From the NCBI GenBank assembly GCA_963663165.1, contig OY760175.1:1216001-1280000 (forward strand): a DNA stretch of 64,000 nucleotides, read 5' to 3'. The stretch is from an uncultured Desulfospira sp. GTDB taxonomy: Bacteria; Desulfobacterota; Desulfobacteria; Desulfobacterales; Desulfobacteraceae. This document shows positions 1-64,000 of the stretch, piece after piece (positions within the stretch are counted from its first letter, which is position 1; each line of letters begins with the position of its first letter). The notes beneath the pieces were generated by a model. It was not told the origin of the DNA. It saw only the letters and a list, made by a program, of their open reading frames with translations, and ran no database searches. A program made the translations under genes and the position numbers.

Positions 1-3000
1 GTAAATGTGACGGGTTTGAACAACAACCAAAAATACTTTTTCAGTGTAACCACCGTCAACCTGTCCGGCGGAGAAGATAAAGACAGCATAACAACCGTCT
101 CGGCAACACCCCAGGCAGATATTACAGGGCCTGAGATCTCCAATGTGACATTGAACGGCGTATCCATGACCAATGCAATGGCCGTAGACAGTCGGGCGGA
201 CATTAACTGCAATGCATCGGATGAAAGCGGCGTATCTCGGGTTGAGTTTCTGATTAACGGCAGATTGTATTCCGATACCGGCGGACCGGATTATTCATGC
301 CAATGGGACATTGCTTCAGTTGAGGACGGTTCATATTCCATTCAGGTTACGGCCTATGATACTTTAGGCAACACCACCACAGTGTCCTATCCCGTATCCG
401 TGGCCTTGGCCAAACCCGCTGCACCAGTCATCACCGCCCCTGCCGGAGGAGAAGTTGTCAATACGCCGTCCGTGAACATATCGGGAACCGCCCTGGAACT
501 TGCCGATGTAATGGTTTATGTGAACGGGAGCGCCTCAGGCGATTGGATAACAGCAGACGATCAGGGCAATTTTAATCTTGCCATAACCCTTTTTGAGGGA
601 GAAAACACCCTTCAGGCCGTGGCCCGGAACCGGGCAGGCCAAAGCCCGTTCAGCACTGCCGTAACCATTACCCTGGATACGGACATCCCGGACAGCCCCA
701 CACATCTTGAAGCCGAACCTGTTGCCGGTGGTGCCGTTTCCCTGAACTGGACCAGGCCGTTGGAAAGCACGGTCAAAGGCTACAACCTGTACCGGTCCGA
801 TACCCGGTTTTCCACCATTGCCCAGGCAGATCAAATCAATTCCGGCCTGATAAAAGCAACACTCCGCAATGATCTGCCCAATGAAGACAAAGAATATTTT
901 TACGGTGTCACGGCCGTGGATCATGCCAGCAATGAAAGTGCTTTATCCAACATAGTCTCTGCCGTTTCCGACCGGGCAGCACCCCAGGCCCTGTCCATAG
1001 AGTACTTTCCTTCAGGTGCTTTTGATGCAGATACCGGCCGCATGGGACCCGGATTTGTCAACGTAACCCTTACCTTAAGCGAACCCCTTGCCGCTACGCC
1101 GTTTTTGAGCATCAATCCCATCGGGGCCGTGCCCATGACAGTGAATCTGACACAGCAATCCGACCTGATTTATACCGGTTTGTTTTCCATTGACCAGGAT
1201 ACACCCACCGGCACGGCCTATGCCGTATTTTCCGCCAGGGATGAAGCCGGGAACCGGGGGGATGCCATAATCGAGGGCGACACCGTAGAGATTGACACCA
1301 GCGGCCCGGAATTAACAGACATCATACTTAATCCCCAGGCACCTGTTCAAAACGATGAATCCGAACCTGTCGAGATAACAGTGGTGCTGGGACTTGACGA
1401 ACCGGTCAAGGCGGGAGAGCCCCCAACCCTGTCTTACCTGCTTTCCGGTGAGGGCCGGACAGCTACAGACATTGATACCCTGACACTTATGGACACCGCA
1501 GACGGCCATGCCCAGACCTGGCAGGCCGTATTTGTCCTTCCGGCCGATGCCGGCCTTAACGGAGCAGAAACCCTGGAATTTATCTATTCCGCCGTGGATG
1601 ACCTGGACAATGTTTCAGACAAAGTCAGTGCAGACAATGCCTTCCAGATTTACCAGGGGGATCTGCCCCCCTTAGAAGCGCCCACGGGTCTTACCGGGGT
1701 CAGTATGCCGGCAGGGGAGATCAGCCTTACATGGAATGCCGTGGATTTTGCCGCAGGATATGTGGTGTACCGGATGGCTCCCGGGCAAGCTCAGCTTTCC
1801 CTTTTAACCACCCTTGACACCACACAATATACGGACCAGCCGGACCAGGAAGGCACCTACACCTATGCGGTGGCAAGTCTGCGCAGTGAAAACGGCCAGG
1901 AAGCCGAAAGCGCCCAAAGTGCGTCTGTTGAAGTTGAGTCCGATGCCACGGCCCCGGGGGTACCCACCGGCCTTACCCTGGCGCTGACACCCCAGGGTAT
2001 CCTGGCCCAATGGACCGAACCTGCCCTGACAGAAACCGTAACCTATGCCCTGTACCGGGCCGATACGGCAGACATCTCTTCAGTGGAAGGCCTTGGGGCC
2101 GTACACACCGATATCCTGGGAACCCAGGCCCTTGATACCACCCCGTCAGAAACCCATCACTATTACGTGGTAACAGCCGTGGACCCGGCCGGTAACGAAT
2201 CCGCCCCATCCGAGCCCGGTTACCATGATTTTGAGCTGCTGCCCGTACAAACCCTGACAGTGACAAGATCCGGCCAGGATGACCCTGTAATCGCCTGGAC
2301 CCATACCGGTTCCAGCATTACCGGGTATGACATTTACCTTGGCCCTTCGGATAACCTTGTCAAGCTGAACAGCGAGCTGAACAGCGAACGGCTGACCCAA
2401 TCCTCTTTTACGGATACCGGGTATGACGGCAGTGAAAGACAGTATACAGTTGTGGCCGTGAACCATAACGAAGTGCCATCCCTGGGCCGCAGCATTATCC
2501 TGCCCGTTCTGGGCATGGATCTGCCTGAAGATGCCGTTCTCAAACGAGGGTTGATGAACCGCCTGGAATATACCGTGGCCAACAGCGGAACCAGTGCTGT
2601 GGAAAGAGCGGTTTTAAAGGTAACGGCCCAGGGCCGGGAACATATCTCACAATCCTTTGGCATTGCCCCGGGTGCATCCCAGACCGTACCCGTGGTGATT
2701 GGCGGGTACAGCGACCTGCCGGACATGGTATCCCTGGTCTCTGCCATAGAGATCACCCCCAATGACGGAGAAACCGTCCGCATCGAAAGCAAGGCCGATA
2801 TTGAGGCCGGCACCGGCATGCTCCTTCTCACCTTTACCAATGACGAACTTGTCCGGGGCACGAAAGGTGAGATTGTTTTCACCCTGGAGAACACCGGGGA
2901 TGAACAGATCGAAATAATTACGGCCCGGTCCAATGGCCACCCGTCTGCCGACATTACCCTTTACCTCAGCGATGAAGACGGCAACATCCTTTCCACAGGC

Positions 3001-6000
3001 ACTTACACCCAGGTATACGGCAGCAACGTGGTCAACCTGTACAACGGCGGCACCATTGCGCGCATCAACCCCGGTGAGACTTTTGAATCCCAGCCCATGG
3101 CCATTGCCGTGCCTTCAGCAGTTCCGGATGACCTTGTGCTGACCCTTGAGATCAGCAATATCTATTACGCTTCAGGAGAGCCCGAACAGGTCACCATGGC
3201 GGGGGTAAGCACCAGCCGGGACATCACGTTGATGGATACAGCCTACTACGGAGAGATCCTGGCCATCACCCCGGAAGCGTCCAACGGCACCCGGGATATA
3301 GAAATCATCGGCCGGGCCGTGGACCGCAGCGACGGCCAGCCTCTTGCGCAAGTCCCCCTGATCCTGGTGATTACCTTTGACGGATTTGAAAAAAGCGCCA
3401 AGGTCTATACCGGCAGTGACGGCAGTTTTACCTATGCCTTTGAACCCACCCCGGGCCAATACGGAGAGTATAAAGCCTGCGCCATCCATCCGGATCTGAT
3501 GGACCGTCCGGTCCAGGGAAGATTTACCATTGCACAAACCGTTAAAGACCGGATCGGGTTTGCCCCGGCAAGTGCTGAACTCACCACCTGCCTGCGGTAT
3601 GAACGGCAAATCGAAGTCACCGTCACCGCAGGCAGTGAGGCTTCGGCAACCAACCTCGGGTTTGTCTATGAGGCATCTGACCAGGAAGAAGAGACCCTGC
3701 CCCAGGGCATTCATGTGGATACGGGTGATCCGGTTGCCGAACTTGGTCCCGGAGAGACCCAGACCATCACCATCACCCTGTGGGCCGATAATACGGCCGA
3801 AGAAAACACCACCATAACCCTCAGGCTGGTCAGCGACGAGGCCCCTGATACCGGCTGGGGAGAATTGCCCATCCGTATCCAAACCACGGACACAGGCCCG
3901 GTGGTAACCAGTGAGCCTAACCGCATAGAAACCGGCCTTGCCCTGGACCAGAGTGTTACAGAAACCCTCACCCTCAAAAACATTGGGTTCGCCCCCCTGG
4001 TTGATCCTGCGGTGTCTCTGGTAAACCGTGACGGCACCCCGGCCCCGGGCTGGGTGTTGTTGAACCTGCCATCGGACATGGATGCCATTGAGGTCGGGGA
4101 AAGCGTAGATGCCACGGTGCTATTTTCTCCCACCCAGGCTGAAGTATCAGAAGGAGAGTATTATTTTTACATTCAGGTGCAAGGCGCCAATTATGCGGCC
4201 GTAAACATCCCTGTCCATGCGGTGGTGACCAGTTCCGGCACGGGCCATATCCTGTTCAAGGTATCGGACATCTACACCGGCACCATTGATGAAAAAACCG
4301 GCAAGATGATCCAGGGACTGTCCGGAGCCGCGTTGACCCTGCAAAACGAGAGTGCCGCAAGCATCACCTACAGCGGTGGTACAGACCAATACGGGGAGCT
4401 GCTCTTATCCGACATCCCCGCAGGCCGGTACAAGTATATCTTAAAAGCAGACGACCATGAGCAGTCCATTGGCCGGGTCTGGATCAAGCCGGGCATTACA
4501 GCCACCCAGGATGTTTTTTTAAACAACACCCTTGTCACCGTGGAGTGGTCAGTGGTTGAGACCGGTATCCAGGACCAGTATGAGATCGTATTAAAGGCTA
4601 CCTATGAGACCAATGTCCCGGCACCGGTGGTGGTGGCCGATCCCCTGTCCGTCTCCCTTGCGGGCATGTCACCCGGCGATGTCCTGTCCGGAGAAATCCG
4701 GTTCACCAATTATGGGCTGATCCGGGCGGACAATATTGAATTTGCGGCCCCTTCGTCTGACCAATATTTTAAATACGAGTTTTTAGACATCCCTGCCACC
4801 ATAGAAGCCAAAGAATCTGTCAATGTGGCTTATCGCGTAACCTGTCTGTCAAGCCTGACCGGTGAGGATGAGGGCAACGGCGGGGGGGCCGGAAGCTATT
4901 CGAAATCGGGTAAAATGAGTTACTCTGCCAAGTGTTACTCCGGGTCTATATCAGTTAATTTCAATGTCCCGGGAACCGGCAGCGGTGGTGACTGGACAAT
5001 GCCTTGGGGATCGGCGAGCAGCACAGGCTTTGGCCGTTCCAGCGAAATTCCCGAAGGAGTGAAATGCTGGCCAGGTTATGACCGTGAAGAACCATCCTTT
5101 CTTAACGCTCCAAAATCAGATCAAATCCAATGCGTTTTGTCTTCAGTGAATATGCTGCACCGGGAATATAATCGCCACAAAACCGACATCCGGGTCAAGG
5201 TGCCCGGCGGGACGATAAGTTTTGAACGGCGGTATTACGACAACCAGTGGCACCTGGATTATCTGGATGATAATTTAACCTTTCAAAGCACAGGATCGGA
5301 CTTAATTATTAAAAACGATGTTAAATACAAACCTGTCGCCAACGACAGCCGTATTTTTATCCATAAAAATTATAAAATCATCACTACCGACACCGGGTAT
5401 ACCTGGAAGGCACCCCATGGCGACTGGAAAAAATTTGACCCGGACGGCCGCATGATGTCTTACGGTGACCGGAACGGCCTGGTGGCCCAACTCATTTACG
5501 AAGATGGAGAAAATGGACGCCTTACAGGCATAGCCGATAAAAACATGCGCCAAATATTCTGGTTTGAATACGACGGGGAAGGAAACCTGGCAGCCGTAGA
5601 AGACTTTGAGAGGCGTCGGATTGAATACTCTCATGGGAATGGCCTGCTTACGGACGTCCAGGATTTACAGGGGAATACAACCAGCTATGAATACGACGAT
5701 GAGAACCGGATTATAAAGACAACTACGCCAGACGGGCATTATTCCACAGTGGTATACGACGAATACGACAATGTGACTCAATCCCTGGATGAAAATAACC
5801 AGGGGTACGGTTTTGAGTATGTCTATAGTGAATCCACAAGGCTGTCTTATGCCATGGTCACTTCTCCTGCAGGGCAGGTCAAGGAGGCCTGTTATGACCT
5901 GGACGGGTACACCCGCAGGGTTGACATAAACGGGCGTACAGTCAAGACCATTGATGTATCACTAAGAACCTTTGCCGTGACCGATGAGAACGGCAATGTA

Positions 6001-8871
6001 ACCATAGAAGAGTATGATGAATGGGGAAATTTAACCCGGATGAGCTACCCGGACGGCAGTGAAGTAACCTACGAATACGAACGGACCTATAACCAACCGG
6101 TCCGCAAGGTAAATGAAAACGGGGTGGTAAGCTTTTTTGAATATGACGACAACGGCAACCTGACCCAAAAGACGGAAGCAGCCGGAACCGATGATGAACG
6201 GATAACCCAACACACCTATGATGAAGACGGCAATACCCTGACCATCACCATTTTGGCGGATGCCGATACAAGTGTCTCTCAAACCGTGATGACCTATGAT
6301 GACAACGGCAACCTTGAAACCCTTACCGACCCGGCAGGCGGAATTACCCGGTTCACCGATTATGACATTACAGGCAGGCTCCTTACAAAAATCGACGCCA
6401 GGGGCAAAACCTGGGGCTATACCTACGACAACAAGGGCAATCTTAAAACCGCCACCGATCCTTTGGGCAACACCACTGAATATGAATACGATAAAGCCGG
6501 CAACCGGACCCGAATGGTGGATGCCCTGGGCCGTCAGACCCTGTTTGAATACGACCTCCACGGCAACCTTGTCCTGCAAACCGACCACGAGGTCAACGAA
6601 ACCCGGTTTGAATATGATGCCGGCAATAACCTGATCCGGAAAACCGATGCCCAGGGCTCCACCACCCAAAGTACCTATGACACCGAAGGCCGCATGGTCA
6701 GCACGGTTGACGGCCATGGGGATGAGACCGCTTTCGAATACAATGATACAGATACCGGCTGCTCGTCCTGCAACGGTTCCCGGGGCCTGCCCTCCAGGAT
6801 CATCTATCCCACGTTCACAAAAACATTCACCTATGACAGACGAAACCGGAAAACCGCAGAGACAGACCATCTGAACGATACCACCGAAACCACCACCCTG
6901 TTTGAATATGACAGCGCCGGCAACCTTGCCGCAAAAACCGACAAAGAGGGGCGAACCACCGCATACACCTATGATGCCCTGAACCGGATTACAAAAGTAA
7001 TTGACCCGGCCAACGGTGAAACCATTTATGAATATGACGACCGGGACAACCTGATATCACTGACCGACGCTGAAAACCAGACCACGCTATTTGAGTATGA
7101 CGCAGCCAACCGACTGGTAAAGGAGACCCGTCCCCTGGGCAATGAGACCACCTACGCCTATGACGACGCCGGCAACCTGATCGAAAAGACCGACGCCAAA
7201 AACCAGAGAACCGAATATGAATATGACGATGCCGGCAGGCTAAATGAAATCCGTTACTTTGCATCTTCAATCGATACTACCCCTGCCAAAACCGTGACCT
7301 TCTCCCACGACAAAACCGGCAACCTGACCGGCTACAACGACGGGACCACTTCAGCGGTTTACACCTACAACACCTTAAACCAGAAAATCAAAGAAACCAT
7401 GAACTACGGGGCATTCTCCCTTGAAACCGGCACCACCTATTACGGCAACGGCATGAAAAAGACCCAGACCGGGCCGGACGGCACCACCTACGGCTACCTG
7501 TACGACGCCAACAATCAACTTTCTGCTGTACAGGTCCCCAATGCCGGGTATATAACTGTGGGCGAATACCAGTGGAACCGGCCCAAGTCTTTGCTGTTCC
7601 CCGGAGGCAGCCAAAGGACCGTTGAATACGACCCACTCATGCGCATCAAGCAGATCACGGCCCGGGACCAGGCAGACAATCAAAACTTAAGCTTGGCTTA
7701 TGAGTACGACAAAATGGACAACATAACCGCCAAAGCCACGGAACACGGCTCTTATGTTTATGAATACGATGCCCTGTACCGGTTAACAAATACGGACAAC
7801 CCGGTCCAGGATGACGAGGCATTTACCTATGACAACGTGGGCAACCGGCTGACATCGTCAGAGACTTCAGACCAGTGGGCCTACAACCAGAACAACGAAC
7901 TGGCCGGTTACGACGATGTAACCTTTACCCATGACGCCAACGGCAACATCATCGAGAAGAACAATAACGGTACCATCACCCGCTTTTACTACAATATCGA
8001 AAACCGCCTGGAGCGTGTAGAAAGCGAATCCGGAACAGTAATTGCCGAATACTACTATGACCCCTTTGGCCGCCGTCTCTGGAAAGACGTATCCGGAACC
8101 CGAACCTGCTACCACTACACCGACGAGGGCCTGGCAGGCGAATACAATGCCGCAGGCAACACGGTGAAGACCTACGGCTATAAACCCGGCGGAACCTGGG
8201 GAACCGATCCGTTGTTCATGAAAGTTGGGCCTGAGTACTATTTTTATCACAACGATCACTTGGGCACCCCGCAAAAAATGACGGCTGTCAATGGGGCTGT
8301 GGTTTGGTCGGCTACGTATAGTTCGTTTGGTGAAGCTGAGGTTGATTCTGCGTCTACGGTTGAAAATAATTTGCGGTTCCCGGGACAATATTTTGATGCT
8401 GAAACCGGGCTGCACTATAATTGGTTCAGATATTATAATCCTGAAACTGGGCTGTATATCACCACTGATCCTATTGGCCTTTCAGGTGGGATTAATCTTT
8501 ATAGTTACGCCCAAAATGATCCGGTTAATTTGATAGACCCCGAGGGATTATTCTGGCAATGGCTGGCAGTTGAAACAGCTAAACGTTTTCCAAAGCCTAC
8601 GAGTCAAAATAAAATAATTCGTGAATTAGCTCAAAAAGAATTAGATGCACTAAACAAAGAATGGCCATGCGCTTCTGGATTATCTGAAAGAAAAAAACAG
8701 CTTGAAGATCTTATACAATATACGCACAAAAATGCCATAGAAAGAAATATAGATATGTTTAATAGATATAGTAGAGATTTCTATAAATTTATTACCAAAA
8801 ATCCAAATAATCACTCTACTACCGGAAATATGATCGATCGATATCGCTATTTCCACAGGCAACAAAATTAA
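1..8871 (+). CDS. Giant Rhs/YD-repeat polymorphic toxin with Ig-like and fibronectin type III stalk, 5'-partial (copy 1)
   Basis: The frame is open from base 1 (ORF track 7..8871, 2954 aa). It shows FN3-like repeats (W...Y.lYR...Y.VTAVD.AGNES), Ig-like domains and YD repeats. The Rhs core reads HNDHLGTP...NLRFPGQY...DPIGL...DPEGL, followed by an AT-rich variable tip at 8551-8871. Confidence 0.93.
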   Translation, partial: VNVTGLNNNQKYFFSVTTVNLSGGEDKDSITTVSATPQADITGPEISNVTLNGVSMTNAMAVDSRADINCNASDESGVSRVEFLINGRLYSDTGGPDYSCQWDIASVEDGSYSIQVTAYDTLGNTTTVSYPVSVALAKPAAPVITAPAGGEVVNTPSVNISGTALELADVMVYVNGSASGDWITADDQGNFNLAITLFEGENTLQAVARNRAGQSPFSTAVTITLDTDIPDSPTHLEAEPVAGGAVSLNWTRPLESTVKGYNLYRSDTRFSTIAQADQINSGLIKATLRNDLPNEDKEYFYGVTAVDHASNESALSNIVSAVSDRAAPQALSIEYFPSGAFDADTGRMGPGFVNVTLTLSEPLAATPFLSINPIGAVPMTVNLTQQSDLIYTGLFSIDQDTPTGTAYAVFSARDEAGNRGDAIIEGDTVEIDTSGPELTDIILNPQAPVQNDESEPVEITVVLGLDEPVKAGEPPTLSYLLSGEGRTATDIDTLTLMDTADGHAQTWQAVFVLPADAGLNGAETLEFIYSAVDDLDNVSDKVSADNAFQIYQGDLPPLEAPTGLTGVSMPAGEISLTWNAVDFAAGYVVYRMAPGQAQLSLLTTLDTTQYTDQPDQEGTYTYAVASLRSENGQEAESAQSASVEVESDATAPGVPTGLTLALTPQGILAQWTEPALTETVTYALYRADTADISSVEGLGAVHTDILGTQALDTTPSETHHYYVVTAVDPAGNESAPSEPGYHDFELLPVQTLTVTRSGQDDPVIAWTHTGSSITGYDIYLGPSDNLVKLNSELNSERLTQSSFTDTGYDGSERQYTVVAVNHNEVPSLGRSIILPVLGMDLPEDAVLKRGLMNRLEYTVANSGTSAVERAVLKVTAQGREHISQSFGIAPGASQTVPVVIGGYSDLPDMVSLVSAIEITPNDGETVRIESKADIEAGTGMLLLTFTNDELVRGTKGEIVFTLENTGDEQIEIITARSNGHPSADITLYLSDEDGNILSTGTYTQVYGSNVVNLYNGGTIARINPGETFESQPMAIAVPSAVPDDLVLTLEISNIYYASGEPEQVTMAGVSTSRDITLMDTAYYGEILAITPEASNGTRDIEIIGRAVDRSDGQPLAQVPLILVITFDGFEKSAKVYTGSDGSFTYAFEPTPGQYGEYKACAIHPDLMDRPVQGRFTIAQTVKDRIGFAPASAELTTCLRYERQIEVTVTAGSEASATNLGFVYEASDQEEETLPQGIHVDTGDPVAELGPGETQTITITLWADNTAEENTTITLRLVSDEAPDTGWGELPIRIQTTDTGPVVTSEPNRIETGLALDQSVTETLTLKNIGFAPLVDPAVSLVNRDGTPAPGWVLLNLPSDMDAIEVGESVDATVLFSPTQAEVSEGEYYFYIQVQGANYAAVNIPVHAVVTSSGTGHILFKVSDIYTGTIDEKTGKMIQGLSGAALTLQNESAASITYSGGTDQYGELLLSDIPAGRYKYILKADDHEQSIGRVWIKPGITATQDVFLNNTLVTVEWSVVETGIQDQYEIVLKATYETNVPAPVVVADPLSVSLAGMSPGDVLSGEIRFTNYGLIRADNIEFAAPSSDQYFKYEFLDIPATIEAKESVNVAYRVTCLSSLTGEDEGNGGGAGSYSKSGKMSYSAKCYSGSISVNFNVPGTGSGGDWTMPWGSASSTGFGRSSEIPEGVKCWPGYDREEPSFLNAPKSDQIQCVLSSVNMLHREYNRHKTDIRVKVPGGTISFERRYYDNQWHLDYLDDNLTFQSTGSDLIIKNDVKYKPVANDSRIFIHKNYKIITTDTGYTWKAPHGDWKKFDPDGRMMSYGDRNGLVAQLIYEDGENGRLTGIADKNMRQIFWFEYDGEGNLAAVEDFERRRIEYSHGNGLLTDVQDLQGNTTSYEYDDENRIIKTTTPDGHYSTVVYDEYDNVTQSLDENNQGYGFEYVYSESTRLSYAMVTSPAGQVKEACYDLDGYTRRVDINGRTVKTIDVSLRTFAVTDENGNVTIEEYDEWGNLTRMSYPDGSEVTYEYERTYNQPVRKVNENGVVSFFEYDDNGNLTQKTEAAGTDDERITQHTYDEDGNTLTITILADADTSVSQTVMTYDDNGNLETLTDPAGGITRFTDYDITGRLLTKIDARGKTWGYTYDNKGNLKTATDPLGNTTEYEYDKAGNRTRMVDALGRQTLFEYDLHGNLVLQTDHEVNETRFEYDAGNNLIRKTDAQGSTTQSTYDTEGRMVSTVDGHGDETAFEYNDTDTGCSSCNGSRGLPSRIIYPTFTKTFTYDRRNRKTAETDHLNDTTETTTLFEYDSAGNLAAKTDKEGRTTAYTYDALNRITKVIDPANGETIYEYDDRDNLISLTDAENQTTLFEYDAANRLVKETRPLGNETTYAYDDAGNLIEKTDAKNQRTEYEYDDAGRLNEIRYFASSIDTTPAKTVTFSHDKTGNLTGYNDGTTSAVYTYNTLNQKIKETMNYGAFSLETGTTYYGNGMKKTQTGPDGTTYGYLYDANNQLSAVQVPNAGYITVGEYQWNRPKSLLFPGGSQRTVEYDPLMRIKQITARDQADNQNLSLAYEYDKMDNITAKATEHGSYVYEYDALYRLTNTDNPVQDDEAFTYDNVGNRLTSSETSDQWAYNQNNELAGYDDVTFTHDANGNIIEKNNNGTITRFYYNIENRLERVESESGTVIAEYYYDPFGRRLWKDVSGTRTCYHYTDEGLAGEYNAAGNTVKTYGYKPGGTWGTDPLFMKVGPEYYFYHNDHLGTPQKMTAVNGAVVWSATYSSFGEAEVDSASTVENNLRFPGQYFDAETGLHYNWFRYYNPETGLYITTDPIGLSGGINLYSYAQNDPVNLIDPEGLFWQWLAVETAKRFPKPTSQNKIIRELAQKELDALNKEWPCASGLSERKKQLEDLIQYTHKNAIERNIDMFNRYSRDFYKFITKNPNNHSTTGNMIDRYRYFHRQQN

Positions 8872-8887
8872 AGAACCTAACTATTAA

Positions 8888-9028
8888 ATGAATAAACTAT
8901 ACAAAAAAATTTTTTATTTAATATCTGTGTTATTAATATCGGTGATACTATTTTACATTGGTTTTGAAATGATTCTGATTGTCATTACCTCGATAGTGGT
9001 TTTATATTTTTTGATGAAGAAAGTATGA
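8888..9028 (+). CDS. Putative immunity protein, 46 aa, two predicted TM helices (not in ORF track)
   Basis: Manual translation gives MNKLYKKIFYLISVLLISVILFYIGFEMILIVITSIVVLYFLMKKV*. It lies directly after the toxin tip, the same position as the other immunity genes. Confidence 0.6.
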   Translation: MNKLYKKIFYLISVLLISVILFYIGFEMILIVITSIVVLYFLMKKV

Positions 9029-9438
9029 TATTGATCGGGGTATGATAGGGTGGTGTAAACGATTTCGGGGGGATAATTGGGGTCAGGTAACGATTCACTC
9101 CCCTTTAGTAAAAGGAGTGGCTTCGAACTATGATCGGGCCATAATAACTAATTGAAATAAGGAGCAAAACGTTTTAAAACCGCCCCTCAGAATATGCCTA
9201 AAATGCATTTTTGAGGGGCGTCTTTATCGTGGGTCGGACCCAGCCAACCACCTGAAATAAAACAAATACCCTCCCAAAACACCCTCCAAAACTGCCTTAG
9301 GCTGGTGGTTTTGGGGCCAAAAATAACGGTTTAAGAAAAATAAGGAACCGTCTCCCGTGCTCAGGCTCCAGCCCGGCAAACTGCCGCCGGGCTTCCGCTT
9401 CCTGCGCCGGGAGCCGACCTTAATTCCGGGGACACGAA

Positions 9439-9571
9439 CGGTTTGGGGTCGGGCCACAGCAACCCATTGTAATATCTATAAAAGAGCTAAAAATATACCC
9501 CTAAAACGGCCTTAATCGACTCTTTTGGGGGCCGAAAACATGGGTTTAATTTTACTCTGACCCTATTTTTA
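9439..9571. repeat. 133-bp GGGTC double-ended repeat unit, copy A
   Basis: cggtttggggtcgggccacagc...tttaattttactctgaccctattttta, identical by eye to 29765-29897 and 30267-30399. Confidence 0.92.
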
Positions 9572-9631
9572 GCTATAAACCCGGCGGAACCTGGGGAACT
9601 GATCCGTTGTTCATGAAAGTTGGGCCTGAGT

Positions 9632-11096
9632 CAATGTCATAAAGTTAAGGATATATACATAAAATCTTTATAAATACAGTGCATTATGCTATATTTAACC
9701 TTAATAATAACCTTAAATATTTCTTGTGAAAGGAGAATAAAATGCCTGAAAAATTCAACCAATCTGGCATGGAACCTGCTTTCCAAAATATGTGCCGAGT
9801 TAATCGACTATCTTAAAAATATTCTGTATTCCCCGGAATTTATCGCCAGACATAAAAAAAACGAGAAAGATTTCACGCGCAAACGAACGCTCACTTTCCA
9901 GACACTTTTTTTGTATTTCATAAACTTCATTAAGGGCTCATATCAAGACGAGCTTGATCATTACTTCAAGGCTTTGTTTCGACTGGATGTTCCAATAAAA
10001 ATCGTTTCAAAAATGGCTTTATCTCTGGCTCGAAAAAAACTTGAATATGACGCCTTCCTTGAGTTTAATCACCATCTACTCGAGTTTTTCTATAATCGCT
10101 TTCGAAACATGAAAACCTGGAGAGGCTTTAATCTTCTTGCTATCGACGGTAGTACGCTAAAATTGTTCAAGTACAAAGAAGTCAGGGAACATTTCGGCGT
10201 GTTGAAACCCAATAAAGGCCCTGCTTGTGTAATGGCACGGGTTTCTCAAATGTTCGATGTGCTGAATAAGGTTACAATTGATGCCATTATCAGCCCTTTT
10301 AAAGTCGGAGAACGAGAGCTGTTTCATAATCATATGCTCAATCTACTCCCGAATGATTTGCTTTTATTAGATCGTGGCTATCCGGCCTATTGGATTTTTA
10401 ATTTGATTATGTCTTTGGATAGCAATTTTTGCGCAAGAATTTCAAAACAATGGAAAATCGTTCAAAATTTCATTGAATCGGGTGCCCAGGAAGCCATAAT
10501 TGATCTTCATGCTTCGTACCAATCAAAAAAAGAATGTGAAGAAATGGGTCTTGACGCCTCTCCCTTGTGTTTGCGCCTTATACGAGTTGAACTCGAAAGC
10601 GGTGAAATCGAAGTTCTCATCACATCACTGATCGATGAACAAAAATTCCCTTATGACATTTTTATGGACTTATATCATAAACGCTGGCCGGTGGAAGTTG
10701 ATTATCTTTTCATGAAACAACGCATTGAAATCGGAAATTTTTCCGGCACAACGGTATTGTCTGTCTATCAAGATTTCCATTCAAAAGTCCTGGCAAAAAA
10801 TCTTACGTGGGTACTGGCCTCCCCAGCTCAGGAGACAGTTGAAAAGGAGGACCATGAGAAAAAGTATGAATATCAGCTGAATATGACACAGGCAATTTCA
10901 AAATCTAAAGACACACTTTTTTTGCTTTTTGAAAGACCGCGTGAAATTATCGTACAGTTGATTAAAGACCTTCATGCTCTTTTCATGGCTGCAACAGAAC
11001 CAATTAGGCCCGGGCGTAAATTCAAAAGAAAACATAAGATCAACAAGCGAGAGCATTACATGAATAATAAGCCTTGTCGTTAACTTTATGACATTG
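9632..11096 (+). mobile_element. IS4-family insertion sequence
   Basis: Terminal IRs caatgtcataaagttaa / ttaactttatgacattg. A 10-bp target duplication gggcctgagt lies at 9622-9631 and 11097-11106. Confidence 0.92.
9686..11083 (+). CDS. IS4-family DDE transposase
   Basis: Motifs LAIDGS, LLDRGY and LYHKRWPVE (YREK-like). The true start is uncertain. Confidence 0.9.
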   Translation: MLYLTLIITLNISCERRIKCLKNSTNLAWNLLSKICAELIDYLKNILYSPEFIARHKKNEKDFTRKRTLTFQTLFLYFINFIKGSYQDELDHYFKALFRLDVPIKIVSKMALSLARKKLEYDAFLEFNHHLLEFFYNRFRNMKTWRGFNLLAIDGSTLKLFKYKEVREHFGVLKPNKGPACVMARVSQMFDVLNKVTIDAIISPFKVGERELFHNHMLNLLPNDLLLLDRGYPAYWIFNLIMSLDSNFCARISKQWKIVQNFIESGAQEAIIDLHASYQSKKECEEMGLDASPLCLRLIRVELESGEIEVLITSLIDEQKFPYDIFMDLYHKRWPVEVDYLFMKQRIEIGNFSGTTVLSVYQDFHSKVLAKNLTWVLASPAQETVEKEDHEKKYEYQLNMTQAISKSKDTLFLLFERPREIIVQLIKDLHALFMAATEPIRPGRKFKRKHKINKREHYMNNKPCR

Positions 11097-11295
11097 GGGC
11101 CTGAGTACTATTTTTATCACAACGATCACTTAGGCACCCCTCAAAAAATGACGGCTGTCAATGGAGCTGTGGTTTGGTCGGCTACGTACAGTTCGTTTGG
11201 CAAAGCTGAGGTTGATACTGCATCTACGGTTGAAAATAATTTGCGGTTCCCGGGACAGTATTTTGATGCTGAGACTAAACTGCACTATAATCACG

Positions 11296-11428
11296 TGGCT
11301 TGGGGTCGGGCCGCAGCAACCTGTTGTATTATTAGGAAAAGAGCTAAGAATATGCCCCTAAAACGGCCTTAATCGACCCTTTTGGGGGCCGAAAACATGG
11401 GTTTAATTTTGCTCTGACCTTATTTTTA
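11296..11428. repeat. 133-bp GGGTC double-ended repeat unit, diverged copy B
   Basis: tggcttggggtcgggccgcagc...tttaattttgctctgaccttattttta, colinear with copy A with scattered substitutions. Confidence 0.88.
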
Positions 11429-11455
11429 CAGGATATTGAGATAACCGGCCGGGCC

Positions 11456-14400
11456 GTGGACCGCAGCGACGGCCAGCCTCTTGCGCAAGTCCCCCTGATC
11501 CTGGTGATTACCTTTGACGGATTTGAAAGAAGCGACCAAATCTATACCGGCAGTGACGGCAGTTTTACCTATGCCTTTGGCCCCACCCCGGGCCAATACG
11601 GAGAGTATAAAGCCTGCGCCATCCATCCGGATCTGATGGACCGTCCGGTCCAGGGAAGATTTACCATTGCACAAACCGTTAAAGACCGGATCGGGTTTGC
11701 CCCGGCAAGTGCTGAACTCACCACCTGCCTGCGGTATGAACGGCAAATCGAAGTCACCGTCACCGCAGGCAGTGAGGCATCGGCAACCAACCTCGGGTTT
11801 GTCTATGAGGCATCCGACCAGGAAGAAGAGACCCCGGCCCAGGGTATTCATGTGGATACCGGCGACCCAGTTGCAGAACTTGGTCCCGGAGAAACCCAGA
11901 CCATCACCATCACCCTGTGGGCCGATAATACGGCCGAAGAAAACACCACCATAACCCTCAGGCTGGTCAGCGACGAGGCCCCTGATACCGGCTGGGGAGA
12001 ATTGCCCATCCGTATCCAAACCACGGACACAGGCCCGGTGGTAACCAGTGAGCCTAACCGCATAGAAACCGGCCTTGCCCTGGACCAGAGTGTTACAGAA
12101 ACCCTCACCCTCAAAAACATTGGGTTCGCCCCCCTGGTTGATCCTGCGGTGTCTCTGGTAAACCGTGACGGCACCCCGGCCCCGGGCTGGGTGTTGTTGA
12201 ACCTGCCATCGGACATGGATGCCATTGAGGTCGGGGAAAGCGTAGATGCCACGGTGCTATTTTCTCCCACCCAGGCTGAAGTATCAGAAGGAGAGTATTA
12301 TTTTTACATTCAGGTGCAAGGCGCCAATTATGCGGCCGTGAACATCCCTGTCCATGCGGTGGTGACAAGTTCCGGCACGGGCCATATCCTGTTCAAGGTA
12401 TCGGATATCTACACCGGCACCATTGATGAAAAAACCGGCAAGATGATCCAGGGGCTGCCCGGAGCCGCGTTGACCCTGCAAAATGAGAGTGCCGCAAGCA
12501 TCACCTACAGCGGTGGTACAGACCAATACGGGGAGCTGCTCTTATCCGACATCCCCGCAGGCCGGTACAAGTATATCTTAAAAGCAGACGACCATGAGCA
12601 GTCCATTGGCCGGGTCTGGATCAAGCCGGGCATTACAGCCACCCAGGATGTTTTTTTAAACAACACCCTGGTCACCGTGGAGTGGTCAGTGGTTGAGACC
12701 GGTATCCAGGACCAGTATGAGATCGTATTAAAGGCTACCTATGAGACCAATGTCCCGGCACCGGTGGTGGTGGCCGATCCCCTGTCCGTCTCCCTTGCGG
12801 GCATGTCACCCGGCGATGTCCTGTCCGGAGAAATCCGGTTCACCAATTATGGGCTGATCCGGGCAGACAACATTGAATTTGCGGCCCCTTCGTCTGACCA
12901 ATATTTTAAATACGAGTTTTTGAACATCCCTGAGACCATAGAAGCCAAAGAATCGGTCAATGTGGCTTATCGTGTAACCTGCCTGTCAAGCCTGACCGGT
13001 GAGGACGAGGGCAACGGCGGAGGGACCGGCGGCTATTCGAAATCCGGCAAAATGAGTTACTGGGCCAAGTGTTACTCCGGGTCTGCATCAATTCATTTTC
13101 ATGTCCCGGGCGAAACCGGCATCGGTGGTGAGGGCAGTGAATATACCGGCTTGTCAGGCGGATCAGACTTCAGCCATTCGAGTACCATAGCCCACGGTGT
13201 AATGTGCTGGCCGAATATCGTCCGGAAAGAATCTTCAGATAACACAGGTGGATCTTCGGCAAACAAGCAGACCGGAATACAGAACATGCAACCCGCCGCA
13301 GAAACAGACCAAAAGCAATGCACCCTCTCTTCAGTGAATATGCTGTACCGGGAATATAATCGAAACAAAACCGACATCCGGGTCAAGGTACCCGGCGGCT
13401 TGGTTCGTTTATACCGGCAGTATTACAACAATCAGTGGCACTGGAATTATCTTGACGGCAATTTAACTGTTGTTCCAAGTTCCGGAACCGGGGGGATTGA
13501 TTCCATTGAAAAAAATGATGTTATTTACGAGCCCGCCGCCACATCAACCGGCAATCAAATTTTTGTCCATGAAAATTATAAAATCATTGCCGACGAAGAC
13601 GGCTATACCTGGAAGACCCCCTATGGTGACTGGAAAAAATTTGACCTGAACGGCCGGATGGTATCCCACGGCGGCCGGGCAGGCCAGGTCGCCCAACTCA
13701 TTTATGAAGATGAAGAAACCGGCAAACTTACAGGCATTGCCGATAAAAACCTGCGTCAGATATTCTGGTTTGAGTACGACGGGGAAGGGAACTTGTCGGC
13801 AGTGGAAGACCTTAAAGGTCGGCGGGTGGCGTATACCTATGAAAACAAACTGCTGACAGGGGTTCTGGATCTTCAGGAAGGTACCACCAGCTATGAATAT
13901 GACAGCGAAAACCGGATTATAAAGACAACCACACCAGATGGGCATTACTCAACCGTAGAGTACGACGAATACGGCAACGCAACCCAATCCCTGGATGAAA
14001 ACAGCAACGGATACGATTTTGAATACACCTATGATGAATCCACGGGCCTGTTTTACGCCATGACCACTTCTCCTGCAGGACAGGTTAAGGAAGCCTGGTA
14101 TGACCTTAACGGGTACACCCGCAGGGTCGATATCAACGGCCGGACGGTCAAGACCATTGATGTATCACAAAGAACCTTTGCCGTGACCGATGAGAACGGC
14201 AATGTAACACTGGAAGAGTATGATGAATGGGAAAACTTAACCCGGATGGTTTACCCGGACGGCAGTGAGGTGACTTACGAATACGAGCGGACCTATAACC
14301 AACCGGTCCGCATGGTAAATGAAAACGGTGTGGCCACCCTTTTTGAATATGACGACAACGGCAACCTGACCCAGAAGACAGAAGCGGCCGGAACCGATGA

Positions 14401-17044
14401 TGAACGCATCACCCAATACACCTATGATGAAGACGGCAATACCCTGACCATCACCATTTTGGCTGATGCCGTCACAAGTGTATCTCAAACCGTGATGACC
14501 TATGATGGCAACGGCAACCTTGAAACCCTTACCGACCCGGCAGGCGGAATTACCAGGTTCACCGATTATGACATTACAGGCAGGCTCCTTACAAAAATCG
14601 ACGCCAGGGGCAAAACCTGGGGCTACACCTACGACAACAAGAGCAACCTTAAAACCGCCACCGATCCTTTGGGCAACACCACTGAATATGAATACGACAA
14701 GGCCGGCAACCGGACCCGAATGGTGGATGCCCTGGGCCACCAGACCCTGTTTGAATATGATCTCCACAACAACCTTGTCCTGCAAATTGACCACGAGGGC
14801 AATGAAACCCGGTTTGAATATGATGCCGGCAATAATCTGATCCGAAAGACCGATCCCGAAGGATCAGCCACCCAAAACACCTATGACACCGAAGGACGTA
14901 TGGTGAGTACGGTTGACGGCCATGGGGATGAGACCATTTTCGAATACGATGACATTGATTCTGGCTGCTCATCCTGCAACGGGTCCCGGGGCCTTCCCTC
15001 CAGAGTCATCTATCCCACGTTTACAAAAACATTCACCTATGACAGACGAAACCGGAAAACCGCAGAGACAGACCATCTGAACGACACCACCGAAACCACC
15101 ACCCTGTTTGAATATGACAGCATCGGCAACCTCGCCGCTAAAACCGACAAAGAGGGAAGAACCACCGTATACATCTATGACGCCCTGAACCGGGTCACAA
15201 AAGTAATAGATTCGGCCAACAGTGAAACCATCTATGAATATGACAACCGGGACAACTTGATATCCTTGACTGACGCTGAAAACCAGACCACGTTATTTGA
15301 GTATGACGCAGCCAACCGGCTGGTAAAGGAGACCCGTCCCCTGGGCAATGAGACCATCTACACCTATGACGACGCCGGCAACCTGACCGAAAAGACCGAC
15401 GCCAAAAATCAGAAAACCGAATATAACTATGACGATGCCGGCAGGCTAAATGAGATCCGTTACTTTGCATCTTCAACCGACACGGTTCCTGCCAAAACCG
15501 TAACCTTCTCCCACGACAAAACCGGCAACCTGACCGGCTACAACGACGGGACCACCTCAGCGGCCTACATCTACAACACCTTAAACCAAAAGACCAAAGA
15601 GACCGTGAACTACGGGGTATTCTCCCTTGAAACCGGCACAACCTATTACGGCAACGGCCTGAAAAAGAGCCAGACCGGGCCGGACGGCACCACCTACGGA
15701 TACCTGTACGACACCAACAATCAACTTTCTGCTGTACAGGTCCCCAATGCCGGGTATATAACTGTCGGGGAATACCAGTGGAACCGGCCCAAGTCTTTGC
15801 TGTTCCCCGGTGGCAGCCAAAGGACCGTTGAATACGACCCTCTCATGCGCATCAAGCAGATCACGGCCCGGGACCAGGCAGACAATCAAAACTTAAGCTT
15901 GGCTTATGAGTACGACAAAATGGACAACATAACCGCCAAAGCCACGGAACACGGCTCTTATGCTTATGAATACGATGCACTGTACCGGTTAACCCAGACG
16001 GACAACCCGGTCCAGGATGACGAGGCCTTTACCTATGACAACGTGGGCAACCGGCTGACATCTGCAGATACTTCCGCACAGTGGGCCTACAACCAGAACA
16101 ACGAACTGGCCGGTTACGACGATGTAACCTTTACCCATGACGCCAACGGCAACATCATCGAGAAGAACAATAACGGTACCATCACCCGCTTTTACTACAA
16201 TATCGAAAACCGCCTGGAGCGTGTAGAAAGCGAATCCGGAACAGTAATTGCCGAATACTACTATGACCCCTTTGGCCGCCGTCTCTGGAAAGACGTATCC
16301 GGAACCCGAACCTGCTACCACTACACCGACGAGGGCCTGGCAGGCGAATACAATGCCGCAGGCAACACGAAAAAGACCTACGGCTACAAACCCGGCGGAA
16401 CCTGGGGAACTGATCCGTTGTTCATGAAGGTTGGGTCCGAGTATTATTTTTACCACAATGACCACTTAGGCACCCCTCAAAAAATGACGGCTGTCAATGG
16501 GGTTGTTGTTTGGTCGGCTAGGCACAGTTCGTTTGGCAAAGCTGAGGTTGATTCTGTATCTACGGTTGAAAATAATTTACGGTTCCCGGGACAGTATTGG
16601 GATGCGGAGATGGGGCTGAATTATAACTGGCATCGGTATTATGATTTGCACACCGGACGATATATCACTGCTGATCCGATTGGGCTTGACGGCGGGATTA
16701 ATTATTATTTTTATGCGAAACAAAATCCAATCACTTTTGTTGACTCATTGGGCTTAGTATGTGGATCAGGCTGGAATGATCCGATAGTCCCTGATGAATG
16801 GTTTCTTTTTGATTTTACTGATGCATGCCAAAAACATGATGATTGCTATGGAAATTGCAAAGGCCCTAAGAAGGAAGTCTGTGATCGTAATTTTTTAAAC
16901 GACATGTTAAGCAAATGCCAAAAAGAAGGAATGTTCCAACTAGTTCTAGATTGTAAAATAAAAGCATATATCTATTATAAATTCGTTGATTGGTTTGGAG
17001 GCGGTCCATTCGATGATTCTAGGAAAAACTGTTGTAACCCATAA
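11456..17044 (+). CDS. 5'-truncated Rhs paralogue (copy 2) with phospholipase A2-like C-terminal toxin
   Basis: Homology to copy 1 starts at about 11431, right after repeat B. The tip after DSLGL (16757-17044) contains CGSG...FTDACQKHDDCY...CDRNF, the secretory PLA2 C-x-x-H-D-x-C-Y motif. Confidence 0.88.
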   Translation: MDRSDGQPLAQVPLILVITFDGFERSDQIYTGSDGSFTYAFGPTPGQYGEYKACAIHPDLMDRPVQGRFTIAQTVKDRIGFAPASAELTTCLRYERQIEVTVTAGSEASATNLGFVYEASDQEEETPAQGIHVDTGDPVAELGPGETQTITITLWADNTAEENTTITLRLVSDEAPDTGWGELPIRIQTTDTGPVVTSEPNRIETGLALDQSVTETLTLKNIGFAPLVDPAVSLVNRDGTPAPGWVLLNLPSDMDAIEVGESVDATVLFSPTQAEVSEGEYYFYIQVQGANYAAVNIPVHAVVTSSGTGHILFKVSDIYTGTIDEKTGKMIQGLPGAALTLQNESAASITYSGGTDQYGELLLSDIPAGRYKYILKADDHEQSIGRVWIKPGITATQDVFLNNTLVTVEWSVVETGIQDQYEIVLKATYETNVPAPVVVADPLSVSLAGMSPGDVLSGEIRFTNYGLIRADNIEFAAPSSDQYFKYEFLNIPETIEAKESVNVAYRVTCLSSLTGEDEGNGGGTGGYSKSGKMSYWAKCYSGSASIHFHVPGETGIGGEGSEYTGLSGGSDFSHSSTIAHGVMCWPNIVRKESSDNTGGSSANKQTGIQNMQPAAETDQKQCTLSSVNMLYREYNRNKTDIRVKVPGGLVRLYRQYYNNQWHWNYLDGNLTVVPSSGTGGIDSIEKNDVIYEPAATSTGNQIFVHENYKIIADEDGYTWKTPYGDWKKFDLNGRMVSHGGRAGQVAQLIYEDEETGKLTGIADKNLRQIFWFEYDGEGNLSAVEDLKGRRVAYTYENKLLTGVLDLQEGTTSYEYDSENRIIKTTTPDGHYSTVEYDEYGNATQSLDENSNGYDFEYTYDESTGLFYAMTTSPAGQVKEAWYDLNGYTRRVDINGRTVKTIDVSQRTFAVTDENGNVTLEEYDEWENLTRMVYPDGSEVTYEYERTYNQPVRMVNENGVATLFEYDDNGNLTQKTEAAGTDDERITQYTYDEDGNTLTITILADAVTSVSQTVMTYDGNGNLETLTDPAGGITRFTDYDITGRLLTKIDARGKTWGYTYDNKSNLKTATDPLGNTTEYEYDKAGNRTRMVDALGHQTLFEYDLHNNLVLQIDHEGNETRFEYDAGNNLIRKTDPEGSATQNTYDTEGRMVSTVDGHGDETIFEYDDIDSGCSSCNGSRGLPSRVIYPTFTKTFTYDRRNRKTAETDHLNDTTETTTLFEYDSIGNLAAKTDKEGRTTVYIYDALNRVTKVIDSANSETIYEYDNRDNLISLTDAENQTTLFEYDAANRLVKETRPLGNETIYTYDDAGNLTEKTDAKNQKTEYNYDDAGRLNEIRYFASSTDTVPAKTVTFSHDKTGNLTGYNDGTTSAAYIYNTLNQKTKETVNYGVFSLETGTTYYGNGLKKSQTGPDGTTYGYLYDTNNQLSAVQVPNAGYITVGEYQWNRPKSLLFPGGSQRTVEYDPLMRIKQITARDQADNQNLSLAYEYDKMDNITAKATEHGSYAYEYDALYRLTQTDNPVQDDEAFTYDNVGNRLTSADTSAQWAYNQNNELAGYDDVTFTHDANGNIIEKNNNGTITRFYYNIENRLERVESESGTVIAEYYYDPFGRRLWKDVSGTRTCYHYTDEGLAGEYNAAGNTKKTYGYKPGGTWGTDPLFMKVGSEYYFYHNDHLGTPQKMTAVNGVVVWSARHSSFGKAEVDSVSTVENNLRFPGQYWDAEMGLNYNWHRYYDLHTGRYITADPIGLDGGINYYFYAKQNPITFVDSLGLVCGSGWNDPIVPDEWFLFDFTDACQKHDDCYGNCKGPKKEVCDRNFLNDMLSKCQKEGMFQLVLDCKIKAYIYYKFVDWFGGGPFDDSRKNCCNP

Positions 17045-17049
17045 AATTA

Positions 17050-17514
17050 ATGATATCTAAGATGACTTTTTCTTCTACTAAATTATTATATAATTTTATG
17101 CCTATTATCATAGGTATGATAACACCATCAACCCTTCTTTTTTTTGTTCAAATTTCTATCGGTGATTATCAAATATTTCAGGCTGTTCAGGATATATGCC
17201 ACAAACAATTCGCATCTGGGTATAATTACCTTTTGCTGACTGTTATCGGTTTGTTTCCCTTTGTGATTTTAAGCATAATACTGAGTAGAAGAATAGAGAA
17301 CAAAGAGTTAATCAATACAGATGATTGGATTTTTTGCTTGGTAGGAATATTTGGAATTTTAATTTTAATGATACCTAGCCATCTGATTGTTTGGGTTCCT
17401 ATATATAGAGCAACAAGAGCGTCCTCTACATCAGTAATAGCCTTTTTTTTTGTACCATTCTATAGCCTTCTTTCTATGCTCATAACTATATTCATATTTA
17501 AAAAAATCAGATGA
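17050..17514 (+). CDS. Putative immunity protein, multi-pass membrane
   Basis: 154 aa with about 4 hydrophobic segments, AT-rich, 5 nt after the toxin stop. Confidence 0.72.
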   Translation: MISKMTFSSTKLLYNFMPIIIGMITPSTLLFFVQISIGDYQIFQAVQDICHKQFASGYNYLLLTVIGLFPFVILSIILSRRIENKELINTDDWIFCLVGIFGILILMIPSHLIVWVPIYRATRASSTSVIAFFFVPFYSLLSMLITIFIFKKIR

Positions 17515-17702
17515 TCGGGCAGATAGTTCGTTGATTTGAAAGAGGACCGTGGGTCGGGCCGCAGTAACCAATTGCTGTTTGGGGGTCGGGCCGAAAGCGC
17601 CGATGATAATTGGGGTCAGAGTAAAATTAAATTGTCTGACAATTCAATGCACCTCACCTTTCCGGTACTCTCTTGACGGTTGTCCCCCCAAGAGAGTACA
17701 TT

Positions 17703-18713
17703 TTAATTTCCGATAGATTTCATCAATTCAGGAATTGATTTGGCGGAAATGATTTTACCTTTCAAAGCTTTAAGACGATTGATGTCCTGGATAGTCTTGA
17801 TTTTTGTTATAATCGTTTTGCAGTCATCGCAGTCGCCAAACTTAATGCTGACAGCCAATTCAATGCCTTCGATAAGCCCTTGCTCAAGCCCTTGCTCAAG
17901 CCCTTGCTCTCGCCCCTGTTTAAGCCACTTTTCCCGGCCTTCGTTTCTTAATTTTTCAGCCAAAGTCATGATAAAGTCTCCTTTTTCTTCAGACAACGTA
18001 TTTGATACGATAGCATGGAACTTTTTTGTTGTAATATCCTCAACGTTGCTGAATAAATATCTTATCAGAGATTCAAAATATTGCAATCCGGTTTCCTGCT
18101 CGGAAAGATCTTTTAACAACATAAAAATATCGGGCAATTTACTGACCAAATCCGGGTCAAAAATATGCTTGAACAAGAGCATGGTTACCCGGGCCATGAT
18201 GGTTCCCCTGATCTGGTCGTCAGTATATTGGGACAAATCATACAGGATGAACTCAAAATCAGGGATATAGGCTGCCAATTCATCCACCGGTCCCTCAAAA
18301 AGAGATGCAAAGCGGTTTGTCCACCCGCCATTTACCTTTGCCGTGGTATAAAACAAGAGGGATAACAATAGGCAACTTTTTATTTTTGGACTGTTTGAGC
18401 CCAAGACGCCAGATTTTGGCCATATACTCAAAAAGCTGAATGTGAATCAGGCTGTCCAGATAGCTTTTATGCTCAAAAAGAAAGTATACAAACCCTTGAG
18501 AATTCCCGATCCTGACTTTATAGAGCATGTCAGAATAAAAATCTTTCAGGTCCTTGTCAACAAATGAGTCTTTGCAAATCTCAAGGGTATCCAGCCGGAC
18601 AAGATCAATGACAGCCCGGGCAGATAATTTTCCAAAAAGGATCTGGCATTGTTCAGATTGCTCCAGGTATCACGAAACAGCTTGTCATGAGTACGATTCA
18701 ATTTCTTTTTCAT
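17703..18713 (-). pseudogene. Rpn-family (YhgA-like, PD-(D/E)XK) nuclease/putative transposase, two frameshifts
   Basis: Three ORF pieces join: MKKKLNRTHDKLFR..., ...YFLFEHKSY...LPIVIPLVLYHGK, and ...IPDFEFILYDLS...MTLAEKLRNEG-(EQGL)n. Confidence 0.85.
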
Positions 18714-18781
18714 ACCGGCATTTGTACCATGGCGACCCGGCGGCCGCAAGATTTTATCCGGCACCCTGCACCGCTAATACT

Positions 18782-21700
18782 GCCGTGGACCCGGCCGGCA
18801 ACGAATCCGCCCCATCCGAGCCCGCTTACCTTGATTTTGAGCTGCTGCCCGTACAAACCCTGACAGTAACAAGATCCGGTCAAGATGACCCTGTAATCGC
18901 CTGGACCCATACCGGCTCCAGCATCACCGGGTATGACATTTACCTTGGCCCTTCGGATAACCTTGTAAAGCTGAACAGCGAACGGCTGACCCAGTCCTCT
19001 TTTACGGATACCGGGTATGACGGCAGTGAAAGACAGTATACGGTTGTGGCCGTGAACCATAACAATGTGCCGTCCCTGGGCCGCAGCATTGTCCTGCCCG
19101 TTCTGAGCATGGATCTGCCCGGGGATGCCGTTCTCAAACGCGGGTTGATGAACCGCCTTGAATACACCGTGGCCAACAGCGGAACCAGTGCCGTGGACAG
19201 AGCGGTTTTAAAGGTAACGGCCCAGGGCCGGGAACATGTCTCACAAACCTTTGGCATTGACCCGGGTGCATCCCAGACCATACCCGTGGTGATCGGCGGG
19301 TACAGCGACCTGCCGGACATGGTATCCCTGGCCTCTGCCATAGAGATCTCCCCCAATGACAGAGAAACCGTCCGCATCGAAAACCAGGCCGAGATTGAGG
19401 CCGGCACCGGCATGCTCCTTCTCACCTTTACCAATGACGAACTTGTTCGGGGCACCCAGGGTGAGATTGTTTTCACCCTGGAGAACACCGGGGATGAACA
19501 GATCGAAATAATTACAGCCCAGTCCAATGGCCGCCCGTCTGCCGACATTACCCTTTACCTCAGCGATAAAGACGGCAATGTCCTTTCCACAGGCACTTAC
19601 ACCCAGGTTTACGGCAGCAACGTGGTCAACCTGTACAACGGCGGCACCATTGCGCGAATCAACCCCGGTGAGACTTTTGAATCCCAGCCCATGGCCATTG
19701 CCGTGCCTTCAGGGGCTTGCGATGACCTTGTGCTGACCCTTAGATCAGCAATATCTATTACGCCTTGGGAGAACCCGAACAGGTCACCATGGCGGGGGGT
19801 AGCACCAGCCGGGACATCACGTTGATGGATACAGCCTATTACGGAGAGATCCTGACCATCAATCCTGAAGAGTCCAACGGCACCCGGGATATAGAAATCA
19901 TCGGCCGGGCCGTGGACCGCAGCGACGGCCAACCTCTTGCGGAAGTCCCCCTTATCCTGGTGATTACCTTTGACGGATTTGAACGAAGCGATGAGGTCTA
20001 TACCGGCAGTGACGGCAGTTTTACCTATGCCTTTGAACCCACCCCGGGCCAATACGGGGAGTATAAAGTCTGCGCCATCCATCCGGACCTGATGGACCGT
20101 CCGGTCCAGGGTAGATTTACCATTGCGCAAACCGTTAAAGACCGAATCGGATTTTCCCCGGCAAGTTATCAGCTCACCACCTGCCTGCGGTACGAACGGC
20201 AAATTGAAATCACCGTAACCGCAGGCAGTGAGGCATCGGCAACCAACCTCGGGTTTGTCTATGAGGCATCCGACCAGGAAGAAGAGACCCTGCCCCAGGG
20301 CATTCATGTGGATACGGGTGATCCGGTTGCCGAACTTGGTCCCGGAGAGACCCAGACCATCACCATCACCCTGTGGGCCAATAATACGGCCGAAGAAAAC
20401 ACCACCATAACCCTCAGGCTGGTCAGCGACGAGGCCCCTGATACCGGCTGGGGAGAACTGCCCATCCGGATCCAAACCACGGACACAGGCCCGGTGGTAA
20501 CCAGTGAGCCCAACCGCATAGAAACCGGCCTTTCCCTGGACCAAAGCATTACAGAAACCCTCACCCTCAAGAACATGGGGTTCGCCCCCCTGGTTGATCC
20601 TGCCGTGTCCTTGGTAAACCGTGACGGCACCCCGGCCCCGGGCTGGGTTTTGCTGAACCTGCCGTCGGACATGGATGCCATTGAGGTCGGGGAAAGCGTG
20701 GATGCCACGGTGCTATTTTCTCCCACCCAGGCTGAAGTATCAGAAGGAGAGTATTATTTTTACATTCAGGTGCAAGGCGCCAATTATGCGGCCGTGAACA
20801 TCCCTGTCCATGCGGTGGTGACAAGTTCCGGCACGGGCCATATCCTGTTCAAGGTATCGGATATCTACACCGGCACCATTGATGAAAAAACCGGCAAGAT
20901 GATCCAGGGGCTGCCCGGAGCCGCGTTGACCCTGCAAAATGAGAGTGCCGCAAGCATCACCTACAGCGGTGGTACAGACCAATACGGGGAGCTGCTCTTA
21001 TCCGACATCCCCGCAGGCCGGTACAAGTATATCTTAAAAGCAGACGACCATGAGCAGTCCATTGGCCGGGTCTGGATCAAGCCGGGCATTACAGCCACCC
21101 AGGATGTTTTTTTAAACAACACCCTGGTCACCGTGGAGTGGTCAGTGGTTGAGACCGGTATCCAGGACCAGTATGAGATCGTATTAAAGGCTACCTATGA
21201 GACCAATGTCCCGGCACCGGTGGTGGTGGCCGATCCCCTGTCCGTCTCCCTTGCGGGCATGTCACCCGGCGATGTCCTGTCCGGAGAAATCCGGTTCACC
21301 AATTATGGGCTGATCCGGGCGGACAATATTGAATTTGCGGCCCCTTCGTCTGACCAATATTTTAAATACGAGTTTTTAGACATCCCTGCCACCATAGAAG
21401 CCAAAGAATCTGTCAATGTGGCTTATCGCGTAACCTGTCTGTCAAGCCTGACCGGTGAGGATGAGGGCAACGGCGGGGGGGCCGGAAGCTATTCGAAATC
21501 GGGTAAAATGAGTTACTCTGCCAAGTGTTACTCCGGGTCTATATCAGTTAATTTCAATGTCCCGGGAACCGGCAGCGGTGGTGACTGGACAATGCCTTGG
21601 GGATCGGCGAGCAGCACAGGCTTTGGCCGTTCCAGCGAAATTCCCGAAGGGGTGAAATGCTGGCCAGGTTATGACCGTGAAGAACCATCCTTTCTTAACG

Positions 21701-24700
21701 CTCCAAAATCAGATCAAATCCAATGCGTTTTGTCTTCAGTGAATATGCTGCACCGGGAATATAATCGCCACAAAACCGACATCCGGGTCAAGGTGCCCGG
21801 GGGGACGATAAGTTTTGAACGGCGGTATTACGACAACCAGTGGCACCTGGATTATCTGGATGATAATTTAACCTTTCAAAGCACAGGATCGGACTTAATT
21901 ATTAAAAACGATGTTAAATACAAACCTGTCGCCAACGACAGCCGTATTTTTATCCATAAAAATTATAAAATTACCACCACCGACACCGGGTATACCTGGA
22001 AGGCACCCCATGGCGACTGGAAAAAATTTGACCCGGACGGCCGCATGATATCTTACGGTGACCGGAACGGCCTGGTGGCCCAGCTCATTTACGAAGATGG
22101 AGAAAATGGACGACTTACAGGCATAGCCGATAAAAACATGCGCCAAATATTCTGGTTTGAATACGACGGGGAAGGAAACCTGGCAGCCGTAGAAGACTTT
22201 GAGAGGCGTCGGATTGAATACTCTCATGGGAATGGCCTGCTTACGGACGTCCAGGATTTACAGGGGAATACAACCAGCTATGAATACGACGATGAGAACC
22301 GGATTATAAAGACAACTACGCCAGACGGGCATTATTCCACAGTGGTATACGACGAATACGGCAATGCCATCCAATCACTGGATGAAAACAACCAGGGGTA
22401 TGGTTTTGAGTATGCCTATGATGAATCCGCGAGGCTGTCTTATGCCATGACGACTTCTCCTTCAGGACAGGTCAAGGAGGCCTGGTATGACCTGAACGGA
22501 TACACCCGCAGGGTTGACATCAACGGCCGGACAGTCAAGACCATTGATGTATCACAAAGAACCTTTGCCGTGACCGATGAGAACGGTAATGTAACCATCG
22601 AAGAGTATGATGAATGGGAAAATTTAATCCGGATGGCCTACCCGGACGGCAGTGAGGTGACTTACGAATACGAGCGGACCTATAACCAACCGGTCCGCAT
22701 GGTAAATGAAAACGGTGTGGCCACCCTTTTTGAATATGACGACAACGGCAACCTGACCCAGAAGACGGAAGCTGCCGGCACCGATGATGAACGCATCACC
22801 CAATACACCTATGATGAAGACGGCAATACCCTGACCATCACCATTTTGGCCGATGCCGTTACAAGTGTCTCTCAAACCGTGATGACCTATGATGACAACG
22901 GCAACCTTGAAACCCTTACCGACCCGGCAGGCGGAATTACCCGGTTCACCGATTATGACATTACAGGCAGGCTCCTTACAAAGATCGACGCCAGGGGCAA
23001 AACCTGGGGCTACACCTATGACACCAAAGGCAACCTTAAAACCGCCACCGATCCTTTGGGCAACACCACTGAATATGAATACGATAAAGCCGGCAACCGG
23101 ACCCGAATGGTGGATGCCCTGGGCCGCCAGACCCTGTTCGAATATGATCTCCACGGCAACCTTGTCCTGCAAACCGACCACGAGGTCAACGAAACCCGGT
23201 TTGAATATGATGCCGGCAATAACCTGATCCGGAAAACCGATGCCCAGGGCTCCACCACCCAAAGTACCTATGACACCGAAGGCCGCATGGTCAGCACGGT
23301 TGACGGCCATGGGGATGAGACCGCTTTCGAATACAATGATACAGATACCGGCTGCTCGTCCTGCAACGGTTCCCGGGGCCTGCCCTCCAGGATCATCTAT
23401 CCCACGTTCACAAAAACATTCACCTATGACAGACGAAACCGGAAAACCGCAGAGACAGACCATCTGAACGATACCACCGAAACCACCACCCTGTTTGAAT
23501 ATGACAGCGCCGGCAACCTTGCCGCAAAAACCGACAAAGAGGGGCGAACCACCGCATACACCTATGATGCCCTGAACCGGATTACAAAAGTAATTGACCC
23601 GGCCAACGGTGAAACCATTTATGAATATGACGACCGGGACAACCTGATATCACTGACCGACGCTGAAAACCAGACCACGCTATTTGAGTATGACGCAGCC
23701 AACCGACTGGTAAAGGAGACCCGTCCCCTGGGCAATGAGACCACCTACGCCTATGACGACGCCGGCAACCTGACCGAAAAGATTGATGCCAAAAACCAAA
23801 AAACCGAATATAACTATGACGATGCCGGCAGGCTAAAACAAATCCGTTACATTGCATCTTCAACCGGCACGGCTCCTGCCAAAACTGTAACCTTTTCTTA
23901 CGACAAAACCGGCAACCTGACCGGCTACAACGACGGGACCACTTCAGCGGACTACACCTACAACACCTTAAACCAAAAGGTCAAAGAGACCGTGAACTAC
24001 GGAGCATTCTCCCTTGAAACCGGCACAACCTATTACGGCAACGGCCTGAAAAAGACCCAAACCGGGCCGGACGGCACCACCTACGGCTATCTGTACGACA
24101 CCAACAATCAACTTTCTGCTGTACAGGTCCCCAATGCCGGGTATATAACTATAGGTGAATACCTGTGGAACCGGCCCAAATCGTTGCTGTTCCCGGGCGG
24201 CAGCCAAAGAACCGTTGAATACGACCCTCTCATGCGCATCAAGCAGATCACAGGCCGGGACCAGGCAGACAATCAAAACTTAAGCTTGGCTTATGAGTAC
24301 GACAAAATGGACAACATAACCGCCAAAGCCACGGAACATGGCTCGTATGCTTATGAGTACGATACCCTGTACCGGTTAACCAATACGGACAACCCGGTCC
24401 TGGATAACGAGGCCTTTACCTATGACAACGTGGGCAACCGGATGACATCGGCAGAGACTTCCGCCCAGTGGTCCTACAACCAGAACAACGAACTGGCCGG
24501 TTACGACAACGTAACCTTTACCCATGACGCCAACGGCAACATCATTGAGAAGAACAACAACGGTACCATTACGCGCTTTTACTATAATATTGAAAACCGT
24601 CTGGAGCGTATGGAAAACGAATCCGGGACTGTAATTGCCGAATACTACTATGACCCATTTGGCCGCCGTCTCTGGAAAGACGTATCCGGAACCCGTACCT

Positions 24701-25653
24701 GTTACCACTACACTGACGAGGGCCTGGCAGGCGAATACAATGCCGCAGGCAACGCGGTAAAAACCTACGGCTATAAACCCGGCGGAACCTGGGGAACTGA
24801 TCCGTTGTTCATGAAAGTTGGGCCTGAGTACTATTTTTATCACAACGATCACTTAGGCACCCCTCAAAAAATGACGGCTGTCAATGGAGCTGTGGTTTGG
24901 TCGGCTACGTATAGTTCATTCGGTGAGGCAGAAATTGATCCTGCATCTACGGTTGAAAATAATCTGCGGTTCCCGGGACAGTACTATGACTCTGAAACCG
25001 GGATACATTACAATTTTTATCGTTACTACAATCCCGAAACCGGACGATATATAACAACTGATCCTATCGGGTTTGAAGGAGGGTTTAATCTTTTTGTTTA
25101 TGTTTTAAACAACCCTTCAGGGTGGATAGATCCTATGGGGCTGAACCCTTACAAATGGGGATATTGCGGCCCTGGCTATCGAGCAGGCCCTGGTAGAGAG
25201 TGTTGGCCAACAGATGACCCAAAGTATCAATGCCCACCTGGATATTATAAAGCAGGGAAAGAGTGTTTTCCAAAGACTATGGACGAATATCCATGTGGGG
25301 CAGGAAGAATCGATGATGGGCACGGAAGTTGCGTTAAAGTTTGGCCGCCCCCTTCTCCAAAGTCTGAAGAGAAAGGAGCATATTGTGAATATGGGAATAG
25401 AATAATTTCTTGCACACTCGATGCTGCATCGGTTGTAGCTACAGTAACCGGGGCTGGGGTGCCTGTTGGCATAACTATCAACGTTATAAGTGTTGGACAT
25501 GGATTTATAGCGTGGTCTGTTTGCGGTGGAAGTACGTCAACGGGTACGACAATCGTTGGAGGAGTGGCTGGTATAATTCCTAATGCAACAGCTAAAAAAA
25601 TTAATTTAGCTATGACCGCTATAGACGCTGCTTTAAATGTTGCAGGTTATTAA
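18782..25653 (+). pseudogene. 5'-truncated Rhs paralogue (copy 3) with a 1-nt frameshift near 19741; downstream ORF 19765..25653 is intact with a Cys-rich/hydrophobic tip
   Basis: Matches copy 1 from about position 2176. It reads gacccttagatcagc versus gacccttgagatcagc in copy 1. The tip follows DPMGL at 25144-25653. Confidence 0.85.
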
Positions 25654-25657
25654 AGCA

Positions 25658-26161
25658 ATGAACACTCTCTGCTATTCCTTTATAGTATATTACGTGTTAG
25701 GTATTGTATTAAGCCTTTTAAAAATCCCTGATGCAGATCAATTCAGTGATATATTAATTATTGTCCCTTTTTATACTTTTTTACCTTTTTTAATTATTTG
25801 TTTTTTTCTAATTAAAAGTTTTAATCTCGGTAAAAAAAAACAAGTATTATGGAATACTCTTTTGTTTTCAATAGCTTTTTCCATAGCGACAGCCCAATGG
25901 GTCTATTATTTAAACATGAATATAGGAGAACATAAAAAGATCACAATTGCAGGACAAGTTATTTCAAAGAAACCTGGAAAAGGAAACTCAAAACCGGTAA
26001 TTACGATAAAGAATACTGAAACGACTATTCATTTAGCTATAAAGCGAAGTGTATGGACGCAAATAAATAATTGGGAAGGAATCTCAATAGATTTACGAAA
26101 GGGTCGTTTTGGATTTTATTATTTACAAAAGGGGGAGCTAGCTGAAAGTATGGCGGAGTGA
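25658..26161 (+). CDS. Putative immunity protein (3 TM plus soluble C-terminal domain)
   Basis: AT-rich ORF directly after the copy 3 stop. The ORF track start is 25637; 25658 is the first non-overlapping ATG. Confidence 0.72.
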   Translation: MNTLCYSFIVYYVLGIVLSLLKIPDADQFSDILIIVPFYTFLPFLIICFFLIKSFNLGKKKQVLWNTLLFSIAFSIATAQWVYYLNMNIGEHKKITIAGQVISKKPGKGNSKPVITIKNTETTIHLAIKRSVWTQINNWEGISIDLRKGRFGFYYLQKGELAESMAE

Positions 26162-26805
26162 TCCGGTCGGAACTCTGATCTGGGGTCTCTGATCTGATTT
26201 GACCCGGAAAATGGAAAATGGGGTCAGAGTAAAATTAAATATTGAATTATTTCATTACAATGATAAGTTAAGCCCATGGCACGATTACAACGAATCGAAT
26301 CCGGAACTATAATTGCCGAATACTACTATGACCCCTTTGGCCGCCGTCTTTGGAAAGACGTATCCGGAACCCGAACCTGCTACCACTACACCGACGAGGG
26401 CCTGGCAGGCGAATACAATGCCGCAGGCAACACGAAAAAGACCTACGGCTACAAACCCGGCGGAACCTGGGGAACTGATCCGTTGTTCATGAAGGTTGGG
26501 TCCGAGTATTATTTTTACCACAATGACCACTTAGGCACCCCTCAAAAAATGACGGCTGTCAATGGGGTTGTTGTTTGGTCGGCTAGGCACAGTTCGTTTG
26601 GCAAAGCTGAAGTTGATCCTGCCTCAACGGTTGAAAATAATCTGCGTTTCCCGGGACAATATTTCGATTCTGAAATCGAGGCTCATTACAATTTTCATCG
26701 TTACTATGATCCAGGAATCGGGCGGTATATTACTGCTGATCCTATTGGGCTTGGGGGTGGAGTGAATCTTTTTGTTTACGCCCTAAATAATTCTATTACT
26801 TTAAT

Positions 26806-28651
26806 CCCAAAATAAGTGTGAAATAAGTAATAAAAATGAGAAAAAAGTCTCGAAACGCCTATCAATAAAGAGTATAATGAGTTTGGCAAAACGAACTATA
26901 CCAAATTGAAAGGGCGTTTCGAGTGAATAAGAATATCATCAAAAAATTGGCAAAACGCAAGAAAAAAATAAGCAAAAAACTGAACAAAAGAGATTGGACT
27001 GAGCAGCCAACTCCCATGCTAAAGGCATCCAATATCCAGTATGAGATCGACGGTCGCCTTCAGGGAATATCACATGGAGGCATTGGCCTGATCCATATGT
27101 TGGCCAAAAAGACCGGCCTTTTGAAAGAAATCGATAAAGAACTTGAGCTGCTCAAGCGCCATTTGCCATATCATGAATCTGATCATGTCGCCAATATGGC
27201 ATACAATATTCTTGCAGGCGGAACCTGTCTTCAGGACATTGAATTGCAAAGAAACAATGATGCCTGGCTTAATGCTCTGGACGCAAAAATGATCCCTGAT
27301 CCGACAACGGCAGGGGATTTTTTGCGCCGGTTTTCCCAGGAAAATATCATTACCCTGATGGATGTGAAAAATACCATACGGAAAAAAATATGGGAAAAGC
27401 AGCCTCAAAATTTCAAAGAATCAGCCATCATCAATATTGACGGAACTATCAGTGAGACAAGCGGCAAGTGCAAACAGGGTATGGACATCTCCTACAATGG
27501 TAAGTGGGGGTATGCCCCGCTGGTTGTTTCACTGGAGAGAACAAGGGAACCTCTTTATGTCATCAACCGCTCGGGCAATGCCCCGTCCCACCTTGACTCT
27601 GCCCGGTGGGTGGATAAGGCTCTTGATCTGACGGAAGGCACTTTTAAAAAATTATACGTTCGGGGAGATACGGATTTCAGCCTTACCACGCACTTTGACA
27701 AATGGGATCAACGTTGTTCCTTTATTTTTGGCATGGATGCCAGATCAAATCTAACAAAACGTGCAAATGCTCTTCCTGAAACCGACTGGGTCAGGCTTGA
27801 AAAACTGTCTGCGAAAATTAAAACTCAGCCCCGGAAACGTCCTGAGAATATCAAACTTCAAGTGGTGAAAAAGCGCAAATTCAAACGCATAGAGACTGCG
27901 TATGAACATATAGCCGAGTTTGAATACAAACCGGGAAAATGTCAAAAACCATACAGAATGATCGTTTTGCGTAAAACAATAAACGAGTTCAAGGGAGAAT
28001 TACTACTGTTCGATGATATCCGCTACTTTTTTTATATTACCAATGATTGGAAAAAACCGGCCAAACAACTGGTAGCCTTTTACCGGAAACGGGCTGACCA
28101 CGAAAATGATATTGAACAGTTGAAACATGGCGTACGTGCTATGGATAATCCTTCAGACTCTTTGAATGCCAACTGGGCCTATATGGTTATTACCTCCATG
28201 GCATGGGATCTGAAAGCCTGGTATGGGCTGCTGATGCCATATCGTGCATTAGGGCTTTCCATCATCCGCATGGAATTCAAGCGTTTTATCCAGACATTTA
28301 TAAACATCCCCTGTTTAATTTTGAAATCTGGCAGGGCTATAAAATATCGAATTATTGGCTATAACAACCGGCTCCAAAGCATGTTCAAATATTTTGATTT
28401 TATAAGGACCGTCCGGGTTACATGATGCCATTGCTCTCCGGATAGTTATTGCAAACGGGTTGCAATGGCGAGTCCAAACCCTGCAGTCTCAAAAAAGGAA
28501 TGACAAAAACATGAAACACAAGACAACTGGCAATACTCAAAAAAACTGGGGACTCGTGTTTCTACTGGATGGCAAGTTGGTGGCCAAAATAATACCTCAA
28601 ACGGCGGGTTGCTCATGAGTATATCTTTTTTGAAAACGCGCTTGTTTTGGG
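26806..28651 (+). mobile_element. IS1380-family insertion sequence
   Basis: IRs cccaaaataagtgtg / cgcgcttgttttggg. The direct repeat tttaat flanks it at 26800-26805 and 28652-28657. Confidence 0.88.
26923..28425 (+). CDS. IS1380-family transposase
   Basis: 500 aa with motifs IPDPTTAGDF, WGYAPL, VRGDTDF and FYRKRADHENDIEQLK. One catalytic-region residue reads INIDGT. Confidence 0.88.
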   Translation: MNKNIIKKLAKRKKKISKKLNKRDWTEQPTPMLKASNIQYEIDGRLQGISHGGIGLIHMLAKKTGLLKEIDKELELLKRHLPYHESDHVANMAYNILAGGTCLQDIELQRNNDAWLNALDAKMIPDPTTAGDFLRRFSQENIITLMDVKNTIRKKIWEKQPQNFKESAIINIDGTISETSGKCKQGMDISYNGKWGYAPLVVSLERTREPLYVINRSGNAPSHLDSARWVDKALDLTEGTFKKLYVRGDTDFSLTTHFDKWDQRCSFIFGMDARSNLTKRANALPETDWVRLEKLSAKIKTQPRKRPENIKLQVVKKRKFKRIETAYEHIAEFEYKPGKCQKPYRMIVLRKTINEFKGELLLFDDIRYFFYITNDWKKPAKQLVAFYRKRADHENDIEQLKHGVRAMDNPSDSLNANWAYMVITSMAWDLKAWYGLLMPYRALGLSIIRMEFKRFIQTFINIPCLILKSGRAIKYRIIGYNNRLQSMFKYFDFIRTVRVT

Positions 28652-29091
28652 TTTAATAGATCAGATAGGGTTATCGGTAGAGTTGGGATTCAGTGGCGAT
28701 TTTTGGATAGTCGGATGTAGCGCTCATCGTATTTATGATACATGTTGCAAAGATGGGAGAGTTATAAAACGTACAATATCAAAAGCTTGTATTAGTTTTG
28801 GACCGGCACTTGAAGCTAAGCTTGAATTGCATAATATAGTAAAAATCATTAAATACTTAACTGACAGTATTAAATATGACCCCAATAATAATGAAGGTCA
28901 CTGTGATGAAGATTCGTGGGTTACAAACCCCAATAACGAGTACGGGGGTACTTTCTTGGTATACAACCATGACTCAAGAACTGGACCTAATTTTAAAATT
29001 GGATTAGGTGGATATTGGCGTTGGTTTAAACATTGCCGATATAAAGTTGTAGATTCAGAAGAAACTGATCAATGTTGTAATACTGAATAGG

Positions 29092-29355
29092 TTGTATGAG
29101 ATGTATTATTTAACATTCAGCGGCTATGCTACAATAATATGTTTAGCTATTTTCTTTTTAACATCAACTTACATCTTAATTAAGCTCGGTATAAGGAATA
29201 TGGCAATATATGAATCTTACATTATTATTTTTCCCATTTTTATTATAAAGTACATTATTCAAGAAGGCACCTGGAAAAGTTTCTCAATAGTTTTCACTAA
29301 TATTATCTCTATTATTTTATGGTTTTTTCTCGGCTTTATGGAAAAGTCATTTTAG
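29092..29355 (+). CDS. Putative immunity protein, membrane
   Basis: 87 aa with three hydrophobic segments, immediately after the tip stop. Confidence 0.65.
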   Translation: MYEMYYLTFSGYATIICLAIFFLTSTYILIKLGIRNMAIYESYIIIFPIFIIKYIIQEGTWKSFSIVFTNIISIILWFFLGFMEKSF

Positions 29356-29361
29356 TCGAGG

Positions 29362-29664
29362 ATGGAAAAGGGTATTTTTTATATGGAAGTTCTTATGCAG
29401 TTAACCTTACCATTGTCTGCTCTTGTAACAGTAATAACTTATTTAAATTTTTTAAAACAGATTAGAAACAACATTGATCGAATTGATGTCAATATTGATA
29501 ATTTTTTCGTTTTAAACTTTCTATCAGTGTATAAATCATATATTAGAACTCGAAAATTAGATAATTTAAATATTGGGGTTATGTTTTATGTTCATTTTAT
29601 TTTTTTATTTATAATGATCATTTTAGCCTATTTGCTCGACGGGAAACAGGTTTTCATAATTTAA
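29362..29664 (+). CDS. Second small membrane protein, putative (orphan) immunity
   Basis: 100 aa with hydrophobic termini, AT-rich, preceded by GAGG. Confidence 0.55.
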   Translation: MEKGIFYMEVLMQLTLPLSALVTVITYLNFLKQIRNNIDRIDVNIDNFFVLNFLSVYKSYIRTRKLDNLNIGVMFYVHFIFLFIMIILAYLLDGKQVFII

Positions 29665-29764
29665 TTCGGTGACCGGGAGATAATTGGTCAAATGCGCTGG
29701 GCTTTTAGCGCAGCTTGATCCTCGATTCCCTAAAATCATCTTGTATGGCCTTTAAAACCGACTT

Positions 29765-29897
29765 CGGTTTGGGGTCGGGCCACAGCAACCCATTGTAATA
29801 TCTATAAAAGAGCTAAAAATATACCCCTAAAACGGCCTTAATCGACTCTTTTGGGGGCCGAAAACATGGGTTTAATTTTACTCTGACCCTATTTTTA
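29765..29897. repeat. 133-bp GGGTC double-ended repeat unit, copy C
   Basis: Identical by eye to copy A. It is followed directly by an internal Rhs fragment. Confidence 0.92.
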
Positions 29898-30009
29898 CAT
29901 GGCGACTGGAAAAAATTTGACCCGGACGGCCGCATGATGTCTTACGGTGACCGGAACGGCCTGGTGGCCCAACTCATTTACGAAGATGGAGAAAATGGAC
30001 GCCTTACAG
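29898..30009 (+). pseudogene. Short internal Rhs fragment (HGDWKKFDPDG...GRLT) fused to an AT-rich membrane-protein gene remnant
   Basis: Identical to copy 1 at about 5416-5528. It switches abruptly to AT-rich sequence at about 30010. Confidence 0.82.
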
Positions 30010-30266
30010 TTGACAAAGAAATATTCAATTATTTTTATTTTAATAGAATAATGTTAGAATTAAGATATGAAATTATGACAAATATTATGCTTATTTTCAT
30101 TGCACTCCTTATAATTTTTTTAACTTATATAAGACGAAAAAGAGTATCGAAGAGTATCGAAGCCGGGCGAAGCCGGGTCGGACCGAAAGCGCCGATTAAA
30201 ACCGGTAAAGGATAGAGAATGAAAAATGCGAGCCGCCGAGCCGTATGATGTGTTCGGTTTGCCACG

Positions 30267-30399
30267 CGGTTTGGGGTCGGGCCACAGCAACCCATTGTAA
30301 TATCTATAAAAGAGCTAAAAATATACCCCTAAAACGGCCTTAATCGACTCTTTTGGGGGCCGAAAACATGGGTTTAATTTTACTCTGACCCTATTTTTA
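30267..30399. repeat. 133-bp GGGTC double-ended repeat unit, copy D
   Basis: Identical by eye to copy A. The end is stuttered (ctattttta ctattttta). Confidence 0.92.
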
Positions 30400-30410
30400 C
30401 TATTTTTAGT

Positions 30411-30617
30411 GTTGGGCGTTGTTTAGTCGCTGAAGAGGCTAAGTGCCAAAAACAACAAAACTGTGCTTTAAGAAACAAATGTCGTTTTAATGCTCATGTA
30501 AAATGCTATACAAAATATGTATTTGTTGATCCTTTTAATCCTTTTGGCCCAGGCTTTCCAGAGGGTGGGCCGGAATTAGGATGGGAAGAACTTTTCCCAG
30601 ATTGGTGGGAAAATTAG
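30411..30617 (+). pseudogene. Headless Cys-rich toxin tip remnant
   Basis: Manual translation gives VGRCLVAEEAKCQKQQNCALRNKCRFNAHVKCYTKYVFVDPFNPFGPGFPEGGPELGWEELFPDWWEN*, with no start codon. A membrane-protein gene follows. Confidence 0.6.
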
Positions 30618-30754
30618 AAGAAAAAACAGAAAGATGCTTAAACTATATGTTATTCACTTTTTTACGGTTTCAATCGGCTATCCTTTAATTAACGCTTATT
30701 TTTTCTTTGGTTTTTATGGATTTATACTCTATGACCGCAAATGACGGTTGGTAT

Positions 30755-32509
30755 TTATTTTGCATCTGCTGGACAAAACAGCGTTGAGATTTTTACCGTT
30801 AATTCAGTATCCCTTATCATTTTTTTGATCCCCGGGAATATTTTGCAATTGTTTTCAGCCGCCTTGGTCAGCTCTTTTTGTACCAGATCAGCATCAATTT
30901 GTGAAAACCTTTCTGCCAGGTTGGAACATCCATTGAGAATAATCTCCATATACTTGTCGTTTTTTAAATTTTGCACCAGCGGCGTGTCGGCAAGGACCGC
31001 TTTTAGCATTTTGTTCAGCGATCCCATGCCGGTTTTTTTCCGACCTCGTCGTTTTTCATCCCGGAAAAATCTCTCCAGAAGGTTATTCGTCCTCTGTGGT
31101 TGGACCGTAAAAATTCCGTCCGATGTGACGACTGGTATCGGGTCGGCAAAGAGCTTTTCCCAGTATTTGTCAATCTGTGCCACCATGTTAGCATAGGTTT
31201 TTTGTCTGTGTTTATTCTCAAGGAGCCAGTTCCTGAATTCAGTCACTTTTTCTTCAATACTTTTCATGTTCATGGAATCGCCATTATCATTAATGCCATT
31301 TTTGCCATCAGGAAGGGCAATTCGCATAGCACAACGCAGCTTGTCAAATACGGCTGCCTTTGATTCCATGTTTTTGGCAAGATCATTAAGACGCTTATCT
31401 TCTACGACTTTTATGACTACTTTATATAATTGGGAAAAGGCTCTGTTTAAATTTGCTGCCTCACTGAGGTTCACGGTCATGATTTGTTCCAGCAACCGGA
31501 GAACATCTTGAAGACGTCGATAAAAATCAAGGTATGGACGGTCAAAAGGGAAACCATATCCGTTGGATTGATTTGGATAGTCAAATATCCAATGGATTAA
31601 AGCATATGCCATAATCGTGGGGATATGATCGAAATCAGTTGCCTGCCAATTCCCACTTTGAAGGCTCTCAATAATTTCATCAATATCCTTGCCGACCGGA
31701 TCAATTTTTTTCTCAAGATACTTGGCCTGCCTCCTCAATGCAGGTCGAACCTTGAGTTTCTTTAACCGTTTCTGCAAAAAACTATATTCATCAGCTAGCA
31801 GGTCTTTGCCAATGTCACGCAGGAAATGAAAATGACATATAAAATCGGGTGTCCCTGGGAAAACTTCCTCCACCGCACTGACAATCCCTTTACCCATATC
31901 GTGTACGAGTGCCCTTGGTTCACCATACTGCTCTTTGATGCTACGGAAAAATGGGATGAGCTCATCTTTTTTCTCTGAAGAAATTTTTACCGTATCAAGG
32001 ACCAGTTCTGAGAGTCCGTCAAGGCCGCAAAATAGATTGGGGCTATCACCTTCACAAGTTCCATCCACATGAAGGATATATCCTCCCCTGCTTGTGAAGA
32101 ACTTTCGCAGAGCCGGCCGGCTCTGTCGGTGAGCCAGGGCAAGATAAATGATAAACTTACGGCCCAGAAAGCTGATCTCCCGTTCAGAGATGAATACATT
32201 CTTGATCGCCAATTCAGCCATGACCTCCTGATTGCTGAGACAACGGACAAAAAGTGCAAACCCCACCTCCACAATGACATCAAACCCGAAAGTGCCGCCC
32301 CTGGGTACAAGGTTTCGAAGCTGTTCGGACCTGAACGTTCCGTGACCGTGGGGGCAATACAATACCGTTTCCTTGGCAAAATAGGCACCGATGTCCATGG
32401 TGACCCTGGTCTTCGTATCGGTTTTCTGAACATGGAGTGTAGAATTACAATCAGGGCATTTTAAAATTTCCGGGTAAAAATGCAAAGTCGGCTTTGCTGA
32501 GAATAGCAC
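30755..32509 (-). CDS. Transposase with MULE-like DDE domain and N-terminal Zn ribbon
   Basis: Motifs LHVDGT, VHDMGKGIVSAVEEVFP...ICHFHFLR and TNNLLERFFR. Confidence 0.78.
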   Translation of the reverse strand: MLFSAKPTLHFYPEILKCPDCNSTLHVQKTDTKTRVTMDIGAYFAKETVLYCPHGHGTFRSEQLRNLVPRGGTFGFDVIVEVGFALFVRCLSNQEVMAELAIKNVFISEREISFLGRKFIIYLALAHRQSRPALRKFFTSRGGYILHVDGTCEGDSPNLFCGLDGLSELVLDTVKISSEKKDELIPFFRSIKEQYGEPRALVHDMGKGIVSAVEEVFPGTPDFICHFHFLRDIGKDLLADEYSFLQKRLKKLKVRPALRRQAKYLEKKIDPVGKDIDEIIESLQSGNWQATDFDHIPTIMAYALIHWIFDYPNQSNGYGFPFDRPYLDFYRRLQDVLRLLEQIMTVNLSEAANLNRAFSQLYKVVIKVVEDKRLNDLAKNMESKAAVFDKLRCAMRIALPDGKNGINDNGDSMNMKSIEEKVTEFRNWLLENKHRQKTYANMVAQIDKYWEKLFADPIPVVTSDGIFTVQPQRTNNLLERFFRDEKRRGRKKTGMGSLNKMLKAVLADTPLVQNLKNDKYMEIILNGCSNLAERFSQIDADLVQKELTKAAENNCKIFPGIKKMIRDTELTVKISTLFCPADAK

Positions 32510-32559
32510 ACTAGTTTGGACGGACCCAGTCAGCTTGGAGATAAAGCTTTTGAGCAGTT

Positions 32560-33306
32560 TTAATGCTTGGAATCCGGAATTTTTTTTAACAACTCATGAG
32601 ACTCCATAAATCCTTGGATATTAGCCGGCTTTAGTTTGCTCTTTTTGATCTCCGGCAAGCCCAAAATGTCTTCTGCGGATATGCCATGATGCCTGATAAT
32701 AGCAACCAGAATCATGACTGCTTCCTGGTCAGAAATGGAAATAGCCGCTTGACGGAGGACAAGGGAACTCCTTTGTTTTACTTGATTTTTAAATATTGAA
32801 ATGTTGTCAGAGAAGTAGACATAGACACCAGCGTGCTTTTCTCGACAGATACCCGGACAACTACGGAAATGATGCACAAAGGATTGTGGTGATAACCCAA
32901 GAAGTTCACCAAGTTGTCTGCCGGTAAGCCCTTCAGATGAGGAGTTCACTAAATGGATAATGGTTTTTTTTAGATTACCATACTTAGAGAACGCGGCATT
33001 TTTAAATTGCCATATACCATAAACGTCAAATTGAGGGATTTCAGGCAAAGTATAATACTTCCCGTTTTGATTGTAACTTGTGTAGGTCTTCCACTGTTTA
33101 AGTTTTGTTTGGGCAGTTCTGGAGGAACAATCCAGAATTGAAACAAGCTTTTTGAGGGTAAAAATTTTTTGTTTTTTAAGCGTTGATCTGGCCGATTCAA
33201 TTTTTTGAACGTCGATAATAGGCATGACAACCTCTCTTCGTAGTATATGATATTTGTGCCAAATAATATCATATACTACGAAGCAATAACAGGAAAAATA
33301 ATCCAT
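32560..33306 (-). CDS. IS accessory protein, putative DNA-binding (HTH-like)
   Basis: Basic 248-aa ORF inside the IRs and upstream of the transposase. The likely start is MPIIDV, further downstream. Confidence 0.65.
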   Translation of the reverse strand: MDYFSCYCFVVYDIIWHKYHILRREVVMPIIDVQKIESARSTLKKQKIFTLKKLVSILDCSSRTAQTKLKQWKTYTSYNQNGKYYTLPEIPQFDVYGIWQFKNAAFSKYGNLKKTIIHLVNSSSEGLTGRQLGELLGLSPQSFVHHFRSCPGICREKHAGVYVYFSDNISIFKNQVKQRSSLVLRQAAISISDQEAVMILVAIIRHHGISAEDILGLPEIKKSKLKPANIQGFMESHELLKKIPDSKH

Positions 33307-33705
33307 TTCGCCCAGAATCTTAGAGTTTTTCGATTCAACGACTAAAACATATACTTTGCAAATTGAAACAAGTTGTATTAATTGAATTAAAAATCAGTTG
33401 GTTGAAAAAATCCAACTGTCATTTGCGGTTATAGTTTATACTTAAACAAAAACCAATGGGACTATCTATTGAAGGAATTGGTTTTTTGCCTAAAGGCGCT
33501 TTTTTAGCTGCGCTAATAGGAACATTGTTTTGTTTACTGTTATCAATTCCTTGCGCGTTAATTCAAATTATTTCGATAGTAAAAATCCAAACACCTATGT
33601 GGATCCGATTTATTGTATGTCTTACAAGTCTTTTATTAGGGCTTTTGCTAGGAGTTGGCATATCAATAAATCACTTTAAAAACTATTATTTTGTATTACC
33701 TTTAC

Positions 33706-35086
33706 GGGCCTCAGAAAAATTAATATCCACAATTCCATAGTCTGAATTCTGATTTCTATAGACAACATGGAATCGATAGTTTATGGTCAACATGGAAGAT
33801 TACATAAAAAATACAGGAGGACCATGTTTGATCATTCTAAGCACAATTTACCCAAAACTATATCGGAATTAACGCCACCACTAAAGGATTTTCTGAATAC
33901 CACTCGAAGCAAATTAAAAGGCCATGAACGGCGCCAATTCATGGCACGCGTTGTCTCCCTTATGGGGCACGGCGGACAACTAAAGGCTGAAAGAGAACTG
34001 GGTTGGGATCGGAAAACAATAATCAAAGGGCGACGGGAAATAGAAAGCGGAGTTACCTGTGTTGATAATTTTTCCGGACGAGGCCGGAAATCGTGTTTAG
34101 AACATTTTCCGAATTTAAAAGAGGACATAACTCGTATTGTAAACCCTATATGTCAGACTGATCCTACATTCCGTACCCAGAATTTATATTCCCCAATATC
34201 TGCGAATGAAGTATTCCGTCGATTAGTTGACGACATGGGATATGACCCTGAGAATATGCCAACAGTACGGACTCTATCCACCATAATGAATAAATTGGGT
34301 TTTAAACTGAAGAAGGTCGCCAAAGCCAAGGTAAAAAAAAAATTCCTGAAACAGACATCATTTTTGAATATGTGCATAGGACAAACCAACTAGCCGATGA
34401 AACAGATGGCGTTTTACGTATCTCAATGGACGCAAAAGCCACTATTAAAATAGGGCCTTATTCCCGAGGCGGATATAGTCGTTGCAATCTTAAAGCGGCG
34501 GACCATGATTTTAAACCCGATTCCCTTTTGAAACTTTTCGGTATCAACATACCTGCTCTGGATGAAAATTATATGTACTTCACTGAAAGCAACATCACCT
34601 CTGATTTCATGATTGATGCGCTGGAATCACTCTGGCCTTCTTTGAACGCAAGATTCGCCCCACATACACTGGTGATCAATCTTGATAATGGGCCGGAAAA
34701 TAGTAGCCGAAGGAGCCAATTCATTAGTCGCCTCGTGGACTTTGCCAAATCAGCATTTGTAAATATTAGTTTGGTGTACTATCCCCCGTACCACAGTAAA
34801 TACAACCCAATAGAGCGAGTTTGGGGTGTTTTGGAAAATCATTGGAAAGGCGAATTGCTGAACAAAATTGAAAAGGTTCTCGGTCTATGTCGAACAATGA
34901 CATGGAAAGGAGAAAATCCTGTCGTCAAATTAATCAAAGGTGTTTACCCGACAGGGGTACGTTTGGTCAAGTCCGCCGTGAATAATATAGAAAACAAAAT
35001 TATTCGGATTCCAGGGATTGAAAAATGGGCTGTTGATATTCCATGCTATGAGGAATGAATTGTGGGTTTTAATTTTACCACATCCC
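33706..35086 (+). mobile_element. ISAzo13-family insertion sequence
   Basis: Imperfect 30-bp IRs gggcctcagaaaaattaatatccacaattc / gaattgtgggttttaattttaccacatccc, with a 3-bp TSD tac. Confidence 0.85.
33767..35058 (+). CDS. ISAzo13-family transposase, two ORFs joined by a -1 frameshift at the A-run near 34333-34342
   Basis: The -1 frame gives KKIPETDIIF. Other motifs are DPTF, ISMDAK, DNGPEN and YPPYHSKYNPIERVWG. Confidence 0.85.
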
Positions 35087-35313
35087 TACAAGGAATCTTT
35101 TCTGGATTTCTATTGGCGCTAACGGTTTTATTCATCTGGAAGGACAAATTATGATGACTAATTTAATCGCGGGTCGGGCTCACTCAAGTAGTTGGAATTA
35201 AGAGAGGTACGGATAATTGGATAATTGGGATAATTGGGGTCAGAGTAAAATTAAATTGTCGAATGATTCAATGCACCCCGATAATTGGGGTCGTAGTAAA
35301 ATTAAATCATGAT

Positions 35314-35691
35314 TTAAGCCCGAGCCCCCTTTAAAAAAGTATCGATAGTTTTTAAAAGAACCTTCTGCTGTGCCGGCGGAAGGTTCTCTATTTTTTTCAT
35401 CCGCTGCTGTATTTTTAAGTTTGGCTTGCTGACGGCGCCCTTATCCTCTTTAAGGCCCAAAAGACAGTCTGTGGTTTCGCCAAGGGCCATTGCCAGCCTG
35501 ATAATCATCTCGTAATGCGGGCGTATCTTATTGCGCTCGTAGTCAGAGATCAACACCTGTGATATGCCGATCTCATCGGCAAGCCTGATCTGGGTATACC
35601 CTTTTTCTTTTCTTAGCCGGGCAATCCTTTGGCCCAGGCTTTCACTTCCCAAATCCAGTGGCGGCAAATTGTATTTAGACATCCGTGGCAT
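35314..35691 (-). CDS. XRE-family HTH transcriptional regulator
   Basis: LGQRIARLRKEKGYTQIRLADEIGISQVLISDYERN; divergent from the primase operon. Confidence 0.9.
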   Translation of the reverse strand: MPRMSKYNLPPLDLGSESLGQRIARLRKEKGYTQIRLADEIGISQVLISDYERNKIRPHYEMIIRLAMALGETTDCLLGLKEDKGAVSKPNLKIQQRMKKIENLPPAQQKVLLKTIDTFLKGARA

Positions 35692-35995
35692 ACTGCTTTA
35701 TACCATATTTTTTTAAAATCAACCGATTCTCTACTTGACTTGTAAAGTATGATACCGTATTTGTTGATACAGTAAAAAATTTTATTTTAATATAATTTTT
35801 TACTTGACAGGTATTTTTTAAAAGGGGATTTCCGGCTGAAAAAAAAGCCATCAACTTTTATGACTTTGGCGGGTCGCAGTTGATGGCTTTTAAAGGGCGT
35901 CAAAAGAGAAAGCACTCTTTTGATCAGCTTTCTTTTTCTATCGTATCTCCCTTAAGAAATCAAGAATCTGTGAATCCGAAAAAGGAGGTGATCCA

Positions 35996-36334
35996 TTGAG
36001 CACCAACAGCTTAGAGACCACGGATATCTTCAGGGGAGCGTTTTACCTTTGCATGGGAGGTGATCTGGCCGAGATCCGGATGAACCACCGGCAGATTGCA
36101 TCCTTTATGTTTGCAGGTCCGGACCTGGCCAAACATGACAAGGCCTATGTCAACGGCCATGCCCTGGTCAACCCCGTGCAGTTCAGGCAGGCGCTGAACC
36201 ACCTGCGGGATATCCTATTTACGAGATTGAGACAAGGAAGATACGAGAATGATAGAACAAGTAAGGATCGACACCATCAAAACCAGTGTGGACCTTGTGG
36301 CCTATATCGGACAGGCCACCGGAGCCGCATTTAA
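35996..36334 (+). CDS. Small hypothetical protein upstream of primase
   Basis: A strong RBS (aaggaggtga) precedes the TTG start. The 3' end overlaps the primase gene. Confidence 0.55.
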   Translation: MSTNSLETTDIFRGAFYLCMGGDLAEIRMNHRQIASFMFAGPDLAKHDKAYVNGHALVNPVQFRQALNHLRDILFTRLRQGRYENDRTSKDRHHQNQCGPCGLYRTGHRSRI

Positions 36335-37010
36335 AAAGAACGGCAAGGGGTATGTATGCCGGTGCCCGTTCCCGGACCACGAAGACAAGACCCCGTCCTT
36401 TGTGGTTACTCCCCATGAGAACCTTTGGAACTGCTTTGGCTGCGGCAGGGGCGGTGATGTGTTTGAGTTTGACCGCCTGTATTTTAGCCTGGACTTCAAG
36501 GCATCGGTTCAAAAGCACGAATCCGTTGCCTCGTCCCCAAAGAAGGCAGTTAAAAAGAAAAAGGCCCCAGGCTCAGACAAGGCCCTGACCGTCAAAGAGC
36601 AAAAACTTCTGACCCGAGTGGTATCCTATTACCAGCACAGCTTTGGCGAAGATCCCAAGGGGATGGCCTATCTGAAAACCAGAGGGATCAGAGAAAATCA
36701 ATCGTTCTCGGATTTTGGTGCAGGCTTTGCCAACGGCACCCTGCTCAACATCCTTCCCGAAGATACCGACATTATCAACTCCTTAAAAAAGATCGGGATA
36801 TTGAACAGCCGGGGCAAAGAGGTGTTCATCAACTGCGTGGTGTTCCCGCTGTATGATGACAAGGGATCTGTGGTGAATCTCTATGGCCGGAACATTGACG
36901 ACGGCTGTAGGATCAAGCATTTGTATTTGCCAGGCAAACGCAACGGTCTTGTGAACCGCCAGGCGGCCAAACGGTCCCAGACTTTATACCATCAAAAACG
37001 CCCGGTATGA
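36249..37010 (+). pseudogene. DnaG-like primase (CHC2 zinc finger plus start of catalytic core), truncated before the Toprim domain
   Basis: CPFPDHEDKTPSF...WNCFGCG and VVFPL...NLYGR. Homology ends at about SQTL (36985), where recombinase-like coding sequence begins in another frame. Confidence 0.8.
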
Positions 37011-37032
37011 GCTAAGGGCGTTCATCACCTTT

Positions 37033-37857
37033 ATGGCCAAAGAAACGCCCCCGACCCTGGACAACCTGACACGGGAGATCTTGTATGAGTACCAGCAGGA
37101 GCTGGCCTTCAGAGTCTCTTCCAGGGGTAAGCTGTTGAGCCTTCGAACCCAGGGGCAGCGCCTTGGGGTGATCAAATCTTTTACCCGGTATTTAAAGGAA
37201 CATGATTATATGATCCTGGATCCGGGGGATGCCATCAGGTTGCCAAAGACACCCAAGCGTCTGCCAAAGGTGATCCTGAACACTATGGAACTTAAAAAGA
37301 TCATGCAGGCGGCGGACATCCGGACAACCCGGGGTTACAGAAACCGGGTGATCCTGGAGATCCTCTATGATACAGCCATCCGACGATCGGAACTTGCCGG
37401 CATTAAGATCAATAACCTTGATCTGCACTCAGGCTTTATCCATGTTCACGGCAAAGGTGATAAAGATCGTGTGGTGCCGGTGAGTGACCGGGTCAGCCGC
37501 CTGATTGAAAATTATATCGTGATGGTACGTTCGGGATACATTCAGGGGAAGGACACCGGCCACCTGGTCCTGAACCGGTGGGGAGAACAAATGGATCCCA
37601 ACGCCATATGGGCGGTGGTCAAACGATGTGCAGACCTGGCCGGGATCAGAAAGAACGTCTCCACCCACACGTTCCGGCACACCTGTGCCACCCACATGCT
37701 TAAAAACGGTGCCCCGGTCCGGCATATCCAGGAGATGCTGGGCCATGAATCGTTGGAATCCACGCAAGTTTACACCCGGGTGACCATCAACGACCTAAAG
37801 GAGATCCACGCCAAATACCATCCGGGAGAGAAAAAAGGGAATACCTCCACGCATTGA
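37033..37857 (+). CDS. XerC/XerD-like tyrosine recombinase, probably missing its first residues
   Basis: Catalytic set R (AIRRSE), K (HGKGDKDR), HTFRH, H (LGHES) and Y (TQVYT). The frame extends upstream as YTIKNARYELRAFITF with no start codon. Confidence 0.88.
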   Translation: MAKETPPTLDNLTREILYEYQQELAFRVSSRGKLLSLRTQGQRLGVIKSFTRYLKEHDYMILDPGDAIRLPKTPKRLPKVILNTMELKKIMQAADIRTTRGYRNRVILEILYDTAIRRSELAGIKINNLDLHSGFIHVHGKGDKDRVVPVSDRVSRLIENYIVMVRSGYIQGKDTGHLVLNRWGEQMDPNAIWAVVKRCADLAGIRKNVSTHTFRHTCATHMLKNGAPVRHIQEMLGHESLESTQVYTRVTINDLKEIHAKYHPGEKKGNTSTH

Positions 37858-37953
37858 CATTGCCAGACTTATGGGTAAATATGGGTAAATTTATGGATAT
37901 TTAATAAGGATGGCCAATGTTGAATCCTAGGATAAAAATCACACCCGAAATCT
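37553..37953 (+). repeat. 401-bp tandem duplication (xer 3' end plus fic 5' end); second copy at 37954-37996 + 42208-42564
   Basis: Direct sequence identity with about 3 differences. The second copy is split by the transposon. Confidence 0.88.
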
Positions 37954-38134
37954 ACACCGGCCACCTGGTCCTGAACCGGTAGGGAGAACAAATGGATGAG
38001 AATGGTCACAGAAAATCATGGAAAAATTGAAGATAATTTGCAAGATATGTCAGGTTTGAGGCAGAAGTTCCCTTGTTTATCTCGCAAATAATCGTGAAAC
38101 TCCTGCCTCCCCACCCAATAACAGGGCAGGAGAT

Positions 38135-38722
38135 ATGCTATCAGAAGTTCTAAAAAGCGAAAGTCTTTTTTGGAATCTATACAAAATAGATCTGGCAACA
38201 GCCGAACGTTATAGACAGATGAAGTGCCCCCACTGCCAGGGACCGTTGTATTATGCCAATTATCTGCGCAAACCCAGGGGGGAGCCTGAAGGGTTGTCTG
38301 AAGAATGTTTTTTACAATTCAGTTTATGCTGCGGAAGGGAAGGCTGCCGACGGCGTTTGATCCCGCCAACCTGCCGTTTCCTTGGTAAAAACATTTACTG
38401 GTATGCGGCCATTCTGACGATTGTGTCCGACTGGCAGAACCAATCTGTAGGTATCACGATGTCCAGGTTTGCTGAAACAATCGGTATCTCCCGCAACACC
38501 CTTAGACGCTGGGTCGGTTTGTTTAAAGAAATATTTCCAACAAGCGCTCAATGGAAGAAAATCCGGGGCCGAGTGCCTGCAAGCGTGAAAAATGACAGTC
38601 TTCCGGCAAGTTTGGTCAACTTCTATCTGCATCAACAGGCATCCATCAAAGAAACGTTGATCTCCTGTTTGTCATTCTTGTCTCAAGGCAATGAAATATC
38701 ACAAAAAATAAGGGCCGGGTAA
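38135..38722 (+). CDS. Zn-ribbon/HTH accessory protein of the transposon
   Basis: CPHC...CCGREGCRRR plus an HTH-like segment (IGISRNTLRRW). Confidence 0.72.
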   Translation: MLSEVLKSESLFWNLYKIDLATAERYRQMKCPHCQGPLYYANYLRKPRGEPEGLSEECFLQFSLCCGREGCRRRLIPPTCRFLGKNIYWYAAILTIVSDWQNQSVGITMSRFAETIGISRNTLRRWVGLFKEIFPTSAQWKKIRGRVPASVKNDSLPASLVNFYLHQQASIKETLISCLSFLSQGNEISQKIRAG

Positions 38723-38735
38723 TCTCACGCAGAAG

Positions 38736-40283
38736 ATGGGCGTGGCCTTGGGCGATCAACTGTTCTATCAAAGGGGCCGGGATTTTTATCAGCATTCCGC
38801 TGAAAATTTTAACTTAAAATTGAAAGGACCCCGGCCTATGAACAGTAAAAACCAAAGTCCGGTTGATAAATGGGCTTTGTTTCGCTTCTCAGTCGTTGGT
38901 GGTTTGCTGGCAAATCCGCCGGCCAAGGGTGAGCTGCGTAAGGAACTGGAAAAGCTTTCCAATCAGATTTACACCCATCCCATCACGAACGAATCGACGG
39001 TATTTCATTTTTCAACTATTGAAAGCTGGTATTACAAGGCAAAAAATGCCCAGGACCCCATCATTGCTTTAGGACGGAAAGTTCGTTCAGACTATGGCGG
39101 TTCAATTGTATTCACGCCTGAACTGATCCGGATGCTGGGCAGACAATACCGGACCTATCCGAACTGGAGCTACAAACTGCACGCAGATAATTTCGCAGCA
39201 GAACTTCAAGAAAAAGCCAATTCAGTATCGATACCATCCTATGCCAGTGTCCGGCGGCGGATGGTCGAAAGAGGGTGGACCAGGAAACCCTCAGCCAAGA
39301 AAAAACAGACAGCGGGCATGAAAACTGCCGCAACGCGGTTCGAAAGCCATGAGATCCGTGGATATGAAGCAGAATGTGTTCACAGCCTGTGGCATCTGGA
39401 TTTTCATGAAGGCAGTCTGCGGGTGGTGGATAACAACGGTAACTGGTATACGCCCAAAGCCTTATGTATTCTTGACGACCACTCCCGCCTGTGCTGCCAC
39501 ATCCAATGGTATTCAGGAGAAACCACCCAGGATTTGATTCATGGATTGACCCAGGCCTTTTTCAAAAGGGGGCTTCCCAGGGCACTGATGACGGACAACG
39601 GATCTGCCATGACCTCCCATGAGTTTTGCAACGGGCTTAAGAAAACAGGGATACTTCATGAAACGACATTGCCCTACAGCCCTTATCAAAACGGTAAGCA
39701 GGAAGCCTTTTGGGGCACCCTTGAAGGCAGATTGATGGCCATGCTGACCCGGGTGGACCCTCTGACACTGGAATATCTCAATCACCGCAGTCAGGCTTGG
39801 GTCGAGATGGAATATAACAAAACCAGGCATAGTGACATCGGCACATCTCCTGTTCAACGCATGCTTGAAGGCAAAGATGTTTCCCGGCCGGCACCGGATG
39901 AAGAACAATTACGTTTCGCCTTTACAGTTTGCGAAGTCAGAAATCAGCGCAAGTCTGACGGTACCGTGTCCATCAACGGGGTAAGATTTGAGATCCCTTC
40001 CCGGTTTCACCATATCCCTCGGTTACATGTCTGCTTTGCCAATTGGGATAAATCCATGGCCTGGCTCATGGACCAGAGAACCGGCAAACAGATTGCGCCG
40101 ATCTACCCCCAAGACAAAATCAAAAATGCTTCAGGAAAACGAAAGATCAAGTCGAGACCTGAACATACCATTCTACCGGATGAAACATTGAAAGAATCCG
40201 AGCCTGCATTATTAAGAAAACTGATGGCCGAGTATGCCCAAAGCGGCATGCCCCCAGCCTATCTGCCCAAAGGAGAATCATGA
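38736..40283 (+). CDS. DDE (rve) transposase with Mu-type C-terminal domain; likely start at 38838
   Basis: Motifs WHLDFH, ILDDHSR, LMTDNGS and PYQNGKQEAFW; C-terminal RKSDGTVSINGVRFEIP. Confidence 0.9.
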   Translation: MGVALGDQLFYQRGRDFYQHSAENFNLKLKGPRPMNSKNQSPVDKWALFRFSVVGGLLANPPAKGELRKELEKLSNQIYTHPITNESTVFHFSTIESWYYKAKNAQDPIIALGRKVRSDYGGSIVFTPELIRMLGRQYRTYPNWSYKLHADNFAAELQEKANSVSIPSYASVRRRMVERGWTRKPSAKKKQTAGMKTAATRFESHEIRGYEAECVHSLWHLDFHEGSLRVVDNNGNWYTPKALCILDDHSRLCCHIQWYSGETTQDLIHGLTQAFFKRGLPRALMTDNGSAMTSHEFCNGLKKTGILHETTLPYSPYQNGKQEAFWGTLEGRLMAMLTRVDPLTLEYLNHRSQAWVEMEYNKTRHSDIGTSPVQRMLEGKDVSRPAPDEEQLRFAFTVCEVRNQRKSDGTVSINGVRFEIPSRFHHIPRLHVCFANWDKSMAWLMDQRTGKQIAPIYPQDKIKNASGKRKIKSRPEHTILPDETLKESEPALLRKLMAEYAQSGMPPAYLPKGES

Positions 40284-41107
40284 ACAACAAACAGCTTCTG
40301 GCTTATTACGGCCTTAAATGGAATCCTTTTTTGTCCAATATCCCCGTGGAGGCTTTATGGCATCCGCCATTGATGAACAGTTTTATTTTTCGTCTTGAGA
40401 ATATGACCCTGAACGGGGGCTTTGCTTTGATCAGCGGGGACCCTGGCCTTGGCAAATCCAAGGCGTTGCAGATGATTGCCCAAAAGTTCGGTAAACTTGA
40501 CGAGGTAGTTGTCGGGGTAATGGAACGTCCCCAAAGCAGTGTCGGAGACTTTTACCGGGAAATGGGAGTTTTGTTTGGTGTCAATTTAAGCCCTGCCAAC
40601 CGGTATGGCGGGTTCAAGGATCTTCGGGAGCGCTGGAGGCATCATGTAAAAACCACCTTGTTCCGGCCCATCCTGCTCATAGATGAAGCCCAGGAGATGC
40701 TGACCGGATGCTTAAATGAACTGCGTTTGTTGAACAGCGCGGACTTTGACTCCCAAAACCTGTTGACCACCGTGATTTGCGGCGATGACCGGCTCCCGGA
40801 ACGGTTCAGATCAAGATCCCTGGTATCGCTGGGAAGCCGGATGCAGTTCCGGTTGACGCTGCTTCCCTATGTCCGGGATGACCTGCTGGATTACATGGAT
40901 CACAGCCTGAACCAGGCCGGCGCCCCGCACTTAATGACGAAAACTCTGATCAGGACCCTTGCAGACCATTGCGCCGGCAACCTGCGGGTTCTTAACAGTA
41001 TGGCCGCAGACCTGCTGGCTGCGGGGATTGAGAAAGAACTCAATCAATTGGACGAAAAACTTTTTATGGAAGTCTATTCCAGACAGCCGCCCAATAAAAA
41101 ATCATAG
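40280..41107 (+). CDS. AAA+ ATPase (ExeA/MuB/TniB-like transposition helper)
   Basis: Walker A GDPGLGKS and Walker B LLIDEAQ; 4-nt overlap with the transposase. Confidence 0.88.
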   Translation: MNNKQLLAYYGLKWNPFLSNIPVEALWHPPLMNSFIFRLENMTLNGGFALISGDPGLGKSKALQMIAQKFGKLDEVVVGVMERPQSSVGDFYREMGVLFGVNLSPANRYGGFKDLRERWRHHVKTTLFRPILLIDEAQEMLTGCLNELRLLNSADFDSQNLLTTVICGDDRLPERFRSRSLVSLGSRMQFRLTLLPYVRDDLLDYMDHSLNQAGAPHLMTKTLIRTLADHCAGNLRVLNSMAADLLAAGIEKELNQLDEKLFMEVYSRQPPNKKS

Positions 41108-41116
41108 GAGAACAAT

Positions 41117-41299
41117 ATGGGTATTTATGATGATCCGGACATGAAACTGGAAGAAATTACACAGGAATTGGAACATTTTATCCTGGATATGGTCCTTGCC
41201 GGACTTGAAAACTTGAATATGGAATATCGGGCCTTCAGGCAATTCCAGAAACAAAGGCTCACGGAAAAGAACCGTCATAAAGAACACGAGCCGTTTTAA
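41117..41299 (+). CDS. Small hypothetical protein (60 aa)
   Basis: RBS aggag; co-oriented within the transposon operon. Confidence 0.55.
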   Translation: MGIYDDPDMKLEEITQELEHFILDMVLAGLENLNMEYRAFRQFQKQRLTEKNRHKEHEPF

Positions 41300-41336
41300 A
41301 CGTACGCCCGGACTCTAAAGGTCCGGGCCTGCCTCA

Positions 41337-42125
41337 ATGGAAAAAATACTATGGAAAATCGGCAATTATTTTAAGCACCGCTTCAGCCTGGCAGTTCTTG
41401 ATGAAATTAAGGGCCGGTGGCCCGTTCTCCCCTCTTGTAAAAACATCCCTTATCTTAAAGCTGAAAATGCCGGAGGAAGGCACATCCTGATCAGACCTGA
41501 TCCTGTTATTGAGCCTTATTATTTTCTTGCCGACGATTTAAACATTGACCTGCTTATCCGGCATCATCAATCCATATCAAACCGCTTTAAACCAGGCAGG
41601 ATGGTTATGGAAACATCTCCCGGCAATTATCAAATTTGGATTCACAGTGACCGTCCGTTAAGCCTTCCCGAAAAAAAGTATTGGTTGGAAAACATGCACA
41701 GTGATCCCGGCGCCGACCCGAAAAACAGGTGGGGCAGATGCCCCGGGTTCAGGAACAGAAAAGCAAAACATAGAACGCCTTCAGGACAATACCCTTTGGC
41801 AAAGCTATTATGGGTGGACTGGAAATGCCAGGCTATTGTCCCTGAAATAGAATTATCCTCCCGACCTCAAGAAGTCTTTTCCCATCAACCCCGGGGGGGA
41901 GTGTGCCATAACGGTAATATTTCCCGCTCCCTCTATGATAAGGGTGACGAATCTGCCACTGATTTTGCATATGCTCTGGCCCTCTATAGAAGAGGTTTTT
42001 CACGAATGGAAATTTACAATCGCATTATCAATGAAAGGCAGGATTGGATTAATCATGCGGATGAACGAAAAAAAACACAGTATCTGATCAGGACATTACA
42101 AAAAGCTGAAAAAATTATCAGTTAA
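41337..42125 (+). CDS. RepB-type DNA primase (AEP superfamily, RSF1010 RepB'-like) with C-terminal helical domain
   Basis: Motifs FLADDL, ETSPGNYQIW and DPGAD...RWGRCPGFRNRK; C-terminal DESATDFAYAL...YLIRT. Confidence 0.78.
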   Translation: MEKILWKIGNYFKHRFSLAVLDEIKGRWPVLPSCKNIPYLKAENAGGRHILIRPDPVIEPYYFLADDLNIDLLIRHHQSISNRFKPGRMVMETSPGNYQIWIHSDRPLSLPEKKYWLENMHSDPGADPKNRWGRCPGFRNRKAKHRTPSGQYPLAKLLWVDWKCQAIVPEIELSSRPQEVFSHQPRGGVCHNGNISRSLYDKGDESATDFAYALALYRRGFSRMEIYNRIINERQDWINHADERKKTQYLIRTLQKAEKIIS

Positions 42126-42527
42126 AATCGGGCTCTCTTGGCCTCCGGGAAAGCCCTTATTTACCATGAAACGTTGTCCATGAATTATCGTGATTGCTCT
42201 CAATGGATCCCAACGCCATATGGGCGGTGGTCAAACGATGTGCAGACCTGGCCGGGATCAGAAAGAACGTCTCCACCCACACGTTCCGGCACACCTGTGC
42301 CACCCACATGCTTAAAAACGGTGCCCCGGTCCGGCATATCCAGGAGATGCTGGGCCATGAATCGTTGGAATCCACGCAAGTTTACACCCGGGTGACCATC
42401 AACGACCTAAAGGAGATCCACGCCAAATACCATCCGGGAGAGAAAAAAGGGAACACCTCCACGCATTGACATTGCCAGACTTATGGGTAAATATGGGTAA
42501 ATTTATGGATATTTAAAAGGATGGCCA

Positions 42528-43577
42528 ATGTTGAATCCTAGGATAAAAATCACACCCGAAATCTTAAACCTCATTGCCAAAATAGACGAGTTCAAAGGGG
42601 AATGGAAAGCCATCGGGAACCTGGCTCCTGATCGCCTCAATGCCCTTAAGCATGTGGCAACCATAGAATCCATAGGGTCTTCCACGCGGATCGAAGGGGT
42701 TAAACTGAGTGATCAGGAGATCGAGTTGCTGTTATCCGGCCTGGACAAAAAGTCTTTTGGCTCCAGGGATGAACAGGAGGTGGCCGGATATGCTGATGTA
42801 ATGAACACCGTGTTTGAATCCTACGGGCAGATCCCGTTTACTGAAAACTATATCAGGCAACTGCACAAGATGCTGCTCCAATACAGCTCAAAGGATACAC
42901 GGCACCGGGGGGAGTATAAAAAGATGACCAATCATGTGGAGGCGTTTGACCATGACGGGAAAAGCCTGGATGTCATCTTTGAAACATCCTCGCCCTTTGA
43001 TACACCCAGAGACATGGAAGAGCTGCTGGCATGGACCAGTAAGCAGTTAAAAGAAAAAGAGCTTCATCCCCTGTTAACCATATCTGTATTTATCGTTCAT
43101 TTTTTGGCCATCCACCCGTTCCAGGACGGCAACGGAAGGCTATCAAGAGTGCTGACAGCCCTGCTGCTGTTGAAAGAGGGATATCTGTACGTTCCCTACA
43201 GTTCCCTGGAAAGTGTGCTTGAAAAAAACAAGGACAACTATTACCTGGCCTTGAGACGGACCCAGGGTTCGTTTAAATCTGAAGAACCGGACTACACTCC
43301 CTGGCTTACCTTCTTCCTGGACGCCCTTGACGCACAAAAGGAAATGCTGGCCCGGAAGATCGAAAGGGAGAACGTTTTTACGAAACTGCCCAAGCTATCC
43401 CGGCAGATCATTGAACTGGTGAAGGATCATGGAGAGCTGTCCATATCAGAGATCGAATCCATCACAGGAGCCAACCGAAACACCATAAAGAAAAAGCTGG
43501 CAGAACTTGTGCGGGACAACCACCTGACCAGGCAGGGCCAGGGTAAAGGGACCCGGTATGTTCCTGGTATAAAATAG
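42528..43577 (+). CDS. Fic-domain protein with C-terminal HTH
   Basis: Catalytic motif HPFQDGNGRLSR and N-terminal inhibitory-type motif SSTRIEG. Confidence 0.92.
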   Translation: MLNPRIKITPEILNLIAKIDEFKGEWKAIGNLAPDRLNALKHVATIESIGSSTRIEGVKLSDQEIELLLSGLDKKSFGSRDEQEVAGYADVMNTVFESYGQIPFTENYIRQLHKMLLQYSSKDTRHRGEYKKMTNHVEAFDHDGKSLDVIFETSSPFDTPRDMEELLAWTSKQLKEKELHPLLTISVFIVHFLAIHPFQDGNGRLSRVLTALLLLKEGYLYVPYSSLESVLEKNKDNYYLALRRTQGSFKSEEPDYTPWLTFFLDALDAQKEMLARKIERENVFTKLPKLSRQIIELVKDHGELSISEIESITGANRNTIKKKLAELVRDNHLTRQGQGKGTRYVPGIK

Positions 43578-43881
43578 CGGATCGTCTCCGGTGCTCGGGC
43601 TCCACCCCTTAGGGGGTTCCGCTGCCTGCGCCCGGAGCCGGCCTTATTATATGCCCGCCCAACCACCCTTTAAATGCGGATGGCTGCGCCGCCTTATTTT
43701 ATATCCCCACCCGCCCGGCGAAAGTGCTGTTCCGGCGCTACGGGCACGCCGGTCGCTCCAACATTGCGTAAAGTCGTTACGTTCGGCGTGTCTGATAAGG
43801 CTGCCTTATCAGACACGGCCGGTCCGTCACAGGTCTTGCAAACTGCCGCAAGACCTGCGCCGGACCGCCTTCCCTCTCTCC

Positions 43882-43909
43882 ACTACACATAACAAACATT
43901 ATGTCTACT
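43882..43909. other. dif-like tyrosine recombinase site
   Basis: actacacataa-caaaca-ttatgtctact has the 11-6-11 layout of E. coli dif (ggtgcgcataa-tgtata-ttatgttaaat), with the inner cataa/ttatgt conserved. Confidence 0.6.
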
Positions 43910-44292
43910 TTACGCAATGTTCCGCTTCCTTTGCGCCCTTCGCTGCCTCCACAGCCCTTCCGCTCCCCCTTAAAAAAGGAAGAAGATCCATTTTATATGC
44001 CGGCTGCCGCCGGCAGGCTTCTGCGGTTAAAGAAAAAAAACAGGATAAGCTTGAATATCGGGAAGATATATCATACTACTTCAAATAGCTCTTTTACATG
44101 TTGGAGGCTTTACCAGGAGGGCATTGTGCCATAACCGGACGGTGGGATATCCTTTTCTTTAAAATACCCTCAAATTTGGGTGAAGGGCATTTGAAAGAAA
44201 AGAATATCTTGTGGAATGGGACGATTTAGGTATGGCCGGACAGCTCCGGCACAAAAAACAGCTCTCTAAGAGGGGGAGGTGCATCGCAATAC

Positions 44293-44819
44293 TTCCGGGA
44301 CAATATTGGGATGGGGAGACGGGGCTGCATTATAATTTCCATCGGCATTACGATCCTCATACAGGACGATATCTCGCTGTTGATCCAATTGGCTTATTTG
44401 ACAATGGAGACTTGTTAATAAACCTATTTTTATTCAAAACGAATTCGAAAAAAACTACTTTAATTGGCAACCCTAACCATCAGTATTGTTATGTACGGAG
44501 CAATCCGATCAACATGTTTGATATGTATGGATTGGAGGAAATATTACCCAAAGATTGTAAAGAGGCAAAATGCATAGAAAACTGCGTAAGAGGATGTGGA
44601 GAAAAAGCTACTAAATGCATGATGGGTGCGGTATGGCCATACGGATTCCCAACATGTGAATTGGTATGTGTTGGCTTATCTCTTGGCAAAGGGATTCTGC
44701 CCTGCACTATAATGTGTGGAATATATACAGGTTACATTGTACTTGATTGCGCTTTGGAAGAACAAAGCTGTGTTCAAAGTTGTGAAACAGAATGTTCTGA
44801 CAAAAAACCCGCTACTTAA
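44293..44819 (+). pseudogene. Orphan Rhs C-terminal cassette with Cys-rich (CxxxC) tip
   Basis: PGQYWDGETGLHYNFHRHYDP...DPIGL...NPINMFDMYGL, then the tip at 44535-44819. The ORF track extends this to 44211. Confidence 0.85.
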
Positions 44820-44853
44820 TAATAAATATTATATTTGGAAGATATAAAAGAAA

Positions 44854-45171
44854 ATGAAAAAATTAATTGTTCGGGTTTTAGGTGCATGTATTTGTTTATT
44901 GTGTGGAATTTATTTTAAAATATCGTTTGAAAGCGTAATAACGAAGTGGGAACATAATGTTCTGAATGTTTGGCCTATAACAACATGGTGTGTTTTTTTA
45001 TTCGGGAACCTCTTATATTTTATTTTTTTTGTTATATCTTTAAGGATGCTTATTTGGGGGAAAATGCCTTCTCTAATTGTAAAAGCTGTATTAGATTTTC
45101 AGAAAATTTGGTTTGTACAATACTTAATTCGATGGACTGAAAAGATCGGGCGTTGGGTCACGCGGTTTTAA
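44854..45171 (+). CDS. Putative immunity protein, membrane
   Basis: 105 aa with two hydrophobic segments, directly after the tip. Confidence 0.7.
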   Translation: MKKLIVRVLGACICLLCGIYFKISFESVITKWEHNVLNVWPITTWCVFLFGNLLYFIFFVISLRMLIWGKMPSLIVKAVLDFQKIWFVQYLIRWTEKIGRWVTRF

Positions 45172-45462
45172 ATTCAGTTGACCGGGGACCGGGGGACGGG
45201 CCAAGAAATGCAATGTAACCAATTGATAATAAATGATTTTAATTTTTGAAACACTGGTTTGGGTCTATTATTAGGGCGATAATTGGGGTCCGATAATTGG
45301 ATAATTGGGATAATTGGGGTGACCGGGGGTCGGGCCGCAGCAACCGATTGTAATATAAGAAAAAGAACCAAAATCACACCCCCAAAAACGGCCTTAATCG
45401 CCTCTTTTGGTCTAATGGGGTCAGGCTTGACATTTGGACTTTCTATTCCCCAAAGCAAATTG

Positions 45463-45675
45463 CTATGCCACAGCCATAAGCTTATCTGTCCGGTCTCCTA
45501 GTGTTTTAATGATTTCCTGGATAGCGTCTACTTCCTGTTCATCAAAATAGACCTCTGCGCATTGTTGACACACCCAGGCCGGCACTTTTTCCAAAGTTAA
45601 GTGGTAGCCCTTTTGATCAATATGAAAAGGTGCCGTGCTTTTGATCATTGTTCCCTGGCAATGCATACACTTCAT
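45463..45675 (-). CDS. YgiT-type (MqsA-like) zinc-finger protein, putative antitoxin
   Basis: MKCMHCQG...VPAWVCQQCAEVYF. Confidence 0.82.
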   Translation of the reverse strand: MKCMHCQGTMIKSTAPFHIDQKGYHLTLEKVPAWVCQQCAEVYFDEQEVDAIQEIIKTLGDRTDKLMAVA

Positions 45676-45989
45676 GGTTTTTTCCTTGTTTTAAAATCGT
45701 TCTCCCACTCCTGTTCGTCGGGCAGGTAAGCGGTTATAATGGCAAGATAGTCCGGTTTGGGAGAACAAACAACATGGATCGCCCGATCAGGGCAGCCCAG
45801 GACAAGGCAACTGTGGCCCCGGACATCTTCCGGATAATCTTCTATGACCTCACCGTTTTCGATCACGTAACGGATATCCCTGGTGCTTATCATCCTGTCC
45901 GGCCTTGACATCTGGCGTACAGCATGGGGAAGAAACAGTATTTGTTTTTCCGCACTTTTCTGTATGCGGTTCAATATGTCATGTTCCAT
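45672..45989 (-). CDS. DUF4258-like putative toxin
   Basis: HAVRQM...GEVIEDYPED...SCLVLG...IHVVC...IITAYLPD..W; 4-nt overlap with the zinc-finger gene. Confidence 0.8.
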   Translation of the reverse strand: MEHDILNRIQKSAEKQILFLPHAVRQMSRPDRMISTRDIRYVIENGEVIEDYPEDVRGHSCLVLGCPDRAIHVVCSPKPDYLAIITAYLPDEQEWENDFKTRKKP

Positions 45990-45994
45990 AAATG

Positions 45995-46141
45995 CTACAG
46001 GCCTGTTTGGGACGCCAAACGCTGGAAACGGTGTTTAATAATAAATGTATTTAATACCTCTTTTATCGTGGTTCGGTCCTCTTCGGTCAGGTTGTCTATC
46101 TCCTTGATGGTCTGCATCAACGCCCTGTCAGCTAATACCAT
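45995..46141 (-). CDS. 48-aa protein resembling the C-terminal domain of the local XRE regulators (not in ORF track)
   Basis: MVLADRALMQTIKEIDNLTEEDRTTIKEVLNTFIIKHRFQRLASQTGL with RBS ggag. It aligns by eye with the end of 47186..47557. Confidence 0.6.
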   Translation of the reverse strand: MVLADRALMQTIKEIDNLTEEDRTTIKEVLNTFIIKHRFQRLASQTGL

Positions 46142-46218
46142 AGTCACTCCATTGTTTTATTACAATCAGGCTATTTTTGATCATATTTTTTAGTGTGCCT
46201 TTATTTTTCAAGTTGGGC

Positions 46219-46553
46219 AAGTTTTTTTCAAACAAGGCCAGTGAAGACAATGCCTTCCAGATTTACCAGGGGGATCTGCCCCCCTTGGAAGCGCCCGCAG
46301 GCCTTGCCGGAGTCAGTATGCCGGCAGGAAAGATCAGCCTTACATGGAATGCCGTGGATTCTGCCGCAGGATATGTGGTGTACCGGATGGCTCCCGGGCA
46401 AGTTCAACTTTCCCCTTTAACCACCCTTGACACCACACAATATACAGACCAGCCGGATCAGGAAGGCACATACACCTATGCGGTGGCAAGTCTGCGCAGT
46501 GTAAACGGCCAGGAAGCCGAAAGCGGCCAAAGTGCGTCTATTGAAGTTGAGTC
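46219..46553 (+). pseudogene. Isolated FN3-repeat fragment of the giant Rhs gene
   Basis: Matches copy 1 at about 1626-1940. It ends at an atgagtcgggcc/ggggtc site. Confidence 0.85.
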
Positions 46554-46732
46554 ATGAGTCGGGCCATGAGCAAGCAAATGAGTCGGGGTCGGACCAAGCA
46601 AAATGATTTATAATCAATCAGTTAGCCTTAAAAACATCCCCTTTTGGGGGCCTATATTGATGTTTTTGAGGGCAAAAAAGGCGTTTTAAGAAACCAACCA
46701 AGGTCAAGCTTGACAGCTAAACAAGAGTTCAG

Positions 46733-46981
46733 CTAATAATGATATCTACAAGCCAATATCCTGATTTTTTCATCAAAGACCTGGTAGACCAGCCGGTGTT
46801 CCCGGTCAATCCGTCGTGACCAGCATCCAGACAGTTCATGTTTGAGGGGTTCGGGCTTGCCCGTCCCCTCAAACGGTTGGCGTTGGACTTCCTTGATGAG
46901 TTTAACGATTTTTTGGGCCTTCTTTCTGTCCTTTTCGATCCACCAGGCAAGGTCCTCAAATCCGTTGGCATCAAACTCCAA
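46733..46981 (-). CDS. Txe/YoeB-family toxin
   Basis: PFEGTGKPEPLKHELSGCWSRRIDREHRLVY...CRYHY. The start is uncertain (ORF track gives 47035). Confidence 0.9.
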   Translation of the reverse strand: MEFDANGFEDLAWWIEKDRKKAQKIVKLIKEVQRQPFEGTGKPEPLKHELSGCWSRRIDREHRLVYQVFDEKIRILACRYHY

Positions 46982-47174
46982 GATCCTGGCAGGCTTTATC
47001 AAAAGGTATTCCTTCCGTGCGGTTTTTAGCATCAAGCAGCCGTTTTTTCATCGCGGCACTTTTGAGCAGATAGGCGGTCTCTTTTTCCGCCTCAATTTCC
47101 TTCCACAGATTAATGGGCACTATAACGCCCGTGATATTGTTTCTATCGTCAGAAATATATTGAATCTGGTTCAT
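46971..47174 (-). CDS. Putative antitoxin for YoeB
   Basis: 67 aa upstream of and overlapping the toxin. ETAYLLKS resembles YefM-type C-termini. Confidence 0.75.
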   Translation of the reverse strand: MNQIQYISDDRNNITGVIVPINLWKEIEAEKETAYLLKSAAMKKRLLDAKNRTEGIPFDKACQDLGV

Positions 47175-47185
47175 TGTTACGTCCT

Positions 47186-47557
47186 TTAACTGTGTGCCAG
47201 TTCTTCAAACTTGTGGCGTTTTATAAACGAATCAAGGACACAGATAAGGGTGTCCTGGTATTCGGCAGGCAGTTTTTCTATATCTTCGATTCGTTCGATA
47301 AGTTGTGCATTTTTCATTTTTTCTGCACCGGTATTCCGTCCTATCACCAGATAATCCAGGCTGACATCAAGTGCTTCGGCAATTCTAACCAGCGTGGGAA
47401 TGGGAGGAGATGACACCCCTCTTTCATATTTAGAAATCTTTTGCAGATCAATGCCCGCCTTTTGGGCTAACTTACCCTGGGACCAGTCTTTATTTTTTCT
47501 TAACCGCTTCAATATGATTGGAAAAGAAAAGGGACTTTTATTTTTTATTGTATCCAC
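47186..47557 (-). CDS. XRE-family HTH regulator (second paralogue)
   Basis: LKRLRKNKDWSQGKLAQKAGIDLQKISKYERG; GTG start after aggagg. Confidence 0.88.
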   Translation of the reverse strand: MDTIKNKSPFSFPIILKRLRKNKDWSQGKLAQKAGIDLQKISKYERGVSSPPIPTLVRIAEALDVSLDYLVIGRNTGAEKMKNAQLIERIEDIEKLPAEYQDTLICVLDSFIKRHKFEELAHS

Positions 47558-47846
47558 AAGACAACCTCCTTTCTTAATCATAGGGCTTTGAATTCTTGAA
47601 ATCAAATCAATTTTTTCTTAACTTTGCCATATTAAGACACTAATTATCAAATAATGCTATAGTTTTTTCTAAAAATGAGCTTGAGAAAAGAGAGTCCATC
47701 AATCAGACTTTGCCAAAATAACCGGTTAACGGTCAGACAAATCACAAAGGGCAAGCCCGTTCGGAACCGTTTTCTTTTACATTCATATCTCCGGACATAA
47801 GTTCAATCAAATCAGCGACGATGCCCCTGATACCGGCTGGGGAGAA

Positions 47847-50800
47847 TTGCCCATCCGTATCCAAACCACGGACACAGGCCCGGTGGTAACCAGTGAGCCC
47901 AACCGCATAGAAACCGGCCTTTCCCTGGACCAAAGCATTACAGAAACCCTCACCCTCAAGAACATGGGGTTCGCCCCCCTGGTTGATCCTGCCGTGTCCC
48001 TGGTAAACCGTGACGGCACCCCGGCCCCGGGCTGGGTGTTGCTGAACCTGCCGTCGGACATTGATGCCGTTGAGGTCGGGGAAAGCGTGGATGCCACGCT
48101 GTTGTTTTCTCCCCCCCCCCAGGGGGCGGTATCAGAAGGCGATTATTATTTTTATATCCAGTTGGAAGGCGCCAATTATGCGGCCGTAAACATCCCTGTT
48201 CATGCAGCGGTCACCAGTTCGGGCACGGGCCATATCCTGTTCAAGGTATCGGACATCTACACCGGCACCATTGATGAAAAAACCGGCAAGATGATCCAGG
48301 GGCTGTCCGGAGCCGCGTTGACCCTGCAAAACGAGAATGCCGCAAGCATCACCTACAGCGGCGGTACGGACCAATACGGGGAACTGCTCTTATCCGACAT
48401 CCCCGCAGGCCGGTACAAGTACATCCTGAAAGCGGACGACCATGAGCAATCCATCGGCCGGGTCTGGATCAAGCCGGGCATTACGGCCACCCAGGATGTT
48501 TTTTTAAACAACACCCTGGTGACCGTGGAGTGGTCAGTGGTTGAAACCGGTATTCAGGACCAGTATGAGATCGTATTAAAGGCCACCTATGAGACCAATG
48601 TCCCGGCACCGGTGGTGGTGGCCGATCCCCTGTCCGTCTCCCTTGCGGGCATGTCACCCGGCGATGTCCTGTCCGGAGAAATCCGGTTCACCAATTATGG
48701 GCTGATCCGGGCGGACAATATTGAATTTGCGGCCCCTTCGTCTGACCAATATTTTAAATACGAGTTTTTAGACATCCCTGCCACCATAGAAGCCAAAGAA
48801 TCTGTCAATGTGGCTTATCGTGTAACCTGCCTTTCCAGCCTGACCGGTGAAGATGAGGGCAACGGTGGGGAAACCGGCGGCTATTCGAAATCGGGTAAAA
48901 TGAGTTACTCTGCCAAATGTTACTCCGGGTCTATATCAGTTAATTTCAATGTCCCGGGAACCGGCAGCGGTGGTGACTGGACAATGCCTTGGGGATCGGC
49001 GAGCAGCACAGGCTTTGGCCGTTCCAGCGAAATTCCCGAAGGGGTGAAATGCTGGCCGGGTTTTGACCGTGAAGAACCATCATTTTTTAACGCTGCAAAA
49101 TCAAATCAAGTCCAATGCGTTTTGTCTTCAGTGAATATGCTGCATCGGGAATATAATCGCCACAAAACCGACATCCGGGTCAAGGTGCCCGGCGGGACGA
49201 TAAGTTTTGAACGGCGGTATTACGACAACCAGTGGCACCTGGATTATCTGGATGATAATTTAACCTTTCAAAGCACAGGATCGGACTTAATTATTAAAAA
49301 CGATGTTAAATACAAACCTGTCGCCAACGACAGCCGTATTTTTATCCATAAAAATTATAAAATCATCACTACCGACACCGGGTATACCTGGAAGGCACCC
49401 CATGGCGACTGGAAAAAATTTGACCCGGACGGCCGCATGATGTCTTACGGTGACCGGAACGGCCTGGTGGCCCAACTCATTTACGAAGATGGAGAAAATG
49501 GACGCCTTACAGGCATAGCCGATAAAAACATGCGCCAAATATTCTGGTTTGAATACGACGGGGAAGGAAACCTGGCAGCCGTAGAAGACTTTGAGAGGCG
49601 TCGGATTGAATACTCTCATGGGAATGGCCTGCTTACGGACGTCCAGGATTTACAGGGGAATACAACCAGCTATGAATACGACGATGAGAACCGGATTATA
49701 AAGACAACTACGCCAGACGGGCATTATTCCACAGTGGTATACGACGAATACGACAATGTGACTCAATCCCTGGATGAAAATAACCAGGGGTACGGTTTTG
49801 AGTATGTCTATAGTGAATCCACAAGGCTGTCTTATGCCATGGTCACTTCTCCTGCAGGGCAGGTCAAGGAGGCCTGTTATGACCTGGACGGGTACACCCG
49901 CAGGGTTGACATAAACGGGCGTACAGTCAAGACCATTGATGTATCACTAAGAACCTTTGCCGTGACCGATGAGAACGGCAATGTAACCATAGAAGAGTAT
50001 GATGAATGGGGAAATTTAACCCGGATGAGCTACCCGGACGGCAGTGAAGTAACCTACGAATACGAACGGACCTATAACCAACCGGTCCGCAAGGTAAATG
50101 AAAACGGGGTGGTAAGCTTTTTTGAATATGACGACAACGGCAACCTGACCCAAAAGACGGAAGCAGCCGGAACCGATGATGAACGGATAACCCAACACAC
50201 CTATGATGAAGACGGCAATACCCTGACCATCACCATTTTGGCGGATGCCGATACAAGTGTCTCTCAAACCGTGATGACCTATGATGACAACGGCAACCTT
50301 GAAACCCTTACCGACCCGGCAGGCGGAATTACCCGGTTCACCGATTATGACATTACAGGCAGGCTCCTTACAAAAATCGACGCCAGGGGCAAAACCTGGG
50401 GCTATACCTACGACAACAAGGGCAATCTTAAAACCGCCACCGATCCTTTGGGCAACACCACTGAATATGAATACGATAAAGCCGGCAATCGAACCCGAAT
50501 GGTGGATGCCCTGGGCCGCCAGACCCTGTTCGAATATGATCTCCACGGCAACCTTGTCCTGCAAACCGACCACGAGGGCAACGAAACCCGGTTTGAATAT
50601 GATGCCGGCAATAACCTGATCCGGAAAACCGATGCCCAGGGCTCCACCACCCAAAGTACCTATGACACCGAAGGCCGCATGGTCAGCACGGTTGACGGCC
50701 ATGGGGATGAGACCGCTTTCGAATACAATGATACAGATACCGGCTGCTCGTCCTGCAACGGTTCCCGGGGCCTGCCCTCCAGGATCATCTATCCCACGTT

Positions 50801-52862
50801 CACAAAAACATTCACCTATGACAGACGAAACCGGAAAACCGCAGAGACAGACCATCTGAACGATACCACCGAAACCACCACCCTGTTTGAATATGACAGC
50901 GCCGGCAACCTTGCCGCAAAAACCGACAAAGAGGGGCGAACCACCGCATACACCTATGATGCCCTGAACCGGATTACAAAAGTAATTGACCCGGCCAACG
51001 GTGAAACCATTTATGAATATGACGACCGGGACAACCTGATATCACTGACCGACGCTGAAAACCAGACCACGCTATTTGAGTATGACGCAGCCAACCGACT
51101 GGTAAAGGAGACCCGTCCCCTGGGCAATGAGACCACCTACGCCTATGACAACGCCGGCAGCCTGACCGAAAAGATCGATGCCAAAAACCAGAGAACCGAA
51201 TATGAATATGACGATGCCGGCAGGCTAAATGAAATCCGTTACTTTGCATCTTCAATCGATACTACCCCTGCCAAAACCGTGACCTTCTCCCACGACAAAA
51301 CCGGCAACCTGACCGGCTACAACGACGGGACCACTTCAGCGGTTTACACCTACAACACCTTAAACCAGAAAATCAAAGAAACCATGAACTACGGGGCATT
51401 CTCCCTTGAAACCGGCACCACCTATTACGGCAACGGCATGAAAAAGACCCAGACCGGGCCGGACGGCACCACCTACGGCTACCTGTACGACGCCAACAAT
51501 CAACTTTCTGCTGTACAGGTCCCCAATGCCGGGTATATAACTGTGGGCGAATACCAGTGGAACCGGCCCAAGTCTTTGCTGTTCCCCGGAGGCAGCCAAA
51601 GGACCGTTGAATACGACCCACTCATGCGCATCAAGCAGATCACGGCCCGGGACCAGGCAGACAATCAAAACTTAAGCTTGGCTTATGAGTACGACAAAAT
51701 GGACAACATAACCGCCAAAGCCACGGAACACGGCTCTTATGTTTATGAATACGATGCCCTGTACCGGTTAACAAATACGGACAACCCGGTCCAGGATGAC
51801 GAGGCATTTACCTATGACAACGTGGGCAACCGGCTGACATCGTCAGAGACTTCAGACCAGTGGGCCTACAACCAGAACAACGAACTGGCCGGTTACGACA
51901 GCGTAACCTTTGTCCATGACGCCAACGGCAACATCATCGAGAAGAACAATAACGGTACCATCACCCGCTTTTACTACAATATCGAAAACCGCCTGGAGCG
52001 TGTAGAAAGCGAATCCGGAACTATAATTGCCGAATACTACTATGACCCCTTTGGCCGCCGTCTCTGGAAAGACGTATCCGGAACCCGAACCTGCTACCAC
52101 TACACCGACGAGGGCCTGGCAGGCGAATACAATGCCGCAGGCAACACGGTGAAGACCTACGGCTATAAACCCGGCGGAACCTGGGGAACCGATCCGTTGT
52201 TCATGAAAGTTGGGCCTGAGTACTATTTTTATCACAACGATCACTTGGGCACCCCGCAAAAAATGACGGCTGTCAATGGGGCTGTGGTTTGGTCGGCTAC
52301 GTATAGTTCGTTTGGTGAAGCTGAGGTTGATTCTGCGTCTACGGTTGAAAATAATTTGCGGTTCCCGGGACAATATTTTGATGCTGAAACCGGGCTGCAC
52401 TATAATTGGTTCAGATATTATAATCCTGAAACTGGGCTGTATATCACCACTGATCCTATTGGCCTTTCAGGTGGGATTAATCTTTATAGTTACGCCCTAA
52501 AAAATTCGATTAATTACATTGATTTTCGGGGGCTTGACATAGTTGATGATATTTGGGACGGCCTTGAAGGGCATGGTCCTCTTACTGACCCTATTGATCC
52601 CTCCGATCTATTTGATGCGATAATTTTCGTTATTGAACACGCCTATTCTGCATGTGTGCATTGTGCAGTGAAATGCACTTTACAAGTAGTGTTGCCTTCT
52701 GAGGCTGCAAGTGCAGTTGTAAGGGATATTCTGAAAAATAGAGCTATGGGAGTTGCAAAAGATTCTCTTGAAAAAACTATTCCGTATTATAACACCGTGG
52801 ATGTTGCCGTAACAGCAGCCTTGGTCGCTATATGTACTATTGATTGTCAATCAAAACAATAA
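47847..52862 (+). CDS. 5'-truncated Rhs paralogue (copy 4) with a distinct Cys-containing tip
   Basis: Homology to copy 1 begins at about 47812. The core is nearly identical to copy 1 up to tacgccc (52497). The tip follows DFRGL at 52536-52862. Confidence 0.88.
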   Translation: MPIRIQTTDTGPVVTSEPNRIETGLSLDQSITETLTLKNMGFAPLVDPAVSLVNRDGTPAPGWVLLNLPSDIDAVEVGESVDATLLFSPPPQGAVSEGDYYFYIQLEGANYAAVNIPVHAAVTSSGTGHILFKVSDIYTGTIDEKTGKMIQGLSGAALTLQNENAASITYSGGTDQYGELLLSDIPAGRYKYILKADDHEQSIGRVWIKPGITATQDVFLNNTLVTVEWSVVETGIQDQYEIVLKATYETNVPAPVVVADPLSVSLAGMSPGDVLSGEIRFTNYGLIRADNIEFAAPSSDQYFKYEFLDIPATIEAKESVNVAYRVTCLSSLTGEDEGNGGETGGYSKSGKMSYSAKCYSGSISVNFNVPGTGSGGDWTMPWGSASSTGFGRSSEIPEGVKCWPGFDREEPSFFNAAKSNQVQCVLSSVNMLHREYNRHKTDIRVKVPGGTISFERRYYDNQWHLDYLDDNLTFQSTGSDLIIKNDVKYKPVANDSRIFIHKNYKIITTDTGYTWKAPHGDWKKFDPDGRMMSYGDRNGLVAQLIYEDGENGRLTGIADKNMRQIFWFEYDGEGNLAAVEDFERRRIEYSHGNGLLTDVQDLQGNTTSYEYDDENRIIKTTTPDGHYSTVVYDEYDNVTQSLDENNQGYGFEYVYSESTRLSYAMVTSPAGQVKEACYDLDGYTRRVDINGRTVKTIDVSLRTFAVTDENGNVTIEEYDEWGNLTRMSYPDGSEVTYEYERTYNQPVRKVNENGVVSFFEYDDNGNLTQKTEAAGTDDERITQHTYDEDGNTLTITILADADTSVSQTVMTYDDNGNLETLTDPAGGITRFTDYDITGRLLTKIDARGKTWGYTYDNKGNLKTATDPLGNTTEYEYDKAGNRTRMVDALGRQTLFEYDLHGNLVLQTDHEGNETRFEYDAGNNLIRKTDAQGSTTQSTYDTEGRMVSTVDGHGDETAFEYNDTDTGCSSCNGSRGLPSRIIYPTFTKTFTYDRRNRKTAETDHLNDTTETTTLFEYDSAGNLAAKTDKEGRTTAYTYDALNRITKVIDPANGETIYEYDDRDNLISLTDAENQTTLFEYDAANRLVKETRPLGNETTYAYDNAGSLTEKIDAKNQRTEYEYDDAGRLNEIRYFASSIDTTPAKTVTFSHDKTGNLTGYNDGTTSAVYTYNTLNQKIKETMNYGAFSLETGTTYYGNGMKKTQTGPDGTTYGYLYDANNQLSAVQVPNAGYITVGEYQWNRPKSLLFPGGSQRTVEYDPLMRIKQITARDQADNQNLSLAYEYDKMDNITAKATEHGSYVYEYDALYRLTNTDNPVQDDEAFTYDNVGNRLTSSETSDQWAYNQNNELAGYDSVTFVHDANGNIIEKNNNGTITRFYYNIENRLERVESESGTIIAEYYYDPFGRRLWKDVSGTRTCYHYTDEGLAGEYNAAGNTVKTYGYKPGGTWGTDPLFMKVGPEYYFYHNDHLGTPQKMTAVNGAVVWSATYSSFGEAEVDSASTVENNLRFPGQYFDAETGLHYNWFRYYNPETGLYITTDPIGLSGGINLYSYALKNSINYIDFRGLDIVDDIWDGLEGHGPLTDPIDPSDLFDAIIFVIEHAYSACVHCAVKCTLQVVLPSEAASAVVRDILKNRAMGVAKDSLEKTIPYYNTVDVAVTAALVAICTIDCQSKQ

Positions 52863-52878
52863 ATAGTCAAGAGAAATA

Positions 52879-53208
52879 ATGGATTACTTTAATCAAAAAA
52901 CTTATTCGCTTTTTATTTTAATAACTTCTATCGTTACATTTTTTTATTTCAGAAACAAGGACAAGGAATTTATTGGCAGAGACAAATTATTTTTTGTTTT
53001 GGGATCTGTTTTTGTTGTTATTAATTGTTTTTTTGTCCAACTAACATATGGTTCTGATGTCCTTTTTGAGTGTTTATTACTAAAAAAACTAATGGTTAGC
53101 GCTAAGTTAATTCCAATAGGATATATTTTCATTCTGCTATCGGTTTTCTTTTTTATTGATGATATTATTAAAAAAATATTTTCATATTACAGATCAAAAC
53201 CCTCTTAG
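52879..53208 (+). CDS. Putative immunity protein, membrane
   Basis: 109 aa with three hydrophobic segments, AT-rich, after the tip. Confidence 0.72.
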   Translation: MDYFNQKTYSLFILITSIVTFFYFRNKDKEFIGRDKLFFVLGSVFVVINCFFVQLTYGSDVLFECLLLKKLMVSAKLIPIGYIFILLSVFFFIDDIIKKIFSYYRSKPS

Positions 53209-53401
53209 ACTGGGCTATAGACTGCAGACTGGGCGAGACTGGGTTCAGACTGGGGGGTCGGGCCGAATATTTACGCCCGCCCCCCCCGAATAATTATTTT
53301 TTGTCCATAATTTGCTTCAACTTTTTTATTTTTCGAAAAATTTTTTCGTTTTCATATGAAGCAACTTGACTCTCTTCTCTCAACAAAACTGCCTTTTTGT
53401 A

Positions 53402-54902
53402 TATAATGGACCCCAGAATTCGAACCAGTTGCTAAGCTACACGTGAAGTGATAAAAGCCCGGTTCGAATTTGTACCGAAAAAGGAGGTCTATGAGAAAAA
53501 ATTACACTGGAAAATTCAAAGCGAAAGTTGTTGTAGATGTGATTCGTGAAAATGAAACGGTTTCTGAGCTGGCGACCAAGTACGAAATTCACAGAACCTT
53601 ATTAACCAGGTGGAAAAATGAGGCACTGGAAGGACTACCGGATCTTTTTTCATCAGCCAAACAGAAAAAGGAAAATGATAATCAGAATTTGATAGACGAG
53701 TTATATAAGAAAATCGGTCAGCTCGAAATCGAGAATGACTGGTTAAAAAAAAAGGTTGACACAATCGGTTGATGACCGAAAAAGCCTGATAGAGCAAAAT
53801 CACCCAAGCATAAGTATTAACAGGCAATGTGAGCTGCTTCAAGTTTCGAAAGGGGCACTGTATTACAGGCCGAGACCGATAGATCCATACACTCTTATCC
53901 TGATGGATCTGATTGATAAACAGCACACGCAGATACCTTTTTATGGAAGTCGAAGGCTGACAGCCTTTTTGAACAGTAGCGGTCATCTGGTCAACAGAAA
54001 GCGGGTGCAGCGCCTAATGCGGCTTATGCGGATCGAGGCCCTTTATCCCAAACCCAAAATAACCAGGAGGAATGAAAATCATAAGATTTATCCATATCTG
54101 TTGAAAGGGGTCGCAATCATGAAGCCTGACCAGGTATGGAGTACCGATATTACGTATATCCGAATCGGCAATGGATTTATGTACTTATCAGCGGTGATAG
54201 ATTGGTTTAGCAGGTATGTCCTTTCGTGGCGGCTCAGCAATACCCTTGAAAATACCTTTTGTATTGAAGCGCTTGAGGAAGCATTGATTGTATCAACGCC
54301 TGAAATTTTCAACACTGATCAGGGCAGTCAGTTCACTTCATTGAAATTTTTGAAAATACTGCAAGCCAGGAATATCAAAATCAGTATGGATTCAAGGGGT
54401 AGAGCCCTGGACAATGTCTTTGTGGAACGACTGTGGAGAACCATCAAATATGAGGAAGTATATTTAAAGGATTACCGAACAGTAAAGGAGGCCCAGGAGT
54501 CGTTGAAAGCATTTATTAAATTTTATAATCAGGAGAGACTTCATCAGGCCCTGGGATATAGGGTGCCGCTGTCAGTCTATCGAGCAGCTTAAATCTTGCC
54601 TCCGGCGGCCCTACGGGGTTATTTATTCCGCGCTAAGGCGCGGGGATTTAACGCTTTAAGGACAAAAACATGGGAAAAGGGCAGCATACAGTTGATTGCA
54701 TACTGCCCCCATGTCTTCGTCACCAGCCACGGCGCTCGGGTTGCTTCCCAGCATTGCCCTATCCTCCGGACCGGCGGCGGGATAGTAACATGATCGTATG
54801 AAATGGCAAGAACAATCTGGCAAGGATGGGTACCGGGAAGATATCCCAGAAAAATGTAGCTTAAAAAATATCAAAATCGGTCTTGACATAGGGTCCACTT
54901 CA
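53402..54902 (+). mobile_element. IS3-family insertion sequence
   Basis: Imperfect IRs tataatggacccc / gggtccacttca. No clear TSD, so the left end is approximate. Confidence 0.8.
53470..54592 (+). CDS. IS3-family transposase OrfAB (-1 frameshift at A9G, 53745-53754)
   Basis: OrfA is an HTH protein (FKAKV...LATKY). OrfB has WSTDITY, FNTDQGSQF and DNVFVERLWRTIKYE. Confidence 0.9.
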
Positions 54903-55043
54903 GATTGAACAATGAATGAAATAGCTTAGCCGGGACAAAGAACATTGCCTCCCTTGACGTGGAAAAACCCAGAGAACAAATTGAAGGAAACCACAGGAAA
55001 ATACCCGGGATAAAGCAGCAGGACTAACCCCAGGAGAAAATCG

Positions 55044-55343
55044 ATGCTGCCGATAATGTTAACGCACCAGGTAAAACAGCGATTGCAGATGATAGAGGCC
55101 GCCCTGGAGGCAAGGGCACCAAAGACGTACCGGGAATTGAAAAAGAGTCGCTGCCTTCAATCCTTCCTGGAGGAACGGGAAAAACAGATAATGGAATCGT
55201 TCGATCCGGAAAGGGGCCGGATACTGATGGAGACCCACATGCCCGATGGCGGCGATCCGTTAGCCGTAGTTGGAGAGGCAAATCAGAAACTCCTGTCAGC
55301 ATGGAATCAGACGCTGGAAACGTATCTGGATTTCAGCGATTAA
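55044..55343 (+). CDS. Hypothetical protein (99 aa, helical)
   Basis: RBS aggag upstream and plausible composition; no motif confidently recognised. Confidence 0.55.
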   Translation: MLPIMLTHQVKQRLQMIEAALEARAPKTYRELKKSRCLQSFLEEREKQIMESFDPERGRILMETHMPDGGDPLAVVGEANQKLLSAWNQTLETYLDFSD

Positions 55344-55972
55344 AATTAAATGCCATGTCAACAGGCAGCCGTTATTACCAGGCCTGGCAGGAAGGAAAGA
55401 ACGGGAGCGGGTATCCGTCCCTCCTGCCCGGTTCCCTGTCCTGGCCCCTGATCCTGACCGGCACTGGCACCAACGTCAGCCCGGTGGAGAATGACAGCCT
55501 GATTACCGCCTGGTTCTCTCCTTTGACCCGGTCCGTCCTGCCCTTCCCCCTCTCCTTTCCGGGGGCATTATATCCACCCATATGCAAAACACCGTCAACT
55601 CCCCTGGTACTAAGCCACCTTCTGAAATTGCCTTAGAATGAAAAATACAAAGTCGGTTTATGCCTATGGTCGATTTATTTGGCCTTGGGCGCTTTGATTT
55701 TGAGTTTATGGCGTAAAGCCGGGTTCATGCCGATATTAAAATTAAATTTGGTGGCGGATTCATTTTCGACCGATTTTCCTTTTCAGGCCAGCCGTTCTGG
55801 TATGAATGACCGGGAATGCCCTGTAAAATAAAGAGAGAAGGACATCATAAATTTTAAAAATCAGCGCATTTAAAAGGGAATCAAAAAAAATCTACTGCTT
55901 ACAATGTGCTTACTTTTTTTATTGGGGAACTAAAAAGGGCTTTGACCGATCAGCCAAAACCCTTGATATTCG

Positions 55973-56060
55973 TGGTACCTGGGACGAGAATTGAACTCGT
56001 ACAGAGATAATCTCCGAGGGATTTTAAGTCCCTTGCGTCTACCAGTTCCGCCACCCAGGC
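55973..56060 (-). tRNA. tRNA-Leu (anticodon TAA)
   Basis: Reverse complement gcctgggtggcggaactggtagacgcaagggacttaaaatccctcgg...gagttcaattctcgtcccaggtacca, with a long variable arm and CCA end. Confidence 0.95.
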
Positions 56061-56289
56061 ATAATCCGGTTTATCTATATTATTTAAGGCTTATTTTCAA
56101 GTTAAAAAATTATATGGGACTCTCTCCCCGGCATTCAAAAAAAATGGAGACTTCCTTTGCTTTGCCCACATCTCCAGGTTCCAGCTTTCGGTCTTTGACT
56201 TTCTGCTTCGTGGTTTCCGGCCTTCCGGTTTCCGGTCTTTGCTGTTTCTTGCCTGGATTTAGCCCTCAAAATCTGGTACAAAAAGCCCC

Positions 56290-56880
56290 ATGAATGCCAT
56301 TGAACAGCAAAAACTCATCCTGGCGTCCCAGTCCCCCCGCAGACGGCAGATGCTTGAACAGATGGGGCTTAAATTTGATATCAGGCCTGCGGATGTGGAT
56401 GAAAGCAACGGGGAGAACCTGCTGCCCAAGGAGTTTGTTGAATATTTGTCCAGGCTGAAGGCCCGGGCCGTGATGGAAGACTGTCCCGATGCCTGGGTGA
56501 TCGGGGCAGACACCGTTGTGGTGGCGGACGACCGGATTCTGGGCAAACCCCGGGATAACCGGCAGGCGGTTGAGATGCTCAAGTTTTTAAGCGGCCGGGA
56601 GCATTTTGTTTATACGGGTTTTACCATAGGCCACCTTGAGAAACAGATCATAACCACCCAGACGGCAGAAACCCGGGTCCGGTTCAAACCCTTGTCTGCC
56701 GGTGAGATCCAATGGTATGCCCAGACGGATGAACCCTATGACAAGGCCGGGGGATACGGTATCCAGGGCAAGGGCGGTTTTATGGTAGCATCCATTGAAG
56801 GTTCCTATACCAATGTGGTGGGGCTTCCGTTGTGCAAAGTTGTGGACACCCTGGTGGACCTGGGCGTAATTAAATTTTAA
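56290..56880 (+). CDS. maf: Maf-family nucleoside triphosphate pyrophosphatase
   Basis: LILASQSPRR, IGADTVV, DKAGGYGIQG and NVVGLP. Confidence 0.95.
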   Translation: MNAIEQQKLILASQSPRRRQMLEQMGLKFDIRPADVDESNGENLLPKEFVEYLSRLKARAVMEDCPDAWVIGADTVVVADDRILGKPRDNRQAVEMLKFLSGREHFVYTGFTIGHLEKQIITTQTAETRVRFKPLSAGEIQWYAQTDEPYDKAGGYGIQGKGGFMVASIEGSYTNVVGLPLCKVVDTLVDLGVIKF

Positions 56881-56967
56881 AAAGGGACTTGGGCTTTGGG
56901 GCTTGGGGTAAAAAAGCGAAATGCCGCCCCAGATCCCAGGTCATAGGTCGTTTCAAGGAAGATATAG

Positions 56968-57660
56968 ATGGGCAGTGTAGCCGATAATTTTAAATCCATT
57001 CAACATGAGGTCCGGCAGACCGCTAAATCCTGCGGGAGGGATCCCGAATCCGTTACCCTTATCGGGGTGAGCAAACGAAAAAGTGTGGACATTATTACCC
57101 GGGGAATTGAGGCCGGTGCGGACAACTTAGGGGAAAACTATATTCAGGAAGCGGTTGAGAAAATCGACATCATCGGCAGGGACAGGGTCTGCTGGCACTT
57201 TATCGGCCACCTTCAGTCCAACAAGGCCAAGTTTGCCGTCAAATATTTTGATTATATCCATACCGTGGACTCGGCAAAACTGGCCAAAGAAATTGACAAA
57301 CAGGCTGGAAAAACAGGCAAAATCCAGAATATTTTTATGGAAGTCAACATTGCCCTGGAATCCACCAAAACCGGGCTTAAGGCCAAAGAAGCCCTTGACC
57401 TGGCCAAAGAAATCAGCCGGTTTGACCACCTGTCGTTAAAAGGGCTCATGTGCATGCCCCCCTTTTTCGATGACCCGGAAGAGGCCCGGGGGTATTTCAG
57501 GCAGCTGGCCGAAATCAAAAAAGAGATCCGGGAAGCCCGGATTCCCGGGGTCAGCATGGACCATCTGTCCATGGGCATGAGCAACGATTTTAAAGTGGCC
57601 ATTGAAGAGGGGTCCACCATGGTCAGGGTGGGAACCGCCATTTTCGGGAGCCGGAATTGA
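56968..57660 (+). CDS. yggS: PLP homeostasis protein YggS
   Basis: VSK, GENYIQE, WHFIGHLQSNK, SMGMSND and VRVGTAIFG. Confidence 0.95.
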   Translation: MGSVADNFKSIQHEVRQTAKSCGRDPESVTLIGVSKRKSVDIITRGIEAGADNLGENYIQEAVEKIDIIGRDRVCWHFIGHLQSNKAKFAVKYFDYIHTVDSAKLAKEIDKQAGKTGKIQNIFMEVNIALESTKTGLKAKEALDLAKEISRFDHLSLKGLMCMPPFFDDPEEARGYFRQLAEIKKEIREARIPGVSMDHLSMGMSNDFKVAIEEGSTMVRVGTAIFGSRN

Positions 57661-58196
57661 AGCTGCTCTTACATATCTGCTGTGCGCCCTGCTCTATCTA
57701 TCCCCTTGAGGTGTTAAAGCACGAGGGCATGGATGTGATGGGCTTTTTTTACCGCCACAACATTCATCCCTTTACCGAGTGCATGAAACGCGAGGATACC
57801 CTGCGCCAGTACAGCGATGACATCGGCCTTAACATGGTCTGGCAAAAGGGGTATGAACTGGAGAAATTTATCCAGTCCGTGGTGTTCCGGGAAACCACCC
57901 GGTGCCGGACCTGCTACCATGAACGGCTCAAGGCCGCTGCCATGATTGCCAAAAAGGGGAGGTTTGACTTTTTTTCCACCACCCTGCTCTACTCAAAATT
58001 CCAGAACCATGAGCTGGTCCGGGACATCGGAGAATCCTTGGGAAAGCAATACGGCGTAAAGTTCTTTTACCATGACTTCAGGGAAGGCTGGAAACAGGGC
58101 ATTGAACAATCAAAGGCCCTTAACATGTACCGGCAGCAGTACTGCGGCTGCATCTACAGTGAAAAAGACCGGTACTATAAACCTTCTGCCAGCTAA
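57657..58196 (+). CDS. queH: Epoxyqueuosine reductase QueH
   Basis: LLLHICCAPC, NIHP..E, RCRTCY and YRQQYCGCIYS. Confidence 0.9.
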   Translation: MKLLLHICCAPCSIYPLEVLKHEGMDVMGFFYRHNIHPFTECMKREDTLRQYSDDIGLNMVWQKGYELEKFIQSVVFRETTRCRTCYHERLKAAAMIAKKGRFDFFSTTLLYSKFQNHELVRDIGESLGKQYGVKFFYHDFREGWKQGIEQSKALNMYRQQYCGCIYSEKDRYYKPSAS

Positions 58197-59629
58197 GTAT
58201 TGTTTGAGGCATAGGTCCCTTCAAGGGGGCCCTGGTGAACAACAAAGGGTAAGGTTTTATCCTGCTTCGCCGCATACATGGCCAAATCAGCGGCGTGAAG
58301 CATATCTTCTTCATTCTTAAAGTCCGGGGCACTGACCGCAATGCCGATACTGGTCGACGCCTGGACACTGTGCCCCTTTAACTTATATGGTGTGGTGCAT
58401 TTCCGGCGTATCCTGTGGACCACGGCCTCAACCTCTTTGATTGAACGCACATGTTTCAGGATAATGGTAAATTCATCACCGCCAAGTCTTGAAACGACAT
58501 CATCATTGCGGACCACTTCGTTAAGGGTGGCCGAAAAGGCCTTGAGCAGTTCATCCCCTACGTCATGGCCCAGGGTGTCATTGATGGTTTTAAATTTGTT
58601 AAGATCCAGAAAAAAAAGGGCAAACAGGTGATCCGGATTCTTCTGATACCGGAGGAACACCTCCTCAAGATGTTCCATAAACTCGGCCCTGTTTTTAAGG
58701 CCTGTGAGGGCATCATGCCCGGCCTGATACGCCAGTTTCCGTTCAAAAAGAACATTGTCGGTAACATCCCGGGCAACAATATAATAAATCATCTGACCCG
58801 AATAGACGGCAATGCTGCAGGAAAACCAATTGTAGACGCCGGATTTTGTACGAAGCCGCAGCCTCATCAGACAGCTTTTTTCCTTGCCATGTAAAGCGGC
58901 CATGGACGAATGGAACTGTTCCACCTCTTCTTTATGAAGCAGACTGAACATGCTGCCGTAACCCGGTTTATGGTCGCCAAAATCAGAAATCCAGCACTGA
59001 TTGCGCTGAATGATATCACCCTGGGCGGTAAAAATGGCCATGGCATCAATGGAGAGCTGATAGAACCGGTCACGTTCCAGCAGGGCACGTTGTAATTCCA
59101 GGGTCAAAAGGGCCTGGGTTGCCAGGGGAGAAAACCGTAGCGTTTTTTTGACCTGATTGGGCCCAAAGTGCCTGAGAGCTGAGTGGGTGACCACCAAAAT
59201 GGCTTTTAAAGCACTGCCCTGCAACCCGATGTGCAGGGCAGAGCAAATTTTTTCGGTGATATGGGCGGGCTGACCCTGCCATTCCGGCACCAGAGAAATA
59301 TCAAAAGCGGCCACGGGCTTTCCTGCAAGTACCTTTCTGAACATGGTCCCTCCAGTCCAGGTACTGTTTTTCAAGGCGTCAAAGGTTGTGGCCAGCACGG
59401 TCATCTTTTCAGGGTCATCTGCCTGAAGAATAAAGGCCTCTTCAAAATCCACCACATTGCGCAACACCCCCACCAGCGCTTGAAACAATGCCTCCTGTGA
59501 ATGGGCCTCGCTCATGGCCCGAAGGCCCTCAAGCAGGGCCTCGGATTCCATGCGGATTTCACGCTCCCGCTGGCGGGACCGCTCCAGGTCCATTACGGTT
59601 TCAAACAATTGTTCAGATTGTATAACCAT
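58193..59629 (-). CDS. Diguanylate cyclase (GAF-like, PAS, GGDEF)
   Basis: HDALTGLKNR, FLDLNKFK..NDTLGH..GD and RLGGDEF. Confidence 0.92.
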   Translation of the reverse strand: MVIQSEQLFETVMDLERSRQREREIRMESEALLEGLRAMSEAHSQEALFQALVGVLRNVVDFEEAFILQADDPEKMTVLATTFDALKNSTWTGGTMFRKVLAGKPVAAFDISLVPEWQGQPAHITEKICSALHIGLQGSALKAILVVTHSALRHFGPNQVKKTLRFSPLATQALLTLELQRALLERDRFYQLSIDAMAIFTAQGDIIQRNQCWISDFGDHKPGYGSMFSLLHKEEVEQFHSSMAALHGKEKSCLMRLRLRTKSGVYNWFSCSIAVYSGQMIYYIVARDVTDNVLFERKLAYQAGHDALTGLKNRAEFMEHLEEVFLRYQKNPDHLFALFFLDLNKFKTINDTLGHDVGDELLKAFSATLNEVVRNDDVVSRLGGDEFTIILKHVRSIKEVEAVVHRIRRKCTTPYKLKGHSVQASTSIGIAVSAPDFKNEEDMLHAADLAMYAAKQDKTLPFVVHQGPLEGTYASNNT

Positions 59630-59671
59630 GGGTTTCCGTTTTTATTTAATTTGACAGGCCTGGGGTAAGCG

Positions 59672-60910
59672 TTATGCTTTCTTAAAAAGCAGAACTGAAA
59701 TCATGAGGTTTCCGTGGCGATTTCCGCCATTGAGAAAACAGCCCTGTTCACCATAGGTAAAGGTCCCGAGAAAAGGGGTATCCGGCAGGGCCGCCCGGAT
59801 ACTGTCCACCACCTCTTCGAGACGGTCATGAACGGTGAGCATGCAGCCGGCACAATACACCACCAGGGCGCCGGCAACCTCCTCAGGCGATGACAGATAG
59901 GTATCAATGGCAGACGTGGCAACCCGGCCGGCCCGGGCGATGAGGCTGTCCACCGTTCCCCGCATCAGAACCACTTCATCTCCGGTATTGATGTCGGAAA
60001 AAAGGGTCAACTCTCCCCGGGGCGTCACAGAATCCGGATGACTGAGCTGAAAATAAGGGATATCGCCAATGTGGCCAGCCACCCGCCCAAGGGGATTTAA
60101 GCTGGTTTGCGAAAGGATTTTACCGCCCGAGGCAAGTTGATCTTTAATGATGCCGCCCGTCCATTCATTATATGTATGTGCCGCGGGGCGGCCATCAATT
60201 TCAGACAGCGTCCGCCGGCCTGTCTGGGTGGCGATTCCTTTTTTCTGCGTCGCTTCATACCCGCCGGCTTTGGTGATAAGCCCTTTTACATCGGTTGGTT
60301 CATAACCGCTGTGAAAGCAGAACATCACCTCAGAAGACGGGAACAGGGTGGTAACCACCACCCCGTTGGTATAAACGGAATGGTTATCAAACTGCTTCCA
60401 TGAACCGTCTAATGCATTATCCGCAGAACTGCCCCCCGCCACCGGGACATCATCGCCAAAGATATTGGCGATGCCGTGGAGAAGCGCCTCTTCACATCCA
60501 GGCGCCGAGGACAACCAGACCATGGCCGGGACTTCACCCGGGCAGTCGGCATTGGCCAGGGCCTGGTTGACGGCTGTTTCAGCCGCCCGGAGCGGGTTAT
60601 CGCCAATGGATGCCGCCCCGACGCCAAACCCGCCCTGGGGATCAGCGATCCCAAGCATGGCCAGCCCCTCATTATTTTCAGATGCAACCCCCCTTTGGGT
60701 CATTACACCGGCACATGATGTACTGCCGTGAATGGCAACATTTGGGGTTAATTCAAGCACAATGTCAACGATACAAGAGATGTCATAGCCAATGGAACAG
60801 TATACAAAAAGCAAATCCGGGGCTGTATCCAGCTCACGCATCAGCTGACGGTAGATTTCTTTTATGGCTTCAGGCTGTATTTTGGTGGTGGACGCTGAGG
60901 CAATTTTCAT
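59672..60910 (-). CDS. FIST-domain sensory protein (NosP-like)
   Basis: VAGGSSAD, EIDGRPA, CAGC and GTFTYGEQG...HGNLM. Confidence 0.88.
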   Translation of the reverse strand: MKIASASTTKIQPEAIKEIYRQLMRELDTAPDLLFVYCSIGYDISCIVDIVLELTPNVAIHGSTSCAGVMTQRGVASENNEGLAMLGIADPQGGFGVGAASIGDNPLRAAETAVNQALANADCPGEVPAMVWLSSAPGCEEALLHGIANIFGDDVPVAGGSSADNALDGSWKQFDNHSVYTNGVVVTTLFPSSEVMFCFHSGYEPTDVKGLITKAGGYEATQKKGIATQTGRRTLSEIDGRPAAHTYNEWTGGIIKDQLASGGKILSQTSLNPLGRVAGHIGDIPYFQLSHPDSVTPRGELTLFSDINTGDEVVLMRGTVDSLIARAGRVATSAIDTYLSSPEEVAGALVVYCAGCMLTVHDRLEEVVDSIRAALPDTPFLGTFTYGEQGCFLNGGNRHGNLMISVLLFKKA

Positions 60911-61391
60911 TCCGGCCTCCCTGAAAAATATAGTATAGAACTGTCATCACGGGCACGCTAAACACGATGTAAATTAGACGATAAATAAATCCTACCATAT
61001 GTTTTACACAATTTCCATACCTGCAAATCTTGCCCGCAGGGCAATCGCATGTAAAAAAAACAATCCATCCTGGAATAGGAAATACGGATAATCCAATAAA
61101 ATGTAATGGAGACCGGAAACCGGAAGAAGGGAGACCGGAATGCATCCTCCAAGGGAATCCAGCATCCGGCATCTATCGTTCCATTTTGGGTCAATGATAG
61201 GTAGGAGCGGGCCATGCCCTCCCGCTCAAACCAGGGAACTTGATGGTTTCGGTCTCCTGTCTCCCTTCCTCCGGTCTACGTTTTTTACATCCATATCCTT
61301 ATCCTCAAAATCGGCATCACCGGCAGGCAAGTTACATACGATCACCCCAATTACATGGTTGAAGGGACTTTGCCGCCCTGTGTTCACGTTT

Positions 61392-63599
61392 TCAGTTGAC
61401 GGGCTTTTTCTTGATCTGGTTGATTAAATTTACCAGGCGCCGGTCGGTCTGGTGAAGCCGGTTGGCCAGGACCGTGAACAGGTGTTTGGCCACTTCCGGG
61501 TATTTTTCGATGATTTCCCCTAACTTGTCGCCGGGAAACCGCTTAATCTTTGAGCGGCCTTTGGAAATGATGGACGCAGAGCGCGGTTCCCCGGTAATGG
61601 CGGCCATTTCCCCGAAATAATCGCCGGGTTGGGTGATTTCGGCTATTTTTTTGCCGCCCTTGACCACGTAGAGGGCCCCGTGGACCAGTTTGAAAAAATC
61701 AATATCGGTATTGCCCTCCCGGATAATCACATCCTTATCTTCGTATTCCTCTATATCCGGATTCACCAGGTAGGCGGGCAAGGATTCTTTGGTGATGGTG
61801 GTTTTCTTTAGGACCTCTTCCAGTGAGGTTTCCGTTTGCCGGATCTTTTGAAGGCCGGCATCCCTCAGGGTCACCATGCCCTCGGATATGGCGACTTTGC
61901 GAAGCTGGTCTTCGGGGACCTCGGCGCTGATGGCCTTGGCCACCTCGTCGGTCACCTCCATGAGTTCGTAAAGCCCGACCCGGCCCTTGTACCCGGTGCC
62001 GTTGCAGTGGGGACACCCGTTGGGGCCGTAAATTTCAACGGAATCCACTTCGTTTTTGTCAAACCCGTAAAGCTCAAGGTCCTGGGGGTTATGACCGGTC
62101 ACCCGTTGTTTGCACTCCGGGCACAGCCGGCGGGCCAGGCGCTGGGACAAGACCATGGTAACGGCCGAGGCCAGCATGTAGGGCGGAATGCCGATATCCA
62201 CCAGACGGCCGATGGTGGAGGGGCAGTCATTGGTGTGCAACGTGGCAAACACCAGATGGCCTGTCATGGCGGCCTTGATGGCAATCTCCGCCGTGCCGAT
62301 ATCCCGGATCTCGCCCACCATGATGATATCCGGGTCCTGGCGCAAAAAGGCCTTGAGGGCGGCGGCAAAGGTCATGCCCACTTCATCTTTGACCGGCACC
62401 TGGTTGATGCCCTTGAAGTTGAACTCTACCGGGTCTTCTGCGGTCAGGATCTTGATGTCGTCTTTGTTGAGCCGGTTGAGAAGAGAGTACAGGGTAGTGG
62501 TTTTCCCTGACCCGGTAGGGCCTGTGACCAGCAGCAGCCCGTATGGCCTTGAAATACACCGTTTGAGCATATCAAAGGTGGACGACTCAAACCCGAGCCG
62601 GGTTAAGTCAATGCTCAGGGCGCTCTGATCCAGGATACGCATGACAATGCTTTCGCCAAACAGGGTGGGCAGGGTAGACACCCGGAAATCCACCGACTTT
62701 CTTTTGCCCAGCCGCAGCTTGATCCGGCCGTCCTGGGGCACCCTGCGCTCAGCAATGTCCAGCTGGGCCAAAATTTTGATACGGGAAACAACGGCGTTTT
62801 TGATGGTCACCGGCAGGTTCATGGCCTTGTACATGGAGCCGTCCAGGCGGTACCGGACCTGAAAGGACTTTTCAAAGGGCTCAATATGAATGTCCGATAC
62901 CCCGTCGTTAATGGCCTTGGTTAAAATCCCGTTGACTAGCTTGATGATGGGTGCATCCGAGGCCATGAACTCGTCTTTGTCATCATCCCGGTCGGCGTGG
63001 GCCACCTCAACTTCCTCGGCCGCCTCGGATACCAGGCTGCCAAAGTCTTCTACTGCCGTGACCGGGACGTCTTCTTCAACGTCCTCTTCAAAATAAAGAA
63101 AGGTTTTATACTCTTCATCACTGATTTTATAAAAATCCCGGTAGGCCTGGATAATATCGTTTTCCGTGGACACAAACACATTGATGTTCTTGCCCGTAAC
63201 TTTGGTGAGTTCTTCCACAAGGGTGGTGTCTGTGGGTTCTGCCATGGCCACGGACAGGCTGTCCCCGGACAGTTTAAGGGGGAAAACCATCCGGGTTTTG
63301 GCCTGTTCAAAGGGGAGGGCCTTCATGGCTTCAGGCTGGGGCTTGATCTCGGAAAAGCGGATCACATTATAGTTGTAGAGCCGCCCTAAAACATTCACAA
63401 TGGTGTCCGGGTCAATATACCCTTTGTTGAGCAGAATGGAAGACAGCCGCTCCTGGGTTTTTTTATGAACGGCCAAGGCTTCGTCCAGCTGAATACTGGT
63501 AATCTGTCCTTCTTTTGAGAGAATCTCCCCGATCTTGACTTTTCCGGCCCCGGACTGATCCTTGATGGTTGCTTTAAGGCTTGAACCTGATTTTGCCAT
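61392..63599 (-). CDS. pilB: Type IV pilus assembly ATPase PilB with C-terminal cNMP-binding domain
   Basis: Walker A GPTGSGKTT, LRQDPDIIMVGEIRD, His box and tetracysteine motif; C-terminal GDYFGEMA...PRSAS. Confidence 0.92.
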   Translation of the reverse strand: MAKSGSSLKATIKDQSGAGKVKIGEILSKEGQITSIQLDEALAVHKKTQERLSSILLNKGYIDPDTIVNVLGRLYNYNVIRFSEIKPQPEAMKALPFEQAKTRMVFPLKLSGDSLSVAMAEPTDTTLVEELTKVTGKNINVFVSTENDIIQAYRDFYKISDEEYKTFLYFEEDVEEDVPVTAVEDFGSLVSEAAEEVEVAHADRDDDKDEFMASDAPIIKLVNGILTKAINDGVSDIHIEPFEKSFQVRYRLDGSMYKAMNLPVTIKNAVVSRIKILAQLDIAERRVPQDGRIKLRLGKRKSVDFRVSTLPTLFGESIVMRILDQSALSIDLTRLGFESSTFDMLKRCISRPYGLLLVTGPTGSGKTTTLYSLLNRLNKDDIKILTAEDPVEFNFKGINQVPVKDEVGMTFAAALKAFLRQDPDIIMVGEIRDIGTAEIAIKAAMTGHLVFATLHTNDCPSTIGRLVDIGIPPYMLASAVTMVLSQRLARRLCPECKQRVTGHNPQDLELYGFDKNEVDSVEIYGPNGCPHCNGTGYKGRVGLYELMEVTDEVAKAISAEVPEDQLRKVAISEGMVTLRDAGLQKIRQTETSLEEVLKKTTITKESLPAYLVNPDIEEYEDKDVIIREGNTDIDFFKLVHGALYVVKGGKKIAEITQPGDYFGEMAAITGEPRSASIISKGRSKIKRFPGDKLGEIIEKYPEVAKHLFTVLANRLHQTDRRLVNLINQIKKKPVN

Positions 63600-63615
63600 T
63601 TACCTTATGTTCCAA

Positions 63616-63831
63616 CTATAGTGATTTGCGATTTTTATACACCCTGATACCGCCGGCCAGAACCAGCATGCCGCCCAGAATATAAAAACAGATTTTTACA
63701 AGAAGCATTTTCTGGCTGAAAAATTCGATTTGGGCGATCTGGGGCGTCACCTGAGGAATCCGATAGAATACGCCTAATCCAACGGCAATCAGCAGAATAC
63801 CATAATAAAACGCCAGTTTTTTTTTGTCCAT
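63616..63831 (-). CDS. Small membrane hypothetical protein
   Basis: 71 aa with two TM segments, in an apparent operon upstream of pilB. Confidence 0.7.
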   Translation of the reverse strand: MDKKKLAFYYGILLIAVGLGVFYRIPQVTPQIAQIEFFSQKMLLVKICFYILGGMLVLAGGIRVYKNRKSL

Positions 63832-63837
63832 CTTAAA

Positions 63838-64000
63838 CTATTCCTCCTCCAGGGCCGCCAGTTGTTCATCAAATTCCCGGGCCCTGGTATCCATTTCGTC
63901 CATGTGGATTTCCAATTCTTCAAATAAAGACTCCACCGCTGCTTCAAGGGCGGCAAGTTCCTTTGACAGGTCCTGGATGGCTTTCACATCCTGGCTGGTG
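63838..64000 (-). CDS. 3' end of a coiled-coil protein (possibly ABC-F ATPase C-terminus), partial
   Basis: Manual translation gives ...TSQDVKAIQDLSKELAALEAAVESLFEELEIHMDEMDTRAREFDEQLAALEEE*. Confidence 0.55.
   Translation of the reverse strand, partial: TSQDVKAIQDLSKELAALEAAVESLFEELEIHMDEMDTRAREFDEQLAALEEE

Follow-up and report, generated by a model that had tools for sequence, protein, structure and literature searches.

Putative TIRYT element ends as recurrent recombination joints in an Rhs toxin-immunity array of an uncultured Desulfospira sp.

The Rhs locus of this uncultured Desulfospira sp. raises the question of how unrelated DNA comes to be joined, time and again, at a short GGGG-type site behind a putative immunity gene. 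A sequence-only reading of the 64,000-nucleotide stretch of DNA analysed here (the window) had proposed an undescribed cassette-shuffling system with attC-like joining sites. The parts of that proposal which stood are that the sites are real joints, that DNA is gained and lost at them, and that toxin-antitoxin (TA) and Rhs genes are enriched beside them; its novelty and its likeness to attC did not hold, and its ordered reshuffling found no support. We consider it fairly probable that the joints are ends of TIRYT elements which are cut about 7 nt outside the repeat and rejoined to other 3′ ends, and that they would supply the non-homologous joint in the turnover of Rhs tips.

A same-strand GGGG[A/T]C site lies 3′ of 7/7 putative immunity stops in the window, and all seven reported pairs of stop and site were borne out: 9028 with 9079; 17514 with 17551, 17582 and 17612; 26161 with 26182 and 26220; 29664 with 29771; 35154 with 35171, 35236 and 35287; 45171 with 45285, 45326 and 45417; and 53208 with 53254. 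The site at the FN3 fragment (46585) is likewise present. To these can be added a GGGGAC site at 45192 and, on the minus strand, ends at 9563, 11420, 29889 and 30391. The term immunity rests here on position behind a toxin tip, and the putative immunity ORFs have no Pfam matches. The proposed distance of 15-115 nt from stop to site is correct as to coordinates, but at the first, second, third and seventh immunity genes (imm1, imm2, imm3 and imm7) the real joint is probably nearer the stop, since degenerate copies of tag and stub reach or overlap the stop codon there. The bare hexamer GGGGTC is ruled out as the signal, being under-represented (32 observed vs 46.3 ± 6.6 in shuffles). Extended family motifs number 22 in the window against 1.6 per 64 kb expected from the genome mean, a partly circular comparison as the patterns were drawn from the window. 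The Rpn, XRE and TA cargo genes had been placed upstream of the motif like the immunity genes; they are found instead on the other strand, ending at the inner side of the repeat. Short-read contigs (runs X1 and X2 may derive from the source sample) cross 8600-9468, 16516-17635 and 25001-26242 without differences from the genome, and thus these three junctions are not assembly artefacts. One loose contig end at 17636 is not present in the genome (agreement 0.7), and among the TIR joints listed from short-read contigs none was clearly new, all matching other copies or the sister species. There were no Rfam matches between 8500 and 55500.

As judged from their sequence, the motif sites are the terminal inverted repeats (TIRs) of TIRYT elements, which encode Y1/HUH transposases, and of miniature derivatives of these elements. 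TIRYT/TIRtron elements and the TIR repeat families were described in 2013 (Di Nocera et al., PMC3733652) and correspond to TnpA-Y1 subclass 2.1 (Quentin et al., 2018, PMC6006769), and the system is in that sense a published one. The motif is the same as the sequence at either end of Y1-transposase elements in this genome, which holds 159 TIR sites in six families; a matching transposase gene is present for five families, and none was found in this genome for the C family. Inverted repeats lie on both sides of the Y1/HUH gene, with both ends present in the A, D, E and F elements and, in the B element, a degenerate left end and a right end. The sites match the published end consensus GGGGWSAS (PMC3733652, PMC6006769); the fit to GGGG[AT][CG]A[CG] is full in A, C and F, and D, E and B have GGGGTC and then deviate. 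Alignment with the published table reveals NH-x-H and Y-x-x-x-NP motifs and a C-terminal extension in the transposases, with N-M in place of N-P in the B protein and a Bac_DnaA_C domain in the D protein; the A-family transposase carries a frameshift in both of its copies in this genome, whereas intact TIRYT genes are present for the E family (4888 kb, 324 aa), the F family (4421 kb, 222 aa) and the B family (4911 kb, 265 aa). Moreover, the window itself links motif and element directly: at 26182..26295 (+), a TIR stub, two copies of the tag GGAAAAT and the left end of an A-family TIRtron with its first transposase codons are fused to Rhs core, and this left end is 96.7-98.8% identical to sequences at 3023.5 kb and 4947.5 kb of the genome. 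A literature search found no published assay of TIRYT binding to or cleaving a TIR, and a search of solved structures with the E-family TIRYT returned 0 matches. REP/RAYT sequences of the GTAG or CGTC type were rejected, as neither tag occurs in the family consensuses; folding of the A mini-element is very weak (-2.5 kcal/mol), and the E and F dimers are palindromic only through their two facing ends. Elsewhere in the genome, a Y2_Tnp fragment lies near one TIR.

The array opens with the 3′ part of a full-length Rhs gene (7..8871, +; 4787 aa, start upstream of the window), the origin of most core fragments in the array, followed by putative immunity gene 1 (8888..9028, +; 46 aa, so labelled by position only) and a GATAATT tag with a degenerate TIR (9072..9090, +); the same tag recurs behind other immunity genes at 17605, 35229, 35280 and 45278. 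A 133-bp hybrid MITE (9439..9571) combines a B-family end (+, tag CGGTTT) with an A-family end (-, tag TAAAAAT), the latter linked at 7 nt out to position 8177 of the Rhs core, and the core fragment that follows (9572..11291, +; equal to 8177-8421) contains a DDE insertion sequence and breaks off 10 nt short of the following B end. MITE copy 2 (11297..11430) has a right junction to Rhs position 3294 which is common to the window, the sister species and the 913-kb copy in the genome, with a different left flank in all three. Orphan module 2 (11431..17514, +) comprises core from 3294, a phospholipase-A2-like tip and a putative immunity gene (17050-17514); stacked B, B and A ends (17551..17655, +), including a 44-bp A mini-element with tag GATAATT, come next, and then an Rpn/YhgA-like gene fragment (17703..18356, -; PF04754) that ends at the inner side of the TIR. 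Orphan module 3 (18779..26161, +; core from 2173, putative immunity gene 25637-26161) does not start at a TIR. Behind the fused TIRtron end lies orphan module 4 (26293..29664, +), which has two putative immunity genes and is split by a DDE insertion sequence at 26801-28657.

Further along, the A end of MITE copy 3 (29765..29898) is joined 7 nt out to Rhs position 5416, and the reiterated TAAAAAT tag of MITE copy 4 (30267..30403) is joined directly to a bare toxin-tip fragment, which together with its putative immunity genes (30400..35154, +) contains two insertion sequences (30729-33434 and 33702-35088). A B stub, three GATAATT copies, an A mini-element and a CACCCC-GATAATT-GGGGTC junction (35171..35310, +) precede a unit (35314..45171) of XRE, primase, XerC/D-like recombinase and Fic genes, then Rhs core fragment, tip and immunity gene; its recombinase gene is broken by a 4.2-kb multicopy IS481-like element, and the unit is possibly a second vehicle for orphans. 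A stack of a B end, GATAATT-tag stubs, a B end (partial MITE) and a C end (45192..45430, +) leads into a 1.67-kb stretch (45417..47078, +) with a DUF4258 operon, an FN3 piece of Rhs, the B end at 46585 (target-derived tag TGAGTC) and a YoeB-like TA. This stretch is copied at 912755-911089 of the genome, where the copy begins exactly at the TIR and stops at a point without one. The last orphan module (47812..53208, +; core from 3830, putative immunity gene 52879-53208) again does not start at a TIR and is followed by five copies of the tag AGACTG and the B end at 53254 (53206..53270, +), the first tag copy overlapping the immunity stop codon. Orphan core pieces match the module just upstream at 91-98% and are not exact copies. 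At least six window junctions (18779, 26293, 30010, 44295, 46226 and 47812) and a 401-bp tandem duplication lack a TIR. What had been described as modules ending at a fixed site are instead units that start at a tag and TIR. PADLOC matched only HTH and SoFic among the window cargo; elsewhere in the genome, three TIR-adjacent ATPases match PDC-S01.

The breaks cluster a short distance outside the repeat. Among 229 leading TIR sites, 60 have an intact paralogue or orthologue, and against these the break falls 0-3 nt out in 8/60, 4-11 nt out in 36/60 (mode 7-8) and 12-70 nt out in 16/60, which bears out the claim that unrelated DNA is joined 5-9 nt 5′ of the motif. The 4-11 nt class makes up 36/52 of the breaks at 4 nt or more, compared with 21/62 in controls (p 3e-4; the rows are not independent). 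The eight breaks at 0-3 nt carry target-derived tags, some of them mis-assigned, and one fixed cut does not account for them. A tag of at least 7 nt is locally reiterated at 62/159 TIR sites, compared with 15/737 other intergenic GGGG[AT]C sites and 40/2900 random intergenic sites; the match length peaks at 7, and the reiterations begin at a constant point about 7 nt out and end variably. In other species the tag is reiterated at 27/179 A-family sites and at 9/1001 controls. As to the reported lack of target duplication, short TSDs are indeed absent, but direct duplications of 75-443 bp flank three TIR-led cassettes elsewhere in the genome. Duplications were seen on the inner side at 15 and on the outer side at 8 of 141 sites (p 0.21), the inner-side figure comparing with 9/247 at random sites (15/141, p 0.008); in other species they were inner at 2 and outer at 1 of 76. 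Each TIR end appears to work alone, which is new here.

The sites are recombination joints that depend neither on Rhs homology nor on IS ends, and comparison with the sister species places gains and losses just outside them, the outcome for which an alignment of strains had been suggested as a check. Tags are retained or renewed; orthologous MITEs keep both their place and their tag, with a difference of 12-22 nt in the DNA that lies outside it. A conserved host gene of the sister species breaks off at an A-end tag, with 38-56 kb of the DNA found here missing, and TIR sites in that species mark gaps of 0.3, 0.5, 3.1, 4.0 and 25.6 kb. The one verified empty site for an insertion with a long duplication is that of a VapBC cassette, in which a 9-nt tag, TIR and VapBC stand between two copies of 443 bp of host DNA present once in the sister species. 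Its donor context is limited to two gene-level matches of 68% identity among 80 family genomes, so that the far junction is unmappable. The sister species also carries a 4.2-kb SNF2-helicase block that follows a C-type TIR; this block is absent from both other genomes and is a weak second example, sharing only 5-7 nt at its far end. No empty site was found for the 913-kb copy, which lacks orthologous flanks in two sister genomes, or for the MITEs at 4152 kb and 5843 kb, where synteny stops short of the site.

The enrichment of TA and Rhs cargo beside the sites was also confirmed. A same-strand TIR follows within 2.5 kb of 13/22 Rhs cores, compared with 166/5514 genes (7/15 cores outside the window), and in other genomes 22/121 Rhs cores have one on the same strand vs 3 on the opposite strand. 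For TA toxins, 17/54 lie within 1 kb of a TIR vs 82/917 short genes and 48/319 short low-GC genes; 37/54 TA toxins and 9/22 Rhs cores have no TIR nearby. Across GTDB, A-family ends sit mostly beside housekeeping genes, with Rhs at 1/80 loci and one RelE among 131 neighbours by NCBIfam, whose models detect TA genes poorly; these neighbours do not support a general association between the A family and TA genes. In the mostly open-access literature searched, no listed paper connects such ends with Rhs or TA, and a Stenotrophomonas Rhs preprint mentions no transposase, MITE or palindrome.

We propose that TIRYT, as the likely catalyst, would nick the strand that carries GGGG, some 7 nt beyond the repeat, and hold the 5′ end, consisting of tag and repeat, on its tyrosine until it is joined to any available 3′-OH, a chemistry suggested by analogy with other HUH enzymes. 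If the nicked 3′ end were slightly extended before joining, a reiteration of tag and stub would result; if the 3′ end came from further out, the adjacent DNA would be deleted, from bases to tens of kilobases; and if a host 3′ end received a TIR-led single strand with cargo, the far end of which re-primed on the host by short or long homology, the outcome would be a one-ended insertion within a duplicated stretch of host DNA. For Rhs arrays, the homologous side would come from the core and the non-homologous joint from the TIR, giving modules of core piece, tip, immunity gene and TIR, so that TIRYT would have a role in tip displacement; later deletions would trim these modules until a gene under selection is met. 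The direction of most gains and losses is presumed in this scheme, and deletions stopping at selected genes may account for much of the link of TIRs to Rhs and TA genes.

It is possible, if unlikely, that such deletion is the whole story: Rhs modules and TA operons would arrive by homologous recombination, tandem duplication or other mobile elements, TIR ends would only delete outward, and the association would reflect selection, not capture, the survivors being deletions that stopped at an immunity or TA gene. The four immunity stop codons reached or overlapped by tags are consistent with this, as are the nested left flanks at the junction of MITE and Rhs 3294 (Rhs 8421 here, 6149 in the sister species), the many TIR-bounded gaps that resemble losses, the outer ends of several TIRs that face TA promoters, and a run X6 contig with tip 1 on core closer to module 2, as homologous exchange gives (one contig, depth 9.9). 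However, outward trimming does not explain the VapBC insertion with its 443-bp duplication and empty orthologous site, the copy of 45417-47078 that begins exactly at a TIR 300 kb away, or the blocks at TIR junctions at different loci in two species (L482, L489, L490, L495).

An integron-like process, in which TIRYT cuts two direct-repeat sites of tag and TIR and a single-stranded circle with one TIR and cargo reinserts at another TIR so that cassettes are reordered, has little chance of being correct. Ends of the same orientation with a common tag and differing cargo occur in a TA array at 1527-1537 kb of the genome; the MITE array at 3255-3259 kb holds a tip and immunity gene between two ends; a 1.9-kb unit running from a TAGGCG tag to just before the same tag is present here and not in the sister species; CCCC, a 7-nt tag and GGGG meet at 35274-35292; and the two species differ in module order. 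Yet the far ends are heterogeneous, modules that were duplicated and then lost could give the difference in order, and the array is headed by neither a dedicated enzyme gene nor a promoter. Nor was any cassette with both boundaries precise found in two different array positions, which speaks against ordered excision and reinsertion. The attC analogy fares no better: pairs of the core pattern RYYYAAC ... GTTRRRY lie behind 0/7 stops, and the tyrosine recombinase at 37033-37857 scores best on XerC/D models and 99 bits on TIGR02249 (cut-off 265), which takes it out as an IntI. For dif-like 28-bp sites at module ends, one consensus, which divergent sites would escape, had no match in the window.

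Plain MITE insertion into AT-rich accessory DNA, with slippage producing the reiterations and with insertion sequences or the XerC/D-like recombinase at 37033 mobilising the modules, fits the general enrichment of TIRs in low-GC accessory DNA (the 48/319 above), the one MITE site that lost only about 15 bp (L487) and the XRE-primase-recombinase unit or XRE remnants before two orphans, but it has very little chance of being correct and is largely refuted, because the flanks of the window MITEs are not contiguous in the intact Rhs gene (which, with tags that differ or are inverted copies, also led us to reject classical DDE MITE insertion), and it is further opposed by the replacement of 0.3-4 kb at most MITE sites, the fixed start about 7 nt out and variable ends of the reiterations, and the strand polarity behind Rhs cores (22 vs 3).

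Cutting and rejoining at TIR ends could explain the gain, trimming and movement of modules in toxin-immunity arrays, and the locus leads to a sharp prediction: cleavage should fall about 7 nt outside GGGG and leave the tag in place. It also suggests a candidate biological role, in a genome that offers intact pairs of enzyme and ends. In the survey by Quentin et al. (PMC6006769), 14.9% of the genomes carry TIRYT-type genes, and our literature search found no functional study of them; even outward trimming alone would still be a first mechanistic footprint for TIRYT. More tentatively, in a generalization that we find conceivable and would not favor on present evidence, TIRYTs might be trans-acting single-strand splicers whose dispersed ends serve as programmable ligation points, capturing TIR-led cargo at host 3′ ends and leaving host duplications of up to hundreds of base pairs; they would then be the enzyme of the Rhs non-homologous joint and of TA-array growth in this lineage and at about one fifth of related Rhs loci, a toxin-diversifying HUH system that is neither integron nor classical transposon.

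The array resembles an integron in that toxin, immunity and TA genes are each bounded by a short recurring site, and differs from it by lacking attC core sites, IntI and a fixed far boundary. When IS91/ISCR elements transpose one-endedly by rolling circle, and when Helitrons capture genes, an HUH enzyme likewise begins at a single defined end and takes adjacent DNA to a variable far end. IS91/ISCR enzymes are of the Y2/Rep class, whereas here a Y1 enzyme would act in trans on inverted ends and leave long host duplications. TnpA-REP of the E. coli BIMEs, a member of the same superfamily, cleaves single-stranded DNA and transfers strands in vitro, and Ton-Hoang et al. (2012, PMC3333891) proposed a nick, extend and rejoin model by which flanking genes would be captured and amplification would occur. 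TnpA-REP requires GTAG hairpins and cuts at CT at many distances according to that text (PMC3333891), in contrast to the TIR ends described here, which lack a GTAG hairpin, break about 7 nt out and show no evident CT rule in their tags. Like the published TIRtrons, our elements have Y1/HUH genes encoding NH-x-H and Y-x-x-x-NP (with N-M in the B family), inverted GGGG[AT][CG] ends, TIR copies that are dispersed singly, as dimers and in clusters, and a Bac_DnaA_C tail on one protein. The cut position, the 7-nt outer tag and its reiteration, the adjacent deletions, the one-ended cargo insertion with long duplication and the Rhs/TA link are absent from the accessible portions of those accounts (PMC3733652, PMC6006769). 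Subclass 2.1 TnpA-REP also co-localises with prochlorosin genes and was proposed to drive their diversification, likewise placing this subclass beside a diversifying antagonism-type gene family, but there the link consists of transposase genes and not of TIR junctions, and a later note by the authors saw no strong evidence for or against causality (bioRxiv 10.1101/2020.03.09.984088, in its available sections). In orphan Rhs, CDI and T6SS tip-immunity arrays the non-homologous junction has been called unknown or ascribed to rare illegitimate recombination, and displacement of Rhs C-termini has been attributed to homology-facilitated illegitimate recombination (Poole et al., 2011, PMC3150448; Kirchberger et al., 2017, PMC5361080). 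The present array likewise combines a homologous anchor on the core side with a non-homologous joint downstream of the immunity gene, leaving strings of orphans; however, the available text of those two papers names neither enzyme nor site for the illegitimate joint, and here that joint repeatedly coincides with what we identify as a TIRYT end.

In this study, we show that the GGGGTC-bearing elements of the window belong to a known class, the TIRtrons, whose terminal inverted repeats (TIRs) carry GGGG[A/T]C and whose Y1/HUH transposase is termed TIRYT, as the class is outlined in PMC3733652 and PMC6006769. A genome search gave 14 Y1_Tnp matches, several of them lying between GGGG[A/T]C ends in inverted orientation, and clustering resolved six end families (A to F); 174 sites from a consensus scan were reduced to 159 by dropping 15 intragenic, chance-looking matches. 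At genome 3023 kb and 4947 kb lie elements with GGGGTCAGAGTAAAATT, the A-family end, on either flank, and window 26208-26295 is the left end of the A-family element with its first codons, fused to Rhs core. A second TIRYT type has the B end on its left, and each of the four 133-bp miniature elements (MITEs) of the window is a hybrid that combines a B end with an A end. One intact reading frame each was found for the B, D, E and F transposases, no C-family transposase gene was found in the genome, and both genome copies of the A transposase (L057:4500-5300 and L075:3500-6200) carry a common one-base frameshift near the start; one copy lies directly after an Rhs fragment. A separate repeat family beginning GGGGACTTGGGATATGGG has 24 copies genome-wide (e.g., genome 471970 and 1301240), with heptamer-like tandem units, often behind the same AT-rich flank.

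The window itself is an Rhs array with the 3' part of a full-length gene and six or more orphan modules (core piece, tip and immunity gene), together with insertion sequences and small cargo. The sequence-only reading had placed a GGGGTC-core site behind each Rhs immunity stop, as part of an attC-analogous cassette-joining system. On re-scanning, every site it listed was present at its coordinates; the hexamer alone did not hold up as the signal, being rarer than chance (32 vs 46), and the extended family motifs are strongly concentrated in the window (22 vs 1.6 expected, a partly circular comparison). "Immunity" is a label by position, with no family matches among these ORFs. The tip of orphan module 2 (window 11456-17044) has a prokaryotic phospholipase A2 domain. 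Window 43579-44041 is non-coding and GC-rich, with inverted repeats and no Rfam matches; these 460 bp are 91% identical to a counterpart at genome 1809 kb that adjoins another Rhs locus.

The tag, i.e., the roughly 7 nt just 5' of GGGG, is copied upstream, with repeat stubs 0-32 nt long. Copies of at least 7 nt accompany 62/159 TIR sites, compared with 15/737 other intergenic GGGG[AT]C and 40/2900 random intergenic positions, and match lengths peak at 7. A GTDB scan with the A end gave at least 139 loci, and among the matches listed the reiteration recurs at 27/179 distinct sites vs 9/1001 nearby controls. An intact paralogue was available for 60 of the 229 leading sites compared (this genome and sister-species loci), with breaks 0-3 nt (8), 4-11 nt (36) or 12-70 nt (16) outside GGGG; 135 of 872 control positions were informative (73, 21 and 41, respectively). 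Since the 0-3 class of the controls reads as mostly an artefact of alignments reaching the query end, this class was omitted, and the difference gave p 3e-4 with rows that are not independent. Most junctions keep the old tag (TAAAAAT abuts Rhs positions 8177, 5416 and 3294), some have a target-derived tag (e.g., window 46585), and in two MITEs of the sister species one end is of the first type and the other of the second. These patterns suggest that each end acts singly, with a break about 7 nt out.

At the orthologous locus of the sister species (G001), a conserved host gene is cut at an A-end tag, 38-56 kb present here are missing, and the only remnants are MITE-separated Rhs scraps; other TIRs of G001 mark gaps of 0.3, 0.5, 3.1, 4.0 and 25.6 kb, most of which may be either gains or losses. 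The claim that breaks fall just 5' of the motif stood in the comparison with the sister species; at least six window junctions are without a TIR. MITEs common to the species keep place and tag, with differences of 12-22 nt in the DNA further out, which stay in frame where the MITE lies in a gene. An F-family palindromic MITE (L066:4700-4800, genome 3937.7 kb) lies in frame within a sigma-54 activator gene, with in-frame length differences in G001; it is absent from a second sister genome. Insertion takes place as well: at genome 3942 kb, a 443-bp piece of an enoyl-CoA hydratase gene (X) is followed by a 9-nt tag, a TIR, a VapBC operon and X again, and G001 has a single X without the cassette. 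Comparable duplications of 431 and 75 bp have no clean empty site. A copy of window 45417-47078 lies 300 kb away, beginning at the TIR and stopping at an unmarked point, and several blocks, an Rhs orphan and a VapBC operon among them, are found at TIR junctions whose loci differ between the two species.

Toxin-antitoxin (TA) toxins (PIN, ParE, PemK) lie within 1 kb of a TIR in 17/54 cases, vs 82/917 short genes and 48/319 short low-GC genes, and 13 of the 17 are on the strand opposite the nearest TIR. At genome 1525.5-1541 kb (L044:4502-20000), at least 15.5 kb are 100% identical to G001, other orthologues being about 90%, a very recent transfer with the whole TIR and TA array on board; there, L044:6600-16600 has five B ends in a single orientation, and behind most of them come a terminator common to all and a convergent TA or ATPase gene that differs from end to end. 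Three TIR-adjacent AAA/DUF4143 genes (L043:18088-19422, L044:9374-10207, L053:5064-6194) match the candidate defence family PDC-S01, and in another organism an anti-phage nucleotidyltransferase gene (L158:1507-2394) has an A-family end directly after it.

A same-strand TIR lies within 2.5 kb of 13/22 Rhs cores (6/7 in the window, 7/15 outside; 23 matches less one sub-threshold duplicate) vs 166/5514 genes. At a second Rhs locus, four A-MITEs have constant tags, with a bare tip and immunity gene between two of them. In other organisms, under a looser TIR rule (background 214/3643 single-strand tiles in this genome) and with cores having less than 1.2 kb downstream dropped (10 and 17, respectively), same-strand sites accompany 11/57 cores in a sample at class level (the 29 best loci and 20 regions picked mostly for several Rhs cores) and 11/64 in 78 metagenome loci, compared with 1/57 and 2/64 on the opposite strand; G-run strand bias could contribute to this excess. 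In an Electrothrix record, an A-MITE joins two parts of an Rhs gene that lie far apart. Against generality, Rhs occurs in 1/80 and TIRYT in 16/80 GTDB A-family loci among the matches listed, and neighbours, scanned in 71 of the 80 with overlaps removed, are mostly housekeeping.

Tandem duplication followed by trimming would yield the window layout and fits too; the window contains a 401-bp tandem duplication of a recombinase 3' part without a TIR (37553-37997 and 42202-42564), the second copy of which holds a 4.2-kb multicopy IS481-like element (integrase, AAA ATPase, RepB-like primase). The modules may also have travelled with an XRE-primase-XerC/D-like unit. With regard to TIRYT action, cleavage by HUH enzymes yields a 5'-phosphotyrosine together with a free 3'-OH (PMC3333891). 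A putative TIRYT nick about 7 nt outside GGGG would retain tags, and reiteration would arise if the nicked 3' end were extended and then rejoined. Joining of a distant 3'-OH to the tag-TIR end would delete adjacent DNA; joining of a host 3' end to TIR-led cargo, with the far end re-priming upstream, would give one-ended insertion with duplication, and a second cut at the CCCC boundary may renew tags. Four immunity stop codons are reached by tags, and therefore trimming up to a selected gene probably contributes. A bolder view, in which TIRYT serves as a toxin-diversifying splicer, we hold to be possible but somewhat improbable. Among the papers listed, our literature search did not find 7-nt one-ended joining, long duplications or the Rhs/TA link, and the papers' supplements may hold relevant data on TIR flanks.

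On its minus strand, the window reads core piece X, TAAAAAT tag, A end, immunity gene, tip and X, the same form as the VapBC case at genome 3942 kb. This order is the Rhs tip-displacement layout, with the TIR placed at the non-homologous joint, which PMC5361080 and PMC3150448 leave to illegitimate recombination. Because similarity between the orphan core pieces and the upstream module is only 91-98%, this step is argued by analogy, by which the TIR may supply the joint in Rhs tip displacement.

Follow-up and report, generated by a model that had tools for sequence, protein, structure and literature searches.

A RepB'-type primase gene as a putative exchangeable accessory module of a Tn6049-family transposon in an uncultured Desulfospira sp.

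Why does a 4.2-kb transposon carry a gene for a RepB'-type primase, and is this gene part of the machinery that moves the element? The question is raised by a 64,000-nucleotide stretch of DNA from an uncultured Desulfospira sp. (assembly GCA_963663165.1, contig OY760175.1, positions 1,216,001 to 1,280,000), hereafter called the window. A previous sequence-only reading of the window regarded the primase as a core module that would define a class of self-priming transposons. A literature search, with about 1.7 million PMC articles and subscription journals outside its scope, yielded no description of a primase within a small bacterial transposon.

The transposon was delimited by a similarity search of window positions 37997-42202 against the window's own genome. 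It is 4206 bp in length, has exact bounds and ends in TGAGA...TCTCA. Its five co-oriented ORFs (Cys-rich/HTH, DDE transposase, AAA_22 ATPase, 60-aa ORF and RepB'-type primase), its ends and its target site are located as follows:

37992..37996, no strand: left copy of the target-site duplication, ATGGA, from flank comparison
37997..38026, + strand: left terminal inverted repeat TGAGAATGGTCACAGAAAATCATGGAAAAA, which fits the family end motif
38135..38722, + strand: ORF1, 195 aa, Cys-rich and helix-turn-helix-like, near-universal in the family
38838..40283, + strand: DDE (rve) transposase, about 481 aa (Pfam rve 3.2e-13; PHROG 310)
40280..41107, + strand: AAA_22 ATPase, 275 aa, GspA/ExeA-like, a MuB/TniB-like helper (Pfam 1.1e-16; PHROG 296)
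41117..41299, + strand: ORF4, 60 aa, a backbone gene
41337..42125, + strand: RepB'-type (AEP) primase, 262 aa, with a catalytic domain and a C-terminal helical domain
42173..42202, - strand: right terminal inverted repeat, reverse complement TGAGAGCAATCACGATAATTCATGGACAAC, from end comparison
42203..42207, no strand: right copy of the target-site duplication, ATGGA, from flank comparison

The sequence-only reading had recognised a bounded 4206-bp element, five co-oriented genes and a primase gene ending 77 nt inside the right end. All three were borne out: similarity among the copies in the genome breaks off precisely at TGAGA... and ...TCTCA with unrelated flanks, the ORFs are open, the transposase, ATPase and primase were confirmed by Pfam (rve, AAA_22, RepB_primase and RepB_primase_C all above their gathering scores), and 42125 is the last base of the primase stop codon. 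It had also suggested looking for other copies, and the genome holds ten intact copies and one broken copy. Full-length matches (query positions 1-4206) comprise three at 100% identity, including the window copy, one at 98% and five at 97%; a further copy runs across the contig origin and another is split by two insertions. The intact copies fall into three sequence types, within which they are identical; none of the five ORFs is interrupted in the nine copies compared. We conclude that the transposon is an active multicopy element of the Tn6049 family. Contig depth within the element is about 10 times that of its flanks, a figure that restates the copy number.

The direct repeats flanking nine copies measure 5, 5, 5, 6, 6, 6, 4, 3 and 3 bp, and target duplications of 3-7 bp were found in Desulfobacter relatives. 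The ATGGA duplication noted before is thus real, although its length is variable rather than fixed at 5 bp. The terminal inverted repeats are imperfect: over their first 24 positions they agree at 16 in the window copy and at 17 in the near-identical element L011, and the family-wide end motif is TGAG-N4-(A)TCAC-N-ATAA-N-TGATGG.

The core of the element consists of a Cys-rich/HTH protein, a Mu/IS481-like DDE transposase and an AAA_22 helper ATPase between imperfect TG...CA repeats. In ORF1, residues C31, C34, C65, C66 and C71 are invariant among 21 sequences, and the Cys-rich part is probably a zinc-ribbon. Its Pfam matches to HTH families are weak and sub-threshold, while look-alike clusters in the Atlas carry DUF6431/HTH and are regarded as a lead only. 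An AlphaFold2 model of ORF1 (mean pLDDT 73) had no Foldseek match in the PDB at E ≤ 0.001, the best value being 0.41. The transposase frame is open from 38736 (515 aa) and its stop codon overlaps the ATPase start; homologues are about 480 aa in length and cover 93% of the 515-aa ORF, so the start is probably at 38838. Residues D188, D253 and E289 (481-aa numbering) are invariant. The best PHROG matches are a Mu-type transposase (310) and, for the ATPase, a 'DNA transposition protein' (296). Membership in the IS481 family was rejected, as the score against NCBIfam NF033577 is 106 bits, which is below the cut-off of 224, and the element has five genes. ORF4 matched no family in Pfam, NCBIfam or PHROG. 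It was rejected as a partner of the primase: a jackhmmer search over the loci found homologues in primase-less elements, indicating that ORF4 is a backbone gene.

Like Mu, Tn552, Tn5053/Tn402, Tn7 and IS21, the element has an rve-fold DDE transposase, an AAA+ helper ATPase of the target-handling kind and TG...CA ends, and to this extent the Mu/Tn7/Tn5053-like character proposed earlier holds. It does not extend to the remaining features. Compared to Mu, Tn7, Tn5053 and Tn552, the target duplication of the element family is 3-7 bp instead of a fixed 5 bp, and a domain search of the ORFs found no TnsA, TniQ, resolvase or IstB-type ATPase. To our knowledge, none of these five types of transposon encodes a primase.

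The closest named relative is Tn6049, in which homologues of the three core genes are arranged in the same way, with a small ORF after the ATPase. In tblastn comparisons with Tn6049 on pHS87a, identities were 32% for ORF1 (over 164 aa, E 4e-23, to the ORF labelled 'transposase'), 47% over 461 aa for TnpA and 50% over 268 aa for the ATPase. PGAP labels the Tn6049 transposase as 'IS481 family'. Tn6049 occurs in 12 copies in Cupriavidus metallidurans CH34 and also on the Pseudomonas aeruginosa plasmid pHS87a. In common with the window element, it has imperfect inverted repeats that begin with TG, duplicates a short stretch of target and is found in multiple copies (PMC2864759, PMC4739549). Its published ends, 12-bp inverted repeats starting with TGTG and a 4-bp repeat (PMC4739549), differ in sequence from those of the window element. 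Tn6049 is 3.5 kb in length and has neither a primase nor another large fourth gene. With 4206 bp and a 262-aa primase, the window element is a variant of the Tn6049 family and not a canonical copy.

The identification of the primase as a RepB-type AEP enzyme was confirmed. It matches PF16793 (RepB_primase; 3.8e-15, 56.7 bits, cut-off 24.3) and PF22448 (RepB_primase_C; 1.1e-7, 32.0 bits, cut-off 26.1), the same two-domain family as RepB' of the IncQ plasmid RSF1010, with whose structures 3H20 and 3H25 it aligns at E 1e-11. Residues D66, D67, D123 and R134 align with D77, D78, D134 and R145 of RepB', the three catalytic aspartates and the active-site arginine of that enzyme. The four residues are invariant in 14 primase homologues of 54-100% identity; on these grounds, the primase looks to be in working order. 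Values of dN/dS range from 0.12 to 0.30 for ten primase pairs and from 0.08 to 0.21 for the transposase in nine of those pairs, where computable, and the primase is thus retained under purifying selection.

RSF1010 RepB' belongs to a plasmid replicon, where it works alongside the RepA helicase and the RepC initiator and requires specific hairpins, the ssiA/ssiB sites. The transposon differs in these respects. Its primase gene lies inside a transposon, no RepA or RepC domain was found among the five ORFs with Pfam, and the 4.2-kb element shows no evident initiator protein, iterons or origin-like repeats. A recognisable ssi site is likewise absent, and inspection of 110 nt downstream of the primase in 76 sequences revealed no hairpin, repeat or motif that travels with it across transposon types.

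The content of the slot after the ATPase was scored in 79 transposase-seeded genomic loci. It held no gene in 33 loci, a RepB primase in six, a DnaG-type primase in nine and an AAA_25 ATPase in seven; one locus was unclear, and in 23 the contig was too short. No other class of cargo was observed among these loci, and the slot content is therefore not random: it is a RepB primase, a DnaG-type primase, a RepA-like AAA_25 ATPase or nothing. Where both ends were found, the fourth gene always lay inside the inverted repeats (e.g. L014, L029, L061, L074, L077 and L079), and four 4695-bp copies with 99.8-99.9% identity carry an AAA_25 gene and a CHC2 zinc-ribbon ORF within theirs. Six DnaG-type proteins that were compared share invariant Toprim and CHC2 motifs.

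Among distinct family elements with a readable slot in this sample, 21 of 42 have no fourth gene. A primase-less sister lineage of 3541 bp nests within the clade of the window element itself and is present in at least 13 copies in one genome, in which the primase profile has no match. No primase remnant was detected in the sister element by alignment, blastp or profile search, and the direction of change, a presumed loss, is accordingly read from the tree. The primase is dispensable for mobility and is not a core gene of the family.

This outcome contradicts the core-module claim of the sequence-only reading, which had itself named sporadic occurrence, with the primase missing from most close homologues, as the observation that would speak against it. 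This was only half borne out. Half of the elements have no fourth gene at all, whereas the closest homologues all carry the primase. Moreover, slots without the primase often hold another primase or a helicase-like ATPase, a pattern quite contrary to that of sporadic cargo. Self-priming thus remains tenable as an optional, accessory role, but it does not define the class.

A second sample, seeded with the primase, comprised 80 metagenomic loci with primase identities of 51-80%. Transposition genes adjoin the primase in 75 of them, and no plasmid-like replicon context was seen in any of the 80. The 75 transposon-borne loci comprise Tn6049-like elements (31), a second rve + AAA_22 family with a transposase identity of merely 25-28% (30), three tandem tyrosine recombinases (10), an uncharacterised 545-563-aa protein with an AAA_22-like gene (3) and an operon with IS21 IstA/IstB (1). 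These close relatives of the primase are thus spread over a minimum of four or five transposon types that are unrelated to each other, tyrosine-recombinase trios among them. In each of the three large classes, the primase gene comes last, approximately 50-80 nt from the element end. Four loci (L092, L098, L099 and L100) combine primase identities of 73-76% with transposase identities of 45-49%, and the primase tree groups by transposon type yet needs 13 changes. The primase thus appears to be a module that is exchanged among transposon types and taken up by unrelated ones.

We lean, with modest confidence, towards the primase being an exchangeable accessory module that would prime DNA synthesis coupled to transposition. 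The lineage of the window element has acquired a catalytically intact RepB'-type primase in the slot just inside the right end; in sister lineages, this slot is taken by a DnaG-type primase or by an AAA_25 ATPase of the RepA-like kind. The primase would most likely lay primers for lagging-strand or complementary-strand synthesis, whether at forks that result from strand transfer or while a circular intermediate is being copied out, and the replicative step would then rely less on the primosome of the host. The comparisons show the anatomy, copy number and family relationships of the element, the slot pattern, and the integrity, selection and dispensability of the primase; its action on intermediates of the transposon itself, and the step concerned, are inferred. 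Elements with tyrosine-recombinase trios carry the primase too, and their reaction produces no strand-transfer fork, so a mechanism based on DDE strand transfer alone cannot cover all cases.

Three other readings were weighed against an accessory priming function. The primase and the other slot genes could be passengers that hitch-hike or benefit the carrier replicon or host, for instance in the establishment of plasmids or incoming single-stranded DNA, in damage-tolerant repriming or in counter-defence, without a relation to the transposition reaction; the right end would then be the sole place that tolerates insertion. Dispensability, apparent loss without loss of mobility, cargo-like movement between unrelated transposon types and the failure of inspection to identify a cognate DNA site downstream all fit this reading. 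However, ordinary transposon cargo is functionally diverse, while the slot held just three classes of replication-initiation proteins or nothing in the transposase-seeded sample. In the primase-seeded sample, 75 of the 80 relatives are furthermore transposon-borne and none lies in a plasmid-like context, and selection on the primase is as strong as on the transposase. We consider a passenger role unlikely.

Less probable still is that an excised circle replicates by means of the primase (or helicase) before re-integration, in parallel to the role thought to be played by the replication modules of SCCmec and integrative conjugative elements. Such amplification would explain how a single primase can be of use to DDE elements, IS21-like elements and tyrosine-recombinase trios alike, whose only common feature is perhaps a circular intermediate. 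IS21 and several DDE families form circles (10.1101/2023.06.07.543989), and the SCCmec primase-helicase has been proposed as a replication module (PMC7581432). A primase by itself cannot found a replicon, however, and the lack of an evident initiator, iterons or origin-like repeats in the element argues against it. No circle junction or empty site was seen in the assembled contigs of four of the 12 sequencing runs assigned to the window, a result that is neutral as to circles or excision. The view that the primase is a required core module appears very improbable. It agrees with the presence of the primase in all readable elements with a transposase identity of at least 86% and with its intactness in 10 of the 10 intact copies in the source genome, but half of the distinct readable members lack the gene, as do Tn6049 and the nested sister lineage that has proliferated, and other lineages replace it by unrelated enzymes.

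The accessory priming module that we prefer has partial precedents. The self-synthesizing transposons (casposons and Polintons) embody the same concept of a transposon that brings its own replication enzymes; they encode a protein-primed family B DNA polymerase and Cas1 or retroviral-type integrases, whereas the window element has only a primase, and no DNA polymerase domain was found in any of its ORFs with Pfam, NCBIfam or PHROG. The PrimPol-helicase IEE (IS-excision enhancer) works together with transposases (10.1101/2023.06.07.543989), but it is encoded outside its target insertion sequences and promotes their excision. In SCCmec, CCPol-MP/Cch2 combines a primase with a helicase in the service of an integrative element (PMC7581432); this is, in contrast, a large cassette moved by serine recombinases, and the primase is an A-family polymerase complex.

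A wider reading, plausible though short of probable in our view, is that RepB' primases, DnaG-type primases and RepA-like ATPases form a guild of transposon-dwelling primosome proteins, which may have been recruited and swapped repeatedly at right ends by two or more DDE + AAA_22 families, IS21-like elements and tyrosine-recombinase trios. If so, primer synthesis or replisome loading would be a common rate-limiting host dependency of transposition, and 'self-priming' transposons would constitute a functional class that is broad and as yet undescribed. Should priming by an element's own enzyme enhance transposition, primosome loading would be a host dependency that transposons have repeatedly escaped, and a direct experimental handle on the movement of Tn6049-like, IS21-like and recombinase-trio elements would be available. 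In this sample, nearly all close relatives annotated as 'RepB family DNA primase' are transposon-borne, so matches to PF16793 should not be taken as plasmid hallmarks in metagenomes. Primases as compact as this one (about 260 aa), functioning across many phyla, may also find use as enzymes.

The surroundings of the window copy contain one further feature outside the element:

37553..37953, + strand: first copy of a tandem target duplication, 401 bp, flanking context

The second copy consists of 37954-37996 and 42203-42564, with the transposon inside. A long flank duplication was rejected as a signature of the transposition mechanism, as it is present at the window copy only (one of nine). The duplicated sequence comprises the 3' end of a tyrosine-recombinase gene, the spacer and 35 nt from the start of a Fic gene. 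In run X1, contigs cover 37590-37953 at about 1.6 times the depth of the flank.

The element at window positions 37997–42202 holds five ORFs, all on the + strand, and is flanked on either side by ATGGA. Comparison of its 4206 bases with the 6.74-Mb single-contig genome of the window yielded nine full-length matches (query 1–4206), three with 100% identity (the window copy among them), one with 98% and five with 97%. The same search returned a further copy across the contig origin, another in three pieces with two insertions, and three right-end-like fragments of 41 nt. The nine full copies are similar from TGAGA through to TCTCA and have unrelated flanks; the bracketing direct repeats are 5, 5, 5, 6, 6, 6, 4, 3 and 3 bp long. 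The copies represent three sequence types (three identical, one unique, five identical), which differ at up to 112 positions, and all five ORFs are open in each of the nine. A search of this genome with the primase protein found only ten intact copies and the interrupted copy in two pieces. The exact shared bounds, direct repeats and open ORFs show a real element with precise ends and recent activity. This bears out the sequence-only reading of a precisely bounded 4206-bp element with five co-oriented ORFs, and the further copies proposed as a check are present (ten intact, one interrupted). The 5-bp target site duplication it described holds for the window copy (ATGGA), but lengths vary from 3 to 6 bp among the nine copies. 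In the interrupted copy (4929062–4939243 of the contig, G000:C1) the inserts measure ~4.06 kb and ~1.9 kb and six element bases are repeated at each break, as would be expected if other mobile elements had inserted into it.

The 515-aa ORF matched Pfam rve (3.2e-13) and the 275-aa ORF AAA_22 (1.1e-16), while ORF1 gave weak Pfam HTH matches only and the 60-aa ORF no Pfam match. The transposase was nearest to IS481 in NCBIfam (106 bits, under the cut-off of 224) and to Mu-type transposases in PHROGs (phrog_310, 1.8e-33), where the ATPase was nearest to 'DNA transposition protein' (phrog_296). Since transposase homologues are ~480 aa long and span 93% of the ORF, 38838 is the probable start of translation. 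The putative DDE triad is D188, D253 and E289, which do not vary among 12 transposases. ORF1 has five invariant cysteines (21 sequences); its predicted structure (pLDDT 73) had no significant match in the PDB. A stem (CTCCTGCC ... GGCAGGAG) at window 38096–38134 overlaps the ribosome-binding region of ORF1 and is found at the same place in relatives. Because similar GGACTCCTGCC motifs are present in distant family members, the stem may control translation.

The 262-aa ORF, read from sequence as a RepB-like primase, matched Pfam RepB_primase (PF16793 family, 3.8e-15) and RepB_primase_C (1.1e-7) and aligned with the RSF1010 RepB' structures 3H20 and 3H25 (E 1e-11), which confirms that reading. 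Its residues D66, D67, D123 and R134 align with D77, D78, D134 and R145 of RepB', to which a catalytic role is ascribed, and do not vary among 14 aligned primase homologues (54–100% identity). Values of dN/dS (Nei-Gojobori) across ten pairs of related elements were 0.12–0.30 for the primase, compared to 0.08–0.21 for the transposase, 0.03–0.11 for the ATPase and 0.16–0.28 for ORF1. By these comparisons, the protein is established as a genuine RepB'-type primase, intact and under selection.

A tblastn search against plasmids identified copies of Tn6049 on Cupriavidus metallidurans replicons and P. aeruginosa pHS87a, with 47% transposase identity. Their annotated gene order is that of the window element (small 'transposase' ORF, 'IS481 family transposase', 'AAA family ATPase', then a 90-aa hypothetical ORF), and ORF1 and the ATPase are homologous to those of the window (32% and 50%). 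According to PMC2864759, the transposon Tn6049 measures 3.5 kb and CH34 has 12 copies of it, each with a gspA-like ATPase gene; PMC4739549 reports imperfect inverted repeats of 12 bp along with a direct repeat of 4 bp. Tn6049 lacks a primase, whereas the window element carries one. Judged by gene content and homology, the window element is established as a Tn6049-type transposon with an exchangeable primase in a slot after the ATPase, just inside the right end.

Relatives were collected with a 12-sequence transposase alignment from one genome per species, and the best 79 of 430 were used. ORF1, transposase and ATPase occur together in nearly all of these 79 loci. To class slot content, tblastn and Pfam were used along with profiles derived from these loci.

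Slot content in the best 79 of 430 relatives
No fourth gene (right end 71–528 nt past the ATPase): 33/79 loci
DnaG-type primase (CHC2 zinc ribbon and Toprim, ~300 aa): 9/79 loci
AAA_25 RepA-like ATPase (~330 aa): 7/79 loci
RepB primase: 6/79 loci
Unclear: 1/79 loci
Contig ends before the slot is readable: 23/79 loci

Element types and sizes
RepB-type elements: 4032–4287 bp
DnaG-type elements: ~4150–4250 bp
Locus L037: DnaG gene split by an insertion
Isosphaeraceae element with AAA_25 and a 124-aa CHC2 zinc-ribbon ORF: 4695 bp, four copies, 99.8–99.9% identical
Primase-less elements: 3333–3566 bp

Relatives have other primosome-type proteins in the slot, and no further gene kinds were seen in it among the best 79 of 430 relatives. 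The motif TGAG-N4-(A)TCAC-N-ATAA-N-TGATGG is conserved at both ends throughout the family, and the fourth gene lies inside the element wherever both ends were located. In the six DnaG-type proteins compared, the CHC2 residues, the Toprim glutamate and a DxD motif do not vary. A matching flanking repeat (CGCCC, locus L087) was found for only one of the four 4695-bp copies (L078 5157–9853; L087–L089 5075–9769).

The transposase tree comprised 60 distinct near-full-length sequences (IQ-TREE quick search, SH-aLRT support), excluding partial matches, exact duplicates and locus L048 (stop codon). The window falls within a clade of 13 sequences with 100% support, in which the RepB carriers are the basal L029, L013, L015, the window/L011 pair and L014. 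The latter is sister (98%) to a primase-less Desulfobacula and Desulfobacter group. The most parsimonious history would be a single basal gain and a single loss. No primase remnant was detectable in the primase-less form, so that the direction of change (loss) rests on topology. One Desulfobacter chromosome contains at least 13 copies of this primase-less form, 3541 bp long and with 3–7-bp target duplications; the primase profile had no match in that chromosome but hit 12 places in the genome of the window. Proliferation thus does not require the primase. Together with the 33 of 79 loci without a fourth gene, this contradicts the proposal that the primase is a core module defining a self-priming transposon class. 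Elsewhere in the tree, DnaG, AAA_25 and distant RepB (L059) states are scattered, and the rows of known state require no fewer than 12 changes. Of the flanks of the Desulfobacter copies (L020 9160–10824; L025 8651–10648), one translates as repeated short peptides in the fashion of CRISPR-like direct repeats and the other has a 665-aa ORF.

The primase itself was followed in metagenome contigs with a primase alignment, using the best 80 of 253 relatives (51–80% identity); contexts were read by tblastn with representative proteins and Pfam.

Context of the best 80 of 253 primase relatives
Tn6049-like elements: 31/80 loci
Second rve (~434 aa) and AAA_22 (269 aa) family, transposase just 25–28% identical to that of the window: 30/80 loci
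Three tandem Phage_integrase ORFs (~305, 305 and 327 aa), then primase: 10/80 loci
545–563-aa protein and weak AAA_22 gene: 3/80 loci
Operon with IS21-type IstA/IstB: 1/80 loci
Unreadable (short upstream sequence, or IS110 gene): 5/80 loci

The primase comes last in the gene order of all three large classes, with its stop ~50–80 nt from the element boundary as defined by the family end motif, the inverted repeat of L148 or the divergence point of near-identical pairs (L149/L147, L153/L155). The three-recombinase layout is what we take to be that of 'recombinase in trio' elements. In these (L134 159–3869, L147, L153, L155, L157, L128, L149, L150) the RepB-type primase is 52–57% identical to that of the window and the boundary lies ~70 nt past its stop. 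Examples of the second rve and AAA_22 family (L152 922–3837, L133, L136, L141, L148) have a primase of the same clade as last gene, and their ends finish in ...CCAACA, with repeated TCCATTTAAT-like motifs. At L166 (953–4018) an IS21-type istA begins overlapping the stop of the primase ORF and is succeeded by istB, an arrangement suggestive of an IS21-like element whose operon includes the primase, upstream of istA.

The primase tree (80 distinct rows; partial matches L117, L118 and L059 and exact duplicates removed) grouped strongly by transposon type, needing 13 changes where shuffling gave 37 on average (0/200 shuffles as low), but nonetheless requires several switches between types. In L092, L098, L099 and L100, primase identity to the window is 73–76% and transposase identity just 45–49%, a clear case of module exchange. 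In a sample of 201 genomes of the same order the primase is patchy, with 8 carriers, the genome of the window among them. No description of a primase within a small bacterial transposon was found in the part of the literature searched.

In the role proposed here, the slot proteins would serve DNA synthesis accompanying transposition. In Mu, leading-strand synthesis begins from the target 3' ends, and the lagging strand requires helicase and primase; forks from a Mu-like strand transfer could be one setting for the slot proteins. The other could be copy-out, with a flanking 3'-OH as the primer from which a circular copy is synthesised, as 10.1101/2023.06.07.543989 describes for IS3, IS21 and others. 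Copy-out would be more in line with the variable target duplication and the IS481/IS3-like transposase, Mu-like target capture with the MuB/TniB-like ATPase. The occurrence of the primase in tyrosine-recombinase trios argues for a role independent of DDE chemistry; replication of a circular intermediate would be one such role, which we retain as a rival explanation. Inspection of sequences downstream of the primase identified no cognate DNA site, and this and the dispensability of the primase count against any mechanistic claim. Precedents for primases cooperating with mobile-element recombinases are the PrimPol-helicase IEE and the CCPol-MP/Cch2 module of SCCmec (PMC7581432).

The window copy is inserted 44 nt into the second unit of a 401-bp tandem duplication:
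Window 37553–37953: first unit
Window 37954–37996 and 42203–42564: second unit, holding the transposon

The duplicated segment consists of the 3'-terminal part of a tyrosine-recombinase gene, a spacer and the initial 35 nt of a Fic gene. The second unit shows a few base differences from the first, including one that introduces a stop codon, and flank duplication of this kind was absent in the other eight copies compared. Contig depth at the repeated segment was ~1.6x that of the flank in one run, in keeping with a real duplication, although this run may be the sample of origin. Directly upstream of the tyrosine recombinase, a 253-aa ORF (window 36249–37010) has DnaG zinc-ribbon and DNAG_N domains and is probably the primase of an integrative element that the transposon entered.
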